Shown one piece after another: positions 1 through 64,000 of a stretch of DNA of 64,000 nucleotides (positions are counted from its first letter, which is position 1; the number at the start of each line of letters is the position of its first letter). The DNA is taken from the IMG/VR virus record IMGVR_UViG_3300025608_000019, positions 1,775 to 65,774 of that record. One strand, written 5' to 3'. Position numbers and translations under genes: made by a program. Source of the DNA: a virus. Taxonomy: Duplodnaviria; Caudoviricetes. Under the pieces are notes generated by a model. It was not told where the DNA came from and did not search any database. It worked only from the letters and a program-made list of their open reading frames with translations.

Positions 1-1721
1 TAAATTTCGAATGATGAATTCTTTAAGATTTCAGATCCATCAACGTCATTTGTTTTATCGTAAACATCTCCATCAAAATCATCACTATCAGTTTTGGCTT
101 TAATATACTGTCCTTTTTTAAATTTAGCTTCATTAACGATTGATTCGGCGATACCTAATTCTTTTAAGTTGTTAACATATTCTCCAGCCTCTTCTTCGTT
201 ATCATCGTTAGAATGAGCTAATAAACCTGCAGCAATTAATCTTTTATAGATTTCAGCTTTAACTAATTCAAAATTAATAGTGTCACTTGTATTTTCCCAA
301 GTATCTTCTACAAATTCAGGATCTATCCAACCATAACCTCTTTTAATATCTTTAATCATATCTTTAAGATCCATTTCGAATCTTTTAACAGCACCTTCAG
401 TGACCGCAGCCTCTTGAACCCATGAAGATCCAGTATCTCTAAATACTATTTTATCTCCACTGTCAAATAGAACTTCGCAAGTATCATCGTCATTTACTAC
501 TGATACAACAACGCCGTAAGAAGGATAATCTTTTCCAATTTCCCAAGCTGCTGCTTCTAAAACTTTAGCTTCATTTATCTTAGCGTTAATATCAACTCTA
601 ACTTGTTCTCCTTCAAATTGAGAGTTAAACTTAGTTATAGCAGCTTGACCCATTGCTTCTTGTTTAATTTGCTCTAAATATAATGCAGTACCTTCAACAA
701 TTCCTTGTCCTCCCCATCCAGCAGCGTTTGCTATGTCTGAGTAATATTTGTCTAATATTGATTTAATAGTTTTAGCTCCAATCTTAATAAAGTGTCCACC
801 TAATCCTGGCATTTTGATTTCTAAGGGTTGTATGTTTCCTTTAATCATTTTTCCAGTTGGTTCAGCCTCTCTATGGAAGTTTGCATCATGCATTGCTTCA
901 ATCATAAGGTATTTAACACATCCTAAAATAGATTCATTAGACATTGCTCCTAAATCTACTAATACTTTGTTAAATATTTTATTGTATACTGTAACTACTT
1001 TCTTAGCGTCTCTTTTACCTTCTACTTTAATAGATTCAGTAATAGATTCAGTTACTTTATAAGTTTTACCTTCAAATTCAAATTCTTTATCTCCAGCTTC
1101 TTTAGCCTTTCTAACAGCATCTCCGAAAGCGTTACCTTCTTCTAATCCCTGTTCTTGATTTTGTTTTTGAGCGTATGCTTCAGCCTCTTCTTTAGTTTCG
1201 AAACATTTTACTTGAACATCTCCTTCCCAAACTGACCATGGAGTTCCTTCTTCTTCACAAGGTTTAACTTCATATTTGTCATTTGGATTATCTGAATGAT
1301 CTTCAGTTACTTTGTAAGTTTTACCTTCAAATTCAAATTCTTTATCTCCAGCTTCTTTAGCCTTTCTAACAGCATCTCCGAAAGCATTACCTTCAGATAC
1401 GTCTGATTTTGTAGTTACTTTATAGCTTTTACCGTTAAATTCAAATTCTTCTCTATCTTCTGCGATAGCCTTTGCTCTTGCACCTAAAAACGCGTTTCTT
1501 TCATTTAATTCTTTTCCTAATATTTTAGAAATTAAATTGTTTTGAGTTTCTTCATCTAACTCATCATAAGATGTGATTCCCATCTCGTCTAAAATTGACT
1601 CAAATTTTTGAGCTAATTCCTTTCTTTTGATTTGATTCTCTTCTCTGATTTTAGAGGCATTTTGTTGAGTTCTAACTTCAGTAAAAGATTTAAATGAGTT
1701 TATTCTGTTCATTTCAGCCAT
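1..1721 (-). CDS. Modular head-internal/prohead-core-like protein, truncated at the left window edge
   Basis: ATG at 1721 (MAEMNRINSFKSFTE...); the frame was open wherever I translated it and runs off position 1. Repeated EGNAFGDAVRKAKEAGDKEFEFEGKTYKVTE modules, many (L/V/I)xE motifs (LNE, VSE, VTE, INE), GATATATA box upstream. Absent from the ORF track, probably because it lacks a stop in the window. Confidence 0.7.
   Translation of the reverse strand, partial: MAEMNRINSFKSFTEVRTQQNASKIREENQIKRKELAQKFESILDEMGITSYDELDEETQNNLISKILGKELNERNAFLGARAKAIAEDREEFEFNGKSYKVTTKSDVSEGNAFGDAVRKAKEAGDKEFEFEGKTYKVTEDHSDNPNDKYEVKPCEEEGTPWSVWEGDVQVKCFETKEEAEAYAQKQNQEQGLEEGNAFGDAVRKAKEAGDKEFEFEGKTYKVTESITESIKVEGKRDAKKVVTVYNKIFNKVLVDLGAMSNESILGCVKYLMIEAMHDANFHREAEPTGKMIKGNIQPLEIKMPGLGGHFIKIGAKTIKSILDKYYSDIANAAGWGGQGIVEGTALYLEQIKQEAMGQAAITKFNSQFEGEQVRVDINAKINEAKVLEAAAWEIGKDYPSYGVVVSVVNDDDTCEVLFDSGDKIVFRDTGSSWVQEAAVTEGAVKRFEMDLKDMIKDIKRGYGWIDPEFVEDTWENTSDTINFELVKAEIYKRLIAAGLLAHSNDDNEEEAGEYVNNLKELGIAESIVNEAKFKKGQYIKAKTDSDDFDGDVYDKTNDVDGSEILKNSSFEI
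1049..1394 (-). repeat. 91-bp near-identical direct repeat (1049-1139 and 1304-1394) inside the CDS
   Basis: Copies differ at 2 positions and are 255 bp (85 codons) apart; a degenerate third module lies at about 1410-1505. Confidence 0.9.
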
Positions 1722-1753
1722 TTTGTTTATATTTTTTTATTATGTTAATATAA

Positions 1754-3262
1754 CTATATATCACCGTCAAATTCGACTTTCTTCACAGTGAAGTCGAATT
1801 TTTCTTGTTTGTATATTCCTTGTCTTACTTTTCCGTGTTTAAATAGATAATTGTCCCATTCTTCGGTTCTAATGTCATCAACAAAATCTATAATTAATAC
1901 CTTACTTTTAGATTCATGTTGTCTCAATCCACGACCAATAGATTGCCTAATTATTACTTCCGATTTAAACGATTCAGTAAAGAATATGTTGTGTATTTTT
2001 TTGATCGAGATACCTGTCGAGAACGTACCAAACGAAGCGACAATAACGACTTCGTCTCCTGCTTCCATTTTCTTTTTATACTCTTCTCTAATATCAGTGT
2101 CAGTTCCACCATCAACATAGAAAACGCGCTTATTACTATCTTGGCGTAGTTTTTCGTATAGTTTTTTACCATGCTCGATCCTGTGAAAAAGAACCAAACT
2201 ATTCCTAGGTATTCTGGAAATAACGTTTGAGATAAAATTAAGACGCGGCTCATTGTTGATGACAAAATTCTGTTCAAGTGAGAATACATCTTTACTATCG
2301 TATCTGTTTTGCGCAAGCTCTTGAAATGCTTGTCTTTGGTTTTCAGTTGCATAGTTCATTTGAATAATTTTAACAGCGCATTTCGCAATATGTCCTTTTT
2401 CTTGTAAAAATGCTGCCTTTACTTCACTAATTACCGGGCCAGTTTGACTCATTAATGTTAACTTATCAAGGGTACCATCTTTTGGTATAGTTCCTGAAAG
2501 ACCAAACCTATATTGAGCGTTTGTACATTTCTGTAAGATTGTTTTAATACTGGCTCCTTTTGCTTTATGTGTTTCATCTACAATGACTGCATCGAATTCA
2601 GCAAAATAATCAGCTGTTTTTTTAATTAATGATTGATATGTACCAATAACTATGTTTTTGTTAGATTTAATTTTTTGTCCTGCGAATATTTGTTGAATTC
2701 TTAGGTCAACTCTATTCATGTAATTATAATCATGAAAATCTTCATGTGCCTGTACCACTAAAGAAACATTAGGTACAATAAACAGTATTTTCTGTGCTTT
2801 TTGTTTTTCAAGCATGTATGCTACTGTTAGAAAACTTATTAGCGTTTTACCAGCAGAAGTAGCGAGCTCTGCAAGGCATTTTCTAAATTTAAGAATATTA
2901 AATGCAGTTTCTACTTGATAATCTCTTGGAGTCATTTTAGAACCTTTAAAAAGATCTAATGCCCATGCCTCAAAAGATTCTGCATTTATATTAGGATCAA
3001 TAAGTCTTTTAATACCATTGATTTTTAATTCGTACTTATATTCTTTACAAACATTCATGACATATTGCCATAAACCAGCAGGAATCCATTTATCATCTTT
3101 AATATAAGACACATATCCATCCCATACCCCTCGTTTGACTAATGGATTAAACCTCCAAGAGTCAATACGTTTGGTTAGTGATATTCTTATCTGCTCTAAC
3201 TCTAGTTCAGTACATTCATCAATCCTTAAGAATTGATTGTCTTCCGTTAATGTTAGTATCAA
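1754..3262 (-). CDS. uvsW: UvsW-like SF2 DNA helicase
   Basis: PRDYQ Q-motif, ATSAGKT Walker A, IVDETH, SGT, FGTFSTGISI, QSIGRGLR; adjacent to UvsY as in T4-like phages. Start codon is TTG. Confidence 0.93.
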   Translation of the reverse strand: MILTLTEDNQFLRIDECTELELEQIRISLTKRIDSWRFNPLVKRGVWDGYVSYIKDDKWIPAGLWQYVMNVCKEYKYELKINGIKRLIDPNINAESFEAWALDLFKGSKMTPRDYQVETAFNILKFRKCLAELATSAGKTLISFLTVAYMLEKQKAQKILFIVPNVSLVVQAHEDFHDYNYMNRVDLRIQQIFAGQKIKSNKNIVIGTYQSLIKKTADYFAEFDAVIVDETHKAKGASIKTILQKCTNAQYRFGLSGTIPKDGTLDKLTLMSQTGPVISEVKAAFLQEKGHIAKCAVKIIQMNYATENQRQAFQELAQNRYDSKDVFSLEQNFVINNEPRLNFISNVISRIPRNSLVLFHRIEHGKKLYEKLRQDSNKRVFYVDGGTDTDIREEYKKKMEAGDEVVIVASFGTFSTGISIKKIHNIFFTESFKSEVIIRQSIGRGLRQHESKSKVLIIDFVDDIRTEEWDNYLFKHGKVRQGIYKQEKFDFTVKKVEFDGDI

Positions 3263-3279
3263 ATTTCATAATACTATTT

Positions 3280-3708
3280 TTATAGTCTTGAAATATCGAG
3301 GCGATTCTTTATTGCAAAGCCCATATTGTCAAGCGTTTTTACTGATCCCTCAATAAAACCTTTTTGAGTTTGCAATAACTCAAGGATATGCGAATCATCA
3401 GATATATCTGCTTCGACAAATCTTTCGCGCTGTTTATCTGTAAGTTTATAATCGAAGCTATAATATTCAATCCACTTTTCTTTATACTTTTTATCTATTG
3501 TTGATTTTTGAGATTTTATTTTATTTCCCATAGTTGCCAACAATTCTACTAAAACCTGTCTATAACTTAAAGTATATGCACTCACTTCTTCTAGATTAGT
3601 ACCTAGTTTAAGGTCTTCGGTTAATCCCTTGATTTTTAAAGTCCAATCTTCTCTTTGCTTGCTTAAATATTCATCAAGCTGTATAATTCTTTCTTTTATT
3701 TCTGCCAT
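3280..3708 (-). CDS. uvsY: UvsY-like recombination mediator
   Basis: 142 aa helical protein ending in KTLDNMGFAIKNRLD (UvsY-type F.IKN motif); adjacent to uvsW. Confidence 0.75.
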   Translation of the reverse strand: MAEIKERIIQLDEYLSKQREDWTLKIKGLTEDLKLGTNLEEVSAYTLSYRQVLVELLATMGNKIKSQKSTIDKKYKEKWIEYYSFDYKLTDKQRERFVEADISDDSHILELLQTQKGFIEGSVKTLDNMGFAIKNRLDISRL

Positions 3709-3719
3709 GTAGATTAAGT

Positions 3720-3938
3720 TTAAAAAAGTGAGTTAGTGTTTTTATTGTCTTTAATATATACGCTACTTTTGAATTTGTTTTTAAACTTAGGTGAACTAAA
3801 TTCAATACTTTTTTCGCTGTACTCTATGTTAGATATACCGAAATCAATCAAAAGCTTTAAGTTTCTTTTTCTTTCGCTCTCGTTTTCAAATTCTTCGAAT
3901 CCTTCTTCGATCATTTCTAAAAATTCTTTTTTTATCAT
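3720..3938 (-). CDS. Hypothetical protein
   Basis: 72 aa; ATGA overlap with the primase stop; fills the gap between primase and uvsY. Confidence 0.6.
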   Translation of the reverse strand: MIKKEFLEMIEEGFEEFENESERKRNLKLLIDFGISNIEYSEKSIEFSSPKFKNKFKSSVYIKDNKNTNSLF

Positions 3939-5062
3939 AAGTGGTATGCGTCAAGCTTCGAGTCGCTAAAGTACTCATTAATATTACTAAGACATTTATT
4001 CTTAGTTAACCATGCTGCAATGACTAAGTCATTTAGATCACCTATTTGTTTAGGATATTTATCTCTTTCATTTTTGTCAATACCCGAAAGATACTTATCC
4101 CAATCAATATCAATCTTTGTTTCTTTAAAGAATTTCTGCCAAATAAATATCTTCTTACCTCTTTTTAATTTTTGCATCATCTTCATTTTACCAGTAGTAT
4201 CATTATCAAACATATACCTGATGGTTGGAATTTCATCAAACTCTTCGGTAGATCGAGTCGCTGTTGCTAATCCAATTGAATTGTTAATAAACATAGCATC
4301 AATAGGTCCTTCAAACATCGTTACATCTCTTTGAAAATCTACCATCATAATACCGAAAAGAGTTGATATCTTTTTAATACTTACCAGTGCATTTTCATCA
4401 ACTTCTAGGACCTTTCCCTGTTCTTGGTATATCTTATCAAGATCATATGTTAAGTATCTAGAGTTGCTCCTCTTACTAAGAGAACGTGTTTGAAACCCAA
4501 TTACTTTATTTTCTGGAGCTCTATTAAGAACAACAAGTCTCCTGTCTTTTGGAGAATACATAAAGTTTTCTAGTTTATTTGAAAGCAATCTATTTCTTAA
4601 ATAAAAGAATGCGGAGTCTCCAACTTCAATGTCTTTAAATCCAAAACTCTTTTTTAATTCAGATCTTGTTGGAGCTAAATCAAATGTGGTTTTAAATACA
4701 TCGTGTTGTAATACTTCAATGTCGTTTACTGATAATTTATGCTCTTGAATATAATCAATTATTTGAATAGAGTCATCAGTACTATTTAATTTAATGTGAG
4801 AATCTTTAAGTAATTGATAAACATTAGAGTGAACACTACAATTAAAACAATGGTATTGTAGGGTATCCCAATACAAGTTTCCACGTTTCTTGTTATGATC
4901 AGTATGGCTATCACCACAATAAGGGCATGCCAGGGTTATTCGCCCTGGCATTTCCTTTATCATTTGTTTGTTAGGCTCAGTATGTTGCTTAACAACTACT
5001 TGCTTAACTAAGCTTCTGATTTTAGATTTTAATTCTTCTGTTATCTTAGATGTCGAGGTCAT
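3935..5062 (-). CDS. DNA primase (T4 gp61-like)
   Basis: Zn-binding CPYCGDS...YHCFNC; TOPRIM motifs FEGPIDAMF and FDND. Confidence 0.9.
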   Translation of the reverse strand: MTSTSKITEELKSKIRSLVKQVVVKQHTEPNKQMIKEMPGRITLACPYCGDSHTDHNKKRGNLYWDTLQYHCFNCSVHSNVYQLLKDSHIKLNSTDDSIQIIDYIQEHKLSVNDIEVLQHDVFKTTFDLAPTRSELKKSFGFKDIEVGDSAFFYLRNRLLSNKLENFMYSPKDRRLVVLNRAPENKVIGFQTRSLSKRSNSRYLTYDLDKIYQEQGKVLEVDENALVSIKKISTLFGIMMVDFQRDVTMFEGPIDAMFINNSIGLATATRSTEEFDEIPTIRYMFDNDTTGKMKMMQKLKRGKKIFIWQKFFKETKIDIDWDKYLSGIDKNERDKYPKQIGDLNDLVIAAWLTKNKCLSNINEYFSDSKLDAYHL

Positions 5063-5954
5063 TCAAGAAAGAATCAAGATCATCACTACTGTCTACGTTT
5101 GAAGTTGTTGTGCTTCCAGTTTCTGCAACTGCTTCTGCTACCGGAGTAGGAGTTTTAACAGGTGCTTTCTTTACTGCTGGTTTAGAGACTACCGTGTTAA
5201 TTGAATCACCTGGATTCAAGTAGTTTCTTAAGATACCATTAACAAAATCTCTTGTTTCTGAATCCCATGGCTTGTACTCGAACGGTGAAAGGCTTGGAGC
5301 ATTATCTAATTCTGCTTTAATAGCTGCCATACCTTCTTTAGTTCTTTCAGCTGGAGTTCCCGATAAATCGATTGCACTAGTTGAAGATGAGAATTTTGCA
5401 GTATCATAGTTATTGTATTCTCCTTGACGAGTAATTACTAATTCAAAGTTCTTACCTGCAAAAAGATCAAATACTTGAGTTGGTTCACCAAAGTTTGGCT
5501 TCAATTCTGCGTCGATTTTCTCTTTAATTTTATATCCAAATTTGAAGATTTTGTATTGTCCTTCAAAGTCTGGATTCTGTGGATCTTTAATAACTTTAAC
5601 TAGTGCAAAGTACTGCTCACGTCTTTTAAGCTTGTCGCTCATTTTACGGTCTACAGCTGAATCACTTTTACGTAGTTTAAAGAATACGTCCGCGATAGGG
5701 CAACTTTCGCCAACAGTTGATGGTGAATCCACCATTTTACCGTCTCCGCTTGAGTTTGTCAACCAATGTACGTACTTTTTTACTAAAGAGTTTCTTGGGT
5801 TTGCTGGATTTGGTACAAAACGAATTAATGCTTTGTAAGTTCCATCTTTGCCTTGATCGGCTGATGGTTTGTACATATCACCACCAGTTGATGCTTGTAC
5901 TTCGTGTGTTTCGACGTCGTTTACGCCTAAGTTAAAAATGTCAAATTCTGCCAT
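5046..5954 (-). CDS. gp32: Single-stranded DNA-binding protein (T4 gp32-like)
   Basis: ALIRFVP, DSPST.GE.CPI, KRREQYFALVKVIKDP.NPD.EG..KIFKFG.KI, VFDLFAGKNF, YNNYD; acidic tail DDLDSFLNDLDI. Confidence 0.92.
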   Translation of the reverse strand: MAEFDIFNLGVNDVETHEVQASTGGDMYKPSADQGKDGTYKALIRFVPNPANPRNSLVKKYVHWLTNSSGDGKMVDSPSTVGESCPIADVFFKLRKSDSAVDRKMSDKLKRREQYFALVKVIKDPQNPDFEGQYKIFKFGYKIKEKIDAELKPNFGEPTQVFDLFAGKNFELVITRQGEYNNYDTAKFSSSTSAIDLSGTPAERTKEGMAAIKAELDNAPSLSPFEYKPWDSETRDFVNGILRNYLNPGDSINTVVSKPAVKKAPVKTPTPVAEAVAETGSTTTSNVDSSDDLDSFLNDLDI

Positions 5955-6204
5955 GTCTTTAATTTTCGTTAATTTTCTTTAAATTGTTTAATAATATTTG
6001 TTAGTCTCGTTAAGGGCCCTTTAAAAAACTTACATATGTTATATAGAGAATAAAACAATAGTTTCACTTTCTATGTAATTATATATCATTTTTATTTGGT
6101 GAGTGAAGTCTTGGAGTACCCTCTTTTTTGTTATATGAAATTAATTTGAAATCTTTTCAGTTCTTTTGAAACAAAAAGGCTCCCTTATAATATAACTAAA
6201 GTAT

Positions 6205-6861
6205 TTAAGCCTCTGGGTAAAATAGAATCCTTGCTAAGTGGTTTAAGAAGTAAGCATCTACAAGGTCATCCATTGGTTTAGGGACTTTTTTAACCTCTCC
6301 TATTTCTTCCCTACAATATTTAAGAAGCGAAGATTTTTCAAGCTCTTTGTCGTTTAAAACGTTATCTAAGAATTTTAACCAAAGTTCATCTTTCTTAAGT
6401 CTTCCATTTCCAGCATGTTTCTTAATTGTAGAAGGTGCGATTGTCATCATATCTAAGACTTCAAGCCTCGACATCATTTCCATCTTTAATATAGCGGCTC
6501 CTGCTGCCATGTCAATAATATTATTAGTACCAGCAGAAGAACCATAAGAAGAGCCTTCAAAGGCGACAACGTATTGCTCTTTAGTCTTCGTAACCGATAA
6601 AATAAAATTAATAATGTCTTCAGCGGTTTTCATGTGTCGCTGGATCTTGATCATCTCGCTTTTAGAATAATCTTCATTATTAGTCCAGTCAGGTTGATAA
6701 GTTATTTGAGTATCTTTAAGAAGATTAAGCTCTTCTTGTAGCTTTTGTTCTTTTTTAGTTCCAGTCTTTGGTTTTAAATAACCAATAAAATAGTATTTGT
6801 TACCTGAAAAGATACAGATTCCTGGAGAATTTAAAGAAAAGTCAATTGTAATAAAATTCAT
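6205..6861 (-). CDS. RuvC-like Holliday junction resolvase
   Basis: N-terminal ITIDFSLNSPG, FEGSSY, IAPSTIKKHAGNG, DDLVDAY; RuvC-type acidic catalytic residues. Confidence 0.82.
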   Translation of the reverse strand: MNFITIDFSLNSPGICIFSGNKYYFIGYLKPKTGTKKEQKLQEELNLLKDTQITYQPDWTNNEDYSKSEMIKIQRHMKTAEDIINFILSVTKTKEQYVVAFEGSSYGSSAGTNNIIDMAAGAAILKMEMMSRLEVLDMMTIAPSTIKKHAGNGRLKKDELWLKFLDNVLNDKELEKSSLLKYCREEIGEVKKVPKPMDDLVDAYFLNHLARILFYPEA

Positions 6862-7230
6862 TTAGAAAGATTTACCGATAGCAGCACCTAAAGCGGCTCC
6901 TACTAATCGTGAAGTTAACATGTCATAGAACATTCCCTTTTGGATGCCTAATACTTTAGCAATAGTTTTACCAATAGTTTTACCAAGTGCAAATCCAGTA
7001 AGTCCACCAAAAATAGATCCTAATAAACCTTCATTAGTCATTTCAAAATCAAATCTCTCTATATCATAAGATCCATCTTCGTTTTGATAATCTTTAACAA
7101 AAGATTCTAATGCAAGATCAACTTTCGTTTCTAACTCTTCAGTCCATTCAGACTGTAGCGACTCTTGAAGGACTTGAAGTTCTACTTCAGTTACGTCTTG
7201 TTCGTTAATTAATTCTAAGAATGTTTTCAT
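6862..7230 (-). CDS. Virion-internal protein: capsid-targeting-like N-terminus, acidic propiece, glycine-zipper C-terminus
   Basis: MKTFLELINE; acidic first half; after MTNE comes GLLGSIFGGLTGFALG...LVGAALGAAIG. Confidence 0.65.
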   Translation of the reverse strand: MKTFLELINEQDVTEVELQVLQESLQSEWTEELETKVDLALESFVKDYQNEDGSYDIERFDFEMTNEGLLGSIFGGLTGFALGKTIGKTIAKVLGIQKGMFYDMLTSRLVGAALGAAIGKSF

Positions 7231-7243
7231 AATGTATATATCT

Positions 7244-7795
7244 TTAATCTATTTCAAGTATTAAATTGAACTTGTTATAATAGAAGTTTAAACTAAACGT
7301 ATTAAATTCAGCAATGTTCGAACTCATATTTAATTCTAGATCAGTTATTGAGTTTAAAATAGGCTTCTCAAAAACAGCGCTCATTACATGAATTCCTTCC
7401 GCATCTAATATTTGTAATTTTAAATCATTAATAAAAGGTGCCTTTGTTGTTTTTGCATAATAATATAATAGAGTGTCTTGCATTATCCAATAGTTAATAT
7501 AACCATCTAGTAATTGCATTTCAACCGTAAACTGTCTTTCAATAGTATTCTGAATTGGTATTGATCCTCTATGGTATGTTGTAGTACCATCATTTGGCGC
7601 TTGCGATATTGGATCAAATGCAATTCCTGGCAATTGTACACCTTGAATAGCATAGTTTATAAAGTCAATTGGTTCAGTGACAAGATTCCCTGGCATCCTA
7701 TTTAAATATTTGCGATACTTATCCGCAACTTCTTTAGGAATAAAGGTTCTTGGAAACCTAAAATTAAATAAATTATTTCTACTATTAATTATCAT
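7244..7795 (-). CDS. Tail tube terminator / tube-fold protein (T4 gp3-like)
   Basis: IQGVQLPGIAFDP...FTVEMQLLDGYINYWIM pattern resembles the gp3/gp19 fold; start of the structural block. Confidence 0.55.
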   Translation of the reverse strand: MIINSRNNLFNFRFPRTFIPKEVADKYRKYLNRMPGNLVTEPIDFINYAIQGVQLPGIAFDPISQAPNDGTTTYHRGSIPIQNTIERQFTVEMQLLDGYINYWIMQDTLLYYYAKTTKAPFINDLKLQILDAEGIHVMSAVFEKPILNSITDLELNMSSNIAEFNTFSLNFYYNKFNLILEID

Positions 7796-9870
7796 TATAT
7801 GATGTTAATTTTACCGTGACATACGAGTGTTTCTGAATCTCCATTCTTTATATTAATATAGAACTTGTCTTCGAATTTGTTTGTATCGCTCTGATCAAAT
7901 CTAGTCGCAACAGCCTTCGGTATCTTAAAGAAAACTTCTCCATTTGCCATATCTACATCTGGAAATCCAGGATTATGAGATATTTGTTGTTCAATCTTAC
8001 CACTCTTAATAATAAGAATCATATTTTCAGCACCTACTAAATTAATAGCCTTTAAAGAATCTCCATCGGGTTGTGCTATGCTAAATTTAACGTTGTTATC
8101 TGAAACTTTCGAAAGCGTAACTTCAAGTTCTCCATTTTGAACGTATTTTAATTCCTCTTTAGAATTTGCTTCAGTTTCATTTAGAGTTACAGTTGTTGCT
8201 CCAGTAACTACTCCATAAATATTTACGGGAACTGGAACATATTTTGTTTCTCCAACACTTGGTCTAATAGAATTAACAAATTGATTTAATTCTCTATTGA
8301 CACTAGTATTTTGTAGTGTATTATAAACAACGGTAGGATTTAAATTACTATTGATATTTAATTTCGTCATTGATTTACCGTATTTCTTTGGTTGGTTATA
8401 TACCAATGAAGCCGTCTTAATTATCTGTGTATTATCAGTTTCATTATAAATTCTCATATTGTGTCTAATCAAGAAATTACTTGAAATACCTGAGTTAAGA
8501 ATAACTGGTCTAAATAAAAGAGCTTGATCAAATTGGCTTGTTTGCACGAACGTAGTTAAATACGTTCTAACATAACTAAGACCTAATTGTTCGCTTACTT
8601 CGATATCATGAAATACTAATATATCATCGCTTGAAGTTTGAATTCTAGTTTCAACATAATTTTCAAAAGCAGATTGTGATCCATCTTTAGTACCATATAT
8701 TTTAAAATAATCTCCATCTTCAGCCTCTTCAATGTTTGCTACGATATCTACGAATTCGTCTTCTCTAGAAATAGCTAAGTTATTATTGTCTACTACATTA
8801 ATATACTTATTCCCATTTTCTTCAACGACACTGCTAATTAAACCAAAGTCAATTTCATAATTTGAACTTGGACTAATAGAATCAATATCTCCTTGAATTC
8901 CAAAGAAACTATTTGTAAAATCATCATTTAATCCATTATCGAAAGAATGTACTAGTGAAGGCACTTTAATTTCGATATATTTAGAATATGAATCTTCTCC
9001 TAAAACAAAAGGCTGTGGATTTTGAAATTCAAAACTTGAAGAGTTTAAATAAACTGTAGAATTAAAGTAACTATATACTCCAGAGTTTCTTTTAACCTTT
9101 GTTTGAAATACAAAACCATCATATCCTCTAGCACTGAATGAATATCCAGTTCTTAAGTGTAATCTAATAGTGTCATACCATACCGCTCCGACGGTTGATG
9201 TTGGAACTACTGTTAACCCAGTTGAACTAGTTCCTTGCCAGTCTGTTGAATCTAAATAATTAAATCCATTTTCTAAAAGAGCCATTCTTGACTCCATCTC
9301 GGTAGTAACTGCGTAATATCTTCCACTTTCTCCTGGTGCTGTTTTAACATCGTTTCCAGTTTGTTGAAATGGAACCGAATATAAAGAGTTAGCTTTATTT
9401 CCAATTTGAATTTCTCCACCGTTCATTTGAGTACCTGCTAGATCTGTATATTCATAGCTATTTGTACCATTTGTTGTTGGTGTATATGTATAAATTGTTC
9501 CAGCAGAATTTAAAGAACCTGCTCCTCCTGGAATAACAAAACCAGCAGGATTATCTATTGTAGCATCCGTTAAATTAAACTTATATGTTTTACCATTCTT
9601 AAGAATTAATTGACGAGCTGCAAAATTATTTATGTAAACGTAGTTTGCTGCTATTTCAACAGTAAACTCTACAACATCAGCCCCGAGTTCGTGTATTAAA
9701 AACCTTGAAGCACTATTATCACCAGCGACAGTATTTAAATATTTTAACTGACTTCCATTATTATCATTTTCTATTTTAACGTCATCTAGATTAGATGCGT
9801 CCTGATCGTGATAGATAAATTCTAATAGAATATCTTCGTCGATTTTTGCGAACTTTGATGATTGTGCCAT
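7795..9870 (-). CDS. Putative tail/virion structural protein (691 aa)
   Basis: Beta-rich, G/T/N-rich; translationally coupled to the gp3-like gene; no family recognised. Confidence 0.55.
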   Translation of the reverse strand: MAQSSKFAKIDEDILLEFIYHDQDASNLDDVKIENDNNGSQLKYLNTVAGDNSASRFLIHELGADVVEFTVEIAANYVYINNFAARQLILKNGKTYKFNLTDATIDNPAGFVIPGGAGSLNSAGTIYTYTPTTNGTNSYEYTDLAGTQMNGGEIQIGNKANSLYSVPFQQTGNDVKTAPGESGRYYAVTTEMESRMALLENGFNYLDSTDWQGTSSTGLTVVPTSTVGAVWYDTIRLHLRTGYSFSARGYDGFVFQTKVKRNSGVYSYFNSTVYLNSSSFEFQNPQPFVLGEDSYSKYIEIKVPSLVHSFDNGLNDDFTNSFFGIQGDIDSISPSSNYEIDFGLISSVVEENGNKYINVVDNNNLAISREDEFVDIVANIEEAEDGDYFKIYGTKDGSQSAFENYVETRIQTSSDDILVFHDIEVSEQLGLSYVRTYLTTFVQTSQFDQALLFRPVILNSGISSNFLIRHNMRIYNETDNTQIIKTASLVYNQPKKYGKSMTKLNINSNLNPTVVYNTLQNTSVNRELNQFVNSIRPSVGETKYVPVPVNIYGVVTGATTVTLNETEANSKEELKYVQNGELEVTLSKVSDNNVKFSIAQPDGDSLKAINLVGAENMILIIKSGKIEQQISHNPGFPDVDMANGEVFFKIPKAVATRFDQSDTNKFEDKFYINIKNGDSETLVCHGKINII

Positions 9871-9883
9871 TTCTTACTTTATT

Positions 9884-10690
9884 TTAAAATCTTAACCATT
9901 TTGGAGAATAGAATAATCCAATTCCAATTGAAGGTCCTGTACTAATAACTTGATTGTTGTTTAGGTTAATTCCATAACCAACTCCAAATCCTATAGACCA
10001 TCCAGCTTTTTTAACTTGCTTCTGATTTAAACGATCATTGACAAGATTTATATTTTCAATATTTGTAAAATTAACTCCACTATATGGTGTTGTTATTCTT
10101 AGTAAACTTCTACCATCTTCTTCAATGATTGCTGTTTGTAAACTAATTCCTTGATTAAAATTAAATCTTGAACTAAATATTGAGTATGTTGTATCTACCT
10201 TCTTTAGCTTTAACTCTCCATTAAAGACTCTCCAGTTATATTTATCCCATTCTTTTTTGTCATCAAATTTAACTGTGATTCCTGAACTATCTTGGGCAAT
10301 TCCTACTGAAGCGTTAATTATTGAATCTTTAATATTTAAACTAGTTGAAATTAAAGAGTTAATATTTTTTAAATCCTTGTTTTTGTTAAGGACATTTTTA
10401 TATTTGTTTTGTAAACTCTTATATTCTGAAGTTGCTGTAGTTATATTAAATTCATAAGAACTTATTTCAGAAACTAATCTGTCATTTTCATTCTTATATG
10501 TATCTACAGAATCTTGCGACGCTAATAAATTATTATAGTTTCTATCAGCAACCTTTACTGTGTTTTCTAATTCAACCTTTAGGTCAGCAATACTGTCGCA
10601 TTGTTTCAAAAACATGAAAACAAATAAAGCGCCTGCTATAAACATGATAGCATTTTTTGAAAGGTTTATATTTTTAATTGGATTTATCAT
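9884..10690 (-). CDS. Putative lipoprotein / spanin-like lysis protein
   Basis: Hydrophobic N-terminus ending FLKQC, long coiled coil, C-terminal Gly/aromatic beta-strands (GWSIGFGVGYG...GPSIGIGLFYSPKWLRF). Confidence 0.5.
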   Translation of the reverse strand: MINPIKNINLSKNAIMFIAGALFVFMFLKQCDSIADLKVELENTVKVADRNYNNLLASQDSVDTYKNENDRLVSEISSYEFNITTATSEYKSLQNKYKNVLNKNKDLKNINSLISTSLNIKDSIINASVGIAQDSSGITVKFDDKKEWDKYNWRVFNGELKLKKVDTTYSIFSSRFNFNQGISLQTAIIEEDGRSLLRITTPYSGVNFTNIENINLVNDRLNQKQVKKAGWSIGFGVGYGINLNNNQVISTGPSIGIGLFYSPKWLRF

Positions 10691-10693
10691 AAT

Positions 10694-13183
10694 CTATAAG
10701 AATGTGTTCCAACCGTTTGAGCTAGTTGGAGTATCCCAGGGTTGTGTTGTTATAGTTGGGTTATCAGTCCACATTAATTTAGCAAACCAACTGCTGTCTC
10801 CACCAGCATTAGTAACCACCATATCATCAGTTACAGAACCAAGGTGATTAATTGTAGTTGTAGCTGTTCTTCCGTTTTGAGTTTGATTCTCATTGCCGCT
10901 AATATATTTAGATTTATTGTTCCATGTAACATCCATACTAGCAACACCTGGCGTAGTCTGAACATTGTTCGTAAAGTTTTGAATCCAAGCAGCAACATAT
11001 ATTGTAGAACCTGTATTATTAGTAACTGTATACTGTCGTGTTAGAGGAGAGTTGTTATATAATTGACCCGAAGTACCATTAGGACTTAGTGCAGGTAACA
11101 TATCATATACCGTTGCACCAAAGCTTAAAGTAGTACTTTGACTACTTGATAATCCGCCTTGAACCTCATTTTCATTTGCAAAATCATTATCAGTTATATT
11201 TAACGTTAATTTAGTATACTGTCCATTTTGGTTTACATCACTATACGTGTGATTGGTAACTGAAAAGTCAGAGGTTCTTGCACTTCCCGAGCCATAGTAT
11301 GCATAGCCTACTGTAGGCGTAACTAAATTATCAAAATACTTACCAGACGGTGCTGTTAAAATAATAGGATCTAATGCAACCGAATATCCTATAGTACCGG
11401 TTTTGGTTTGCTGTGTTGCATCATAATTCCATGGACTACCAGCGTTATACTCATATGTTTGAGCAACCTGATTAAGAATTGTTAACGCGTTATCTTGATT
11501 AGTATCAAATGCTATTTGAATATTACTAGGGTTATACGCCAACTGCTGATTTACAGTTATTACATATTGTACTTCGGGCCATCCATTTGTATTGTTTCCT
11601 CCTGGACCTCCAAATACCGGAGAGCTAATAGTCACTCCGTTTGGCAGGGTCCATGATGGTGGATACTGTGTACCAGTCCATAAGTAACCTGAAGGGGCTC
11701 CCATATTTAGTTGAAATGATTGACCAGTTACGGAACCTGCTGGTGCGGTGACATTAAATAAAGTACTACCACTCGTGGTTTGGTAACTAGGATTTCCATA
11801 AGTTCCTACGTCGCTAAATATAATTTGATACGTATTTGTGTATGTTGGGTTTGCTGTTCCAGGTATTTTAAAGAATAAATCAGTTTCTCCTAAATAAATT
11901 ATCTGTGGAACCTTTTTAATAGCATACTGTGTACCTGATGAATCAGGAGTTACTAAATCTTCAACATAATCATTTGTGTGTGTTATATTATATTGACTAG
12001 ACACAGAGTTTGCTGCATTTAGTGTAATGTCAGCTCCACCCATAATACTCTTCTTAGCAGAGCCATTGGTTGTAGCAAGACCTTGACCTGTTGCTCCAGG
12101 CGCATCATCAATAATATAATCGTACCCGTTTAAATCAGGAACCTCATATGCCACTGTACCTACTCCTGTTGAGTTTTTCCAAACTTGACCATTACATAAA
12201 TACCAGCCAGCGTAATCTCCAATACCTCTACCTATAGTAAATTCAATAGCACCAGAACTAGCGTCATAGTTTAATTGTTGTTGTATAAAATTAGAAGATT
12301 GTTCAAAAACACTAGATAGAACTCCAACAATAGTACCTACTGGTATTCCACCACCAAGTTCCTGTATTGTTTGAAATTTTAATTTACCAGTAGCGTCTGC
12401 CGATGTTGCTATTTTATCGGTATCCGGTGCTCCTAATGCTATTGACGCATAGTCCGTCTCTACAGTTAAATCACCAGATATAGTAACATCCTTTTCTGCT
12501 TCTATTTGTTTGGTAAAAACAGATGAAGCGGAATTTACTTTAATTAATTCAGAATTACTTGAACTGTCTAAAAACACGTGAGAATTCGCGAATATCTTTA
12601 TTAAACCAATATTATTGATTTCAGAAAAACCTTGACTTAGTGTTGTTATAGCATTACCACTTGAGTCTGTGTTAGATTCTAGTTTAAAATCAAAAGAATT
12701 ACTAGTACCATCTGTTGTTAGTGATATATTTGAGCCAAAATAACTTTTCCTATTAACAACAAATTGTGCCGGTAGTTGCTGGTTACCAGATGCTGTGATG
12801 GTAATTGGGCTTTCCGCTGCATACTGTCCAGTATCTGTACTAATATATCCAATCTTAACTACGGGGGCAGAGGAGTTTACCGTAGCGTCGTTTGCGGGCA
12901 ATAACGTATCTGCAGTATAATCAGATTGCCTTCCATCTATTTTGATCCAATATTCTCCTCCAGCAGGTCCTTGATTTCCTTGAAAACCTTGATCTCCTTT
13001 AAGACCTGTGTCTCCTTGGTATCCGGTAGTACCTTGATACCCCATAGTACCCTGATATCCAGTTGTTCCTTGTGGACCTCCTCCATTAGCGACTAATTGA
13101 TCAAAATTGTAATTAACCTTATCTAATTTAAGGTTATCACCATCAATATATTCAAGTTGCTTTAAGTTAATAGTTATTGGCAT
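10694..13183 (-). CDS. Tail fibre with short collagen tract and tail-collar domain
   Basis: GYQGTTGYQGDTG Gly-X-Y run; IPVGTIVG...GWYLCNGQ...VPDL tail-collar motif; beta-rich C-terminus. Confidence 0.75.
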   Translation of the reverse strand: MPITINLKQLEYIDGDNLKLDKVNYNFDQLVANGGGPQGTTGYQGTMGYQGTTGYQGDTGLKGDQGFQGNQGPAGGEYWIKIDGRQSDYTADTLLPANDATVNSSAPVVKIGYISTDTGQYAAESPITITASGNQQLPAQFVVNRKSYFGSNISLTTDGTSNSFDFKLESNTDSSGNAITTLSQGFSEINNIGLIKIFANSHVFLDSSSNSELIKVNSASSVFTKQIEAEKDVTISGDLTVETDYASIALGAPDTDKIATSADATGKLKFQTIQELGGGIPVGTIVGVLSSVFEQSSNFIQQQLNYDASSGAIEFTIGRGIGDYAGWYLCNGQVWKNSTGVGTVAYEVPDLNGYDYIIDDAPGATGQGLATTNGSAKKSIMGGADITLNAANSVSSQYNITHTNDYVEDLVTPDSSGTQYAIKKVPQIIYLGETDLFFKIPGTANPTYTNTYQIIFSDVGTYGNPSYQTTSGSTLFNVTAPAGSVTGQSFQLNMGAPSGYLWTGTQYPPSWTLPNGVTISSPVFGGPGGNNTNGWPEVQYVITVNQQLAYNPSNIQIAFDTNQDNALTILNQVAQTYEYNAGSPWNYDATQQTKTGTIGYSVALDPIILTAPSGKYFDNLVTPTVGYAYYGSGSARTSDFSVTNHTYSDVNQNGQYTKLTLNITDNDFANENEVQGGLSSSQSTTLSFGATVYDMLPALSPNGTSGQLYNNSPLTRQYTVTNNTGSTIYVAAWIQNFTNNVQTTPGVASMDVTWNNKSKYISGNENQTQNGRTATTTINHLGSVTDDMVVTNAGGDSSWFAKLMWTDNPTITTQPWDTPTSSNGWNTFL

Positions 13184-13221
13184 CTTTTAATTTTTATATT
13201 TATTTATATATTCTTATTTAT

Positions 13222-15477
13222 TTATGCACATATAGATCCAGTGTCCGGATTTCCATTATTGTCAATGCTTATTGTTGTTTGGTTATCAACAACACCATTG
13301 ACATATGTGTAATCGGTGACATGCGTTATTCTATTTGATGATCCTACTGTTGTTGAACCAGGAGCTGCTTGGTTCGCGACATTAACTAATGGTTCTGAAC
13401 CTGCTGATACACCTAGAGTATATGACCAATTTAAATTACTATATAATGTCATTCCAGTAGGAATTGAACTCGCGCTAGTGAAACTTTGTATTTGTCCGTT
13501 AGAACCAACGTACAGCGCGTATTGACCCACAGTAGTATTATTTGAACACGCTATACTACTATTAATAGCCCTTTCAACTCGATATGGATTGGATAAAATT
13601 AATTTACCATAATATTTATGCGTCAATATTTCTCCTAGGAACATTGTACCATTCCAATATCTCTTTATTGGGTTTGTTGTGTCTCCGTTTCCGTACCAAC
13701 CTGCAGGTAAAGTTGCTCCCGTTGTTTGAGCTTTAATTTCAGTTGCTGTTGAAAATGAAGTAGAATTCATTTCTACCAATGAATTACTATAACTGGTTGA
13801 ACCATTGTTTAAAAAATTAATTCTCGTACCATAAATAAGCCCGGTATTACTCCAAGTAGGACAGGTTACTGATGTTGAAAAAGTTCCTGTTGCCGCATCC
13901 CAATATCTCGAACATACAGTAAATTGATTATGAAATTTATACCATCCAGTAGGCGCGTATGACAGCGTGTTTTGTTGATATAACTTGTATGGTTGGTTAA
14001 ACCCACACCATGCTGAAGATACATTAATACCTGAGGGTGCATCCCATCTGAATTGATTAGATGTTGTTGAATTACACGAAGCAGTTGAAGTAGCGCCATA
14101 CGATAATGCAATTGGCTGTAGCGTCGGTGCAGAAGCCGTAGATTCTTCCCATTCTAAATTAGCATACGGTAATTTAACAAGGTATATCATCTTGTTTATA
14201 TAATGAGTACCTCCAATCATTTGGTTCATACCCACACTAACATCATCGTTATTGTCATAGAATGGTGTCTTGTATTCTACATTATATTTGCTTCCTCCTG
14301 TTTTTGCAGCGCCCATTTCAATGTCATGACCTCCCATTATAGAAGATGTGCCGCCAGTTTGATTCACGATAACTTGATTTCCATTCTGATCAATTACTAA
14401 TCCGGTATAATGTAAGTTCGGTACCAGTGTTTCATTAACACCTGCGCCAGTGTTCCATTCTCTACCGTTACATAGATACCATCCTTCATATTGTCCTCCT
14501 GCTATTCCTCTACCATATGTAAATCTGATAGGTTCTTGAGTTAAAGAGTCTTGTTGATACTGCGTTTGTAAATCAAAATTAGTACTATTAAATGCCCAAT
14601 TAGGTATCGATATAATTGAACCTATTGGATACCCTGGAAAAACCTGGTTCTTGTTGACCCATTTAACAGTTCCACCAGTGTTTGTTGATATCAGCACTTT
14701 ATCAATACCAGCACTATTCTGTATATATAGATCTCCATTAATTATTACTGATTTGTTAGCGATTATGTTATTTGTAAAAATAGTTCCGCTACTAGATATT
14801 AATATAGAATCTATTGCTTTAACACCGTTGTATGTTCTAATAGAATATGTATCGTTTGGTCCTAGATTAATTCTTCGTGTGAATCCAAGTCCTCCATTTC
14901 TTAACCTACCTTCTTCATATACATCGTTGATACCAATACGCGAAATTCTATGTTGTGAATCTTTTAAATCGGTTGTTTCAACGCCGTGTGCGTCATTTAT
15001 GTATGTTGTTAGTTTTAGATTAACTACAGATTCATTACTGCCTGGATGGCTCCATATATCTGAGTGTATTTTTAAAGTGGAACTTATAGGAGAGAGATAG
15101 TGAACAGGCTGTATTGTAGATGCTGAAGGATCAGAATAACCTGTTATTATTGCTGCTGTTGAATATTCTGGATTTTGTTTTTCAGGAAATATATGAATAG
15201 ATCCAGTTAATGTTCCTTCAACACCAATCCATGTTGAATACCCGATAGAACCCTGATTACCCTGATCTCCTAAAGTTCCTTTTGATCCTTGAAAACCTTT
15301 AGCTCCAAGTAATCCACTTGAACCAAACGAACCTTGAGACCCCATAGGTCCTACCATCCCTCCTGATGTAAGTTGTCTAAAATTATTATTAATCTTATCA
15401 ACCTTATCTTGGGACCACCAGCTATTACTGTTTGGATCTAGATCACTCTTAAATATTTCTTTAATATCGATTGCCAT
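13222..15477 (-). CDS. Tail fibre paralogue with collagen tract and tail-collar domain
   Basis: DKVDKINNNFRQL N-terminus, GSQG/GFQG Gly-X-Y run, YPIGSIISI...GWYLCNG...VPNL; repeated P.GWY...RYW modules in the C-terminal part. Confidence 0.75.
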   Translation of the reverse strand: MAIDIKEIFKSDLDPNSNSWWSQDKVDKINNNFRQLTSGGMVGPMGSQGSFGSSGLLGAKGFQGSKGTLGDQGNQGSIGYSTWIGVEGTLTGSIHIFPEKQNPEYSTAAIITGYSDPSASTIQPVHYLSPISSTLKIHSDIWSHPGSNESVVNLKLTTYINDAHGVETTDLKDSQHRISRIGINDVYEEGRLRNGGLGFTRRINLGPNDTYSIRTYNGVKAIDSILISSSGTIFTNNIIANKSVIINGDLYIQNSAGIDKVLISTNTGGTVKWVNKNQVFPGYPIGSIISIPNWAFNSTNFDLQTQYQQDSLTQEPIRFTYGRGIAGGQYEGWYLCNGREWNTGAGVNETLVPNLHYTGLVIDQNGNQVIVNQTGGTSSIMGGHDIEMGAAKTGGSKYNVEYKTPFYDNNDDVSVGMNQMIGGTHYINKMIYLVKLPYANLEWEESTASAPTLQPIALSYGATSTASCNSTTSNQFRWDAPSGINVSSAWCGFNQPYKLYQQNTLSYAPTGWYKFHNQFTVCSRYWDAATGTFSTSVTCPTWSNTGLIYGTRINFLNNGSTSYSNSLVEMNSTSFSTATEIKAQTTGATLPAGWYGNGDTTNPIKRYWNGTMFLGEILTHKYYGKLILSNPYRVERAINSSIACSNNTTVGQYALYVGSNGQIQSFTSASSIPTGMTLYSNLNWSYTLGVSAGSEPLVNVANQAAPGSTTVGSSNRITHVTDYTYVNGVVDNQTTISIDNNGNPDTGSICA

Positions 15478-15480
15478 TTA

Positions 15481-18400
15481 TTAAGCTTGTATTTTAATAT
15501 GGACTCTTAGCTTATAAGAGTATCCAGGTCTTTTATTATATATTAGTCTAAAACTAAGTGCATCTGACTGATATCCTTGAATAGCATAGTTTGTAAGTTC
15601 TTTATAATTATCTCTTTTAATGTCTTCAGGATTTTCTACCGAATTAAATTCAGTCTTAACTCCCTTTTGCTCTATACCATATACTCTAATATTGTCTATG
15701 ATAAATCTAGTAGAAATATTATTATCAATGTAAATATCTAAATCATCTTCAATTGTAGTTTTATCGCCAAATGAATTAACAGGATTTACATATGTTTTAA
15801 ACTGGTTTTGTATATAATCTTCCTTTAACTCTGAAGATATTGCCTTTGGTAAATAAAAATCAGCATATATCGTATCTATGTCCTCTGTCCAATGTATTGA
15901 GCTTTCATTTAAGTTATTCAACCTAACTCTATCAAGAATTTCAATTGAATCTTCTCTATCTTGAGAATATGATGTAATATCATAAGTGTCTTTTACTTTC
16001 ATAACGGTCGAAGCAAAGAAGTTTTCCTTTTCAATTGGGCTTAATGTACCATGTACCAATTTACTTTCTCCTGCTGGAAACGCCTTGTTAAAAAAATCTG
16101 ATGAATATTTTGACTTAAATAAGTTTATATTCTTTTTATCAATTGCTATCTCTCCGATTCTTGGATATATTGGAAGTTTATCAGATGTTTGAGAAAGTTT
16201 AAGTATTCCTTTTGAATTCTCATCGTTAACTTTGTGATAAAAATAATTCTCAATGTAACCAAATCCAAGTTCTCTTTCCTTGTAAGACTCGAATGATATT
16301 CCACTATAATTAAATTTATTGTATATCAGTCTCTTTCTCTCATCATTAGTTATATTAGGGATTTTGTATTCTGTGTAAATATCTGTAAATCCGACAACCT
16401 TGTTAAATAGTGGGTTGTAATCTCCATTCATTCTTCTTAAAACCGTAATATAACCTCCGTCTTCTCTATCTACAATAACGTTTCCGATAGAGCCTGATTG
16501 TAATTGATACGCTTTAGGTTTATCTGGATCTGTGCTTGCTTTAATTAGAGATGGTTTAACAAAGCTAACCCCGGACTCTACGTTAAGAACAAATTCGTCT
16601 TTAATCTCAGAGCCGTCTTTAAGAATAGTAGTGTATTCTATGTCTCCGTATTTATTAAATCTTTCTGCAAAGCTAGAAGCGTTTAATTCTTCTAAAATAT
16701 TAGAAAATTCATTACTACCAGAATTAAAGTATTTAAATACCGTTGTCAATGGTGCACCAGCGCTTGAAAAAGCTTGATCTAATCTCTGTACAGCGATATC
16801 AGGTCCGTTGATTACAGTGTTCCACAGATAAGGATGTCCCTTAACAACGACCTTGGTTTTATCTATCACACTTGAAACTTTCATACCCCAGGTATCACCA
16901 TACGCTTCAAATAATATCCATGAATAATTACCTTCCGAGTCCTTCGTTATGTATTTTTCAAAATCTGCACTGCCGTCTGCTATTGAGAATAGAGAGGCTG
17001 TTAATATAAGATCATCATCTACGGAACCCCATGTAGAATTACCAAGATCAATTTCAAACGGTAGTGCAGTATCGATAACTTCTTGATTTAATTTAATATC
17101 GTTTAAACGGTATACATTATACCTATCAAGATATTTAACATCATTATCAACGACGTTAACACTAATATAAACACATATAAATTTAAACCTTTCGTTTTTA
17201 ATAACGTCGTAAGATATTGAATTTTCCACTACATTCTTATCATTATAATTAACAACTGTAGCGAACTTATATCCATTAACATCAAACGAATTTGTAAAAT
17301 CAGTAGGGGAATCTTTCTCATCCTCTTTTCTTTTTCTAAAATTATATCTGAGTCCTCTAAAAACAGCTGAAGCATCTTTTTGAGTACTTCCACCGTTAAA
17401 TTTAGAATAATTAACCTTTAATTTGTTATCAACCCACTCAATCGATGGATTTTGATATCCATTAAAAATTAAGTTATGGTTAAAGAAGTTAAAATTAACG
17501 TCTTTTAATTTTTCTATTGTTAAGTCATTAAGACCATTAATATCAGTACTAGTGTAATTTGTTAAATCTATTTCAGGACTATTTAAATAATAGGATGGTG
17601 TATTGTTAAAATGGAAATGCTCCATGTTAAGATACTCTGTGTTTCGATCACCAATAACCTCTATGTTTGGTGACATATTGTCTGAGCCAAACGCTTCGTT
17701 TGCATTTAAAATATAATCGAAGTTCTTTGCGTTTGAAGCATCCTTTAGGTGAAATTTACAGATGGTTGGAACCAGTCTACTTTTTAAAGAAGTTTCTTTT
17801 AGTTCATTTTCATTTAGTCTGTCATATTCATTATTAATAGTTGAACCACCGTCTATATTTTCTTCTGTTAGTAACGGAGTTAACCATGAAAAGTATAAAT
17901 CTGGTGAATCATAGTTTGTTCTCGAAACATGTAAACCTCCGTCGTAAAAAACGGTATCCCAATATCCATTGACAGGTTGTGGTAGCTGTTCAGCTATTTC
18001 AATAAAAGTACCTCCATCCGCTATAGAGACATCTACTACCTCAAGTTCTTCACCATTCGACAGTACTATATAATCACCAGACTTGATATAATCCTGTGCG
18101 TCAATATTTAATAGATTAACCGCATTCGCAACAGTATCTATAGTCTGATCAGGATTAAGTAATGGATCGATGGCTGGATAAATTGGATCTGTAACACTAA
18201 TAATATATGTTGGATGTAATATATCTCCGGTATCTGTGTTTCTTGTAGAATAAAAATCAAAATCAAAATCTTTAAAATCGTATGCTGCAAATTTACCATG
18301 AATTGTATCATATACTTGGTACACGTTAAAAACTCTATCTTCAGATATTTTAACTGGACCATCAAGTATTACTCTCCATAAATCTGTATCTAAAGGATCT

Positions 18401-20202
18401 TGATTAATCTCTATAATTTTAGAGAATTTTTCAAAATTCTTATCCTTAATATATTCACCTATTCGTAATTGACCAATCTCTTTAAAATCAACAAACAGCA
18501 TGTTTTGTTTAGAAGAACCAGATATTGGTGTAACAATATTCCAGTCTTGCGTTATCACAGTTGGTAAATTAACAGTGTCTTTTTCACCGTCATTTACTGT
18601 TATAAAATCAACGTTATTTAATTTAAAAATACCAAAAGCAGTATGTCTTCTTCTGTTACCATCTAAAAAATCTTCAATAATGATTGAAGTATCTTTTACG
18701 TGTATTTTATAATCAATTAAAGACTCAGATCTAATAGACTGTGCTATCGCATTTGATACTTGCTGTAAGTTACCATTACTAGAAAATCTATTACTATTAA
18801 AAGTACCGGCAGCTAATGAACTATCTGCAATATATGTAAAGCTTCCTAAATTATTATTTTCAATACTTATTTCTCCCCTATCACCAATAAATAGTCTATC
18901 ATTATTGTCTGGATTTTGGTTAATCGTAATTTTAATAAATCCTTTAGTTGCAGAATCTTTATTTACCGCTGTTAATCTTTCTCCAGTCTTAGCAAACCCT
19001 TTAAAATCAGATAAACTAGAAGAATCTATAGAAACTGGTAAATCGTGATTTTTTATATTCTTAACGGCATTTTTTATGTGATAAAATTTACCGTTTTTAT
19101 CTTTTACGTAATTAAGAGTTGGCATCGCCAGATCTTCTTCGTTCGTTATCATGTCGATATCAGAAAGTGAAGTCTGATCAACTATATAGTTACTTTTATA
19201 TGAATTAACATTAGGTGATATAAATCCCTTAGAATCAATGTTGTCAATGCTAAATGAACCTTCATCTATCGCATCACAATACAACCCAAAGTACCTGTAT
19301 ATTTTATAATCTTCAGCAGTATAATCGTCAAAAAGAAATTCAAGATTCATAATGTTAGCTGAAACTAAACCATGCCTTGCAAAACCGTTTGTAATTACTT
19401 CATTGCTCATTATTTCAGGATAATCAACCGAGGTGTATGAGTTATCTAAAACCTCTGCTTTATTCGCAAAACCACCTTTTACAATATCGATTCCATTGAA
19501 ATATGATTTCTCATCCTCTTTAAAATTCATCGTTATAGCTCCATTTGGAAAGTTACGATCATTTACATGAGAGTGTATGTATTTTCCAAGCTCAGAACTC
19601 TTGCTAAGATCAAACGTTTTAATTATAGTAGCCTTGTTTAATAGCTCTAATATTCTTTTATTTTGGCCTTCGACATTTTCAGAGTATTCCTCGTTATAAT
19701 CAACATCCTCTATTCTGTAAATAACAAATTTAGTAGGTGTCTTTTTATCTAGCCAAATTGGAGCAAATAATCTATATTGCTCATCGTATAATTTAGTTAC
19801 GTTTTGAGTGGCTCCGTATTGATATTGAGTCTCATATTGATTAGAATAGTCAGAATATATTGAAAGATCTGAATATTTTTTAAGAGTTTGATATCTTAAA
19901 CTATTGGGTGTGTTTTTATAAAACTTAGCAATGTCAGATGAAAAACTTCCAGAAGATTTAATAGGGTACTTTTGAAATTCTACTTTTGAAAGCTCCTTAT
20001 TAGCCTTAAACGCACTAAAATACATCAACTCGTTAGAATCAACAATAAGCTTGATGTTGGTGGTTAATTTAGGATTTGTTCGAAGTAGCGCAAATGACTT
20101 ATTTTCAATTGGGGAAGTAATTCCACCAATATCAGATATTCCGTCACCATCACTATCTATGAATCCTAAATATTCTGGATCTCCTGGGTTGTAAATACTC
20201 AT
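15481..20202 (-). CDS. Very large putative baseplate/tail structural protein (1573 aa)
   Basis: Intact long ORF inside the structural block, D/N-rich; no family recognised. Confidence 0.6.
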   Translation of the reverse strand: MSIYNPGDPEYLGFIDSDGDGISDIGGITSPIENKSFALLRTNPKLTTNIKLIVDSNELMYFSAFKANKELSKVEFQKYPIKSSGSFSSDIAKFYKNTPNSLRYQTLKKYSDLSIYSDYSNQYETQYQYGATQNVTKLYDEQYRLFAPIWLDKKTPTKFVIYRIEDVDYNEEYSENVEGQNKRILELLNKATIIKTFDLSKSSELGKYIHSHVNDRNFPNGAITMNFKEDEKSYFNGIDIVKGGFANKAEVLDNSYTSVDYPEIMSNEVITNGFARHGLVSANIMNLEFLFDDYTAEDYKIYRYFGLYCDAIDEGSFSIDNIDSKGFISPNVNSYKSNYIVDQTSLSDIDMITNEEDLAMPTLNYVKDKNGKFYHIKNAVKNIKNHDLPVSIDSSSLSDFKGFAKTGERLTAVNKDSATKGFIKITINQNPDNNDRLFIGDRGEISIENNNLGSFTYIADSSLAAGTFNSNRFSSNGNLQQVSNAIAQSIRSESLIDYKIHVKDTSIIIEDFLDGNRRRHTAFGIFKLNNVDFITVNDGEKDTVNLPTVITQDWNIVTPISGSSKQNMLFVDFKEIGQLRIGEYIKDKNFEKFSKIIEINQDPLDTDLWRVILDGPVKISEDRVFNVYQVYDTIHGKFAAYDFKDFDFDFYSTRNTDTGDILHPTYIISVTDPIYPAIDPLLNPDQTIDTVANAVNLLNIDAQDYIKSGDYIVLSNGEELEVVDVSIADGGTFIEIAEQLPQPVNGYWDTVFYDGGLHVSRTNYDSPDLYFSWLTPLLTEENIDGGSTINNEYDRLNENELKETSLKSRLVPTICKFHLKDASNAKNFDYILNANEAFGSDNMSPNIEVIGDRNTEYLNMEHFHFNNTPSYYLNSPEIDLTNYTSTDINGLNDLTIEKLKDVNFNFFNHNLIFNGYQNPSIEWVDNKLKVNYSKFNGGSTQKDASAVFRGLRYNFRKRKEDEKDSPTDFTNSFDVNGYKFATVVNYNDKNVVENSISYDVIKNERFKFICVYISVNVVDNDVKYLDRYNVYRLNDIKLNQEVIDTALPFEIDLGNSTWGSVDDDLILTASLFSIADGSADFEKYITKDSEGNYSWILFEAYGDTWGMKVSSVIDKTKVVVKGHPYLWNTVINGPDIAVQRLDQAFSSAGAPLTTVFKYFNSGSNEFSNILEELNASSFAERFNKYGDIEYTTILKDGSEIKDEFVLNVESGVSFVKPSLIKASTDPDKPKAYQLQSGSIGNVIVDREDGGYITVLRRMNGDYNPLFNKVVGFTDIYTEYKIPNITNDERKRLIYNKFNYSGISFESYKERELGFGYIENYFYHKVNDENSKGILKLSQTSDKLPIYPRIGEIAIDKKNINLFKSKYSSDFFNKAFPAGESKLVHGTLSPIEKENFFASTVMKVKDTYDITSYSQDREDSIEILDRVRLNNLNESSIHWTEDIDTIYADFYLPKAISSELKEDYIQNQFKTYVNPVNSFGDKTTIEDDLDIYIDNNISTRFIIDNIRVYGIEQKGVKTEFNSVENPEDIKRDNYKELTNYAIQGYQSDALSFRLIYNKRPGYSYKLRVHIKIQA

Positions 20203-20330
20203 TCTATATTTGTATATTTATATTCTATATATTGTAGAAATATACATACACCTTTAGAATCGCTTAAAGTCTCGTTGCGCATATATAGTTCTATACACTA
20301 TATATCACAATTTATTAATCTAATAAAATT

Positions 20331-23300
20331 TTAGAAATTATCAATCTCCGGTAAAGAGAAGTCATTCAGTTCTGATAAATAGCGTCTTCTACCTCCTCCA
20401 GCAAAACCAGAAGTTATTGTAGAATTAGAGTTATACGATGTTAACATACTCTTAGTTATGTTATTTATGTTTTTACCTCCAGCTTTATATTGAGCATATA
20501 CCTCAACGTCGAACTTAAATTCGTTACCAGCTCTATCAAAGATATCTATACCTATTATTTTAGAATAAACTAGGTTTGTAAATTTATTGTTTACAATTCC
20601 TCCAATTCTACCGGTACCTGTTTCTCCAACCCCATAGTAATCAGTCATTCTGTATTGGAATACTAAATCGATACTAATAGAATTTTTTGAACCACCAGGT
20701 ACAATTTTCTTACCAGATTTATTAACAGCATCTACTACAATATCTTGTTCATTGAGAGGTGAAAGATATAAGAAAGATCCACATGAATGTCCACCTAATA
20801 GATACTTATCTTCAGGTTGAAAAGAATTGTTAGAAGTCAATCTAATACCAGCGTTACCTTCATTATTAATAGTTCTTGTGAATCGTATTGGGGTTTGCAT
20901 TTTTCCATAAGCATCAGTAGATCTTCTAACCGCTGTTTTAGGAATTCCTACAAGTCCATTACTTTGAATATCTAATATTGGATGATCTGGTGAAGAGGTT
21001 CCTAAGTTAGCGATATAAGAAGCACCTCGACCTTCCAGTAATGGATGGTCTTTGTGTAAAAATATACCGTTACTATATTCATTATATGTTACAACATTTG
21101 ATTGAGATCCTCCAAGGTTTGTTGCATCTATATTAATATCTCCTGTTGGAGTATTAGAAAATGTACCAGACCATATAAAATCGTCGACTCCATTTGTCGC
21201 ACTAAAGGGTATATCAGTGGTATTCGTGTAATTTTTACCACCATTAGCAAGAACTGATGTAAATGCCGTGTGGTTATATGAAAGACCATATTCGTACATA
21301 TCATAACCTGATACGTCAAGAACATCAATGTCGCCATACGATCCATCATCAGTTGAGATATAATGCCTTCCATCGTTAGCTAAGTTTTTATATCTTGCAT
21401 AAATCCATTGTCCTTTTAACTGCATCGATTGCTCAGGACCTGGATTTGAATAAAGATTTTGATTTTTTGATAATATGTTTTGATAAACTATCGGTGCTAA
21501 ATCATATTGACCTTCGTTCGTATAATATGCGTCATTAATAATGGCAGAATCTAAAGGGTTTGTATTAGCTAGAGTCATATTTCCATTTGCATCTATTTTA
21601 GGTATTCCAAATGGATTATTAAATGATGATGTGTATACCTCTTTGGTAGTATCTCCAATAACTCTAGAAATTAATTCTAAATCAGAAGCCTTAGTATTCG
21701 AAACATCAATTCTAAAATTCTTTGTTACAATACTACCTTTAAAATCTTCTGTAGGTACTTCATCAACATAATATCCAGCAAATAATTTAACTCTAGTATT
21801 GTTTGTAATTGGGGTTGCACTACCGTCTTCATCAATTATTTTAACTACTAATTCTCCAACCTCATTTTCAATGATTCCTCTTAATCTTAGCACCTCATTC
21901 TGAAGGCTTAATAATTTTTCATAAACACTTAATGGAGCTAGACTCTCTGTAGTAAATCCAGAAGCTACTGAAGCTGCGCTATGTGCAAAATACTTATCGC
22001 TTGTTGTAAACGAATCGCTAACGTGAGTATATACTCCTTTTGATTCTAAATCTTGATCTACTTGAACTTTTAAATTATCAAAGTTGTTTACGCCAAGAAT
22101 ATCAGAAATCGCATCAGTTGATAATTCTCCTTCAGGAAATTCTATTCTTGTTATTTCAGACCAATCAGAAGTTACTGGGTTTGCAGGAAATCCTGCTTCA
22201 GATAATGACTTAACCATTATCTCGACAATTTCACCAGAACTGATTGCGATGTCCAAAGAGTTAAAGTTTACAGCTTGTGCATCTTCTTCACTCTCAACTA
22301 CCCACTTGTATACTCCAGCATCGTTTAATTCTCTTTTTCTTACTGGACCATTTACTTCTACCCAATTTGAGAATGCCGCAGTTTTTTCAGATTGGTTATT
22401 ATCATCTGTAAATTTCATTTGTTCAACCTCACTAGTTTTACCTGAAGTAGAAACGTATCTATATCTTATTTTAAACTGTACTACTTCTTGTGAAACTCCA
22501 TCACCTAGTTTTTTAGCGTTTGGAATAGACCAAAAACCACGAACTCTAAATTTAGGAGAGACTTTAGCTAAATCAACAGATTCAGCAGCAGCTTTTATTT
22601 CAGTCACAATAGATGCAAATAACTTAGATTCTGAATCTCTTTCATTAATTAAAGAAGACAATTCACTTTTTTGACTGTCTCTTTCTGTAGAAGATTCAAA
22701 TTTCTTAGTATTTAATACAGCTTTCTTCTGTTTGATAACCTCATCTAATTGCTTAAGATTCTGTTCAACAGATATTTTATCAGATTTTAATTGCTTAATT
22801 TTAGCAACCGTCGTGTTGTTAGTTAAGTGTTTGTTTATTTGAACTACTTTAAAATTAGATTCATTAATTACCGGACTGTCTGGTATAATACCTGAACCAG
22901 CTGGTGGAATGTAATCAACCTTTAATGATTTAATAAATTGTCCAAAATCAGAAACTTCATCTCTATAATATTCAGCAAGATTCTTTTTGTCTCCTTCAGA
23001 ATCTACAATAACTAACTCGTTTGAAAAGAATCCAATTCCTGGAGAGAAATCCTCAGCAGGTACATTTGAGATAGAATCGATTGGTTTTACGAAAACAATT
23101 TGTCTTTCGTCGTATCCAACTTTAACTTCAATCTCTATGTTCGTATCTAAATCTTTATAGATTCCAAGTTGATTTACTCCAATTTTTATTGGTTCAAATC
23201 CTTCAAGTAATTGAAGTTCAATTTGAGTAGTTGAATTGTCTATAGATTTAACTAAATATCTTGTTGAATAATTTCCAGAATTAATAATTAAAGAATCACC

Positions 23301-24086
23301 AACTTTTAAAGCTTCCGTGTCGCTAAGTGATTTAGATGAATCTGTGTAACTTAATTTATTAAGAGTGTATAATTTAATAGTTTTTGTTTGGGTTGAGCCG
23401 TCAATAGTTACTGTTCTCTGAGTGCTGTCTATCTTAACAACATCGAATGCACCTGTATATTGAACATCTCTTATTGGCATATCAACCACTTCTGAATCTA
23501 AATAATATTTTAGATTTTCAGTAGAAATATTATCCTTAAAATTAGAATATACAATTTCGCTACCACCTTTTAAATTATCATCAAAAAACTCTACGGTAGC
23601 AGCATCGTCATTATTTAAAATATATCTTTCAATGTAAACTCTTTCTGTCTCGACTGGAATTTGACCACTTACATCTAAATTAACAGTTAGTAGTGGGTTT
23701 AAAAAGTCTTCAAAAAATTCATTTAATTTCGTGCTAAACTCAGTTGGAGCAGCAAGTGAAGTTATTGACTTAGAAGGACCTTTAAGTCTCGACGTATGTA
23801 TTTTTCTATATGAACCATCTTTAAGCCTTACGTTGGCATTAGCCCCATCAAGGCCGCTAATTGAAGCCATATTCTTATTTAGCCTTTCAATTTCAGATTT
23901 TAAATAACCAAATGCAGGTATCTGAATAGTTTCCATCTGACCTGATTTATTATTAAACAAGTCAATGACAACAGTTTCTTTATCTGTTGTTATTGCCTCA
24001 TTAATTCTATTGAATGTCTCTAGAGAGTTAGTGTTTAACTCTAAGAATTGTTCAAGTAATTGTGATATTGAATTGCTAGCGCTCAT
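20331..24086 (-). CDS. Large putative structural protein with central coiled coil (1251 aa)
   Basis: Intact ORF; coiled coil KIKQLKSDKISVEQNLKQLDEVIKQKK; beta-rich flanks. Confidence 0.6.
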   Translation of the reverse strand: MSASNSISQLLEQFLELNTNSLETFNRINEAITTDKETVVIDLFNNKSGQMETIQIPAFGYLKSEIERLNKNMASISGLDGANANVRLKDGSYRKIHTSRLKGPSKSITSLAAPTEFSTKLNEFFEDFLNPLLTVNLDVSGQIPVETERVYIERYILNNDDAATVEFFDDNLKGGSEIVYSNFKDNISTENLKYYLDSEVVDMPIRDVQYTGAFDVVKIDSTQRTVTIDGSTQTKTIKLYTLNKLSYTDSSKSLSDTEALKVGDSLIINSGNYSTRYLVKSIDNSTTQIELQLLEGFEPIKIGVNQLGIYKDLDTNIEIEVKVGYDERQIVFVKPIDSISNVPAEDFSPGIGFFSNELVIVDSEGDKKNLAEYYRDEVSDFGQFIKSLKVDYIPPAGSGIIPDSPVINESNFKVVQINKHLTNNTTVAKIKQLKSDKISVEQNLKQLDEVIKQKKAVLNTKKFESSTERDSQKSELSSLINERDSESKLFASIVTEIKAAAESVDLAKVSPKFRVRGFWSIPNAKKLGDGVSQEVVQFKIRYRYVSTSGKTSEVEQMKFTDDNNQSEKTAAFSNWVEVNGPVRKRELNDAGVYKWVVESEEDAQAVNFNSLDIAISSGEIVEIMVKSLSEAGFPANPVTSDWSEITRIEFPEGELSTDAISDILGVNNFDNLKVQVDQDLESKGVYTHVSDSFTTSDKYFAHSAASVASGFTTESLAPLSVYEKLLSLQNEVLRLRGIIENEVGELVVKIIDEDGSATPITNNTRVKLFAGYYVDEVPTEDFKGSIVTKNFRIDVSNTKASDLELISRVIGDTTKEVYTSSFNNPFGIPKIDANGNMTLANTNPLDSAIINDAYYTNEGQYDLAPIVYQNILSKNQNLYSNPGPEQSMQLKGQWIYARYKNLANDGRHYISTDDGSYGDIDVLDVSGYDMYEYGLSYNHTAFTSVLANGGKNYTNTTDIPFSATNGVDDFIWSGTFSNTPTGDINIDATNLGGSQSNVVTYNEYSNGIFLHKDHPLLEGRGASYIANLGTSSPDHPILDIQSNGLVGIPKTAVRRSTDAYGKMQTPIRFTRTINNEGNAGIRLTSNNSFQPEDKYLLGGHSCGSFLYLSPLNEQDIVVDAVNKSGKKIVPGGSKNSISIDLVFQYRMTDYYGVGETGTGRIGGIVNNKFTNLVYSKIIGIDIFDRAGNEFKFDVEVYAQYKAGGKNINNITKSMLTSYNSNSTITSGFAGGGRRRYLSELNDFSLPEIDNF

Positions 24087-24087
24087 A

Positions 24088-26040
24088 TTATCTTATAATT
24101 TCTAGTTCAAATGTTTTTGCTACTTTATCAGTACAAATAAGCTCAAAGTAAGGTTTAAAGCTTAATAGGTTATTTGTATCGACTGTAGCCTTAAGCATCC
24201 AACCATTATTTTTATCTGTGTAGATATTAATCTTTTTTGTTCCTAATTCTGGTAAATCATCTTTAAAAGAAAACTTAATAGTTTGTCCAATTTCCCATTG
24301 ATTAATACTATCATCTAAGTATATATCGATATTACCGTTTAGAGAACCAGTTCCAGTGTGAACCATTAATAAATTTTCATATGGTTTTACTCTTAAAATA
24401 ATACCTTCAGCCGAAGCGTTTGATGGATTAAATTTATTAGAAGCGTTTATTAAAGTACCTGTACTCCCAGACACTATATCGTAATTATATAATTTAGGTA
24501 AAGAATACCCATAATTAGAGTTTACAATTTTAATTTTACCCTTTGTTGATTTATCAATAATTGTACCATTCCCAGCACCAACAACATCAGTGTTATATTG
24601 AATTTCAGCAGGGATTGATCCATCGATTATTTGATTAACTCTTCCATTTACCGACGTTATCATGTCTAATATTGAAGATGAATTTGAATAATTTAAAGAA
24701 GCTGATTCTACGTCTGATTCTAAAGATTCTACTCTGTTTAGAATATTCTCTTGTTGATTTGATGTAAATAACAAGTTTTCTAGTTCATCAACTCTTTCCG
24801 CTATTTTATTATAAGCATTTGTTGCTTCAACAAGTAATCTAGCAGCATTCTCAAGAGAAGTTGTAGTATCTAGGAATATGTCCATAGAAAATGTCGAGAA
24901 GTCATTAATGTTATTCTCAACACCAACATTATCAAGTGAGCTATTAAATTTAACGTTTAGCTTAAGAGCGAAAGCGTTACCATTTAGCCCAGTTACTTCG
25001 TTTGGTTTATATTTAGTTAATTCAGGTATATAATAACCAGTACTTCCTGGATCATTTTTCCAATTATCTAAAATTATAATACCATATAGGTTAGTTGCTT
25101 TGTTTGCAATATTTGATTTTGAATATACGTCATAATAAACTAAGATCGCGTTAAATCTAAAATCTCCACCTCTTTGTGAATATTCTAAGAAATTATTTAG
25201 CTTAGCATCGCTTATTATTTTTGCATATACTTCAGGATTCCACTCAATACCATAAGAATACCCCGTCGTTGTATCAAGACTGATATTACCGGTTGCGGTA
25301 TCTCCAATAGCTTCTAAATCAAGTTTAGGATCTGGATGTGTTTGACCTGCTCTACCGTTTATTTCGTTCTGTGTTATATTATACTCGGTAGCTGTTGTAT
25401 TAAAGTTCGAAGATTTAAAAAGGATATTTGGCGTATATCCAACTGAAGAGGGAACATTTACAAATATTTCATTGTAAACATTTCCTTGATAGTTTTTATC
25501 ATTCGAAACATCTATGTTTCCAATATACTGAACAACTCTACTATAATTAGTACCGATGTTCGAAGTATTATTTGGGACCTCGATTGCTCTAGAATATGAA
25601 CCAGCAACTTCTTGCGAAGTTCCTTGCTGTAATCTAATACCTCCAATATGGTTTAACCACTTAAAGAATATTTTTTCAGCGTCAGAAGCATATAAAACTG
25701 AATCAAAGTCATCATCATTTAAAATAAAGTTTTCTAAGTTTAAGGCGTAATTTTGAAATGTATTTGCAAAATGTATATTTGCATCAGGATCTGCAACACC
25801 AGCTCCTGTACCATCGTCATATTGCGATGCTGTTTGACCATCATATAAATTACTAAATTGAATGTAATTATCACCACTTGAAGGCGTAGCAACAACTGGA
25901 ATGTCAAGAAGCGCGAACTTCGAGTATTCAAAATTTATATCTGGGTTGTAGTATGCTCTCGTCAAGTCCCTTGCAGCACTTGAGAATGCGTACATAGTAC
26001 CACCTTGTTCCTGAGGGATTCTTATTAATGGTGTAGCCAT
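24088..26040 (-). CDS. Putative baseplate structural protein (650 aa)
   Basis: Intact ORF in the structural block; coiled coil IAERVDELENLL. Confidence 0.55.
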   Translation of the reverse strand: MATPLIRIPQEQGGTMYAFSSAARDLTRAYYNPDINFEYSKFALLDIPVVATPSSGDNYIQFSNLYDGQTASQYDDGTGAGVADPDANIHFANTFQNYALNLENFILNDDDFDSVLYASDAEKIFFKWLNHIGGIRLQQGTSQEVAGSYSRAIEVPNNTSNIGTNYSRVVQYIGNIDVSNDKNYQGNVYNEIFVNVPSSVGYTPNILFKSSNFNTTATEYNITQNEINGRAGQTHPDPKLDLEAIGDTATGNISLDTTTGYSYGIEWNPEVYAKIISDAKLNNFLEYSQRGGDFRFNAILVYYDVYSKSNIANKATNLYGIIILDNWKNDPGSTGYYIPELTKYKPNEVTGLNGNAFALKLNVKFNSSLDNVGVENNINDFSTFSMDIFLDTTTSLENAARLLVEATNAYNKIAERVDELENLLFTSNQQENILNRVESLESDVESASLNYSNSSSILDMITSVNGRVNQIIDGSIPAEIQYNTDVVGAGNGTIIDKSTKGKIKIVNSNYGYSLPKLYNYDIVSGSTGTLINASNKFNPSNASAEGIILRVKPYENLLMVHTGTGSLNGNIDIYLDDSINQWEIGQTIKFSFKDDLPELGTKKINIYTDKNNGWMLKATVDTNNLLSFKPYFELICTDKVAKTFELEIIR

Positions 26041-26062
26041 TTAATTTGGTTTTTGTTTTTTA

Positions 26063-26632
26063 TTATGAGTTGTTAGAAATTACATACCATGAAGATCCGT
26101 AATATCTAAGTGTAATTGCTCTATCCGCTAGCACTGTAATATCAGTAGTGTATCCAGCGATTGGCCTGTTTGCACCGTTTACTTCAAAAGTAACTGGACC
26201 TCCATTTGCAATAAACGTAACTTCTCTACCTTCTAGCGCTCCAAACAAAGAGATCGGGGCAGTGAACGACGATGCGTCTATAAAATAAGTAGATTCTTCA
26301 TACTGGTTAACAGCAGGAATCGTTGTTACACCAGACGCCGCTGAGCTGCTTGCTTCATAACTAATACCTTTTTGTAAAACAACGTTAGCAGAATACTTAG
26401 ATTCTACATTGCTAACAATTTGATTTGGTGTTACTGCGAATTTAATAGAACCATTGAATACTTCTAATTCTCCGGAAATAACTTTACCAGTAAGCGTTAA
26501 ATTCTGATTACTAGTATCTAATAATGCCTCGATCGCAGAAAGTCCAGTGTTTAATTCTGAAAAATTATCGTTAAGGATAATTCTAGAAGAAGATAGACTA
26601 TCTGTTCCTAATATTTGTGTAATGTTTGCCAT
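26063..26632 (-). CDS. Small fibre/baseplate-associated protein
   Basis: N-terminus ITQILGTDSLSSSRIILNDNFSEL resembles the N...NF..L starts of the two fibre genes. Confidence 0.5.
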   Translation of the reverse strand: MANITQILGTDSLSSSRIILNDNFSELNTGLSAIEALLDTSNQNLTLTGKVISGELEVFNGSIKFAVTPNQIVSNVESKYSANVVLQKGISYEASSSAASGVTTIPAVNQYEESTYFIDASSFTAPISLFGALEGREVTFIANGGPVTFEVNGANRPIAGYTTDITVLADRAITLRYYGSSWYVISNNS

Positions 26633-26633
26633 T

Positions 26634-29405
26634 TTAAATGATTTTAATTATATTTTTATTTGTTGTATTTGTATTTCCATTAACATCCATAATCTCTAGC
26701 TCAACTGAGTAATCACCCTTGCTTTTAAACAAATGAGTCAGATACTTATTATTATAATATATATCCTTTATATTTAGTGTATTATTTTTCAATATCCATT
26801 TTTGAGAAACAATACCTGGCATGTTCGTTGTATCATAAGACAGTGTCAAATGGTTTAGCATTCTTAATTCTTTATGAGAATCTATTAACTCTACGTCAAA
26901 GAACGTTGGATTGTAACATTCATGGTGTTGTTCAGACCCTGCAATTACAGTACCTCCTAATGGGTTATTAAACCCAACAGTTTCATATTCATATGATCTT
27001 GAAGGCTCTTTACCTACAGCTAATATATGATAACATTCATCAACTATTCCATCTCCATTATTATCTATTAGTATTGCATTAAAATTAAATTTAGTGATAA
27101 CTGGATAATCGATTGGATTTAATGAATTTAATTCAGTCGCAACATTGTTCCATGCTGTTATATCAGACTGATTGGCAGGGTATGGTGCTTGTATTATATA
27201 AGAATCAGTAATTAATTGATTAGTTACTGGATGAATTTGTGAAATTTGGAAAAAATGACCGTTAGAATATACTTGATCATTTCTAATATCAATTTTAAAA
27301 GACGCATTAATATCTCCGCCAACTCTAGTCATATTCCAATCAATATCTTGACCGTCATTCCATACATGAGGTTTTAATTCATTCCATCTGTATGGGCCAG
27401 TAGTTTCACCAAAACCAGTCAGGCTTGAGTTATCCGCAAATCTTCTAACTGTTGAGAATTCAAAACCTCCAACATCTTCAGCGTCGTGAACGTAATTTGC
27501 TCGATCAAGCGTTAAGTAATATGTAGCAATCATATCATCAACCTCATCTAAATGTTCTGTTGAATGATCCCAATCTGAGCCAACCTGATTCCACTGATAT
27601 TTGTATTGATTCCAGTTTAATTTTGGAAGTAATTTTTGAGAAACACCGTAAACCTCTACATTTTTATTTTTTACATTAATATAGTCAGTTTTTCTGTAAG
27701 AACTTCTAACATTAAATAAATCATACATTCCTAACTCTATACTATAATCACCGGCAAATGGTAAAACAATTGCAAGCTTTGAATATGTATCAATACTTCC
27801 CCTATATGTTTTTAAATATCCATTAGGTCCTGATATGATCCATTCGACTTCATAAATATTTTGTTTCCACCAGTTATTCCATTCTAAATGATCGTCTCCA
27901 GTATCTGTTGCGTCCATCCATGAAAATTCAGCTTCATCCCAAGTATCTTTATATGATTCTACATTTAATACAAGAGGTGCTCCAACTGGAATTCCTGCAA
28001 TAGTGTTAAACGTATTTAAATTTTTATCGTAATATTCTGTGTAGAAATTATTAATAGAATCAATAACCTCTGTATTAACCGAAGTTTCAGTTATTGGATT
28101 TACAGTAACATCAAGAGGAAACGTTTGATCTATTCCAGTTAATCTATAATCAACCTTTCTTAAATCTTCAATAAATAATTGTCTATCTTCAGGGTATCTT
28201 TTAAATTCAACTTCTACACCAGCGGTTTGGTTTTTAATAACTTGTTGGTTATTCCAAACATTCATATTAAATTGTGAAAAGTAATCCCCTTCTCCTGTGA
28301 TATCTACAATTTTAGCTTGTAGCGGTAAATAATCTTTTTGTAGCTTTCTCTTAAGACCATATAATTTTATAAGTACCTCGTCTGGAGAAAAATCAAGAGA
28401 TTCTTTTACTGTTGGGATATCCCATTCATCTAAACCGCCATCAGCCTCATTTAGTCTATATACTAAAGAAAATCTTGATGTTTTCTTTTGGTTTGAATTT
28501 GGAAGATTATTTCCATTATTCTTGTTTGCTAAAAAACCAACAACATCTTGATTTGGTACAGCAACAGCTTTTAATTTACCAAAATTTTCAGATTGTTCAT
28601 TTATATTTAGCCAATATTCTTTTAGCGTTATTTTATCATAACCAAAGAAATCAATTGCATTTAAAAGAGCTTTATAAGTTCCAATAAATGGTTTAATTTG
28701 AGAGGCTTGCAGTAATAACTCTTTTCTTTTTTCATTTAATATTTTCCAATCAGTTGAAAGCTCTTTAATGTCTGATTTTTTAAAAATAAAATAATCAGTT
28801 TCTTCAAGCAACATTCCCATGTTTGATAAAAGAACTCTTAATCTTTCGTCTTCGCCTTCAACCTCACCATATATTCTGATTCTTGCGATCTCAGTTACAT
28901 CACCACCATTATATGGAGGCTCATAAATTCTAAGTATTCTTGTGTGATATCCTTCAACATCACTGTTTAGAGCTATATTATATGTTAACGCGTTAGATGG
29001 TGCACTACTGTTTGTTACAATACGCCCTGATACAGAATTAAATCCATTATAATAGTTAACAGAATCTAAAACATATTGCTCTTGTGTATCATTTATCTCT
29101 ATAAATAAATCTCCGTCCTTTTGCGTCGCACCATATAAAAATATGTCAGTGCTAAACTCATAATCGTTTAAAAACTCAGCAACGTATTTTGATTTTTGAG
29201 TTGATCCTGAAATTGGGGTAACCATTCTCTCGTTGCCAAGAGATCCTTCTACCTTTTCAAGTATATGAATTGAAAGAGTTTCATATAATCCAGAAGAAAC
29301 TTCTGGTAAATAACAAACGCCCTCCCAAACAAGATCATCCTGATTATAAATCAGGTTTAGGTCATTTGAGTTACTATCAAAAAATCTTAAATTTTGAATT
29401 GCCAT
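26634..29405 (-). CDS. Baseplate wedge protein (P2 gpI / T4 gp7-like) with Ig/PKD-like domains
   Basis: GTYKALLNAIDFFGYDKITLKEYW (gpI-type GT..AL...G....EW); two GDYS(I/V)EL...D PKD-like strands; follows the gp6-like gene. Confidence 0.55.
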   Translation of the reverse strand: MAIQNLRFFDSNSNDLNLIYNQDDLVWEGVCYLPEVSSGLYETLSIHILEKVEGSLGNERMVTPISGSTQKSKYVAEFLNDYEFSTDIFLYGATQKDGDLFIEINDTQEQYVLDSVNYYNGFNSVSGRIVTNSSAPSNALTYNIALNSDVEGYHTRILRIYEPPYNGGDVTEIARIRIYGEVEGEDERLRVLLSNMGMLLEETDYFIFKKSDIKELSTDWKILNEKRKELLLQASQIKPFIGTYKALLNAIDFFGYDKITLKEYWLNINEQSENFGKLKAVAVPNQDVVGFLANKNNGNNLPNSNQKKTSRFSLVYRLNEADGGLDEWDIPTVKESLDFSPDEVLIKLYGLKRKLQKDYLPLQAKIVDITGEGDYFSQFNMNVWNNQQVIKNQTAGVEVEFKRYPEDRQLFIEDLRKVDYRLTGIDQTFPLDVTVNPITETSVNTEVIDSINNFYTEYYDKNLNTFNTIAGIPVGAPLVLNVESYKDTWDEAEFSWMDATDTGDDHLEWNNWWKQNIYEVEWIISGPNGYLKTYRGSIDTYSKLAIVLPFAGDYSIELGMYDLFNVRSSYRKTDYINVKNKNVEVYGVSQKLLPKLNWNQYKYQWNQVGSDWDHSTEHLDEVDDMIATYYLTLDRANYVHDAEDVGGFEFSTVRRFADNSSLTGFGETTGPYRWNELKPHVWNDGQDIDWNMTRVGGDINASFKIDIRNDQVYSNGHFFQISQIHPVTNQLITDSYIIQAPYPANQSDITAWNNVATELNSLNPIDYPVITKFNFNAILIDNNGDGIVDECYHILAVGKEPSRSYEYETVGFNNPLGGTVIAGSEQHHECYNPTFFDVELIDSHKELRMLNHLTLSYDTTNMPGIVSQKWILKNNTLNIKDIYYNNKYLTHLFKSKGDYSVELEIMDVNGNTNTTNKNIIKII

Positions 29406-29408
29406 TTG

Positions 29409-29678
29409 TTATCTTACTTTTTTGTCATTCTTTTTAATAGTATATGACTTATATGTTTTTAAATACGAAACACTATCGATTAAATCAGCAACGACATGCT
29501 GTATCATTATTAAAAAATCTGTTAAATTAGGATTTCTTTGAATATGTCTTGAAAGAGAATTTAATAAAACGTTCTCTCTATAATCATTACCAACATGCTT
29601 TCGATCATCTAAGATATTCTTTCTAACATCATAGTTTCTCTTTTTTCTTACTTTAAATAAATTTTTAGTAACGTCCAT
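29409..29678 (-). CDS. Small baseplate-associated hypothetical protein
   Basis: 89 aa; TAATG-coupled to the gp6-like gene. Confidence 0.55.
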   Translation of the reverse strand: MDVTKNLFKVRKKRNYDVRKNILDDRKHVGNDYRENVLLNSLSRHIQRNPNLTDFLIMIQHVVADLIDSVSYLKTYKSYTIKKNDKKVR

Positions 29679-31498
29679 TATAGTGCTTTTCTATTTTGTG
29701 CCTGCATTTTAGAGAAAATAGTGTTCTTAACAGCAGGTTCGTCAAAGTATATTGAAAGAGCTGCCTGTTCTCCCATTTTAGCGTCATCTAATATTATTAC
29801 GCTTTCTCTATCCATCCAATCTCCTCTAAATAGTGCAACTTCTTCTTTTTCAAGAAGTATATCTCCAAATGAATCTAAATTTATTACATTTTCTGGAAGA
29901 GCTGCATTCGGCTCAAAATTAACCTGATTCTTAGTTACTGTTCTTTTAAAGAAAACATATTTTTGTTTCCCATTACCTATACCTTCAAGAACCGGAGTAG
30001 ATGGTGTAACATTTACCGTTTCAGTAACATAATAACCAAGTCTTCTCGCTGTTTCCTCTTTTTCTGATGTAAATTTAACGTTTACCGAATCAATACCTTC
30101 AATGCCTTCTAAAAGAGCAATAATGTCTGATTTTGGTAAGCGATCTCTTCTTGTTATATTAATTAAGTACTCAGATATTTTAGCTCTAATTTCAGAATAA
30201 AGAGCAGGTTTATTAAATCCTTCAAAATATCTTACCTTAACATCCATTCTAAAATACTGTACCTTAGGTTCTACAATTTTTACCTCGGTAGTTACCATTT
30301 GTCTTCCACTATTTTCTAAAGTTTGCAAAATTCCATTCTTTTCGTCTTCAGAAAAGAAGAACTCATCTACAGGAATATTAAAGTAGTCATTATTCTTTGT
30401 TAGTTTTCTTTTAGTGTCTGGTAACATAAATAAATATATCACATTATCATCGTCAATATAACCATCATCAGTTGTATTATAAGCATCTAGATATGAAAAC
30501 ATACCATACTTAGATAAAAATGCTTCGTAATTATTCGGTGTTGCTAGAACAAAAGAATGTGATTGTAGTGGCGCTAATAATTTAGTAAGCTCAGTACTTT
30601 CAGGATCTGATCCCATTTTCGGTGCAATTGTAAAACTTGCCTCCAGCATTTCGTTTAAATCGAATGTTTCTCCAACAGAATCGAATCCTTCTGTATCAAA
30701 TTTAAATCTTAAATCTTTTGAACCACTTAAATTACCAGCAGCCCCATCTGTTACTAAGTATTCTATTTCAATAGTAGCCCCTTCATTTGGGATACTACCA
30801 AATGATCCATTACCAAAATAAATATCTAAACCACCAGAAATTCCAGTCTTAACTAAATATCCTTTAGTTCCTACTTTCATATCATATAGAGAATCATATT
30901 TACTCCATAATTCACTATTAACTAGAACCCTAACTGAATGGTGATCTGTATTTCCTTTGATAATAATATTAAATGATTGTAAACTATCTCCAGTTCCGGT
31001 AACATCTTGCTTTTCTATTTTACCCTGTACTACTGGAATATTTATATAACTTGAATTACTTTTCTCAATTCTAAATTGATCTTGATTCGTCTTTAAAACA
31101 TATTCTAAACCGTTCTTTTCAGACTTAATAACTGTGTTCGCTGGTATATTTAGAGCATCTCCAGCAATATCGTCTCCAGCAGAAGTATTTAATCTTAATT
31201 GGATTTCTCCAATAGCGGAGGTACCTCTAAATGAATCATGACCAGCCAATCTTGATAAACCATATATTGATTCTGGGTTTTGTGCTGTTAAAATATTTTG
31301 CTCAATTGTAGAATCTTCAACATAATAAAATATCATTTCAGTTAGTTGAGAAAGAACGCTCAATATTTGGGAAAATGGAGATGCTGTCGTAAATAATTCG
31401 CCAGCTCGGCCATAAACCCTAGCAATGTATGATTGTGTGTCTTCAATCATTTCACTGGCTCTAATTCTAGCCGTTGATAAAAATTTAAATTCTGCCAT
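29678..31498 (-). CDS. gp6: Baseplate wedge subunit (T4 gp6 / baseplate J-like)
   Basis: SIYGLSRLAGH, IPVVQG, LDIYFGNGSFGSIP..GATIEIEYLVTDGAAGN, GSDPES; follows the gp25-like gene. Confidence 0.85.
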   Translation of the reverse strand: MAEFKFLSTARIRASEMIEDTQSYIARVYGRAGELFTTASPFSQILSVLSQLTEMIFYYVEDSTIEQNILTAQNPESIYGLSRLAGHDSFRGTSAIGEIQLRLNTSAGDDIAGDALNIPANTVIKSEKNGLEYVLKTNQDQFRIEKSNSSYINIPVVQGKIEKQDVTGTGDSLQSFNIIIKGNTDHHSVRVLVNSELWSKYDSLYDMKVGTKGYLVKTGISGGLDIYFGNGSFGSIPNEGATIEIEYLVTDGAAGNLSGSKDLRFKFDTEGFDSVGETFDLNEMLEASFTIAPKMGSDPESTELTKLLAPLQSHSFVLATPNNYEAFLSKYGMFSYLDAYNTTDDGYIDDDNVIYLFMLPDTKRKLTKNNDYFNIPVDEFFFSEDEKNGILQTLENSGRQMVTTEVKIVEPKVQYFRMDVKVRYFEGFNKPALYSEIRAKISEYLINITRRDRLPKSDIIALLEGIEGIDSVNVKFTSEKEETARRLGYYVTETVNVTPSTPVLEGIGNGKQKYVFFKRTVTKNQVNFEPNAALPENVINLDSFGDILLEKEEVALFRGDWMDRESVIILDDAKMGEQAALSIYFDEPAVKNTIFSKMQAQNRKAL

Positions 31499-31515
31499 TT
31501 GTTATTTATTCTATT

Positions 31516-31869
31516 TTATATATAGATTTCTACTTTGTATGTATTATCTATCGTTATATCTACAAACACTACGTTTCTTTCATTTTGGCCTAAAAACTCA
31601 ACCTCAACTTGTGTGTTATATTTTCTACTTAAAGGAATGTATCTATTAAATTGTTCGGTTATAACATTCTTTAACATTGAATCGTTAAACATAAATGAAT
31701 ACACGTAGTCCTCTAAATTTGCACCAAATCCAGGGTCTCCTAATACATCTCCTTTTTTTGTAAAAATGCATGTTTCTATTTGAGTTAATAACATTCCTAT
31801 TTCCTCACTAGATTCCATAAAAGAGGCATCAAACCCAGGATCCTCCATGTTCTTTATGTAAAATTCCAT
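31516..31869 (-). CDS. gp25: Baseplate wedge gp25 / GpW-like
   Basis: KGDVLGDPGFGANLEDYVY motif; 117 aa; upstream of the gp6-like gene. Confidence 0.8.
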   Translation of the reverse strand: MEFYIKNMEDPGFDASFMESSEEIGMLLTQIETCIFTKKGDVLGDPGFGANLEDYVYSFMFNDSMLKNVITEQFNRYIPLSRKYNTQVEVEFLGQNERNVVFVDITIDNTYKVEIYI

Positions 31870-31890
31870 ATTGTTATATATTCAATTTTT

Positions 31891-32733
31891 TTAAGAGTGC
31901 ATCATCCAATCAGTTCCTTCGTCTGTTTTAATCTCTTCGATGACAGCTTCAAGTTCGCTTTCTCCCATACCTTGTATAAGATCTGCATTTACAGTTACGT
32001 TTCCAGGTAAAACGAATCCAAAGATTCCAAGTTTTTGCCCTAAAGAAACTTTAATTTTAGCAGCACAGTATCTAAAGAATGCTTCATCACTATAAAGCGC
32101 ACAATCTGGAATAGTTTCATAAACCTCAAGAACAACATTTTTATTTGGTGTTTCTCCAGTGAATCTTAACTCATGTGTTAATTGGCTATATTGAAAGGAT
32201 ATTGGGTTGTGTATAATTTGTCGTGCTAAATCAAAGAAACTCTCATTAATTACATAGTATTGTAAATTTTCAGCAGCAGCTCCAGTTTTAGAACCACCAT
32301 AAGTTCCACCTAACATCATTCTTTCAATAGCAAAATCTCCTTGAGTAAAGTTAATATCCATTGAGCCACCCCAGTTCGCTCCCATTGGAGCACATCCATA
32401 TACCGAATATATTTCACCGCCTATTGTGTCTCCACTTGCGTCTCTTGGCGGCTCGAAAGTAAAACTTCTTGATTTTTTAAAATGTTCTGTTTTAAACAAT
32501 TCTATTGGTAAAACTACAAAGTTTTCTCTAACAGAGTATTCATAATTTTTATAGAACCATTTTTTAGCACGCTTAACGATGTTTCGAACTTCTTTTTTAG
32601 GAAGATTCATTGGAATCATACATGATCCTGTTATTTCGTCAGCAAGCTCATTAACAAAAGTATTAAAGCATGTTTCATCTTCGAATTGAGGATCTTGCAT
32701 GTTACCTGCATTTCCTATGTAAATATCACTCAT
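31891..32733 (-). CDS. gp13: Neck protein (T4 gp13-like)
   Basis: C-terminal CAAKIKVSLGQKLGIF.FVLPGNVTVNADLIQ.GESEL..VIEEI matches the gp13 LPGG.T.NG..I..EA..EI pattern. Confidence 0.75.
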   Translation of the reverse strand: MSDIYIGNAGNMQDPQFEDETCFNTFVNELADEITGSCMIPMNLPKKEVRNIVKRAKKWFYKNYEYSVRENFVVLPIELFKTEHFKKSRSFTFEPPRDASGDTIGGEIYSVYGCAPMGANWGGSMDINFTQGDFAIERMMLGGTYGGSKTGAAAENLQYYVINESFFDLARQIIHNPISFQYSQLTHELRFTGETPNKNVVLEVYETIPDCALYSDEAFFRYCAAKIKVSLGQKLGIFGFVLPGNVTVNADLIQGMGESELEAVIEEIKTDEGTDWMMHS

Positions 32734-32748
32734 TTTTAAATTATATTT

Positions 32749-34041
32749 TTATATTGGTGTTGATAATATTATTTCAGTTTGATTAAAAACCGTAGCTTTT
32801 TTAGAATATCCGCCTTCTCTAAATATTCCGCCATTCATAGTTCCTTTAAATGCACCAGCCCCGTAAACATAACAATCGTCTGCAACTGAACTTCTATGAA
32901 CATAAGAGCTTTTAAGTTTTGAAGAGGTTATTTGAGAACCTGCATAAAAATTACATGAATCAATGTCAGATCCTTCAACTTGACATGAGAAAAAATCGCA
33001 GTATCTTAATTCCCCTCTTAAAAAGCAATTTACAAATTCATAACCTTCTAAATCGACGCAATACTCGAATCTACCGTTTTGTACTTGTACTTTCCCAGAA
33101 TCAGAATCATAATTAATATGTCCTTTCGAAAAACCACCATGTGTGAACAATTTAACAACACGATCTTTTATGTTAGTCCAGTATAAAGAAACTATTTTCG
33201 GGTCATCACTTAAATCAACAGTTAAACTAGAGTCTTTAAAGTTTTTTGATATGCTACTCCAGTCTCTTCTTGCATCAATTATTTTTTGATTTTTAGAGAT
33301 AATTCTTTTTAATTCAATGGCGTTTAATTGAGAGAATTGCGTAGATTCTGTAGAATTCCATAATTGTACTAAGAATCTATCAATTAAGTGTAATATTATT
33401 GAAGTTTTCTTTTGCCAATCTTTTCCACCTACATATCTAAATTCAAGATAATTTTTATGTCTCTTCTCAAAGTTGATTCCGTAGTATTTTGAATCTGGAT
33501 AGATAAAGTTTTGTTGATTAATGTATTTTCCATCAAAAAATGAAACATCATCCTTTGGTATAACAAATTTAATTGATTTCGCGTATGCTGAATTTTCTCT
33601 TTGAGGAAAAAACTTAAAAACTTGAGCCTCATCAAAATCTAAAATAAACTTAAGAGAATTCATTTTAGAAATTCTATTCTTATCTTCTATTTTATTTTTA
33701 TCAAATGATAAATTTAAATGAATTGCAGTACGATCATTAGTATACCCATTTTCATCGATCCACTGATTAACTTTAATAATCATTAGTCTTCCATCATAAT
33801 AAGGCATAGGGCCAGTAACAAGTTCCATTAGCTTGGCGCCACCGCTCATATCTGGTTCTAATTTAAAATGATCAGCAGTTGGCTCAAATTCACTGTGCGC
33901 CTTGTCCTCTACTTGAATCTTCTTTCCTAGAAGAGTTCCAATTTCTTTAGCAGTGTCTTCAATACTTAAATTTGAATAGAATTCAAACTCAACACCAACT
34001 AAAGCATTTCCTAATATTTTTGAATCGTTTAGATTATTCAT
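32749..34041 (-). CDS. Putative amidoligase (COOH-NH2 ligase, Amidoligase_2-like) with C-terminal beta-helix-like repeats
   Basis: VGVEFEF, LEPDMS, MELVTGP, TAIHLNLS, KYYGINF, YLEFRYVGG; C-terminal FVNCFL/FFSCQV/IDSCNF pentapeptide-like repeats. Confidence 0.75.
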   Translation of the reverse strand: MNNLNDSKILGNALVGVEFEFYSNLSIEDTAKEIGTLLGKKIQVEDKAHSEFEPTADHFKLEPDMSGGAKLMELVTGPMPYYDGRLMIIKVNQWIDENGYTNDRTAIHLNLSFDKNKIEDKNRISKMNSLKFILDFDEAQVFKFFPQRENSAYAKSIKFVIPKDDVSFFDGKYINQQNFIYPDSKYYGINFEKRHKNYLEFRYVGGKDWQKKTSIILHLIDRFLVQLWNSTESTQFSQLNAIELKRIISKNQKIIDARRDWSSISKNFKDSSLTVDLSDDPKIVSLYWTNIKDRVVKLFTHGGFSKGHINYDSDSGKVQVQNGRFEYCVDLEGYEFVNCFLRGELRYCDFFSCQVEGSDIDSCNFYAGSQITSSKLKSSYVHRSSVADDCYVYGAGAFKGTMNGGIFREGGYSKKATVFNQTEIILSTPI

Positions 34042-34106
34042 TTATCGATATATTATTAAACTTGATTAGATTATATATCTTCATTAAATAACTATTAAAT
34101 ATAAAC

Positions 34107-34137
34107 AAAAAAGCCGAGACTAAAAAATCTCGGCTTA
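34107..34137 (-). terminator. Rho-independent terminator after bS1
   Basis: Minus strand AGCCGAGA-loop-TCTCGGCT followed by a T-run. Confidence 0.8.
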
Positions 34138-34161
34138 ATTATTCTAAAAAGTTATTAACAA

Positions 34162-35484
34162 TTACAGTTTTAAGAAAACCTTTCTTGTTTCAACTTCAAT
34201 TCTTGTAATTTGTACTGTTATCGTGTCGTTCTTTTTAATTGTCTCTTTATCAAAATCTTCTGGTAATTCAGAAACATGTAATAATCCAACAACTCCTTCA
34301 CCAACATCTAAAAATACACCATAATCTTTAGTTGATTTAACAACGCCAGATACCTCAACTGGGAATGATGTATATTTTTCAGCAATTAACTTCCAAGGGT
34401 CTACAACGACTTGCTGTTCAACTTGGGTCAATGTAATCTTAGTGTTGCTGATTACTTCTTTTACTTTAAACTCAATTGGATCTCCTGGATTAATTTCTCT
34501 AGATTTATGTTTCTTTAAAGTTTCAATATCTAAATCGTTAACGTGAATCATTCCAGTTAAACAACCATCGAATTCAACGAATACACCGTATTTTGCAGAT
34601 CCTGTTACATTACCAGTTCTCACAACGCTAAGATCATTAGAAATTTCTTCGATTCTTGTAGGAATCATAGCTTGTAAGTATTTTCTATGTGAAACTACAA
34701 TTGTTCCTTTTTCTGGAGAATAACTCATCGGAACTACATATAAATCAGTATCGATAATAGATTCAAAATCTACTAATTTGTTAATTCCAGCTAATGAACC
34801 TGGCATGAAGCACTCTACTCCTTGGATACTAACAATGTATCCACCATTTTGAATCATACTAACTACAGTACCAACATATGCTGTAGTTCCTTCTTCGATA
34901 GACGATAATATTTCTCTAGTAGTAGCAGCCTTAATTCCAGCTTCAACTGATCCTAATATAAATCCTCTTGGATTTGATCTTTGATCACCAGTAATTTGTA
35001 CAGATATTGGAGCTCCAGGGACTAATTTAGATTTTGATATCTCAGATTCCTTAGACATATCAACATAAACTGATTCTCTATATCCTACGTCGATTGAACA
35101 CCATTTAGTGTCGACTCCAATTACAGAACCTTCTAAAGTTTCTCCAATATTAATTTTAAATCTAATAGAATCTCCTTTAGAAGTATAGTGTTCATCCATT
35201 AAATCATATAGCTCTTGAGCATACGATTCTCTAGAATACACCTTTTCACCGTTACGTGTTTTAATGTGTGGGTTTGGTTTTCTTGTTCGAGATGGGCATG
35301 TTGATTCAAATGCATCCCAATCGAATTCTCCAGCTTCATTATGCCATTCCCTACCATCATTAATGGTTTCTTCGATTTTTGCTTCAGTTCCTAGAACTTC
35401 AGCTTCTTTTACCGGTGCTTCTTGCGCTAATTTCTTAGTTAATTCTCCGATTCTTGGTTTTTTTTGTTTTTTGTCTGTTGACAT
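34162..35484 (-). CDS. rpsA: Phage-encoded ribosomal protein bS1 homologue (4 S1 domains)
   Basis: Four OB/S1 repeats (GETLEGSV..., GVECFMPGSL...IVVSHRKYL, YGVFVEFDG.LTGMIHVNDL, YGVFLDVGEGVVGLLHVSEL); N-terminal FDWDAFE. Confidence 0.85.
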   Translation of the reverse strand: MSTDKKQKKPRIGELTKKLAQEAPVKEAEVLGTEAKIEETINDGREWHNEAGEFDWDAFESTCPSRTRKPNPHIKTRNGEKVYSRESYAQELYDLMDEHYTSKGDSIRFKINIGETLEGSVIGVDTKWCSIDVGYRESVYVDMSKESEISKSKLVPGAPISVQITGDQRSNPRGFILGSVEAGIKAATTREILSSIEEGTTAYVGTVVSMIQNGGYIVSIQGVECFMPGSLAGINKLVDFESIIDTDLYVVPMSYSPEKGTIVVSHRKYLQAMIPTRIEEISNDLSVVRTGNVTGSAKYGVFVEFDGCLTGMIHVNDLDIETLKKHKSREINPGDPIEFKVKEVISNTKITLTQVEQQVVVDPWKLIAEKYTSFPVEVSGVVKSTKDYGVFLDVGEGVVGLLHVSELPEDFDKETIKKNDTITVQITRIEVETRKVFLKL

Positions 35485-35543
35485 TTTTGTTTGTTTAAAA
35501 AGTTAAAAATAAATATTAAATTCTAGTTATATATCGTTTTAAT

Positions 35544-37712
35544 TTAGAAAGAAGTCGGTGAAATACCTATCATCGGGATTGTTACCGCTCCTACTGTTAA
35601 TTGACCAACATATATAAATTTTAATTGTGCTAAGTGTTTAGCGTGTGCTTTTGCTACCGCAGTTGCTACTGTTCTTGTGGCTATATTTATGGTACCTGGT
35701 TTTTTAAATGATTTTCCAGAATTCCATGCCTTTCTAAGATCATTTGCTAATTTTGTTTTGCTTCCATAATATATAGGTATGTAAGTACCAGGGACTGGAA
35801 TATTACATAAAGGAATTGGTGGTGATTTTAAGAATGGCTGAGCAATCGTTGATTTCCAATAATTAATAGTTGCTTCAGCCATAATAACATAAGGATCTAC
35901 GAAACTGTCTTCACTTGCTTCTTCTGCTTCTGCTTTTGCTATCTCCGCATCAATAATGCTCTGCATCCATTTTCTTTTGAGATCAGCAAACCTTTCTATT
36001 TCAGCCTCATAAGCTTCCTTTTTATCAAGTAATCTAGCGCTTAGAGTTGAATATATAAGACTTTGCCTTACAGATTCTTCTGAATCCGCTAACCATGAAT
36101 AATCTTTATCTACTGAATTTATATAAGTAAATGTTACTAGATATTTCTCAACAAGCCAGTTTGGAATTGAATTTTTATTCATTTCGTGGGTTTCTTGAAA
36201 AACACATTTGTTTAAAGGGTTTTCTAATTTTACTCGAGCTATTAAATCCTTTTCGCGCTTATCATAGATTCTAATATTTTCAGCAGCAATATATTCTTCT
36301 AAATTACTATTAAATTTTTTAGCAAGATATCGCTGTGCGTTTGTTCCTCTAACTGGTTTAAATTTATCTGCGTATTCGGTATTTAGTTCGTTTAGTATAT
36401 TATAAAAATTATTATCAAATAACATTGCTTCTAAGACTTTCTTTACCTTTTTAGCCATCGGACCTATATACGTATTATGTTTATCTAGACTTTCAATAAA
36501 ATCCCAGTATGCATAGGATCCGTCAAACTCATACCATATTCTTTTTGCTATCTCCGCTATTCTTTGCTCTTCTACCATTTCAGGTATTTTACAAACTAAT
36601 TCCGTTGGCTCAACTGTAGATTCAAGAGTTGTTGTATCTCCTCCGAAAGTTCCAATTGCTTGAACCTCTCCACTTTCATTAAACACTACGCCATTACCAA
36701 ATAAACCTTCATTTGTATAATCAGTATCTATAATTACATTAACAACCTGACTAACTACACCCTCGACTCCGTTTGCACCCGTTACACTAATTAATTCATA
36801 ATTAGAAGTTATTGGGTCTCCTTTAATATATTTTGGTAGTGATATAGATATTGAGTCATTATATTTAGCTCCTTGAAACCCTGTAGCTCCTTGAAACCCT
36901 GTAGCTCCTTGGAAACCTGTAGCTAATGTTGTTTTAAGTTCAGGTTGAACAACACCATCAATTGAATATTTAAAAGTATATGGAGCTCCTCCTTCGGTAC
37001 CTTTAAAAGTTATTTTTCTATCGACTATATTAGATTGATTACTAGCTCCTTGGAAACCTGTATTTCCGCTATTTAATAGAGAAGATACAAATATGTTGTC
37101 AGCTAATTTAATATCCTTGTCTAATACGACAGCACTTGATGATAAAACATCTGGTAAATCGTTCTTTTTAAAATATTCATAGAATTTAAAATCATCTAAG
37201 TCAGCCTTGTTTTCTTCGATCCATGCTTCTAGTTCGCATGTGTGGTTAAATGGTTCGATTACAGGATATCCTTCTTCGAAATCAGAATATTCTTCCATTG
37301 TAAACTTTTCTTCTACCGTTGGGTTTGATACTGGTTCATGGACCACTGGATCAGTTCCTTCAAGAGATGCGTGTAGTTCGGAAAATGCCTTTGTAAATCC
37401 AGCAACTGGACCTGATCCAAATCCAGGTGTAATTATTTCTGTTGGATAATCTGGTCTGTCGTTTGGGTCTGGGTTTCCGATTGGAGGAGGATATGCAGTT
37501 ATTGGAGTTAATCTCTCAACACCAGGATCATTTCCTTGTAAAATAAGCAATTGTCCGGATTTATGAATGTTTCCAAATAAAGTTTGTGATGATTTAACCG
37601 CGTTGAAATATTCACTAGCCACGAATTTCCCCATCTCAATAGGACCTTCGAGTGTTCCGCTTGATAGTTTGTTAGATACGTTATTAATAAATGTAGGCCA
37701 ATTTGCCGGCAT
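35544..37712 (-). CDS. Hypothetical virion protein downstream of the gp5-like spike, with short collagen-like repeat
   Basis: 722 aa; GFQGATGFQGATGFQGA; Pro-rich segments; directly downstream of the gp5-like gene. Confidence 0.55.
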   Translation of the reverse strand: MPANWPTFINNVSNKLSSGTLEGPIEMGKFVASEYFNAVKSSQTLFGNIHKSGQLLILQGNDPGVERLTPITAYPPPIGNPDPNDRPDYPTEIITPGFGSGPVAGFTKAFSELHASLEGTDPVVHEPVSNPTVEEKFTMEEYSDFEEGYPVIEPFNHTCELEAWIEENKADLDDFKFYEYFKKNDLPDVLSSSAVVLDKDIKLADNIFVSSLLNSGNTGFQGASNQSNIVDRKITFKGTEGGAPYTFKYSIDGVVQPELKTTLATGFQGATGFQGATGFQGAKYNDSISISLPKYIKGDPITSNYELISVTGANGVEGVVSQVVNVIIDTDYTNEGLFGNGVVFNESGEVQAIGTFGGDTTTLESTVEPTELVCKIPEMVEEQRIAEIAKRIWYEFDGSYAYWDFIESLDKHNTYIGPMAKKVKKVLEAMLFDNNFYNILNELNTEYADKFKPVRGTNAQRYLAKKFNSNLEEYIAAENIRIYDKREKDLIARVKLENPLNKCVFQETHEMNKNSIPNWLVEKYLVTFTYINSVDKDYSWLADSEESVRQSLIYSTLSARLLDKKEAYEAEIERFADLKRKWMQSIIDAEIAKAEAEEASEDSFVDPYVIMAEATINYWKSTIAQPFLKSPPIPLCNIPVPGTYIPIYYGSKTKLANDLRKAWNSGKSFKKPGTINIATRTVATAVAKAHAKHLAQLKFIYVGQLTVGAVTIPMIGISPTSF
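36867..36924 (-). repeat. 18-bp tandem repeat x3 (GFQGAT)
   Basis: agctccttgaaaccctgt units; one further copy at about 37044-37063. Confidence 0.85.
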
Positions 37713-37741
37713 AATTCCTTTAGTTTATAGGATTATATATT

Positions 37742-38428
37742 CTATTTATTTTCTTGCTGATATGGTGGATGCACTGGATTCCATGGAATAATTGGCTTTC
37801 CACTAGGACCTGTTGGTGTCGGATGGATGTGGCTATTATATAGATCTTTAAAAATATCTAAAAAAGCTTCTAATGATTTTCCTCTAACTGTCGGTTCACT
37901 AATATCCTCCGTCGCTTCACCAGTGTTTGATAGATACACATTTCCAGCATCAAGAAATATTTTATCATCTGAAGATATTTTAATTATCCCAGCCTCATCT
38001 AATTGGATTATTGGCCTCTCTTTTGCTCCAGTTCCTCTTGTTATAACTAAGCCATCTTTATCTGAGTGGTATATTCTTACGTTTCTTGTAGAATCATATA
38101 CTAAACTAACAACATCTTGTGGAGCGCCAGAAGTGTCTAAGATATCTGCCTTTAAATCTTTATTTTGATCTATTTGAAACCAATACTCTGGATGATAGAT
38201 GTTACCGTTGTCAAATCTGACTGCAACTACAGTTCCAATATTTGGAGTATGATGCATTCCTACAAAATCACGATTCATTGGAGTTGCCCATGGAATAGAT
38301 TCATCTGGTAAATCGTCAAACTTCCCAAATACTTTAACTCGACATCTTCCTAGATTAGAAGGATCTGCATTATCTACAACCTCTCCGATCCAATGAGTGC
38401 CTTTAATATCGTCTCTTCCTTTAGCCAT
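37742..38428 (-). CDS. gp5: Baseplate central spike (gp5/VgrG OB-fold N-terminus)
   Basis: WIGEVVDNADPSNLGRCRVKVFG...IPWATP; C-terminal HIHPTPTGPSG metal-binding tip motif. Confidence 0.85.
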   Translation of the reverse strand: MAKGRDDIKGTHWIGEVVDNADPSNLGRCRVKVFGKFDDLPDESIPWATPMNRDFVGMHHTPNIGTVVAVRFDNGNIYHPEYWFQIDQNKDLKADILDTSGAPQDVVSLVYDSTRNVRIYHSDKDGLVITRGTGAKERPIIQLDEAGIIKISSDDKIFLDAGNVYLSNTGEATEDISEPTVRGKSLEAFLDIFKDLYNSHIHPTPTGPSGKPIIPWNPVHPPYQQENK

Positions 38429-38439
38429 TTTAATTTTTA

Positions 38440-39618
38440 TTAATCGTTTACGTTTCCAAGCGCTCTTTCTGCTGCTGCGTCTAATGCCGCTCTAGCATTT
38501 CCAGTTGGAATAGTTTCGTCATTTACATTAGCTACAATCGCAGCACCAACATCTCTAGTTTGTTTATTAATATCGGTTGCGTTATCTGCGCTTCTCAATG
38601 CATTTTGAAATATATTCTCGAATGTAGGAATTCTATTGACTGTGTTATCTCTTACCTTCTGTACGATTTCGTTCTTTTTATCTTGCACAAGTCTATTTAA
38701 ATCATCCTTAGCGCTAGCAACTGCTCCACCAATTCTATCAGTAACTTTATCTGTTAGATAATCCTGTAAGTTATCAAAACTTTCGTTTTCAGAATCTGGT
38801 GCTGGAGATAAAACATCTCCATTATAACTAGAACTAACAATTCCATTTAATACTCTCGCTTGAATTTTGTCGACATTTTCATATGTGATTGCTAATTCAC
38901 CAGCAGCTGGTTCTGAAGGATTCTTTGAAAGACTTGATAGGAATTCTCCTCCGCTCATCGTATCAAATTCACAGTAAGTCAGACCAAACATGAAGAAAGG
39001 TCGACCACTCTGACCAGATATTTCCTCATTACCGTTTTCAATACCAATAGATGGTTTAAAATTATCTGGAAAACCTGTAAGTGCATTTTTGTTTATACCA
39101 CCGATTTTAGGCTTATTCATGTTTTTTATAGTCCTAATTTCAGTAACATATACCCACATTCTAAATTTACGTAAGTTTGCAGGTACTACCCAATGCCATT
39201 TTTGATCATCAAACACTGCTTTTTTATAAAGGTGCATTAAACCAGAAGCCGTAAGGTTTATTGACTCTAATGTCTTTATTACTAATTTAGCGTCGTCTCC
39301 TCCCCAATAATTTTTGGTTGGATCATATTTCTGAAGTCTTTCAAGACCTTCTAAAGATTGCCAATACCATGGCATTGCATTATTTATAGTAGCAAGTGCT
39401 TGTTTAAAATTAATTAAAGCCTCTAGTTTTTCAGCATAATATTCATTTCCATCTGCTAATTTCTTAAGATAGTTTTCAGTAGTCTTTGAAAGTAGTGGTG
39501 AATTTTCAGCATCAAAAAAGTCAAATAATATGACAAACGACAAGTAAGTTGGATCCTGATATGGATAACTCGTTAACGAACCTTTTTTAAAGTCTTTTAT
39601 GCTCTTAAAATCTGACAT
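38440..39618 (-). CDS. Tube-fold baseplate protein (gp48/gp54-like by synteny)
   Basis: Position between hub and spike; FRMWVYVTEIR...CEFD...LAITYENV tube-like strands. Confidence 0.4.
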   Translation of the reverse strand: MSDFKSIKDFKKGSLTSYPYQDPTYLSFVILFDFFDAENSPLLSKTTENYLKKLADGNEYYAEKLEALINFKQALATINNAMPWYWQSLEGLERLQKYDPTKNYWGGDDAKLVIKTLESINLTASGLMHLYKKAVFDDQKWHWVVPANLRKFRMWVYVTEIRTIKNMNKPKIGGINKNALTGFPDNFKPSIGIENGNEEISGQSGRPFFMFGLTYCEFDTMSGGEFLSSLSKNPSEPAAGELAITYENVDKIQARVLNGIVSSSYNGDVLSPAPDSENESFDNLQDYLTDKVTDRIGGAVASAKDDLNRLVQDKKNEIVQKVRDNTVNRIPTFENIFQNALRSADNATDINKQTRDVGAAIVANVNDETIPTGNARAALDAAAERALGNVND

Positions 39619-39636
39619 ATTCTATATATTGTTATT

Positions 39637-41145
39637 TTACGATGACACTGTGTCTTCATTTATATTATTGATTCTACTTGGCCACTCTCTTCTTAGTAAA
39701 GTAAGTTTTTGAGCAACTGCAGGGAAACCTGCTTTATATATGTATTCAATACCACCAACGACGTAGTAACCACTTAAAAACTCATCGGCAACTACAGTAC
39801 CCGCTTGTGGGATATCCTCTTCACCAGTATCTGTGTCAACGTCGAATCCCTGTTCTTTCTTTTTATCTTTAATAACTTTATCAGCTCCTATTTCTTCAGG
39901 GCTTTCTTTAAAAATTATAATTGGAATCTTTTGATATCTATGTATCGCTGGATTATATGTTGATAGCTCTAATTCAAGAGTCATTTTACCAAGCTCATCT
40001 AGATTTTGTGCGTTGTGAATTGCTGCAAATTCATAGTTTAAATGTATATTAGAAGTTTCTGGATCTGCATTTTTTCTGCCCATCCATTTAGTTTTTACCT
40101 CATGTTTATATCTGTCCTCATCTCTCCTACCCTTCATAGGCTCTTCAATATCCTTCATCTTCTTACTAGTAACTGGTTCAATATCAAAACTAACTAGCCC
40201 TTCTTCAGAATCATTTTCATAAAATTTTAAAGTTTGCTTGTAACCATTCTTTTCAATATTAGATCCAGCATTATTTGTTAAAGCGAATTTAGTGATATGA
40301 TTACTGGTTCCTGTATATCTATTGTGAGTCGATAATATTAATGGTGCTTTCATGTTATTTGATTCATCAGCATCTACACTAGTTTGTTGATCAGTCATAG
40401 TTACGTCAAGTGCAGCAAGTGCATCCTCGAACGTTTCTTCAGATTCCATTAGTAAATTCATATTAACAAAGTTAATATAGTAGAAGGGATCTATTGAATA
40501 AGTTTGAAACGAATCGTCATCAACATATGAGTGTTTTACAAGATCTCCTAAAACGTCATCAATTGAATCATATGCTATAAATAAATTCATCTCATCGTCA
40601 GAAGAATCTATATTTGTTGCTAATCCTAATTTAAGATCTGTTGCAATTGATTCGATATGATCTAATGAACTACCTTTTCCATAAGACTTAGATATATCAG
40701 CATAAATTCCTGGAATTTTCATCCTTCCAGTAAATGTATATTTTGCGCCCGCAGTACTATCAGGGTTTTGTGGGTTTGCCTTTGGTGAAGTAACCTCAAT
40801 AATATCAAAATCAATTCTGATATCCTTGTATGTTTCTTTTTGCCTAGCACCAATTCTAATATTTACAACATCACCATCTCTAGGATAAGTATCTGCTTTA
40901 AATAAACCTTGGCTATCTTCTAATACTAATTGTAGAGAGGGTATTTTACCGCTAACATTCAATGACATTGATTTAATATTTTCGTCTGAAAAAGTGTAAT
41001 TGTTAACCGTAACTAGAACCAGGTAGTCTTTACTAGTATCCGCCTTTTCATTACCTTCACCTTCACCATAAGATGGAAATTGAACTTCATCTAATTTTAT
41101 CGTTGGCTCAAGTATTGTTAAAATATGATTGTCTAATGCTGCCAT
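39637..41145 (-). CDS. Baseplate hub protein (gp27/gp44-like)
   Basis: Synteny (gp53-hub-tube cap-gp5); LSGYYVVGGIEYIY...QKLTLLRRE hub-type C-terminus. Confidence 0.55.
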   Translation of the reverse strand: MAALDNHILTILEPTIKLDEVQFPSYGEGEGNEKADTSKDYLVLVTVNNYTFSDENIKSMSLNVSGKIPSLQLVLEDSQGLFKADTYPRDGDVVNIRIGARQKETYKDIRIDFDIIEVTSPKANPQNPDSTAGAKYTFTGRMKIPGIYADISKSYGKGSSLDHIESIATDLKLGLATNIDSSDDEMNLFIAYDSIDDVLGDLVKHSYVDDDSFQTYSIDPFYYINFVNMNLLMESEETFEDALAALDVTMTDQQTSVDADESNNMKAPLILSTHNRYTGTSNHITKFALTNNAGSNIEKNGYKQTLKFYENDSEEGLVSFDIEPVTSKKMKDIEEPMKGRRDEDRYKHEVKTKWMGRKNADPETSNIHLNYEFAAIHNAQNLDELGKMTLELELSTYNPAIHRYQKIPIIIFKESPEEIGADKVIKDKKKEQGFDVDTDTGEEDIPQAGTVVADEFLSGYYVVGGIEYIYKAGFPAVAQKLTLLRREWPSRINNINEDTVSS

Positions 41146-41149
41146 CTAA

Positions 41150-41641
41150 TTATATAATAATTTTACCGTTACCAATCTTAATATTAGCTGCATCTCCTAT
41201 TCCTTTGATATTTGGAGGTAGAGGATCTTTAGACCCATTAACTTTAAGCGCAGCCTTTCTTTTTAAATATTCAACTCGCTTGGCGTCTTTCACGCTAAGT
41301 CTTTTTGTACTAATGAATTGATCTCTAATAGATAATTTGTTCTCGTCATTATTTATTGTTTTAAACGGAATAAATCTAGTAGTAGCAAACTCATTAGTAG
41401 GTATTAATAATACGTCTCCTTCTGCGATAGAAAACGGGTTAGATATGCCATTATATTTAAGTATATAATCAACGTATGAAGCATCTTTGTAGTATTCTAA
41501 AGATATTAGATCAATTCTACATACTTCATCAGCATTGACAATATGTTCATCTATTATCTGTAGATTCGGGACAAATATTAGTGTGGGCTGAGTCATTCTG
41601 ACTTTACCATCAAGTATTGGTTTTTCGAATAGACTCTTCAT
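41150..41641 (-). CDS. gp53: LysM-type baseplate wedge protein (gp53-like)
   Basis: HIVNADEVCRIDLISLEYY...YILKYNGISNPFSIAEGDVLLIP. Confidence 0.75.
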   Translation of the reverse strand: MKSLFEKPILDGKVRMTQPTLIFVPNLQIIDEHIVNADEVCRIDLISLEYYKDASYVDYILKYNGISNPFSIAEGDVLLIPTNEFATTRFIPFKTINNDENKLSIRDQFISTKRLSVKDAKRVEYLKRKAALKVNGSKDPLPPNIKGIGDAANIKIGNGKIII

Positions 41642-43491
41642 TATCCTGTTGCTATTTTTCTAAATTTGTTAACATATGCTTTATTTCCCTTTCTATCTTT
41701 ATTACCATAAGCACTAGTATCAGATGTTTCGTTGATATCAACGCCATCATTTGGTGTTAAGTAAAATCTACCACGACCGGCATTAAACATCGATTCTATC
41801 TCTGCTCTATCTCTAGGTCTACCAGGTTTTAGTTTAATAGTAACTACCATTCTTTCTGGAAAATCTTGAACACCAGTACCTCCTTCAAATAATATATCAG
41901 TACTTTGGCATGCAAGATTACCAACAACTATGATAGGGTTAAGTGGATTCCCTACAGTAACATGCCATTGTCCGGTAGGATCTCCAGTAAGTAATGCGTT
42001 TACAGCTTGACCACCCTGTGGTGTATTAAACATTTTCATTAAACCACCACCTACTAAGTTATTTAAAAGTTTTGAATCTTTACCTTGTGTTAAGTTTTTT
42101 AATCCTTCTCCAACACTACTAAACATTTTACCCATGTCTTTCATTATAGATCCCATAAATCCAGCGTAATCTCCACTTCGTAGTTTTTTAAGATCTCCTA
42201 AAGGTCTTGCTGCTCCTCCTCCACCAGTATATCGAACTGCTCCTCCCCAAAAGGGTGCAGTATTAGAAGTTAGTGCTAATATGTTTGCAAGTTGATCGAG
42301 CATCATAATCTTAGGATTAACTCCACCAAAACTCCTTAGTTCATATGTAAATTTAAGAGTAAATTCCTGTTCAAACGTAAGTCCTTTTTCTCTAACTAAA
42401 GTATCTTTAATAACGTTAAGTGGCCCAAATACATGGTTAGGATACGTGTCTTTAAATGCATCATATCCTGAATTTGCTTCTTGTGAACTTGAAGCAACTG
42501 CATCTTTACCAGCACTTGCATTTGAAGCGGCTGAAAGAAACGTACTACCGTTTACAAGCCCTCCAAGTTTACCACCACTCTGTCCTCTCTTACTTTGCAG
42601 CGTCTGTACATCGGCCTCTGAAGCCTTCCATTTATATCCATGGCTAAACTTAAGAATATCCTCTATTTTATTTCCAGGAGCCTCTCCAAGATATGTAATT
42701 GCTCTTGCGATATCAGGGTGCTTATTGTCTATCATAGCTCCATTTTCTCCTAATACCTTAGGTGTAATTATATCGTCAGTTACTGGAAATGCAAATCTCC
42801 TAAGAGTAATCATTTGGTTGTTTGGTATTCTACCATAGTATTTTACCAATGCAAAATCAGAGTAATCATATAGATATCCATAGTTTTCGCTGACTGCACT
42901 CGTTACTTCAATAATTTTAGTAGCTGTTGGATTTGCTAATTCTCCTTGATCTATTTTATGATATTTTCCACTAGCTGAATTACTTCCTTCAGCGTCTCCA
43001 GTTAATGGATTACCTCTATAATTAGCTAACGAAAATCTATTAAAAATAGAATATGGTTTCGCTCCTTCATTAATTTCAGCACCTTTTGTCGTACCGTCTT
43101 TATTGTGTCCTTTCTTAGCTGTTCCTCCTGCAGCAGTGGAAGTGTATTTCATAGAGTCAACATCCTTTGAATAGTAAGTTCCTTTAGTATCGCTCGCTTC
43201 AGCAAATGTAAGAGGTTTTGAGTAGATTTTTCCTTCAGGTGAGTTTGGTTCTAGAACTGCACTACCCTTAATAATGTTCTTGATATTAGATCGTACAAAA
43301 GAATTGACAACGCCATCTGGATTTTCAAGATCAACTAGTGTCCAATCGACACCTGAGTCTTTTTTAATGCTATCGTTTAAATCTTGCTCTTCTTGGCTGA
43401 TTGGCTCCGGATCGTAAGAAATACCTAATGCATCCTTGGTGGCTTTTATGCTGCCCTTACCAAGATCGTTTGAAAAACTTTTGAATCCCAT
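41641..43491 (-). CDS. Baseplate tail-tube cap/initiator-like protein
   Basis: 616 aa; upstream of the gp53-like gene; GNPLNPIIVVGNL.C...FPERMVVTIKLKP tube-initiator-like C-terminus. Confidence 0.4.
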   Translation of the reverse strand: MGFKSFSNDLGKGSIKATKDALGISYDPEPISQEEQDLNDSIKKDSGVDWTLVDLENPDGVVNSFVRSNIKNIIKGSAVLEPNSPEGKIYSKPLTFAEASDTKGTYYSKDVDSMKYTSTAAGGTAKKGHNKDGTTKGAEINEGAKPYSIFNRFSLANYRGNPLTGDAEGSNSASGKYHKIDQGELANPTATKIIEVTSAVSENYGYLYDYSDFALVKYYGRIPNNQMITLRRFAFPVTDDIITPKVLGENGAMIDNKHPDIARAITYLGEAPGNKIEDILKFSHGYKWKASEADVQTLQSKRGQSGGKLGGLVNGSTFLSAASNASAGKDAVASSSQEANSGYDAFKDTYPNHVFGPLNVIKDTLVREKGLTFEQEFTLKFTYELRSFGGVNPKIMMLDQLANILALTSNTAPFWGGAVRYTGGGGAARPLGDLKKLRSGDYAGFMGSIMKDMGKMFSSVGEGLKNLTQGKDSKLLNNLVGGGLMKMFNTPQGGQAVNALLTGDPTGQWHVTVGNPLNPIIVVGNLACQSTDILFEGGTGVQDFPERMVVTIKLKPGRPRDRAEIESMFNAGRGRFYLTPNDGVDINETSDTSAYGNKDRKGNKAYVNKFRKIATG

Positions 43492-43536
43492 ATATAGTAG
43501 ATATATTTATTTTTTATATATATCCACATTATCTAG

Positions 43537-44124
43537 TTATTCTAAATCGTCTAGCTCTACGGACTTTGGTTTAAATAATAATTTGTTAAAATATTCAGAG
43601 TTTCCGTCTAATCTATCCCCTAAGAATTTTTTAAGATGTGCCTCAAAAACACCCCGACTCTTATAGAAATACTTACCCTTAGAATACGTTGATCTATTAG
43701 ATAGTTCGAATAGTTCTTTAAACTTCTTCTCTATTAAGAAATCTTGTATGTTGTTATATAACGTATTTATTTCATCGTATGTCCTAGCGCACATTACTGA
43801 ATCAACTACTAATAAATACGAATCCCATTTAGAATTAATTTGATCCTCTAATTCCTTACGCGTTTTAAATCTTTTTCTTGATAAATTAAATTTAGTATAT
43901 CCACCACTGAAAGATTTATCGTATTTCATGCCAAACATATACCTTTTTAAAAAGTCTAAGTCATCATAAAATCTAGTAATTCTAATTTGATATCTTGGCA
44001 TTTTGTCATTAAATTCAACATCATGAATAAATGCTCTTACCGGTATTAATACGTTTGGGAATTTAGAATTAGTTATTAAGGTATGTATATGATCACCCTT
44101 TGAAAATAATTTATGTCTAATCAT
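43537..44124 (-). CDS. Hypothetical protein
   Basis: 195 aa, basic; overlaps the upstream ORF. Confidence 0.65.
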   Translation of the reverse strand: MIRHKLFSKGDHIHTLITNSKFPNVLIPVRAFIHDVEFNDKMPRYQIRITRFYDDLDFLKRYMFGMKYDKSFSGGYTKFNLSRKRFKTRKELEDQINSKWDSYLLVVDSVMCARTYDEINTLYNNIQDFLIEKKFKELFELSNRSTYSKGKYFYKSRGVFEAHLKKFLGDRLDGNSEYFNKLLFKPKSVELDDLE

Positions 44125-44518
44125 TTTTTATAAACTTAACACTCTCGAATTGACTGAGAACGCCGTCTTGTGGGTAATCCTCCCTGTCAATAATAACTAA
44201 AGAAATTTTGGTATCTTCTTCTGAAACAGTAGAAACATATGAAATAAAGTTTGACACTGTTTCTCTATCTAGATTTTTAAATGAGTATATCAGCTTACCG
44301 TGATTCTGTTGAGTGAAGAATCTATTAATATCTGACATTATTGTAAGACCAACAACAGAATCGCTAGGATCTTCTGAATAAGGATCTGCCTTCATGAGCT
44401 TATTTTTAATAGAAACGTGATCTACGATCTTAGTTGATTTTCGATCAACGTCTCTAATAAATTTATTAAAATCTCTTTTTGAAGAACACCATACGCATTC
44501 TATTATTTGTTTAGTCAT
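44117..44518 (-). CDS. Hypothetical protein
   Basis: 133 aa; packed within the operon. Confidence 0.65.
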   Translation of the reverse strand: MTKQIIECVWCSSKRDFNKFIRDVDRKSTKIVDHVSIKNKLMKADPYSEDPSDSVVGLTIMSDINRFFTQQNHGKLIYSFKNLDRETVSNFISYVSTVSEEDTKISLVIIDREDYPQDGVLSQFESVKFIKND

Positions 44519-44523
44519 TTAAA

Positions 44524-44832
44524 TTATAGCACACTCTTCAACATATCTAATTGAACCTGAAGATTGCTTATTTTTTCTAAAGCCTCTTTTGGATTTGGTT
44601 TGTAATGCGTACCCCATCCTAATGAAACTTGTATTTGATTTTTACTTTTAGAATTACCAAAGGATAAACCAATATCCATACATAATTCTTCAATAAATTT
44701 TATTTTGTCTTCATTTGTATCGAACTCATAAACGTTGGTCGACTCAAATGATTCGCCAGCAGCATTAATATTATCATCAACTACCGTCTTAATAACTCCG
44801 TTATCTGCTAGCGTTATTTTAACCGTCTGCAT
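44524..44832 (-). CDS. Hypothetical protein
   Basis: 102 aa; overlaps the upstream ORF. Confidence 0.65.
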   Translation of the reverse strand: MQTVKITLADNGVIKTVVDDNINAAGESFESTNVYEFDTNEDKIKFIEELCMDIGLSFGNSKSKNQIQVSLGWGTHYKPNPKEALEKISNLQVQLDMLKSVL

Positions 44833-45211
44833 TTAATCTTTGTTGTAAAGATAATTGAGCCTCTTTTCTTAATTTTTTAGCTTCTTTTTTATCTTCTCTG
44901 TAAGATTCTTTATTTTTTATAGAGTCAATCGCAAACGCCTCCTCTAATTTTTTGATTTCTTCAGCATTATAGCCAATATTTGACCATGTTTCTTTTGCTG
45001 AATCTAATTTAATTTGTAATTGATGTTCGATATTTTCTTGAACCCTGTCAGTATGTGCCTCATGCGCTAATTTTCCGTCAGCTGCCATTTTAGCATACCA
45101 TGCGATCCCTTGTGAAGAGAATCTACCATACATGTTTTTTATCTTTAAATACCCTGCAGCTCTAAACTGTCCTCTTCTTTGTCTTCTTGATTGTGTTGTT
45201 CCTTTACTCAT
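44819..45211 (-). CDS. Hypothetical basic protein
   Basis: 130 aa; Arg-rich N-terminus SRRQRRGQFR. Confidence 0.65.
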   Translation of the reverse strand: MSKGTTQSRRQRRGQFRAAGYLKIKNMYGRFSSQGIAWYAKMAADGKLAHEAHTDRVQENIEHQLQIKLDSAKETWSNIGYNAEEIKKLEEAFAIDSIKNKESYREDKKEAKKLRKEAQLSLQQRLNADG

Positions 45212-45707
45212 TGTAGTATTTGTTTATAAAATTAGTTACTTCTATTGTTAAATATTCTTGTAGTTTATTTATCTCAATTTTCGAGACTGCAACTTTTGCT
45301 ATCACGTTAATTAATTCTTGTGGATCTTCATCAGCGCTATTTACCAACATGCTATATATGTCTTTATTTGGTATATTTAAATTTAGCGTTGTTTCAAATT
45401 TCTCAATATTCTTTTTTGATAACTTCTCGACCAATTCTTCGATTGCAGATACTTCTACTACTTTTTCAGTAGCTTTAACCTCGACCGGTTTAGTAGCTGG
45501 TTTCGTTTTGATATCACTCGTTTTAGGAAAAGGAATTACATTATCAATAATAGGCTCTAAAAATTCAGGTTGTGCTTCTTTAAATATTTTAGATCCTCCT
45601 TTAAAATAATAAAATTTAGAATCTTCAGACTCAACCGTCTCTATATTTCCAAATTTATCTCCTTTTTTCCATTGAAATTGTTTCAACTTAGTTTTAGTGT
45701 CAGGCAT
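45204..45707 (-). CDS. Hypothetical protein
   Basis: Start re-called at MPDTKTKL (45707) behind an A-rich leader; this removes a 53-bp overlap with the upstream ORF. Confidence 0.6.
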   Translation of the reverse strand: MPDTKTKLKQFQWKKGDKFGNIETVESEDSKFYYFKGGSKIFKEAQPEFLEPIIDNVIPFPKTSDIKTKPATKPVEVKATEKVVEVSAIEELVEKLSKKNIEKFETTLNLNIPNKDIYSMLVNSADEDPQELINVIAKVAVSKIEINKLQEYLTIEVTNFINKYYNE

Positions 45708-45732
45708 TATGTTGTTATTTTTATAATTATAT

Positions 45733-45954
45733 TCATTTTTTTGAAATTGTTTCCAAAACGATTTCAGTAAACTCAGTATTCTCATTTTTAAAATATTTTT
45801 TACAGAATGTATCTATGAAGTTAGAAGATTCAACACTACCAATATATGCGTCTGTTTTTCTAATATAAGTTCTATAGAATTCATGACTCCCTTTTTCTTT
45901 TAATGAAGATTTTAAAACTTCAATTTCTGGTAAATATCTTTTATTAATGCTCAT
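45733..45954 (-). CDS. Hypothetical protein
   Basis: 73 aa; overlaps the dCMP deaminase stop. Confidence 0.55.
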   Translation of the reverse strand: MSINKRYLPEIEVLKSSLKEKGSHEFYRTYIRKTDAYIGSVESSNFIDTFCKKYFKNENTEFTEIVLETISKK

Positions 45955-46366
45955 TCCATGCGTTTACTTGTTCAACAATAATTCCTGCACGCTGTAGTAA
46001 TTCAACGCCTCCCATATCTCTATAATCTTCAGTGTAATACACTTTTGAAATACCTGCTTGTATAATTAACTTTGCACATCCAAAACAGGGACATGTTGTC
46101 GTAAATAATTTAGCTCCTTCGCAACTCATTGTAGATTTCGCAACCTTCATGATTGCGTTTGATTCTGCATGTAGTACTTCAGGTTTTGTTGTGTTATCTA
46201 TCTCACAAGTGTTATCGAAGCCATGAGGCATTCCATTATATCCAAACGATATTACTTGATGATCTTTCACAATGATGCAACCGACTTTACGTCTTTCAGC
46301 ATAACTCAATTTAGAAAACTGGTATGCTACTTGCATGTATGATATATTTATCGGTATTCTAGGCAT
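45944..46366 (-). CDS. cd: dCMP deaminase (ComEB/T4 Cd family)
   Basis: KVGCIIV, GYNG.PHG, HAESNAI, PCFGCAKLIIQAGI. Confidence 0.95.
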   Translation of the reverse strand: MPRIPINISYMQVAYQFSKLSYAERRKVGCIIVKDHQVISFGYNGMPHGFDNTCEIDNTTKPEVLHAESNAIMKVAKSTMSCEGAKLFTTTCPCFGCAKLIIQAGISKVYYTEDYRDMGGVELLQRAGIIVEQVNAWNEH

Positions 46367-46368
46367 AA

Positions 46369-46406
46369 AAAAAGTCTATATATGTTATATTATATATAGA
46401 CTTTTT
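46369..46406. terminator. 15-bp perfect inverted repeat; probable bidirectional terminator overlapping TATATA boxes
   Basis: aaaaagtctatatat-gttatatt-atatatagacttttt. Confidence 0.6.
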
Positions 46407-46428
46407 AAAAAGTTTAGTTTTTAGAAAA

Positions 46429-46905
46429 TTAATCTTCTAATTCAGCACCGGGTGCGTTAGATGATTCTTTCATTTCGCTCATTTTCTTCGTGTAAGCTTC
46501 AACCATTTGGTTTAAACATGCTTCATACGCTTCACTTGAACTTTCATTCTTCATTTCCTTAAGAGTATTTGCAGCAAGTGTAGCTACAAGTGCAGCGTTT
46601 TCAATCATATATGTTTCTATTGTATGATCGTCATGTGCATCTGATTCCCAAACGCCTGCTTCTTCTTTAACTCCTGCGTAACAGTTTTCTAGCATTTCAG
46701 AAACCGGAATTGATTCTTCTTCGTTAGCTTCTTCAGATTCTTCTTCGTTTAATGATGATTCGTTTGCTTGAACTTCTTCAGCCTCGTCCTCTACTTCTTC
46801 AACATCTTTTCCTTCTGGTTCTCCAGCTTGTACGATGCCGTCTTCGATTTCTTCAGATCTGTCCATCTCTGCAACATACTGTTCAAATGATTTTAATTTT
46901 GCCAT
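46429..46905 (-). CDS. Acidic head-internal / prohead-core-like protein
   Basis: MAKLKSFEQYVAE N-terminus; extremely Glu-rich; GATATATA upstream. Confidence 0.65.
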   Translation of the reverse strand: MAKLKSFEQYVAEMDRSEEIEDGIVQAGEPEGKDVEEVEDEAEEVQANESSLNEEESEEANEEESIPVSEMLENCYAGVKEEAGVWESDAHDDHTIETYMIENAALVATLAANTLKEMKNESSSEAYEACLNQMVEAYTKKMSEMKESSNAPGAELED

Positions 46906-46948
46906 GATTTATATTATTTTATTATATTTTAATTATATATCTATTAAA

Positions 46949-47572
46949 TTAATTTGATTTAACCAGCTTCCAACCCTTAACGCTCTTTTTAGCATTAAAA
47001 ATTATGAGCGCGTCTAAATCTTGTTGAAAGTCTCTAGGGTCATAATCGACATATACAGCACCTACAAATCCGTTCTTAATTAAGAGCTTAGTTCCTTCAA
47101 GTTTCATTACTTGATCTGCAGAAGGATTACCTACAATTTCAGTCTCCCATTCTTGAGTGTCTAATCCGTTATCTTGAAATAACTTTTGGATTCTATCCTC
47201 AAAGACATCGCAAATCTTTCCACTAATCTTCGCAGAATATTGATAGGCTCCTCCGTTCTCTATCATATTAGCGTACCATCCATCGTCTGAATGTTCCTGT
47301 TCTAATGCAAACCACATTGGTCTATTATTAAGAGCCTTGATAGGTTCTCCAGCAACATGATACACTTGGTCAGTTACTTTCTCATTTTTAATGTAAGGAC
47401 TTTGATAGTTTTCTTCATTTAGAGATTCTCCAAGTACTGGTTCATTATCATGTCCACATTCATGGCATATATATAAATCATCTCCACCATCCTGTGACAT
47501 CCATTTCCAGCCACAATTATCGCATTCAATATGATTAGCTGTAAATTCTTCAAATAGTTTTACTTTTTTCAT
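46949..47572 (-). CDS. Capsid-targeted Zn-ribbon + ADP-ribosyltransferase-like (ART-PolyVal-like) protein
   Basis: MKKVKLFEEF; CDNC...CHEC; SLNE; then VYH...MWFALE...YQYSAKISG...NGFVGAVY...LIIFNAKKSV. Confidence 0.6.
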   Translation of the reverse strand: MKKVKLFEEFTANHIECDNCGWKWMSQDGGDDLYICHECGHDNEPVLGESLNEENYQSPYIKNEKVTDQVYHVAGEPIKALNNRPMWFALEQEHSDDGWYANMIENGGAYQYSAKISGKICDVFEDRIQKLFQDNGLDTQEWETEIVGNPSADQVMKLEGTKLLIKNGFVGAVYVDYDPRDFQQDLDALIIFNAKKSVKGWKLVKSN

Positions 47573-47760
47573 TAATAACCTACGCTATTTTTTACTGCAT
47601 TCTTAATCGCAACATCTTTTAAAAATTCTATATGATCTTCATCATCAGAATCCTCTTTATCTCCATAATTAACCTTAGGAATTATAGACTTATCGTCGTT
47701 TACAGAATCTTTATTTTTCTTTGATTCTATAAAATTATCGAATAGTTTAACATGTTTCAT
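47572..47760 (-). CDS. Small capsid-targeted peptide
   Basis: MKHVKLFDNFIES; coupled TAATG junction. Confidence 0.6.
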   Translation of the reverse strand: MKHVKLFDNFIESKKNKDSVNDDKSIIPKVNYGDKEDSDDEDHIEFLKDVAIKNAVKNSVGY

Positions 47761-48107
47761 TGTTTGTATATCTTTATTTTAAGATCTCCATTTCCAGGTA
47801 TTAATCTATGGATAGTTCCTTTGGGTATTTGAATGTCTATATTAGGTCGCATTTGTATTGGTAGTTCATTGTCATATTGAAACCTCCAACCTGAGTTTTC
47901 TAATACTTCTACTATTCGGTCTTCAGGATCTGCGTGCCATTTATATAAATGATCTGGATGCCCTGTTGTAAACTCTCTGATAACCTCAGTTTCAGATATA
48001 ATAGTTTCAATAAAGGGTTTTGTGTAATCGTCGATGTTTTGAATCATTTCATCGAATGATTCTTTACCACATTTACAAGATTCACATTTACAATCCTTTT
48101 TTACCAT
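47757..48107 (-). CDS. Cupin-fold protein with N-terminal Cys cluster
   Basis: CKCESCKC; WHADPEDR...IPKGTIHRLIPG cupin motifs. Confidence 0.7.
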   Translation of the reverse strand: MVKKDCKCESCKCGKESFDEMIQNIDDYTKPFIETIISETEVIREFTTGHPDHLYKWHADPEDRIVEVLENSGWRFQYDNELPIQMRPNIDIQIPKGTIHRLIPGNGDLKIKIYKQ

Positions 48108-48640
48108 GGTTGATCAGATTTTATTCCTAATTGTTTTGAAAATAGTGTAGGTCCATAGCATGCCCAGAATCCAGCTTTCATTGGATCCATTTTAGCTGCC
48201 TTATCGCAACCATGTCTAGCCCAAAAATTAGCAGCCCTTCCAGGATCATCATTTTTTACAGTAGTTGAAGGATCTCCCCATTCAATTTTCTTAGCAATGA
48301 TGTTTCCTTCTTTATCAGTTTTACCTGAGTTACGATATACTATAAACTTAGCCTTACCACCCCTTGATGGTGTATCTAGTTTAACTTTAGTTTGATTACC
48401 ACCTCTTGGTTTATAAACAGCGTCAGTACCTACTTCTAAGTTTTTAGCCATCCATCCACTTGGTCCTTTAAGAATAATATTACCCTTATCCCAGTATTGT
48501 TTAACCTCTTCGAATAGTTCAGTGTATTTGTCGCTACCTAATCTAAAAAGAGAATTAGTTAAATCTAAATCTTCTTCTAAATGTGCCTTTAATTCTGGAG
48601 ATACGTTACTCCAATTTTCAAATGTTTTTACAAATTTCAT
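48101..48640 (-). CDS. Capsid-targeted protein, DUF6321-like C-terminal domain
   Basis: MKFVKTFENW; KKIEWGDP..TVKNDDPGRAANFWARHGCD...KAGFWAC (family name from memory). Confidence 0.55.
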   Translation of the reverse strand: MKFVKTFENWSNVSPELKAHLEEDLDLTNSLFRLGSDKYTELFEEVKQYWDKGNIILKGPSGWMAKNLEVGTDAVYKPRGGNQTKVKLDTPSRGGKAKFIVYRNSGKTDKEGNIIAKKIEWGDPSTTVKNDDPGRAANFWARHGCDKAAKMDPMKAGFWACYGPTLFSKQLGIKSDQPW

Positions 48641-48981
48641 TAGTCTTCAAATTTATATGGGAGTTTCTTATCATGACCACCGTCTCTGACTTCTTTTGCG
48701 ACATCAGAATCAGCTCCTCCCCAAGTTCCTTTTCCTTTTTCTAAAAATGAATTTACTCTTGCGTATCCCCATCCTTCTTGTGTCATTCCCGGATGATGTC
48801 CACTATTCCAAGCGTCCATTCCACGTCTCATTATAATTCTAAGAATTGGTAGTGGTACTCCGCTTTCTTTAGATTTATTTTTAAGACCAGTTTCTACACC
48901 CTTACCTTTAAGTGGACCTCTATCGCCTTTGGCTTTTTCAGCCTCGTTGATGAATTGTTCGAAAAGTTTTATGTGTTTCAT
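48640..48981 (-). CDS. Capsid-targeted protein, DUF5824-like domain
   Basis: MKHIKLFEQFINE; LKNKSKESGVPL.IL..IMRRGMDAWNSGHHPGMTQEGWGYARVNSF (family name from memory). Confidence 0.55.
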   Translation of the reverse strand: MKHIKLFEQFINEAEKAKGDRGPLKGKGVETGLKNKSKESGVPLPILRIIMRRGMDAWNSGHHPGMTQEGWGYARVNSFLEKGKGTWGGADSDVAKEVRDGGHDKKLPYKFED

Positions 48982-50006
48982 TTAATTATAGTTTGTTTTC
49001 CATCAATGACGTCTTGATAATTTACCCTACCCTTAGATCTTTTAATTTGATCTTCGTTTTCTTTTAAATTTATTTTATAAATTGGCCTGATATACTCCTC
49101 GTTTAAATAAGTTTTAAATTCTTGAGGTAATTGTTCTCCATAAAAATTCTCGTATACTGCAACATAAACTCTAGCAAGCTTATCTGCTGCCATTCCTGAC
49201 GCTGAATTAACTTCAGCAACCCAACAGTCTCCAGATTTATCTATCATTAAATCAATTGACCAAAGTCCAAGTTTTAATTTCTTTCTAATCTCTTTACAGA
49301 TCTCATTTATTCTATCTATAAAATCTAATTTGTCCATATCCTGATCTACGTAGGTAAATTCAGTTTTCTCATCAGATTCTTTATCTTTAATTTCATTTTC
49401 ACTTGCAGATACTCTCTCATGAATTAGCGCTATTGTGTCTTTAACTATTAAAACTCTAAATTCAGTATCAAGATCTTTGGCTTCTGAATAATTTTCAAAT
49501 TCACCTTTACTTTTTTCTAAGTCTTCATACGTATCAAAAATCTCAATACCAACTCCTGAATGTCCGTCGTCTGGCTTTGCAATCACAGGAAATTCTAAAT
49601 CTTTTGCATCTTCTTTTTTATAAACAGAATTCGGCATAAAATCAGAATCTTGAAACATTTTATAAAATTTAGTTTTATTACCACTAACTTTCATATCAAC
49701 CGGGAGATTATACATAACATCCTCTTCTATATCATACTTCTCTAGAAAATCTAAACCACTCGATCCTGCGTAATAAATGAAGGGTAGTTCTGTGTTTATT
49801 TCTAAATCGCTTGCATAATCTTTTTCCGCGTAAAAGTCATTATATAACTCAATTAAACAATTCTCAGTTATGTCTCCATAGATACTACTTTTGGTTCCAG
49901 TAATATCTGATACATCCTTTCCTCCCATTAGAAAGTTAACTTTTTTTAGATAATCTTTATTAGACTTTTCTAAAATATACTCTTCATATAATTTTATACG
50001 CTTCAT
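48978..50006 (-). CDS. RimK-like ATP-grasp peptide ligase with capsid-targeting-like N-terminus
   Basis: MKRIKLYEEYILE; GNK, FPVIAKPDDGHSGVGI, EFRVLIV, GLWSIDL, WVAEVNSASG. Confidence 0.8.
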   Translation of the reverse strand: MKRIKLYEEYILEKSNKDYLKKVNFLMGGKDVSDITGTKSSIYGDITENCLIELYNDFYAEKDYASDLEINTELPFIYYAGSSGLDFLEKYDIEEDVMYNLPVDMKVSGNKTKFYKMFQDSDFMPNSVYKKEDAKDLEFPVIAKPDDGHSGVGIEIFDTYEDLEKSKGEFENYSEAKDLDTEFRVLIVKDTIALIHERVSASENEIKDKESDEKTEFTYVDQDMDKLDFIDRINEICKEIRKKLKLGLWSIDLMIDKSGDCWVAEVNSASGMAADKLARVYVAVYENFYGEQLPQEFKTYLNEEYIRPIYKINLKENEDQIKRSKGRVNYQDVIDGKQTIIK

Positions 50007-50036
50007 TCTCTATTTATATATTTATTAGTTATATAT

Positions 50037-50960
50037 CTAAGATAAAACCACGTCTAAATATTCTTTGCGATATTTGATTAGTGCAAGTTCTTTTGCTTTT
50101 ACTTCGAGTTCGATATCTAAGTCCATTCCGTATGTTTCAATACGTTCGTATAAATAATCAGCGTGTGCACGAATAATTGCAGTTTCGTCTTCGTGCAGTT
50201 TTTTAGCACTTGAATAATGGCATAGTTGTCTGATTCCAGAAGGCCAAGTAGTTGCTGCTAGTTTTAGTGCATCTTCTTCAGGCATAGGGTCATTGTAACA
50301 TCTGTGATGATGGTAATCGAATGTGATTGGTGTTCCTATTTGTTTGTAGATTTCGTATAAATCTGAGACTGAATACTGTGCTGGTTTGTCGTCGTTTTCT
50401 AGAACTAGTCGATTCTGAGCAGACTTAGATAATCTTTTAAAGTTCGTAACAAATCTTTGCATTGCAGCTTCTTTATCGCCGTATGAACCGCCAAGATGTA
50501 TGTTCATAGAATACGTTTGATTTTGAGGAAGACCCATCAAATCTAGTACTTGAGCTGATTTATCGAGTTCATCAATAGTGTTTTCAACAACATTAGGACT
50601 AGGGCTTGGTAAAACACAAAACTGACCCGGATGAAAGCCAATTCTTTGACCACTATCCATTGCTAATTTGCCAGCTGTTTCTAGTAATTGTTTAATCTTT
50701 TTAAAGTTTGGTAAATCAGATAGCTCGTATTCCGACATCCATGGAAACATATTAGAAGACATTCGGTATAAGTTAATACCGTTTTGTGTATTCCATTTAA
50801 GAATTTCGATCATGTCCGTGAGGTTAGCTTCCGCTAATTCACCAGCGTATTCGATGCCTTTGGCTTTAAATGTACGTTTTATCATGGATCTTCCAATCTT
50901 AATTCCACGTTCTTTTTCTAGTGTTAGGTTAATACAGCAATATCCGTAATTTGTAGCCAT
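50037..50960 (-). CDS. uvsE: UV-damage endonuclease (UvsE/UvdE)
   Basis: GYCCIN, LYRMSS.MFPW, RIGFHPGQF.VL.SP, NIHLGG.YGDK, RLVLENDD, TFDYHHH, HYSS, HADY, LEVKAKE. Confidence 0.93.
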   Translation of the reverse strand: MATNYGYCCINLTLEKERGIKIGRSMIKRTFKAKGIEYAGELAEANLTDMIEILKWNTQNGINLYRMSSNMFPWMSEYELSDLPNFKKIKQLLETAGKLAMDSGQRIGFHPGQFCVLPSPSPNVVENTIDELDKSAQVLDLMGLPQNQTYSMNIHLGGSYGDKEAAMQRFVTNFKRLSKSAQNRLVLENDDKPAQYSVSDLYEIYKQIGTPITFDYHHHRCYNDPMPEEDALKLAATTWPSGIRQLCHYSSAKKLHEDETAIIRAHADYLYERIETYGMDLDIELEVKAKELALIKYRKEYLDVVLS

Positions 50961-50964
50961 AGTT

Positions 50965-51201
50965 TTATTTTATTATAAGTGATTTTTTAATTTTGTTTAA
51001 AAATCTTTCAGCATCACACGCTTCTTCTAACGTGAACACATCTAGATCCTGAAATAGTAATCCTGTTCCTGTGTTGACAAACACAATCTCTCCTAGTTGT
51101 TCAACTGATGAAACCTGATGAACTGTCATATCCTCTATGTAAACGATATGCGTTGTTTCTGATATTCTATCAATTCTCTCTTCAAAGGAAATCAACTCCA
51201 T
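50965..51201 (-). CDS. Hypothetical protein
   Basis: 78 aa; overlaps the upstream ORF. Confidence 0.6.
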   Translation of the reverse strand: MELISFEERIDRISETTHIVYIEDMTVHQVSSVEQLGEIVFVNTGTGLLFQDLDVFTLEEACDAERFLNKIKKSLIIK

Positions 51202-51575
51202 TCTTTTTCAAAGGTATACCAATGGTCTGCACTTGCACAACAACTCAAACCATCAAGTATAATTATGTCCATTTCAGAACCGCTAAGAGAATCCACAAAG
51301 GCCTTAATATATCCTTCTAGTATTAAATCGTTTTCTGTTCCAGCTTTAGAGATCGCGGTTCTAGTAATAGCAGCTGCAATTCTTATAGCGACTGCATGAT
51401 TATCATTGAATCTCATTCCAGGGTAGAATCGGTCAGTTTGATCGAATTTATCTAAGATCTCGTCTTCTGTAAATCTCATTTTATATAGACCAATTGCCGT
51501 TTCTATAGTTGGAATTGAACTTTTAGCAGGTGTATAATAGCTGACACCATTTGCTTTAATATCTGATACTTTCAT
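51192..51575 (-). CDS. Hypothetical protein
   Basis: 127 aa; A-rich leader. Confidence 0.65.
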   Translation of the reverse strand: MKVSDIKANGVSYYTPAKSSIPTIETAIGLYKMRFTEDEILDKFDQTDRFYPGMRFNDNHAVAIRIAAAITRTAISKAGTENDLILEGYIKAFVDSLSGSEMDIIILDGLSCCASADHWYTFEKEWS

Positions 51576-51591
51576 TTTTTATATTTTTAGA

Positions 51592-51774
51592 TTATGATCT
51601 TAAGAATTCTCCTTCATACTTTACAAGTTCTCCAATTTTAGGAAACTTTACCTTGCTTGCATAATTAACTGCCGCTTTTTGTTCTTTTTTTAGATTCAGT
51701 GCCATTACCATAGTAATGTAAAGAGAATCTCCGACCATTTTACTGTTTTCTGAATTTACGTTTAATTTTGTCAT
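51592..51774 (-). CDS. Small early hypothetical protein
   Basis: 60 aa; directly downstream of a repeated promoter copy. Confidence 0.6.
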   Translation of the reverse strand: MTKLNVNSENSKMVGDSLYITMVMALNLKKEQKAAVNYASKVKFPKIGELVKYEGEFLRS

Positions 51775-51787
51775 TTGTTTGTTTTTT

Positions 51788-51834
51788 AATTATAGTATAA
51801 ATATAATCATTTTAGTTGATATAAAAAAATCTGA
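51788..51834 (-). promoter_or_regulatory. Early promoter copy 1 (CAGA-T7-...-TATATTTATACTATAATT)
   Basis: One of four near-identical ~47-bp elements; TATATTTA resembles the Bacteroidota -7 element TAnnTTTG. Confidence 0.75.
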
Positions 51835-51863
51835 TGTGATTTATTTTGAAAAGTTATTAACAA

Positions 51864-52082
51864 TTAGTATATTGTCTTGTATACTTCTTCGTATACGAAA
51901 TCTGGACACTCATCGTTGAGCCAGTCTAGTTCTTCTTCTGTGAGTTCTCTATATTGTCCATCCCACGTTTCTACAGCTGCACTGCTAATAAATGCGTCAC
52001 AGAAATCTGGGAAGTCTGAAGTATCGATTCCTTCTACTTCAATGTCTACTAATTGGCTTAATTTAAATGTTGGTTCTGTCAT
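51864..52082 (-). CDS. Acidic hypothetical protein
   Basis: DIEVEGIDTSDFPDFCDAFISSA...LTEEELDWLN; a motif I recall from other large phages. Confidence 0.65.
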   Translation of the reverse strand: MTEPTFKLSQLVDIEVEGIDTSDFPDFCDAFISSAAVETWDGQYRELTEEELDWLNDECPDFVYEEVYKTIY

Positions 52083-52093
52083 GATATTAATTT

Positions 52094-52327
52094 TTAAAGG
52101 TTATATGATTGAATGCTAAGATGTGAGTTAAATTCAGATTCTTCTTGTCTCCACATTCTTTGAATTCTTGCAGATTCGTTAGCAATGAATGACATATCTT
52201 CGGCAGTAATAGGACCGTATGTCTTTACTTGACACTCGAAAAAATGAGCTATTGATTCTTGATTATCGCTAGCAATATGATAAGCGATCTTTGGAAGGTA
52301 TCCGTTTGGGTGTTTTAAATTTGACAT
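52094..52327 (-). CDS. Early hypothetical protein
   Basis: 77 aa; directly after promoter copy 2. Confidence 0.65.
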   Translation of the reverse strand: MSNLKHPNGYLPKIAYHIASDNQESIAHFFECQVKTYGPITAEDMSFIANESARIQRMWRQEESEFNSHLSIQSYNL

Positions 52328-52341
52328 AATGTTTGTTTTTT

Positions 52342-52388
52342 AATTATAGTTAAATATAATAAAAATAAACGACATAAAAAAATCTGGA
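52342..52388 (-). promoter_or_regulatory. Early promoter copy 2
   Basis: CCAGA-T7-ATGTC-N12-TATATTTAACTATAATT. Confidence 0.75.
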
Positions 52389-52393
52389 CCAAT

Positions 52394-52726
52394 TTATTTT
52401 ACAAAAACTTTTTTATCATTAAGAATTTCTTCGATATGATCTGAAAATTCTCCGTAATAGGATTTACCACCAATGTTCCATGTTGTTAATTCATTAATTG
52501 TGTATTCAATGTCATATGTTTTCCAGTCATATAGAGTGAATACTTCTCCATCGAAATCGAAGTTCCATTCAAAATGAACCTTACCATCGCCACAATCATC
52601 AGGGCCCCATGTAGGTTCTCCAAAAGCCTCTACCAAATCACTATATCTAGTGTTGTGTAAATATCCTTTAAATGAGGTTCCACTTACAAATCCATCTTCT
52701 CTTGTTCTTTTTGTTAATTTTGACAT
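52394..52726 (-). CDS. Conserved phage hypothetical protein
   Basis: GTSFKGY...YSDLVEAFGEP...DGKVHFEW...FTLYDWK...WNIGG. Confidence 0.7.
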   Translation of the reverse strand: MSKLTKRTREDGFVSGTSFKGYLHNTRYSDLVEAFGEPTWGPDDCGDGKVHFEWNFDFDGEVFTLYDWKTYDIEYTINELTTWNIGGKSYYGEFSDHIEEILNDKKVFVK

Positions 52727-52739
52727 GTTGTTGTTTTTT

Positions 52740-52787
52740 AATTATAGTATAAATATAAACAAAATAAACGACATAAAAAAATCTGGA
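52740..52787 (-). promoter_or_regulatory. Early promoter copy 3
   Basis: CCAGA-T7-ATGTC-N12-TATATTTATACTATAATT. Confidence 0.78.
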
Positions 52788-52814
52788 GTGAATTATTTTT
52801 AAAAAAGTTTACAT

Positions 52815-52835
52815 AAAAAAAGGGACCGAAGTCCC
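52815..52835 (-). terminator. Rho-independent terminator (UUCG tetraloop)
   Basis: Minus strand GGGAC-TTCG-GTCCC-T7. Confidence 0.88.
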
Positions 52836-52857
52836 TGGCACTCGACTGGCAGTCAAG

Positions 52858-53202
52858 TTATTTCCAAAATAATTGTATTCCTATGATACAACACGCTAAT
52901 ATTAGACATACTGCGGTTTTTGCTGTAATTCCTTCATCTAATAAATAATACGTAAGAGCAGTGAACGTTATGATTCCACAAGTAAATCCAATAAATCTGC
53001 CAGGCCATATTTGACCGTCGTAATATTCTGCTATAAATCTGGTTGCAAGTATAAACATATAACTAATTACAGTACCACCAATTATCGAAATGGTTAATGG
53101 ATTCTTTTTAAACCATGGCCAGACAAATTGTCCGTTAGTTTGAATCCATATCATAGATTGCCCTAGCGCAAATAATAAAACGCCTGCTAAAAGTCCTCTC
53201 AT
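52858..53202 (-). CDS. Small multi-pass membrane protein (SMR/DMT-like)
   Basis: 114 aa; about 4 hydrophobic helices; C-terminal KTAVCLILACCIIGIQLFW. Confidence 0.6.
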   Translation of the reverse strand: MRGLLAGVLLFALGQSMIWIQTNGQFVWPWFKKNPLTISIIGGTVISYMFILATRFIAEYYDGQIWPGRFIGFTCGIITFTALTYYLLDEGITAKTAVCLILACCIIGIQLFWK

Positions 53203-53837
53203 TAGAATAAAGATCCTGTTTCTGTTAATAAATGAGAGATAAAACTTTCTCTGTGATTTTCAGTAGGGCCTAATTCTTTAATAGCATTAATATGTTGTTT
53301 AGTTCCGTATCCTTTATTCGAATTCCAACCATATCCGTAGGTTTCTTCGTCTAATTCTTTCATCATAGCATCTCTACTTGTTTTCGCTAAAATACTGGCA
53401 GCAGCGATTGATGTGTATTTATTGTCTCCACCAATTACAGTTTTAAAAGGAATTCCATCAAAGCCATGGAATTGATCTCCATCAACTAAAATAAAATCAA
53501 AGTGTTTGTTAGTTTCTTTTAGGTTCGACAAACACAGATGCATACCTCTAAGAGTTGCTCTTAATATATTTGTTGATTCAATTTCAGTAGGACTAACGTG
53601 CTCTACGTGATATGCTAGTGCGTTATCAAGTACTATTTTTCTAGCCTCTTTTCTCTGTTTTTCGTTAAGTAATTTAGAATCTTTAATAAGAGGATGGCTA
53701 AATCCATGCGGCATTATGCATGCTGATACTGTTACTGGACCTGCAAGAGCTCCTCTACCTGCTTCGTCAATACCTACTTCAATAATATCTGAGTCATTAT
53801 TGAAGCTACCTTTAAGTGAAATAATTTTAGATTCCAT
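53202..53837 (-). CDS. rnhB: Ribonuclease HII
   Basis: GIDEAGRGALAGPV, DSKLL, LVDG, GDNKY.SIAAASILAK..RD, KGYGT..H. Confidence 0.95.
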   Translation of the reverse strand: MESKIISLKGSFNNDSDIIEVGIDEAGRGALAGPVTVSACIMPHGFSHPLIKDSKLLNEKQRKEARKIVLDNALAYHVEHVSPTEIESTNILRATLRGMHLCLSNLKETNKHFDFILVDGDQFHGFDGIPFKTVIGGDNKYTSIAAASILAKTSRDAMMKELDEETYGYGWNSNKGYGTKQHINAIKELGPTENHRESFISHLLTETGSLF

Positions 53838-53883
53838 GTGTTTAATTTTATACTAGTTATACACATGGAATCAATTTTGTTTC

Positions 53884-54591
53884 TTATTTATCTGGATTTT
53901 CGATCTTCCACTTATCGTATTTATTTACAACATCTTGTAGAATCTTAGCTCTAACAATATCTTTGTTTTCAAATACATGGTGTCCAATTCCCTTAACACC
54001 GTCCATTAGTTTAATAAATCCAGGAAGTCCAACATTATTTTTTGGTATATCATATTGGCTAACATCTCCAGTTACTATGACTTTAGATCCTTTACCCATT
54101 CTAGTAACAAATAGCATTAACTGTTTAAATGTTGCGTTTTGAGCCTCATCGAGTATCATTAATGACTTATCAAATGTATCTCCTCTCATAAACGCAAGAG
54201 GCTTAAATAATATTATTTCGTTTTCGACTAGGGCTTCAGTTACCTGATCTCCTATAATTTTTTTAAGGTTCGATACATAAGACTGCATATATGGATCAGT
54301 CTTTTCTTTTATATCTCCAGGTAAGAATCCTAGTTTTTCACCAGATTCTTGTATTGGTTTACATAAAACAATTTGAGAAATTTCTTTGTTGGCTAATAGT
54401 TTTAAAGCAGTGTAACATGCCGTAAAAGTTTTAGAAGTACCCGCAGGTCCTTGACAAAATGTGATTTGATTTTCTAATATTGTGTTTACGTATTTATTTT
54501 GAGTTTGCCTTAATTGGGCTTTTATATTTTCAGGTTTAATATTAATATTTCTTTTGCCAGCTGGCATTCTTGAACTATTACCTTTATCCAT
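53884..54591 (-). CDS. phoH: PhoH-family ATPase
   Basis: GPAGTSKTF, GEKLGFLPGD, LAFMRG.TF, LDEAQN, VTGD.SQ.D, DIVR. Confidence 0.95.
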   Translation of the reverse strand: MDKGNSSRMPAGKRNINIKPENIKAQLRQTQNKYVNTILENQITFCQGPAGTSKTFTACYTALKLLANKEISQIVLCKPIQESGEKLGFLPGDIKEKTDPYMQSYVSNLKKIIGDQVTEALVENEIILFKPLAFMRGDTFDKSLMILDEAQNATFKQLMLFVTRMGKGSKVIVTGDVSQYDIPKNNVGLPGFIKLMDGVKGIGHHVFENKDIVRAKILQDVVNKYDKWKIENPDK

Positions 54592-54607
54592 TTATTATAT
54601 GTTTTAT

Positions 54608-54871
54608 TTAGTCACCTGCCATAATGACAAGTTCTTTAAGCTTAGAAAGAGCATCGCATTTTTCATATTCTTCGATCTCTATAAAGTATTTCATTAATAC
54701 ATCTATAAATTTACTTCTCTGTCCGACTCCATGTGGAATATCGATTATGTTTAAACCATCTCGAAAAACTACAAATCTGTTTACGGTCTTTGTAAAATTT
54801 CTTGTGATTATATAATAGCTAGACCTCATAAGAGAATCTCGGTCATCTCCTATATTATCATTCATTTTCAA
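54608..54871 (-). CDS. UVR-motif small protein 1
   Basis: C-terminal YFIEIEEYEKCDALSKL. Confidence 0.6.
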   Translation of the reverse strand: MKMNDNIGDDRDSLMRSSYYIITRNFTKTVNRFVVFRDGLNIIDIPHGVGQRSKFIDVLMKYFIEIEEYEKCDALSKLKELVIMAGD

Positions 54872-54972
54872 ATTCTTATTTTTAATACGTGTTTCGTATT
54901 TTGTATAATGTATATATTTAATGTCGCTTCAGGTTAAGACAACCGGAGTAAAAAAAATATCATATCATTATA

Positions 54973-55164
54973 CTACCATTTGTTTTCTTGGTCTCTAATT
55001 GATTGAATGAATTTAGCTTTGGTATTTTGTTTTCTTTTAGTTATTGATGGTTTTTCAAACTCTTTTCTATCTCTTAATTCTTGAGTTTGTTTAGTACTTC
55101 TGACTTTATATTTTAATTGTTTAAGAGCTCTTTCTATATTATTATCTACTTTGATTATTATCAT
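54973..55164 (-). CDS. rpsU: Ribosomal protein bS21
   Basis: IKVDNNIERALK..K.KV...ELRDRKEFEKPS..KRK; canonical S21 motifs, 63 aa. Confidence 0.92.
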   Translation of the reverse strand: MIIIKVDNNIERALKQLKYKVRSTKQTQELRDRKEFEKPSITKRKQNTKAKFIQSIRDQENKW

Positions 55165-55411
55165 ATTCGTTTATTATTTTCTTAATTTCATGGCACTTCT
55201 CATATTCTTCTCTTTCTTTAAAAAAGTTTAAAATATTAGTTAGTCCCTCTATTTTTGTAGAATTAGAAGCCTCATGATTAAGTGCACCGTGTCGTTTGTT
55301 AACAATTGCATTGTATATCATTTCCATCATCGTTTCTTTAGAAGATTCTTGTAAATCTTTCATAAAACCCATTTGGCTTCCATCATATTCTTCTATATCA
55401 TCCATTATCAT
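55142..55411 (-). CDS. UVR-motif small protein 2
   Basis: C-terminal FFKEREEYEKCHEIKKII; stop overlaps the bS21 start. Confidence 0.6.
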   Translation of the reverse strand: MIMDDIEEYDGSQMGFMKDLQESSKETMMEMIYNAIVNKRHGALNHEASNSTKIEGLTNILNFFKEREEYEKCHEIKKIINEYDNNQSR

Positions 55412-56207
55412 TTTTAATATTTTTTAGGTATCTTATTTGATCTTCACTCAGTTGTATGTTATTAGTTCTAAGCTTGACCATTAAATTACCATAATCATCT
55501 GTATTATATATTGGCATTCCTTTTCCAACGACTCTTAACATTTTAGAATCATAAGAACCTTGAGGAACCTTGATTTTAACAGAATGTATCTTTGTCTTTA
55601 TTTCGAATTCTCCACCTAATAATAAATCGAACCAATCTAATTGTAGATCTACGAAGATATCTGAACCATTTACTATAAGTTCAGTATCGTGTAAAACGTT
55701 TACAGTGACTATGACGTCTCCCTTGGGTGCTGAAGTATTTATTGGATGATTTGCACCTCTTCCTTTAATTTTTAATTTAGCGCCGTTTAGTATTCCTTTA
55801 GGTATATTAAGATTAAATCCAGTGTCTCCTAAATTAATATATCTTCTAGTTCCAGAATATACCTCATCAAATGTTATGTTTAAAGAAACTCTAATATCTG
55901 CTCCTTTTGATTCTCCACCAAATGAACTATTGAATATATCTGAAAAACTATCTGAATTATTAAAGGCACTTCTCCAAGCATTGTTAAAACGCTCTTGTTG
56001 AGGATCTCCCCTTCTATTACTAAAGTCGTAAGATTTTTTAGAATTAGGATCTCCTAAAACCTCATACGCTTCTGCTATTTTTTTAAATTTTGCATCATCT
56101 CCACCATTTTTATCTGGATGATATTGCTTAGCTAGCTTTCGATAAGATTTTTTAATTTCTTCGATTGTTGCATTTGGAGAAACGTTTAGAGTTTCATAAT
56201 GCCCCAT
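55398..56207 (-). CDS. dnaJ: DnaJ/CbpA-like co-chaperone (no Zn finger)
   Basis: J-domain YRKLAKQYHPD...AYEVLGD; G/F region; C-terminal domain GADI...GKGMP...GNLMV. Confidence 0.9.
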   Translation of the reverse strand: MGHYETLNVSPNATIEEIKKSYRKLAKQYHPDKNGGDDAKFKKIAEAYEVLGDPNSKKSYDFSNRRGDPQQERFNNAWRSAFNNSDSFSDIFNSSFGGESKGADIRVSLNITFDEVYSGTRRYINLGDTGFNLNIPKGILNGAKLKIKGRGANHPINTSAPKGDVIVTVNVLHDTELIVNGSDIFVDLQLDWFDLLLGGEFEIKTKIHSVKIKVPQGSYDSKMLRVVGKGMPIYNTDDYGNLMVKLRTNNIQLSEDQIRYLKNIKNDNG

Positions 56208-56404
56208 TACTTATCTTTTTTAGAAGTTGCTATTTTTGCTCTTATGTGCTTTTTCGCCTCAGACATCATAGCAGCTTTTGCTTTTTTCGATTCTTCGATT
56301 CTTGCCTTTCTGCTAATATTGATACCTCTTCTTTCTGTGTTTTCCATTGAAGTGGCGATTCTTTCAAGGGCTTCTGCAATTCTATTTAAAGTTGAATCTT
56401 CCAT
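56207..56404 (-). CDS. Small basic coiled-coil protein
   Basis: Start re-called at MEDSTL (56404), 26 nt downstream of an AATATATA box; the longer start overlaps the upstream gene. Confidence 0.55.
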   Translation of the reverse strand: MEDSTLNRIAEALERIATSMENTERRGINISRKARIEESKKAKAAMMSEAKKHIRAKIATSKKDK

Positions 56405-56429
56405 ATTATTATATTTCTTTATTATTGTA

Positions 56430-56720
56430 TTATATATTTTCAATTTCCTTGATAAATTCTACGACCTTTGCGCATTTTTCATATTGTTCAAGTTCTTGAA
56501 ACATATTTAACATCTCAGTAAGGGTTCTATGTATTGGTTCTAGATCGACGCCCATCGAGTTCATTGTTTCAATATCAAGCCCTTTTAAAATAAGAGCATG
56601 GTAGTTTTCATTAGCTAATTTAAGCTTAATTATTTCTAGTTCTTCTTTCATTTCAGAATCTTTAATTAGTTCAGCGATTTCATCTTTAAAATCATCTTCG
56701 AATTCTTCGTAATCTTCCAT
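56430..56720 (-). CDS. UVR-motif small protein 3
   Basis: C-terminal MFQELEQYEKCAKVVEFI; first gene after early promoter copy 4. Confidence 0.6.
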   Translation of the reverse strand: MEDYEEFEDDFKDEIAELIKDSEMKEELEIIKLKLANENYHALILKGLDIETMNSMGVDLEPIHRTLTEMLNMFQELEQYEKCAKVVEFIKEIENI

Positions 56721-56736
56721 ATCTTTTAATTGTTTT

Positions 56737-56784
56737 AATTATAGTATAAATATAATCATTTTAAATGACATAAAAAAATCTGGA
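56737..56784 (-). promoter_or_regulatory. Early promoter copy 4
   Basis: CCAGA-T7-ATGTC-N12-TATATTTATACTATAATT. Confidence 0.78.
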
Positions 56785-56806
56785 GTGATTTATTTTTAAA
56801 TTATTT

Positions 56807-57643
56807 TTATAAATTTACAGTAATTGCCAGTTCGAGTAGTTTATAAATTGTAGAATTTATATTGTTTTCAGCAATTGATCTTTCATACTGTGTACCAAGC
56901 CCTTCGGATTTATTAGCTTCACTCGACCTGTTTATATATTGATTATATCTATCGGTAACGAAATCACTGCCAAGGTGCTTGTAGTGTAAAAGTTTTAGTG
57001 GCACTTCTTGGAATAAATATGTTGATTCAAATAACATTTCAAACTTTCCCCATGGATTTCCTTTATATTCTCCAATCGGTCTAATGCCATGCGGAATTGG
57101 GTGAAATATATCTCCTGATAATTTAGAAGTTCTGTAGTCAATCTCATGGCAACCTTCAACCCACTCAAAATTTTGAACCATATTAGGATTCAGTAATATT
57201 GGTTTAGTATACCATGCATCTGGCAATCCAGTTAAAATAGATTCATATATTTGGTCTTCTGTTTTTGGAAAATAAGAAGAAACCATTTGAAACCCTGCTG
57301 GAAAAAACACTGATGTTTTATTGAGATGTTCTTTTAAGAAATTTAAAATGTTAGGATGATATACAAACTCGTCACAATCTCCAATTATTACATAGTCACA
57401 ATTTCCTTTAGCCTCTTCTATTGCTCTTCCCTTTAAAGCAAGATGCACGAAGTCATCGAGAGTTCCTTCAGTTTTAAATGTTCTTATTTCAGTATTTGGA
57501 TATGAGTTAATTATTTCATGCGATCTGTCGTCAGATTCGTTGTCAAAGAAAATCATCCTTTCACAGAATTGAGAATAATGCTTAAGATAAAACGGTAGCA
57601 TTTTTTCTTCATTCCATATTGTTGCGAATGCCCATACTTTCAT
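56807..57643 (-). CDS. Glycosyltransferase (GT2-like, Glyco_tranf_2_4 type)
   Basis: WNEEKMLPFYLKHY, FFDNESDD, DYVIIGDCDEF, LLHYKH. Confidence 0.85.
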   Translation of the reverse strand: MKVWAFATIWNEEKMLPFYLKHYSQFCERMIFFDNESDDRSHEIINSYPNTEIRTFKTEGTLDDFVHLALKGRAIEEAKGNCDYVIIGDCDEFVYHPNILNFLKEHLNKTSVFFPAGFQMVSSYFPKTEDQIYESILTGLPDAWYTKPILLNPNMVQNFEWVEGCHEIDYRTSKLSGDIFHPIPHGIRPIGEYKGNPWGKFEMLFESTYLFQEVPLKLLHYKHLGSDFVTDRYNQYINRSSEANKSEGLGTQYERSIAENNINSTIYKLLELAITVNL

Positions 57644-57644
57644 G

Positions 57645-58367
57645 TTAATCTATAATATTTAGATTAGATATTCTTAACATCACATTCATTGTTGCTTTAA
57701 CATCCCCTTCACAGTAATCTTTTATTTTCTCTAGATTACCAGCCCAATATTGATCAGTTGTTTCTACAGCATGCATAATATCTTTTGGTGATGGAATATC
57801 TAGAGTTTCACAAATTAAATCAAGTGATGCGCTATTCCAACCCGCAAATTTCCAGATTTCATAAGTATCTAATAGGCAATTTTCCCAAGGTTTCTTTTTT
57901 TGAAAATGAAATTGATGCGGTATCGACAGCCCGTTAATAATAGATCTTTTAATAATAAATGGCATATCAAAGTTCTTAATATTATGGCCAATTAATTTAA
58001 TACCTGGCTTTGCATCAAAAACAGATTGCATAGTACCTAAGAATTCTCTAAGTAATTCAGATTCGTCATCTCCATAAAAGGATTTAATTTTAGAAATAGA
58101 GGTTGTACCATTTTCTTCAAATTGTATTTGACCAATAGATATCACTCTTATTTTACCAAATTCAGGAGAAAGCGCAGTCATATGTTGATACATTTCTGCA
58201 TCGTCTTTTTCTACATGCTCTCCTCCTCTTCGATACTGATCAGCCTTTCTTGACCAATGCTCTACTGCTCTCGGTCTATTCTCTTCAAATTCTTTAAATT
58301 CTCTAAATTCTGAAGTTGTTTCAATATCTATAAACAACATTCCTTTTAAATCTTCAGGTCTATACAT
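57645..58367 (-). CDS. PolB-related stand-alone 3'-5' exonuclease (DEDD)
   Basis: FIDIET, ALSPEFGKI..ISIG, GHNIKNFD.PF, KPWE..LDT, YCEGDV. Confidence 0.85.
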   Translation of the reverse strand: MYRPEDLKGMLFIDIETTSEFREFKEFEENRPRAVEHWSRKADQYRRGGEHVEKDDAEMYQHMTALSPEFGKIRVISIGQIQFEENGTTSISKIKSFYGDDESELLREFLGTMQSVFDAKPGIKLIGHNIKNFDMPFIIKRSIINGLSIPHQFHFQKKKPWENCLLDTYEIWKFAGWNSASLDLICETLDIPSPKDIMHAVETTDQYWAGNLEKIKDYCEGDVKATMNVMLRISNLNIID

Positions 58368-58634
58368 TTAATTTATTTTATGAGGGTTGTTTTCTCTAAT
58401 ATCGTGAATGGCTACTGGATACTTCATCATTCTCGGTTCAGTACCGTTTTTAGCAGAGTACTGTTGCATTGCTTCGAACGTGTAATATTTAAACCCGTAA
58501 TGAGAAGTTAGTTTTTCCGAAACATTAACACACTTTCCGTATTCAATGGAACCTGCAAAATAGAAATAATAATCTTTTCCTATCTTTGGGTTTTTAACAA
58601 GTATCTTTTTTTCTATTTTCTTTGCCATATACAT
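58368..58634 (-). CDS. Hypothetical SH3/KOW-like small protein
   Basis: 88 aa; beta-rich PKIGKDYYFYFAGSIEYGKC. Confidence 0.55.
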   Translation of the reverse strand: MYMAKKIEKKILVKNPKIGKDYYFYFAGSIEYGKCVNVSEKLTSHYGFKYYTFEAMQQYSAKNGTEPRMMKYPVAIHDIRENNPHKIN

Positions 58635-58662
58635 ATTATATATGGAAACTAGATAAAGTTTA

Positions 58663-59295
58663 TTATTTGACTAGTTTAATGTTAAACGCGATTGATATTC
58701 TAATTTCTTTAGAATCTGTCTTAGGAACCATATGTTCTAAATGACTTGGGAAAATAACGATATCTCCTTCATCTAGGCTAGGTGTAAATCTTGGGTGGTA
58801 TGTTCCATGTCCAAGGTGATTAAAATCAATTCTATTCTTTAATTCAGGATTTGAATCTAATAGATACTTAATAGTAGATCCTTGTGGATTAATAAAAGTA
58901 ATTGGCCAATGTTCTTCTGGATTGAATTTAATAAAGTGAACTATTGAAAATACATCTGGAATATGCTCATGGATATTTGCAGTCTGTCCAGGGCCATATG
59001 CAGTATACCATATATCTCCTATGATTTCCCAGCTATGGTAGCCCTCTCCGAAATATTCTATTAAAAACTTATTAATATATTTTCCATATGTTGGGATTGC
59101 TATATTCCAGTCTATTACATTCTTTAATTTTTCTGAATTAGCGTACGATGTATGCACATTCCAATCGTCTGACGCTTGAGGAGCTTCGTGGTAATTTTCA
59201 AGCATTAAAGGAACATAACTTTCTTTAATAAAGTCATGCTCCTCAATTCTGTCTTGCCAATAAAACGGTGCAAATATGTTTTCAAAGAATCCCAT
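58663..59295 (-). CDS. 2OG-Fe(II) oxygenase (TIGR02466-like)
   Basis: HEH...FSIVHFI, EGDIVIFPSHLEHMV, RISIAFN. Confidence 0.85.
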   Translation of the reverse strand: MGFFENIFAPFYWQDRIEEHDFIKESYVPLMLENYHEAPQASDDWNVHTSYANSEKLKNVIDWNIAIPTYGKYINKFLIEYFGEGYHSWEIIGDIWYTAYGPGQTANIHEHIPDVFSIVHFIKFNPEEHWPITFINPQGSTIKYLLDSNPELKNRIDFNHLGHGTYHPRFTPSLDEGDIVIFPSHLEHMVPKTDSKEIRISIAFNIKLVK

Positions 59296-59297
59296 TA

Positions 59298-61145
59298 CTA
59301 GTCTTCTATGTAAACTATATTAGCTGCCATTTCATCTTCACCATATCTTGGTTTAGCCCATAGCGGGGCTCCTGGGAATTCTTCGTATGCCCAATCATTT
59401 AAACCAAGTTCTGTGAATCTTTTGTTAATTTGTTCGTTGTAATAATATCCAATGGTTCTTACTCTTCTTTGAATATCTGCTCTTGCCATATCGTGAGTGT
59501 TCTGTCCATTTGCATTATTATATAAGAATTGTACATATCCTAATTTTGGAATTTTACACGTAATAGTTTTTAAGAAAGTTCTTACGATTAATTCATAGTC
59601 ATCAACCGTTGGTAAACTCCTATTGTGTCCTCCTATTTCGAAATATGTAGATCTTCTCCAAGCTCTTGTATGATTTGGAACTCCAACAATATGCCTAATA
59701 GTCTTTGGATTAATATTATGCTGTGTTGCGACTTTCATCATTTCACCGTTATATTCTTCATCTCTATAAGCTCCGTATGCGAACGCAAAACCATCTGGAT
59801 ATGTTTGAGATTCCCAGTTTTCATTAACCTCTAATGTGTCGTTAAAAAAGAAACCAGCCTCTGGATGTTTTTTACCGGCTTTGTATAAATCTTCAGTACA
59901 CCATGGCACAAGTAAGTCATCGTGATCTAATTCAGCAAGAATAAATCCTTTAGCCATAGTACAGCATCTCCATTTAACTTCACCAATATTACCTCCACTC
60001 TTTTCTCTAAAATCGTATACTTTAACTCTTGGATCTCTACTTGCAATATCTTCAGCGATTTTAAGAGTTCTTCCTCCGTCAGTTGAGTCATTTACAAGAA
60101 CCCATTCCCAGTTACTATAAGTCTGTTGTAATAGTGAATCGTAGGTTTCGTATAATTTATTTCCTGTGTTATAAATTGGAGTAAACCAAGATATTAAATC
60201 AGGATCTTCCAGATTATCAGGGTTTAATAAAGTTTCCATTGCTGATTGATATGCAGCCTGTCCAACTTCTTCGTCTGAAGGTCCATAAGGTACATTAAGC
60301 CATTTTCTTCTAAATTGAAGAGGTAAAGAAGCCATTCCTGGAAATTCTTCCCATGACTCTCCTCTAGACATAATCATATCTGGTTGGAATTGAGCTATTT
60401 CTACATGAACATTCTCGTCTGTTTTTAAATATCTAACATTTAAATTATCAGCTTCGTAATCTAATATCTTTTTAGATTTTAGCACGGGTTCGTCTTTGCC
60501 AATGTATAATATTTTTGGAACGTTTGCGGTTGATTTCTTTTCTAAAGCATTGTAGTAACATAATTCATCGACAGTATATGTAAACCACTCTGGATGATCT
60601 TTATGTACTTGTTCAATTAAAATACCATCTGCACAGTAATCCGCCTCGAATTTATAGCCGTGTTTATTGTATACTTCAACGTTAGCTATAAACTGCGCTA
60701 AATCAATTTCATGCTTTTTGACGTTGTTTGGATGAATCATTCTAAAATCTAACCCAGTAAAATCTTTACCAGCGACATTTTGAGAAAAGGTGTGTACCTT
60801 TTTTGTTGAGTCTTTTTTAGCAAGTTTTAGAATTGTTTCATAGAAATTAGGATGCATGATGTTATCGTCATCTAAGAAATATACCCAACCGCTCTTAAGA
60901 GTAGAAATTAATTCAGAAGATTGTGGGTATAACATACCTACTGCATCTCCTTTTTCAAAATAATATTTTGTTGATTTATCCTTAAGATCACTTAGCAATT
61001 CTGCGTCAATGTCTTTTAAAGTGGCAGTATCAAACATGACATGCCAATTAATTTTTAAACCCTTAGGTATGTTATTGAATACAGATTCTTTTACTGTACT
61101 TAAGTTGTGAAGCCTAGTGCTTCTTGTAATAATATGAATTACCAT
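59298..61145 (-). CDS. Two-domain GT-A/GT2 glycosyltransferase
   Basis: N-terminal domain YFLDDDN; C-terminal domain TPIYNT...LLQQTYSNWEWVLVNDS...LAELDHDD. Confidence 0.88.
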   Translation of the reverse strand: MVIHIITRSTRLHNLSTVKESVFNNIPKGLKINWHVMFDTATLKDIDAELLSDLKDKSTKYYFEKGDAVGMLYPQSSELISTLKSGWVYFLDDDNIMHPNFYETILKLAKKDSTKKVHTFSQNVAGKDFTGLDFRMIHPNNVKKHEIDLAQFIANVEVYNKHGYKFEADYCADGILIEQVHKDHPEWFTYTVDELCYYNALEKKSTANVPKILYIGKDEPVLKSKKILDYEADNLNVRYLKTDENVHVEIAQFQPDMIMSRGESWEEFPGMASLPLQFRRKWLNVPYGPSDEEVGQAAYQSAMETLLNPDNLEDPDLISWFTPIYNTGNKLYETYDSLLQQTYSNWEWVLVNDSTDGGRTLKIAEDIASRDPRVKVYDFREKSGGNIGEVKWRCCTMAKGFILAELDHDDLLVPWCTEDLYKAGKKHPEAGFFFNDTLEVNENWESQTYPDGFAFAYGAYRDEEYNGEMMKVATQHNINPKTIRHIVGVPNHTRAWRRSTYFEIGGHNRSLPTVDDYELIVRTFLKTITCKIPKLGYVQFLYNNANGQNTHDMARADIQRRVRTIGYYYNEQINKRFTELGLNDWAYEEFPGAPLWAKPRYGEDEMAANIVYIED

Positions 61146-61176
61146 TATAAAGTATTTATGTGAATTGATTTATTAG

Positions 61177-62106
61177 TTATACGTCAAAGAAGAACATTTG
61201 AAAAAATCTGGCATTATCAATTTGATCTCCAAAGTACTGAGTAGCTGCATGAATATTCTTTGCATCAAAAAGAACAAGTCTATTATACTTATTTCCAACC
61301 TCATCTATTTTTTCAAAGTTTGTACCATCATAAAAGTTCATTTCAGCGCTTTTTCCTGTAAATGCTCTCGCATATGCTTGAGTTGATCTTTTTTGGTCAT
61401 CAAATTTAAAATCACCAGTATGCTTACTTCTATAAAAGCTAGTACCAGTTGAGAGTGGAGCATCTTTAGTTAAGAAGACCATACCCGCATAAGTTTGATT
61501 ATCTACATGGTAGACTATTGGTTGATCAGCAGTACAGAATTGGAATATTCCATTTGCGTATCTGTCATGATTCCAATTAAAAATAGGTTTTCCAATAATT
61601 TCTTCTAATACTTCTTTAGTTCCATTTGTTGAAAATCTACTGGTTGCTCTTTCTCCTTTATGATAATCTGATGGAGAGAATTCTATTTCTTTAATTGCCC
61701 ATTCTCTAATAAAATCAGGATCAGCATAGAAATCATCTACTACAATAACTCCTTTATCTAAAGAATTATATCCTGAATAATATGCTACCCACTTTCCTAA
61801 TGATTCTATTTGAACTAAATCATCTGAACCTCCAAATCTAATTTGAAGAGGTTTTAGAGCATCCGATTTGTTTATTGTAAATTTAACTCCAGGTTTTAGT
61901 CCTTTTGGATCGTATGTTTGAGTTACATCGTGTCTTGGACTAAATATAGGATTAATAGATTTCGAATCTATTAAAAGGTCCTCGACTTCGTGTTCAGTTG
62001 AGCATATCCACCCACTAAACGTGAGGATGTCTTTATTATTTTCAATTGAATCAATGTACATGTATGTTCCATACACTGATGTTACGTGTTTAATTATATC
62101 TGCCAT
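61177..62106 (-). CDS. Ig-like domain + 2OG-Fe(II) oxygenase-like (DUF6445-like) protein
   Basis: N-terminal SGW...RHDV; C-terminal VVDDFYADPD, HVD..YAGMVFL, GTSFY, YNRLVLFD..IHAA, RFFQMFF. Confidence 0.7.
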   Translation of the reverse strand: MADIIKHVTSVYGTYMYIDSIENNKDILTFSGWICSTEHEVEDLLIDSKSINPIFSPRHDVTQTYDPKGLKPGVKFTINKSDALKPLQIRFGGSDDLVQIESLGKWVAYYSGYNSLDKGVIVVDDFYADPDFIREWAIKEIEFSPSDYHKGERATSRFSTNGTKEVLEEIIGKPIFNWNHDRYANGIFQFCTADQPIVYHVDNQTYAGMVFLTKDAPLSTGTSFYRSKHTGDFKFDDQKRSTQAYARAFTGKSAEMNFYDGTNFEKIDEVGNKYNRLVLFDAKNIHAATQYFGDQIDNARFFQMFFFDV

Positions 62107-62131
62107 ATTAGATTATATTAAAAAAATTAGT

Positions 62132-63196
62132 TTAGTTTATTTTTCTAGATTTTTCGTAGTCTAGATCTTTATAAGTTTCTTTGTTAATATATTTATCAAT
62201 ATTAACCGTGGGTCTTGGGTTTATTTTTGTTATCTCTCTAAATATTTCAGCATCCGATAATCCTGAGTCAAACATACCTAATACGTCTCTTTCCCATATA
62301 TGATTATGTTTTTCTAAACCTCTATAATCGGTATCTGTAGAACAGCACCCACAGAAAGATTCAGTAAAAAACATATACCCATATTTACATGAGTTTTTTC
62401 CAGGAAGATTAAACTTATTACAGCCTCTATTTGAATTAATCCAAAGATCCCAATCTTCTTTAATCGTAAAATGTTCATAGTGAACGAAGTTACCGAATTT
62501 TATCCAAGCTCCGTTTAATTTAATCGATTCACAAGCATTTATTTCTGCCATTCCCCATTGTTCATTTCCTTTTATTTCTAAAGAGTTTCCATTAGAATCA
62601 TAAAATTCCTTTAATGGAAATATTCCTTTATCGAAATACGCGCTCATTCTTCTAATAGTCGGAGTGTTGACATACTCTCTTTCCTTTAAAATAACAAAGG
62701 TATCTCCATTATCTATTTCATTTAGTACATTCTCTGGGGTGATCCAATATCCATATCCATATTGTCTGTCGTCTAAGTCATCGAGGTATCTTCTAAATTG
62801 AACCTGATCAATTTCTGGATTTTCTTTGAGTAATTTAACACCGTTCTGTAACCATTCACCAGAGAAACCCGTAATGTTATTAGGTATACAGATCCAGTCT
62901 CCTTCTAGAAAAAGACTAAATTCGTATTCTTTAGATAATTCGTTAAGTTTATTTATGCCTGCACCTGGTCCGGTATTTTTAGAATTAATATGTATTTCGA
63001 AATCGATTAAATGTTCGTATTTTTTAATTGATTCATCTAATACTTTATTAATATCTTCATTGGTGACATTTACTAGAATATACCATTTAATAATAGGTCC
63101 ATTGTAGGATTCAATAAATGTTTTAATGGTTGATTTAAGAGCGTCTGCTCGATCTGGTGCATTATGCGTTAGAGTGCATATACAAAAGTTTTCCAT
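62132..63196 (-). CDS. GT2-like glycosyltransferase with Cys-rich C-terminus
   Basis: ICTLTHN..R...LKSTI, KNTGPGAGIN, LFLEGDW. Confidence 0.65.
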   Translation of the reverse strand: MENFCICTLTHNAPDRADALKSTIKTFIESYNGPIIKWYILVNVTNEDINKVLDESIKKYEHLIDFEIHINSKNTGPGAGINKLNELSKEYEFSLFLEGDWICIPNNITGFSGEWLQNGVKLLKENPEIDQVQFRRYLDDLDDRQYGYGYWITPENVLNEIDNGDTFVILKEREYVNTPTIRRMSAYFDKGIFPLKEFYDSNGNSLEIKGNEQWGMAEINACESIKLNGAWIKFGNFVHYEHFTIKEDWDLWINSNRGCNKFNLPGKNSCKYGYMFFTESFCGCCSTDTDYRGLEKHNHIWERDVLGMFDSGLSDAEIFREITKINPRPTVNIDKYINKETYKDLDYEKSRKIN

Positions 63197-63224
63197 AGTA
63201 TTATATTATATTATTATATATCAC

Positions 63225-63256
63225 AAAAAAAGGGACCCTCTTTCGAGGATCCCTTT
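63225..63256 (-). terminator. Rho-independent terminator (GAAA tetraloop) after the collagen gene
   Basis: Minus strand GGGATCCTC-GAAA-GAGGGTCCC-T7. Confidence 0.88.
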
Positions 63257-63293
63257 AACCTTAACTATTAATATCTAAAGTTTATGTTAGATA

Positions 63294-64000
63294 TTAGATT
63301 CTACCTCCACCTGCTATTTGTAGTTGAACAGTTTGTCCATCTATAACAACTTGGAAAATTTGAGATCTTTCATCGTACATAATCGTTTCAATATGAGAAA
63401 GATGCGAGTTACCATTAGAACCATTAGAACCGTTAGAACCAGCAGGACCAGCAGGACCAGTATAACCTTGATAACCTCTTGCACCAGTAGATCCACCAGG
63501 ACCAGTAGCACCAGTATTACCTTTAGCACCAGTAGGACCAGTTGGACCTTGGCGACCTTGAGCACCAGTTGCACCAGTATTACCAGTGTTACCTTTAGCA
63601 CCAGTTGCACCTTGAGATCCAGGAGTATCTACCAATTCGAAATGTAAACCATATTGTCCTCCGCCATTATCATAAATACTGACATGTGGTGATTTAGCAT
63701 ATGCGTCGATAGTTGGCGCAGCCCATGTTGGCATATTACCAGTGTTACCTTTAGCACCTTTAGCTCCTTGAGCACCAGTACCACCTCCAGGACCAGTAGG
63801 ACCTTGACGACCTTGAGCACCAGTACCACCTCCAGGACCTGTTGGACCTTGACGACCTTGAGCACCTGTAGAACCTCCAGGACCTGTTGGACCTTGACGA
63901 CCTTGAGCACCTGTAGAACCTCCAGGACCTATTGGACCTTGGCGACCTTGAGCACCTGTAGAACCTCCAGGACCTATTGGACCTTGGCGACCTTGAGCAC
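63294..64000 (-). CDS. Collagen-like (Gly-X-Y) fibre protein, truncated at the right window edge
   Basis: The frame of ORF 63294-63734 stays open to 64000 as ([15 protein letters not shown])n; the Met at 63734 is internal. Confidence 0.85.
63765..64000 (-). repeat. 45-bp tandem repeat (about 5 copies) encoding a 15-aa collagen unit
   Basis: Unit ccttgagcacctgtagaacctccaggacctattggaccttggcga and variants. Confidence 0.9.

Follow-up and report, generated by a model that had tools for sequence, protein, structure and literature searches.

The 64,000-nucleotide stretch of phage DNA considered here (the window) probably holds two separate things, a reading to which we give a probability of roughly 0.6: a pair of ribosomal protein homologues, S1 and S21, that would take over host translation, and an accessory cassette that would include an injected ATP-grasp ligase. 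A preliminary description of the same DNA had placed three open reading frames at 34162-35484, 48978-50006, and 54973-55164. They are found exactly there, each encoded by the minus strand; the description had also joined their products into one system acting on the platform of the 30S subunit, a union that the comparisons given below do not support.

Translation Signals and Host

Translation in Bacteroidota is initiated without Shine-Dalgarno pairing. The description of the window's leaders as A-rich and without obvious Shine-Dalgarno motifs is borne out, as GGAG, GAGG, or AGGA occurs at positions -20 to -5 in one of 67 genes, against 8.25 +/- 2.75 for random same-strand 16-mers, and the leaders contain 53% A against 38% overall. 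No tRNA genes were found within the window by ARAGORN. The Bacteroidota-like host proposed earlier also agrees with the relatives of S21, all seven cellular matches to a pattern scan with this protein being Flavobacteriales or Bacteroidota metagenome-assembled genomes (MAGs), and with a Flavobacteriales-type FDW motif in S1; judged from these sequences, the host would be a Flavobacteriales-like Bacteroidota. The sequence TATAAATA, previously taken for a "late box" signalling the timing of expression, is not enriched (five coding-strand copies versus about 14 expected from base composition) and its copy at the ligase gene stops just 4 nt ahead of the ATG; the expression-timing reading was dropped.

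The S1 Homologue

The S1 gene and its immediate surroundings comprise the following features.

34162..35484, minus strand: phage bS1 homologue of 440 aa (ORF list, profile searches, E. coli alignment, AlphaFold model)
34107..34136, minus strand: hairpin with a GC stem, then a T-run, directly after the S1 stop codon (read from the sequence)
32749..34041, minus strand: Amidoligase_2 (COOH-NH2 ligase) protein, rich in repeats over its C-terminal half (Pfam, synteny)

The protein consists of a disordered N-terminus (residues 1-44), the motif EFDWDAFE (53-60), a basic insert (~63-90), and four OB domains that correspond to D1-D4 of S1. Its earlier designation as a four-domain bS1 is well founded. 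The Pfam S1 domain matches it with an E-value of 7e-24, the NCBIfam rpsA models rank first (E 1.5e-39, model positions 23-371 of 580), residues 21-344 of E. coli S1 are collinear with it, the degenerate D1-D2 included (E 1e-42), and four OB barrels are present in the AlphaFold model (~114-179, 201-265, 286-353, and 374-439). Domains D5-D6 are absent, full-length rpsA products having five to six domains, and the rpsA equivalog cut-offs are missed (NF004952, 135.8 versus 524 bits; TIGR00717, 128.5 versus 577).

An (E/D)F(D/N)W(D/E) motif near the N-terminus, where bS1 has the segment that anchors it to uS2, is shared with Flavobacteriales S1, local alignment to which starts at FDW, and F54 and W56 are invariant among 14 phage S1 sequences; the basic insert is phage-specific and likewise conserved. 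No significant match to the N-terminal 115 residues was obtained among solved structures. Prediction of a complex between residues 40-200 of the phage protein and residues 1-240 of a Flavobacteriales uS2 gave a score of 0.70, and one control gave 0.54, a result that counts neither for nor against docking. Since the phage protein scores higher against E. coli S1 (150 bits) than against F. johnsoniae S1 (108 bits), its origin is not plainly in the host lineage; the best deposited relative is just 36% identical.

The hairpin and T-run after the stop codon look like an intrinsic terminator. In each of the five syntenic relatives, as in the huge phage LR756500, S1 is directly followed by the Amidoligase_2 gene, and the position of S1 within a baseplate module is fixed in the five relatives. 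This location, beside an amidoligase and away from translation genes, is one of several points that would suit a role off the ribosome, in which the S1 homologue would be a chaperone or protection factor for phage mRNA, or an enzyme cofactor, and host bS1 would not be replaced. The scores far under the rpsA equivalog cut-offs, the missing D5-D6, and the phage-specific insert point the same way, host S1 is annotated in databases as a cofactor of T4 RegB, and whether phage S1 acts "on or off the ribosome" was left open by Al-Shayeb et al. (PMC7162821). The retention of degenerate D1-D2 together with a host-type FDW motif, for which ribosome docking is the only known role, nevertheless makes such a function unlikely.

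The S21 Gene and Protein

The second ribosomal protein gene lies in a conserved block on the same strand.

54973..55164, minus strand: phage bS21 of 63 aa, Bacteroidota type (Pfam, TIGRFAM, structure relatives)
53884..56207, minus strand: S21 block of DnaJ (55398-56207), an 89-aa ORF, S21, an 87-aa ORF, and PhoH (53884-54591) (Pfam, synteny)

Its identity as bS21 stands, with family cut-offs passed over the full length (PF01165, 40.5 bits with a cut-off of 27; TIGR00030, 32.8 with a cut-off of 28.95). Among solved structures it is most closely related to 9i5v_9 and to chain 7jil_z of F. johnsoniae. In Bacteroidia bS21, Tyr54 of the C-terminal helix stacks on A1534 (PMC9976891). Phe52 of the phage protein aligns with the F. 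johnsoniae Tyr54, so that the residue remains aromatic but has no hydroxyl; the equivalent residue is Y or F in the S21 of relatives, and an aromatic residue other than Tyr was found at position 54 in 7 of 61 phage bS21 proteins (Chen 2022, PMC9723584). The S21 start codon falls within the upstream ORF, and the order DnaJ-x-S21-x-PhoH is conserved in five relatives. As far as sequence features can indicate, docking of both proteins at the 30S platform, as first suggested, would be consistent with the FDW N-terminus and D1-D2 of S1 and with a Bacteroidota-type bS21 bearing an aromatic residue at position 54.

Distribution of the Pair and Published Precedents

S21 is present on 19 of the 21 S1-bearing contigs, and both genes belong to the syntenic core of a marine jumbo-phage clade with genomes of ~300 kb (CheckV), in which the five syntenic relatives show 49-56% identity. 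Sequencing runs containing the DNA are marine metagenomes, among them its probable source, and no RNA run was listed. No bS6 or bS18 genes were found in the phage genomes of the five large relatives. The preliminary description was right that S1 and S21 are known phage genes, but they have been reported as a pair and not just separately: both occur in five records of published huge phages (LR745206 and LR756501-504), and the pair, the model of ribosome hijacking, and a link between S1 and the missing Shine-Dalgarno motifs were set out by Al-Shayeb (2020, PMC7162821). The pairing and the hijack hypothesis are thus already in the literature (Al-Shayeb 2020, PMC7162821; Chen 2022, PMC9723584).

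The resemblance to the huge phages extends to the presence of S1 and S21 in one Bacteroidota-associated large genome without Shine-Dalgarno motifs, to the same hijack model, and to an Amidoligase_2 homologue, which LR745206 and LR756501-504 likewise encode; their S1 proteins are 29-38% and their S21 proteins 44-48% identical to those of the window. The window phage differs from them in belonging to another, marine clade, in genome size (~300 kb by CheckV versus 630-735 kb), and in the fixed position of S1 within the baseplate module. The bS21 phages of freshwater Bacteroidetes (PMC9723584), with genomes up to 331 kb, share with the window phage a conserved PhoH and a host-type bS21 in which position 54 is aromatic, whether Tyr or another residue. 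The same replacement hypothesis was advanced for them, and virion packaging was also proposed. They were reported without other ribosomal protein genes, whereas the window phage also has S1, and their bS21 lies on the reverse strand in the head-gene region, whereas that of the window lies between DnaJ and PhoH.

Incorporation of a phage bS21 into E. coli ribosomes has been described (PMC6375957), and by analogy the S1 and S21 of the window phage would be incorporated into those of its host. In the mechanism that we propose, phage S1, which retains the parts that dock S1 on the 30S subunit (the FDW motif and D1-D2) together with the mRNA-binding D3-D4, and phage S21 would exchange onto host 30S subunits on the platform and mRNA-exit side, and the exchanged proteins would bias initiation toward the A-rich phage leaders that lack Shine-Dalgarno motifs.

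The ATP-Grasp Ligase and Its Family

The third gene and its neighbours are arranged as follows.

48978..50006, minus strand: ATP-grasp ligase of 342 aa, from a small phage-only family (profile, sequence, and structure searches)
49968..50006, minus strand: N-terminal leader of the ligase, MKRIKLYEEYILE (compared with MKTYQEFIAE of T4 IPII/IPIII)
46429-46905, 46949-47572, 47572-47760, 48101-48640, and 48640-48981, minus strand: five more leader-tagged genes of the cassette (N-terminal motif)
47757-48107, minus strand: untagged gene interrupting the cassette
50037..50960, minus strand: UvdE UV endonuclease, conserved, just upstream of the cassette (Pfam, synteny)

The name "RimK-type" first given to the ligase fits it only loosely. 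The protein is a genuine ATP-grasp enzyme with conserved residues K144, D252, and E265-x-N267, and its fold seems closest to RimK, LysX, and ArgX by a thin margin, ArgX/LysX-LysW complexes being among the best structural matches; but it misses the RimK family cut-off (TIGR00768, 17.6 bits, E 0.0019, versus 143.4). Ddl is its top match in sequence searches. PF08443 is matched weakly by 13 of 57 family members and by the window ligase not at all at E <= 0.01. By sequence, then, it does not count as an orthologue of RimK. E. coli RimK (PDB 4iwx, 5zct, 5zk6) is 13-15% identical to it and, unlike the window protein, has neither a cleavable-looking N-terminal leader nor the C-terminal helical extension (~295-334). 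The ATP-grasp enzymes of the R2K clade (Burroughs et al. 2015, PMC4431377) are likewise phage-borne and predicted to modify host proteins. Weak R2K_2 matches occur in 23 of the 57 members, although the window ligase itself has no R2K match at E <= 0.01 and within the family matches to Ddl-C and YheCD models outnumber those to R2K. Two distant ATP-grasp representatives (P0125 and P0133) sit on contigs of 3-5 kb, whose shortness leaves no gene context to compare.

A Capsid-Targeting-Like Leader

The motif behind the earlier label "virion-loaded" is real. The leader MKRIKLYEEYILE matches the T4 spacing Y4/F7/I8/E10 and terminates in I-x-E, of the gp21 site type L/I-x-E; the roles of residues in the T4 capsid-targeting sequence have been documented (PMC9026906). 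The motif opens 20 of 355 proteins and occurs 47 times in total in 85,033 residues, an N-terminal enrichment of ~25-fold, and every ATP-grasp homologue aligned or inspected carries it, even those of relatives in which identity is 28-30%. The remainder of the tagged cassette spans 46429..48981, and its gene content is shuffled among relatives. A gp21-type prohead protease (Peptidase_S77) scores above its cut-off in all five large relatives and was seen in relatives only; the phage contig spans 65.8 kb without the head region. Given the T4-like leader on every member examined and the gp21-type protease in relatives, packaging of the ligase in the capsid is plausible by analogy with T4.

Alt of T4 is an injected modifying enzyme. 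The likeness to T4 IPI-III and Alt lies in a short leader, with aromatic, aromatic, I/V, and Glu residues at the T4 spacing, borne by unrelated fast-changing proteins, one of which in the window is an enzyme, as Alt is. The window leader differs in having three additional residues after MK, and the putative cargo is an ATP-grasp ligase and not an ADP-ribosyltransferase or restriction inhibitor. By this analogy, leader-tagged proteins of the cassette would be loaded into the prohead, trimmed after I-x-E by a gp21-type protease, and injected together with the phage DNA, whereupon the ligase would couple a carboxylate of some target to an amino acid or peptide; it would then parallel Alt with other chemistry.

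That target may lie among the phage's own proteins, for instance internal proteins packaged alongside the ligase, whose acidic C-termini it would extend by analogy with LysX/ArgX acting on LysW. The structural matches to those complexes favour this idea, as do two cassette proteins with acidic C-termini, a 158-aa acidic protein (46429-46905, ending ...ELED), whose orthologues are acidic there too, and a DUF5824 protein (...KFED), whose start overlaps the ligase stop (ATGA). We nevertheless consider it quite unlikely, for adjacency of the ligase to either candidate is not conserved: a DUF5824 homologue is found in G027 only, not beside the ligase, and in other relatives the ligase is at a different locus.

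Relation of the Ligase to the S1 and S21 Pair

The single system first envisaged, in which an injected ligase would glutamylate bS6 early and phage S1 and S21 would be swapped in later to favour phage mRNA, is very unlikely. Besides the failure at the RimK cut-off and the top-ranking match to Ddl, the proposed substrate speaks against activity on bS6: a C-terminal Glu acceptor is found in none of eight genomes sampled from the presumed host class, the Bacteroidia (four S21-nearest MAGs and four RimK-positive genomes), whose bS6 proteins end in ...AAN, ...SAN, ...ATK, ...ATA, ...EEA, or ...KNG. RimK was found in none of five S21-nearest MAGs; an argument from hosts without RimK was dropped, RimK-family genes above the cut-off being present in 51 of 101 sampled Bacteroidia (50 of 100 without the unpublished genome G127).

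Relatives also differ in which paralogue of the ligase they carry, in how many copies, and where, whereas their S1 and S21 keep fixed positions. An 80% identical orthologue occurs only in G027, elsewhere in the cassette, other relatives have a 28-32% identical paralogue at another locus, and L168 has two tandem copies. Co-occurrence across bS21 phages, offered earlier as a check on the system, fails beyond the clade, the ligase having been found in none of the 10 S21-bearing records outside it (five contigs and the five published huge phages with S1 and S21), and LR756500 has S1 and the ligase without S21. Within the clade, an ATP-grasp gene of the family is present on 18 of 21 contigs of the S1 and S21 clade, with the misses at contig ends, but co-occurrence of the three genes there is what vertical descent alone would lead one to expect. 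These comparisons thus lend no support to a three-part system, as the ligase is variable and was found in no S21-bearing record outside the clade, and the sampled bS6 proteins lack a Glu acceptor. As the ATP-grasp gene is kept in every sub-lineage, mostly ~3-5 kb from S21, a functional tie to translation may still exist. Its fullest form, a staged three-component reprogramming in which leader-tagged ATP-grasps would be injected to modify a component of the host translation apparatus and so prime the 30S subunit for S1 and S21 exchange, is highly improbable.

Significance

The more original part of these observations is a phage-only ATP-grasp family constantly associated with a T4-like capsid-targeting leader. 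If packaged and injected, its members would be injected ligases, and to our knowledge ligase chemistry has no example among injected phage effectors. Among candidates for virus-made "specialised ribosomes" in Bacteroidota, S1 and S21 encoded by phages stand out most clearly, and the clade offers a handy test case, as the pair is compact and conserved and both the docking motif and the truncation of S1 are directly readable.

Source phage and gene content

The viral contig is 65.8 kb long; the window, which covers 64 kb of it, has a GC content of ~32% and carries nearly all of its genes on the minus strand. It represents part of a large phage, the genome of which can be placed at ~300 kb because CheckV gives a completeness of only 52-59% to syntenic IMG/VR contigs 160-179 kb long. 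The sequence is present in marine metagenomes; no close deposited phage was found, and the top S1 match in the phage collection, at 36% identity, is to LR756500, a 462 kb huge phage. The preliminary description had combined phage S1, phage S21 and a virion-loaded RimK-like ligase into one system acting on the 30S platform, and its three open reading frames match exactly in position. These and two further gene groups are as follows.

10694-15477: tail-fibre genes, with collagen-like PHROG matches
34162-35484, minus strand: phage S1
48978-50006, minus strand: ATP-grasp ligase
54973-55164, minus strand: phage S21
56807-63196: family-2 glycosyltransferase block with 2OG-Fe(II) oxygenase and DUF6445 genes

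Glycosyltransferase 59298-61145 and gene 61177-62106 are kept in relatives, and the oxygenase (58663-59295) fills the slot that an ATP-grasp paralogue has in relatives.

Phage S1 and S21

S1 domains are detected by Pfam search in the 34162-35484 product (E 7e-24), the best NCBIfam matches of which are rpsA models only, over model positions ~23-371 of 580 and far below the equivalog cut-offs of those models. The protein is collinear with domains D1-D4 of E. coli S1 (residues 21-344; E 1e-42), and its AlphaFold model (pLDDT 73) has four OB barrels and 44 disordered N-terminal residues, which upholds its description as a four-domain bS1; D5-D6 are absent. Alignment with S1 of five Flavobacteriales MAGs reveals an N-terminal motif common to host (ADFDWEAL) and phage (EFDWDAFE), and the collinear BLASTP alignment begins at this FDW motif. 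F54 and W56 do not vary across 14 phage S1 sequences, and a basic insert (C63, R68, K69, N71, H73, K75) is conserved in phage S1 between the FDW motif and D1. E. coli S1 is anchored on uS2 by its N-terminal helix and D1-D2; by analogy, phage S1 would be a bS1 retaining the docking parts and half of the mRNA-binding parts.

The S1 gene is located within the baseplate module and has a hairpin and T-run 3' of its stop codon. Directly downstream, as in all five syntenic relatives, lies an Amidoligase_2 gene (32749-34041), the product of which is repeat-rich in its C-terminal half. Among LR-series huge phages, the six with an S1 gene, and no others, have a homologue; in LR756500 the gene is <1.3 kb from S1. 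The two may form a functional pair, or Amidoligase_2 may be a conserved baseplate-module gene.

Phage S21 scores above the Pfam and TIGRFAM cut-offs. Its closest solved relatives are 9i5v_9 and F. johnsoniae chain 7jil_z, with Firmicutes S21 matching worse by five to six orders of magnitude, and a scan of 185,579 species genomes, limited by its pattern, gave seven cellular relatives (44-46% identity), each of them a Flavobacteriales or Bacteroidota MAG. Phe52 stands at the aligned position of Tyr54, a Bacteroidia-specific bS21 residue that contributes to anti-SD sequestration and forms a stack with A1534 (PMC9976891); a non-Tyr aromatic occupies position 54 in 7 of 61 phage bS21 proteins (Chen et al., PMC9723584). 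The gene sits in a conserved block comprising, in order, exonuclease, DnaJ, an 89-aa ORF, S21, an 87-aa ORF, PhoH and RNase HII. S21 starts within the preceding ORF (23-nt overlap); the 87-89-aa ORFs on either side (54608-56720) are kept in relatives and have no function assigned.

Gene leaders in the window are A-rich (53% A) without obvious Shine-Dalgarno sequences, as originally noticed: of 67 genes, only 1 carries an SD-like tetramer between -20 and -5, vs 8.25 +/- 2.75 expected. This fits Bacteroidota-style initiation, and also the rarity of SD motifs in huge phages with rpS1 (PMC7162821). Separately, a near-identical motif of ~27 nt, TTATATTTATACTATAATTAAAAAACAA, lies upstream of four small genes (51592-51774, 52094-52327, 52394-52726, 56430-56720) for which no homologues were found in relatives; one possibility is an early or middle promoter common to a variable gene set.

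The ATP-grasp ligase and its proposed partners

The 48978-50006 product is an intact ATP-grasp enzyme, and by its sequence it is not a RimK, TIGR00768 giving 17.6 bits vs a 143.4-bit cut-off and Ddl models scoring slightly higher. The family is small and distinct: HMMER, run against all 1.84 billion representative proteins, recovered only 182 clusters at E <= 0.001. The closest atlas clusters are viral throughout. Weak model matches among 57 sampled members are to Ddl-C (38), YheCD (31), ATPgrasp_ST (27), R2K_2 (23), TTL (13) and RimK (13). We read the ligase as a divergent phage enzyme whose nearest folds extend a protein C-terminal carboxylate, a matter of resemblance, not family membership.

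RimK extends the C-terminal Glu of bS6 (PMC7343187). This residue is absent from all eight sampled Bacteroidia bS6 (four S21-nearest MAGs and four RimK-positive Bacteroidia), which end in ...AAN, ...SAN, ...ATK, ...ATA, ...EEA or ...KNG, and which argue against bS6 as the ligase substrate. RimK-family genes are common in class Bacteroidia (51/101 sampled genomes, one of them, G127, unpublished), so that RimK absence is no argument against the bS6 model.

Among 21 S1-bearing contigs of the marine jumbo-phage clade, S21 is found in 19 and ATP-grasp in 18, with misses at contig ends; because all syntenic core genes co-occur too, this adds nothing past shared descent. The S1 and S21 loci are fixed across relatives (49-56% identity), while the ligase varies in both paralogue and locus. 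An 80% orthologue is present only in relative G027, at a different position in the cassette (genes 46429-50006); in four others (G007, G012, G014, G015) its place is taken by a 28-32% paralogue located 5' of the exonuclease-DnaJ-S21 block, and L168 has two tandem paralogues. Outside the clade the ligase is absent from 10 S21 records, namely five S21 contigs, one rated 95% complete, and five published S1+S21 huge phages; LR756500 has S1 and the ligase and lacks S21. No bS6 or bS18 genes were found in the five large relatives searched. The informative comparisons speak against a three-gene system, and a link of the ligase to bS6 or to S1/S21 has several points against it and none in favour.

Leader motif and probable packaging

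The ligase begins with MKRIKLYEEYILE, and similar starts are found in five adjoining genes (46429-48981) and in 6862-7230, defining the leader motif MK.[IV]K.[FY][ED][EQ][FY][IV].E. It stands at the start of 20/355 proteins of the window and five relatives, vs 47 occurrences in 85,033 residues overall, an N-terminal enrichment of roughly 25-fold. All ATP-grasp homologues that were aligned or inspected retain it, among them the relatives' 28-30% identical copies and forms with a domain inserted straight behind the leader. T4 IPII and IPIII begin with MKTYQEFIAE, and the window leader conserves the same aromatic, aromatic, I/V, Glu spacing; in the T4 capsid-targeting sequence, residues 4 and 7 serve targeting and residues 8 and 10 processing (PMC9026906). 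A gp21-type Peptidase_S77 protease is encoded in 5/5 large relatives, which together with the leader makes packaging and injection of the ligase reasonable to infer. The case for virion loading is one of analogy with T4. The supposed late promoter TATAAATA was rejected (under-represented, no enrichment).

The cassette lies directly after UvdE, as T4 ipII and ipIII lie directly after denV. Its leader, also on 6862-7230, is common to otherwise unrelated proteins, and its content is shuffled among relatives. Metagenomic homologues of the ligase (P0102, P0122, P0045/P0058) include three kinds of fusion: an HExxH (DUF3920-like) domain before the leader, two ATP-grasp units in tandem (P0122, 680 aa), and an insert of ~90-220 residues between leader and ligase body; the leader thus acts as a separable module.

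The most fitting view of the ligase is that of an independent effector, probably capsid-delivered. The S1+S21 pair is confirmed as real and conserved; it belongs to an already published kind (PMC7162821, PMC9723584, PMC6375957), and the 30S platform is a plausible site of action for it.
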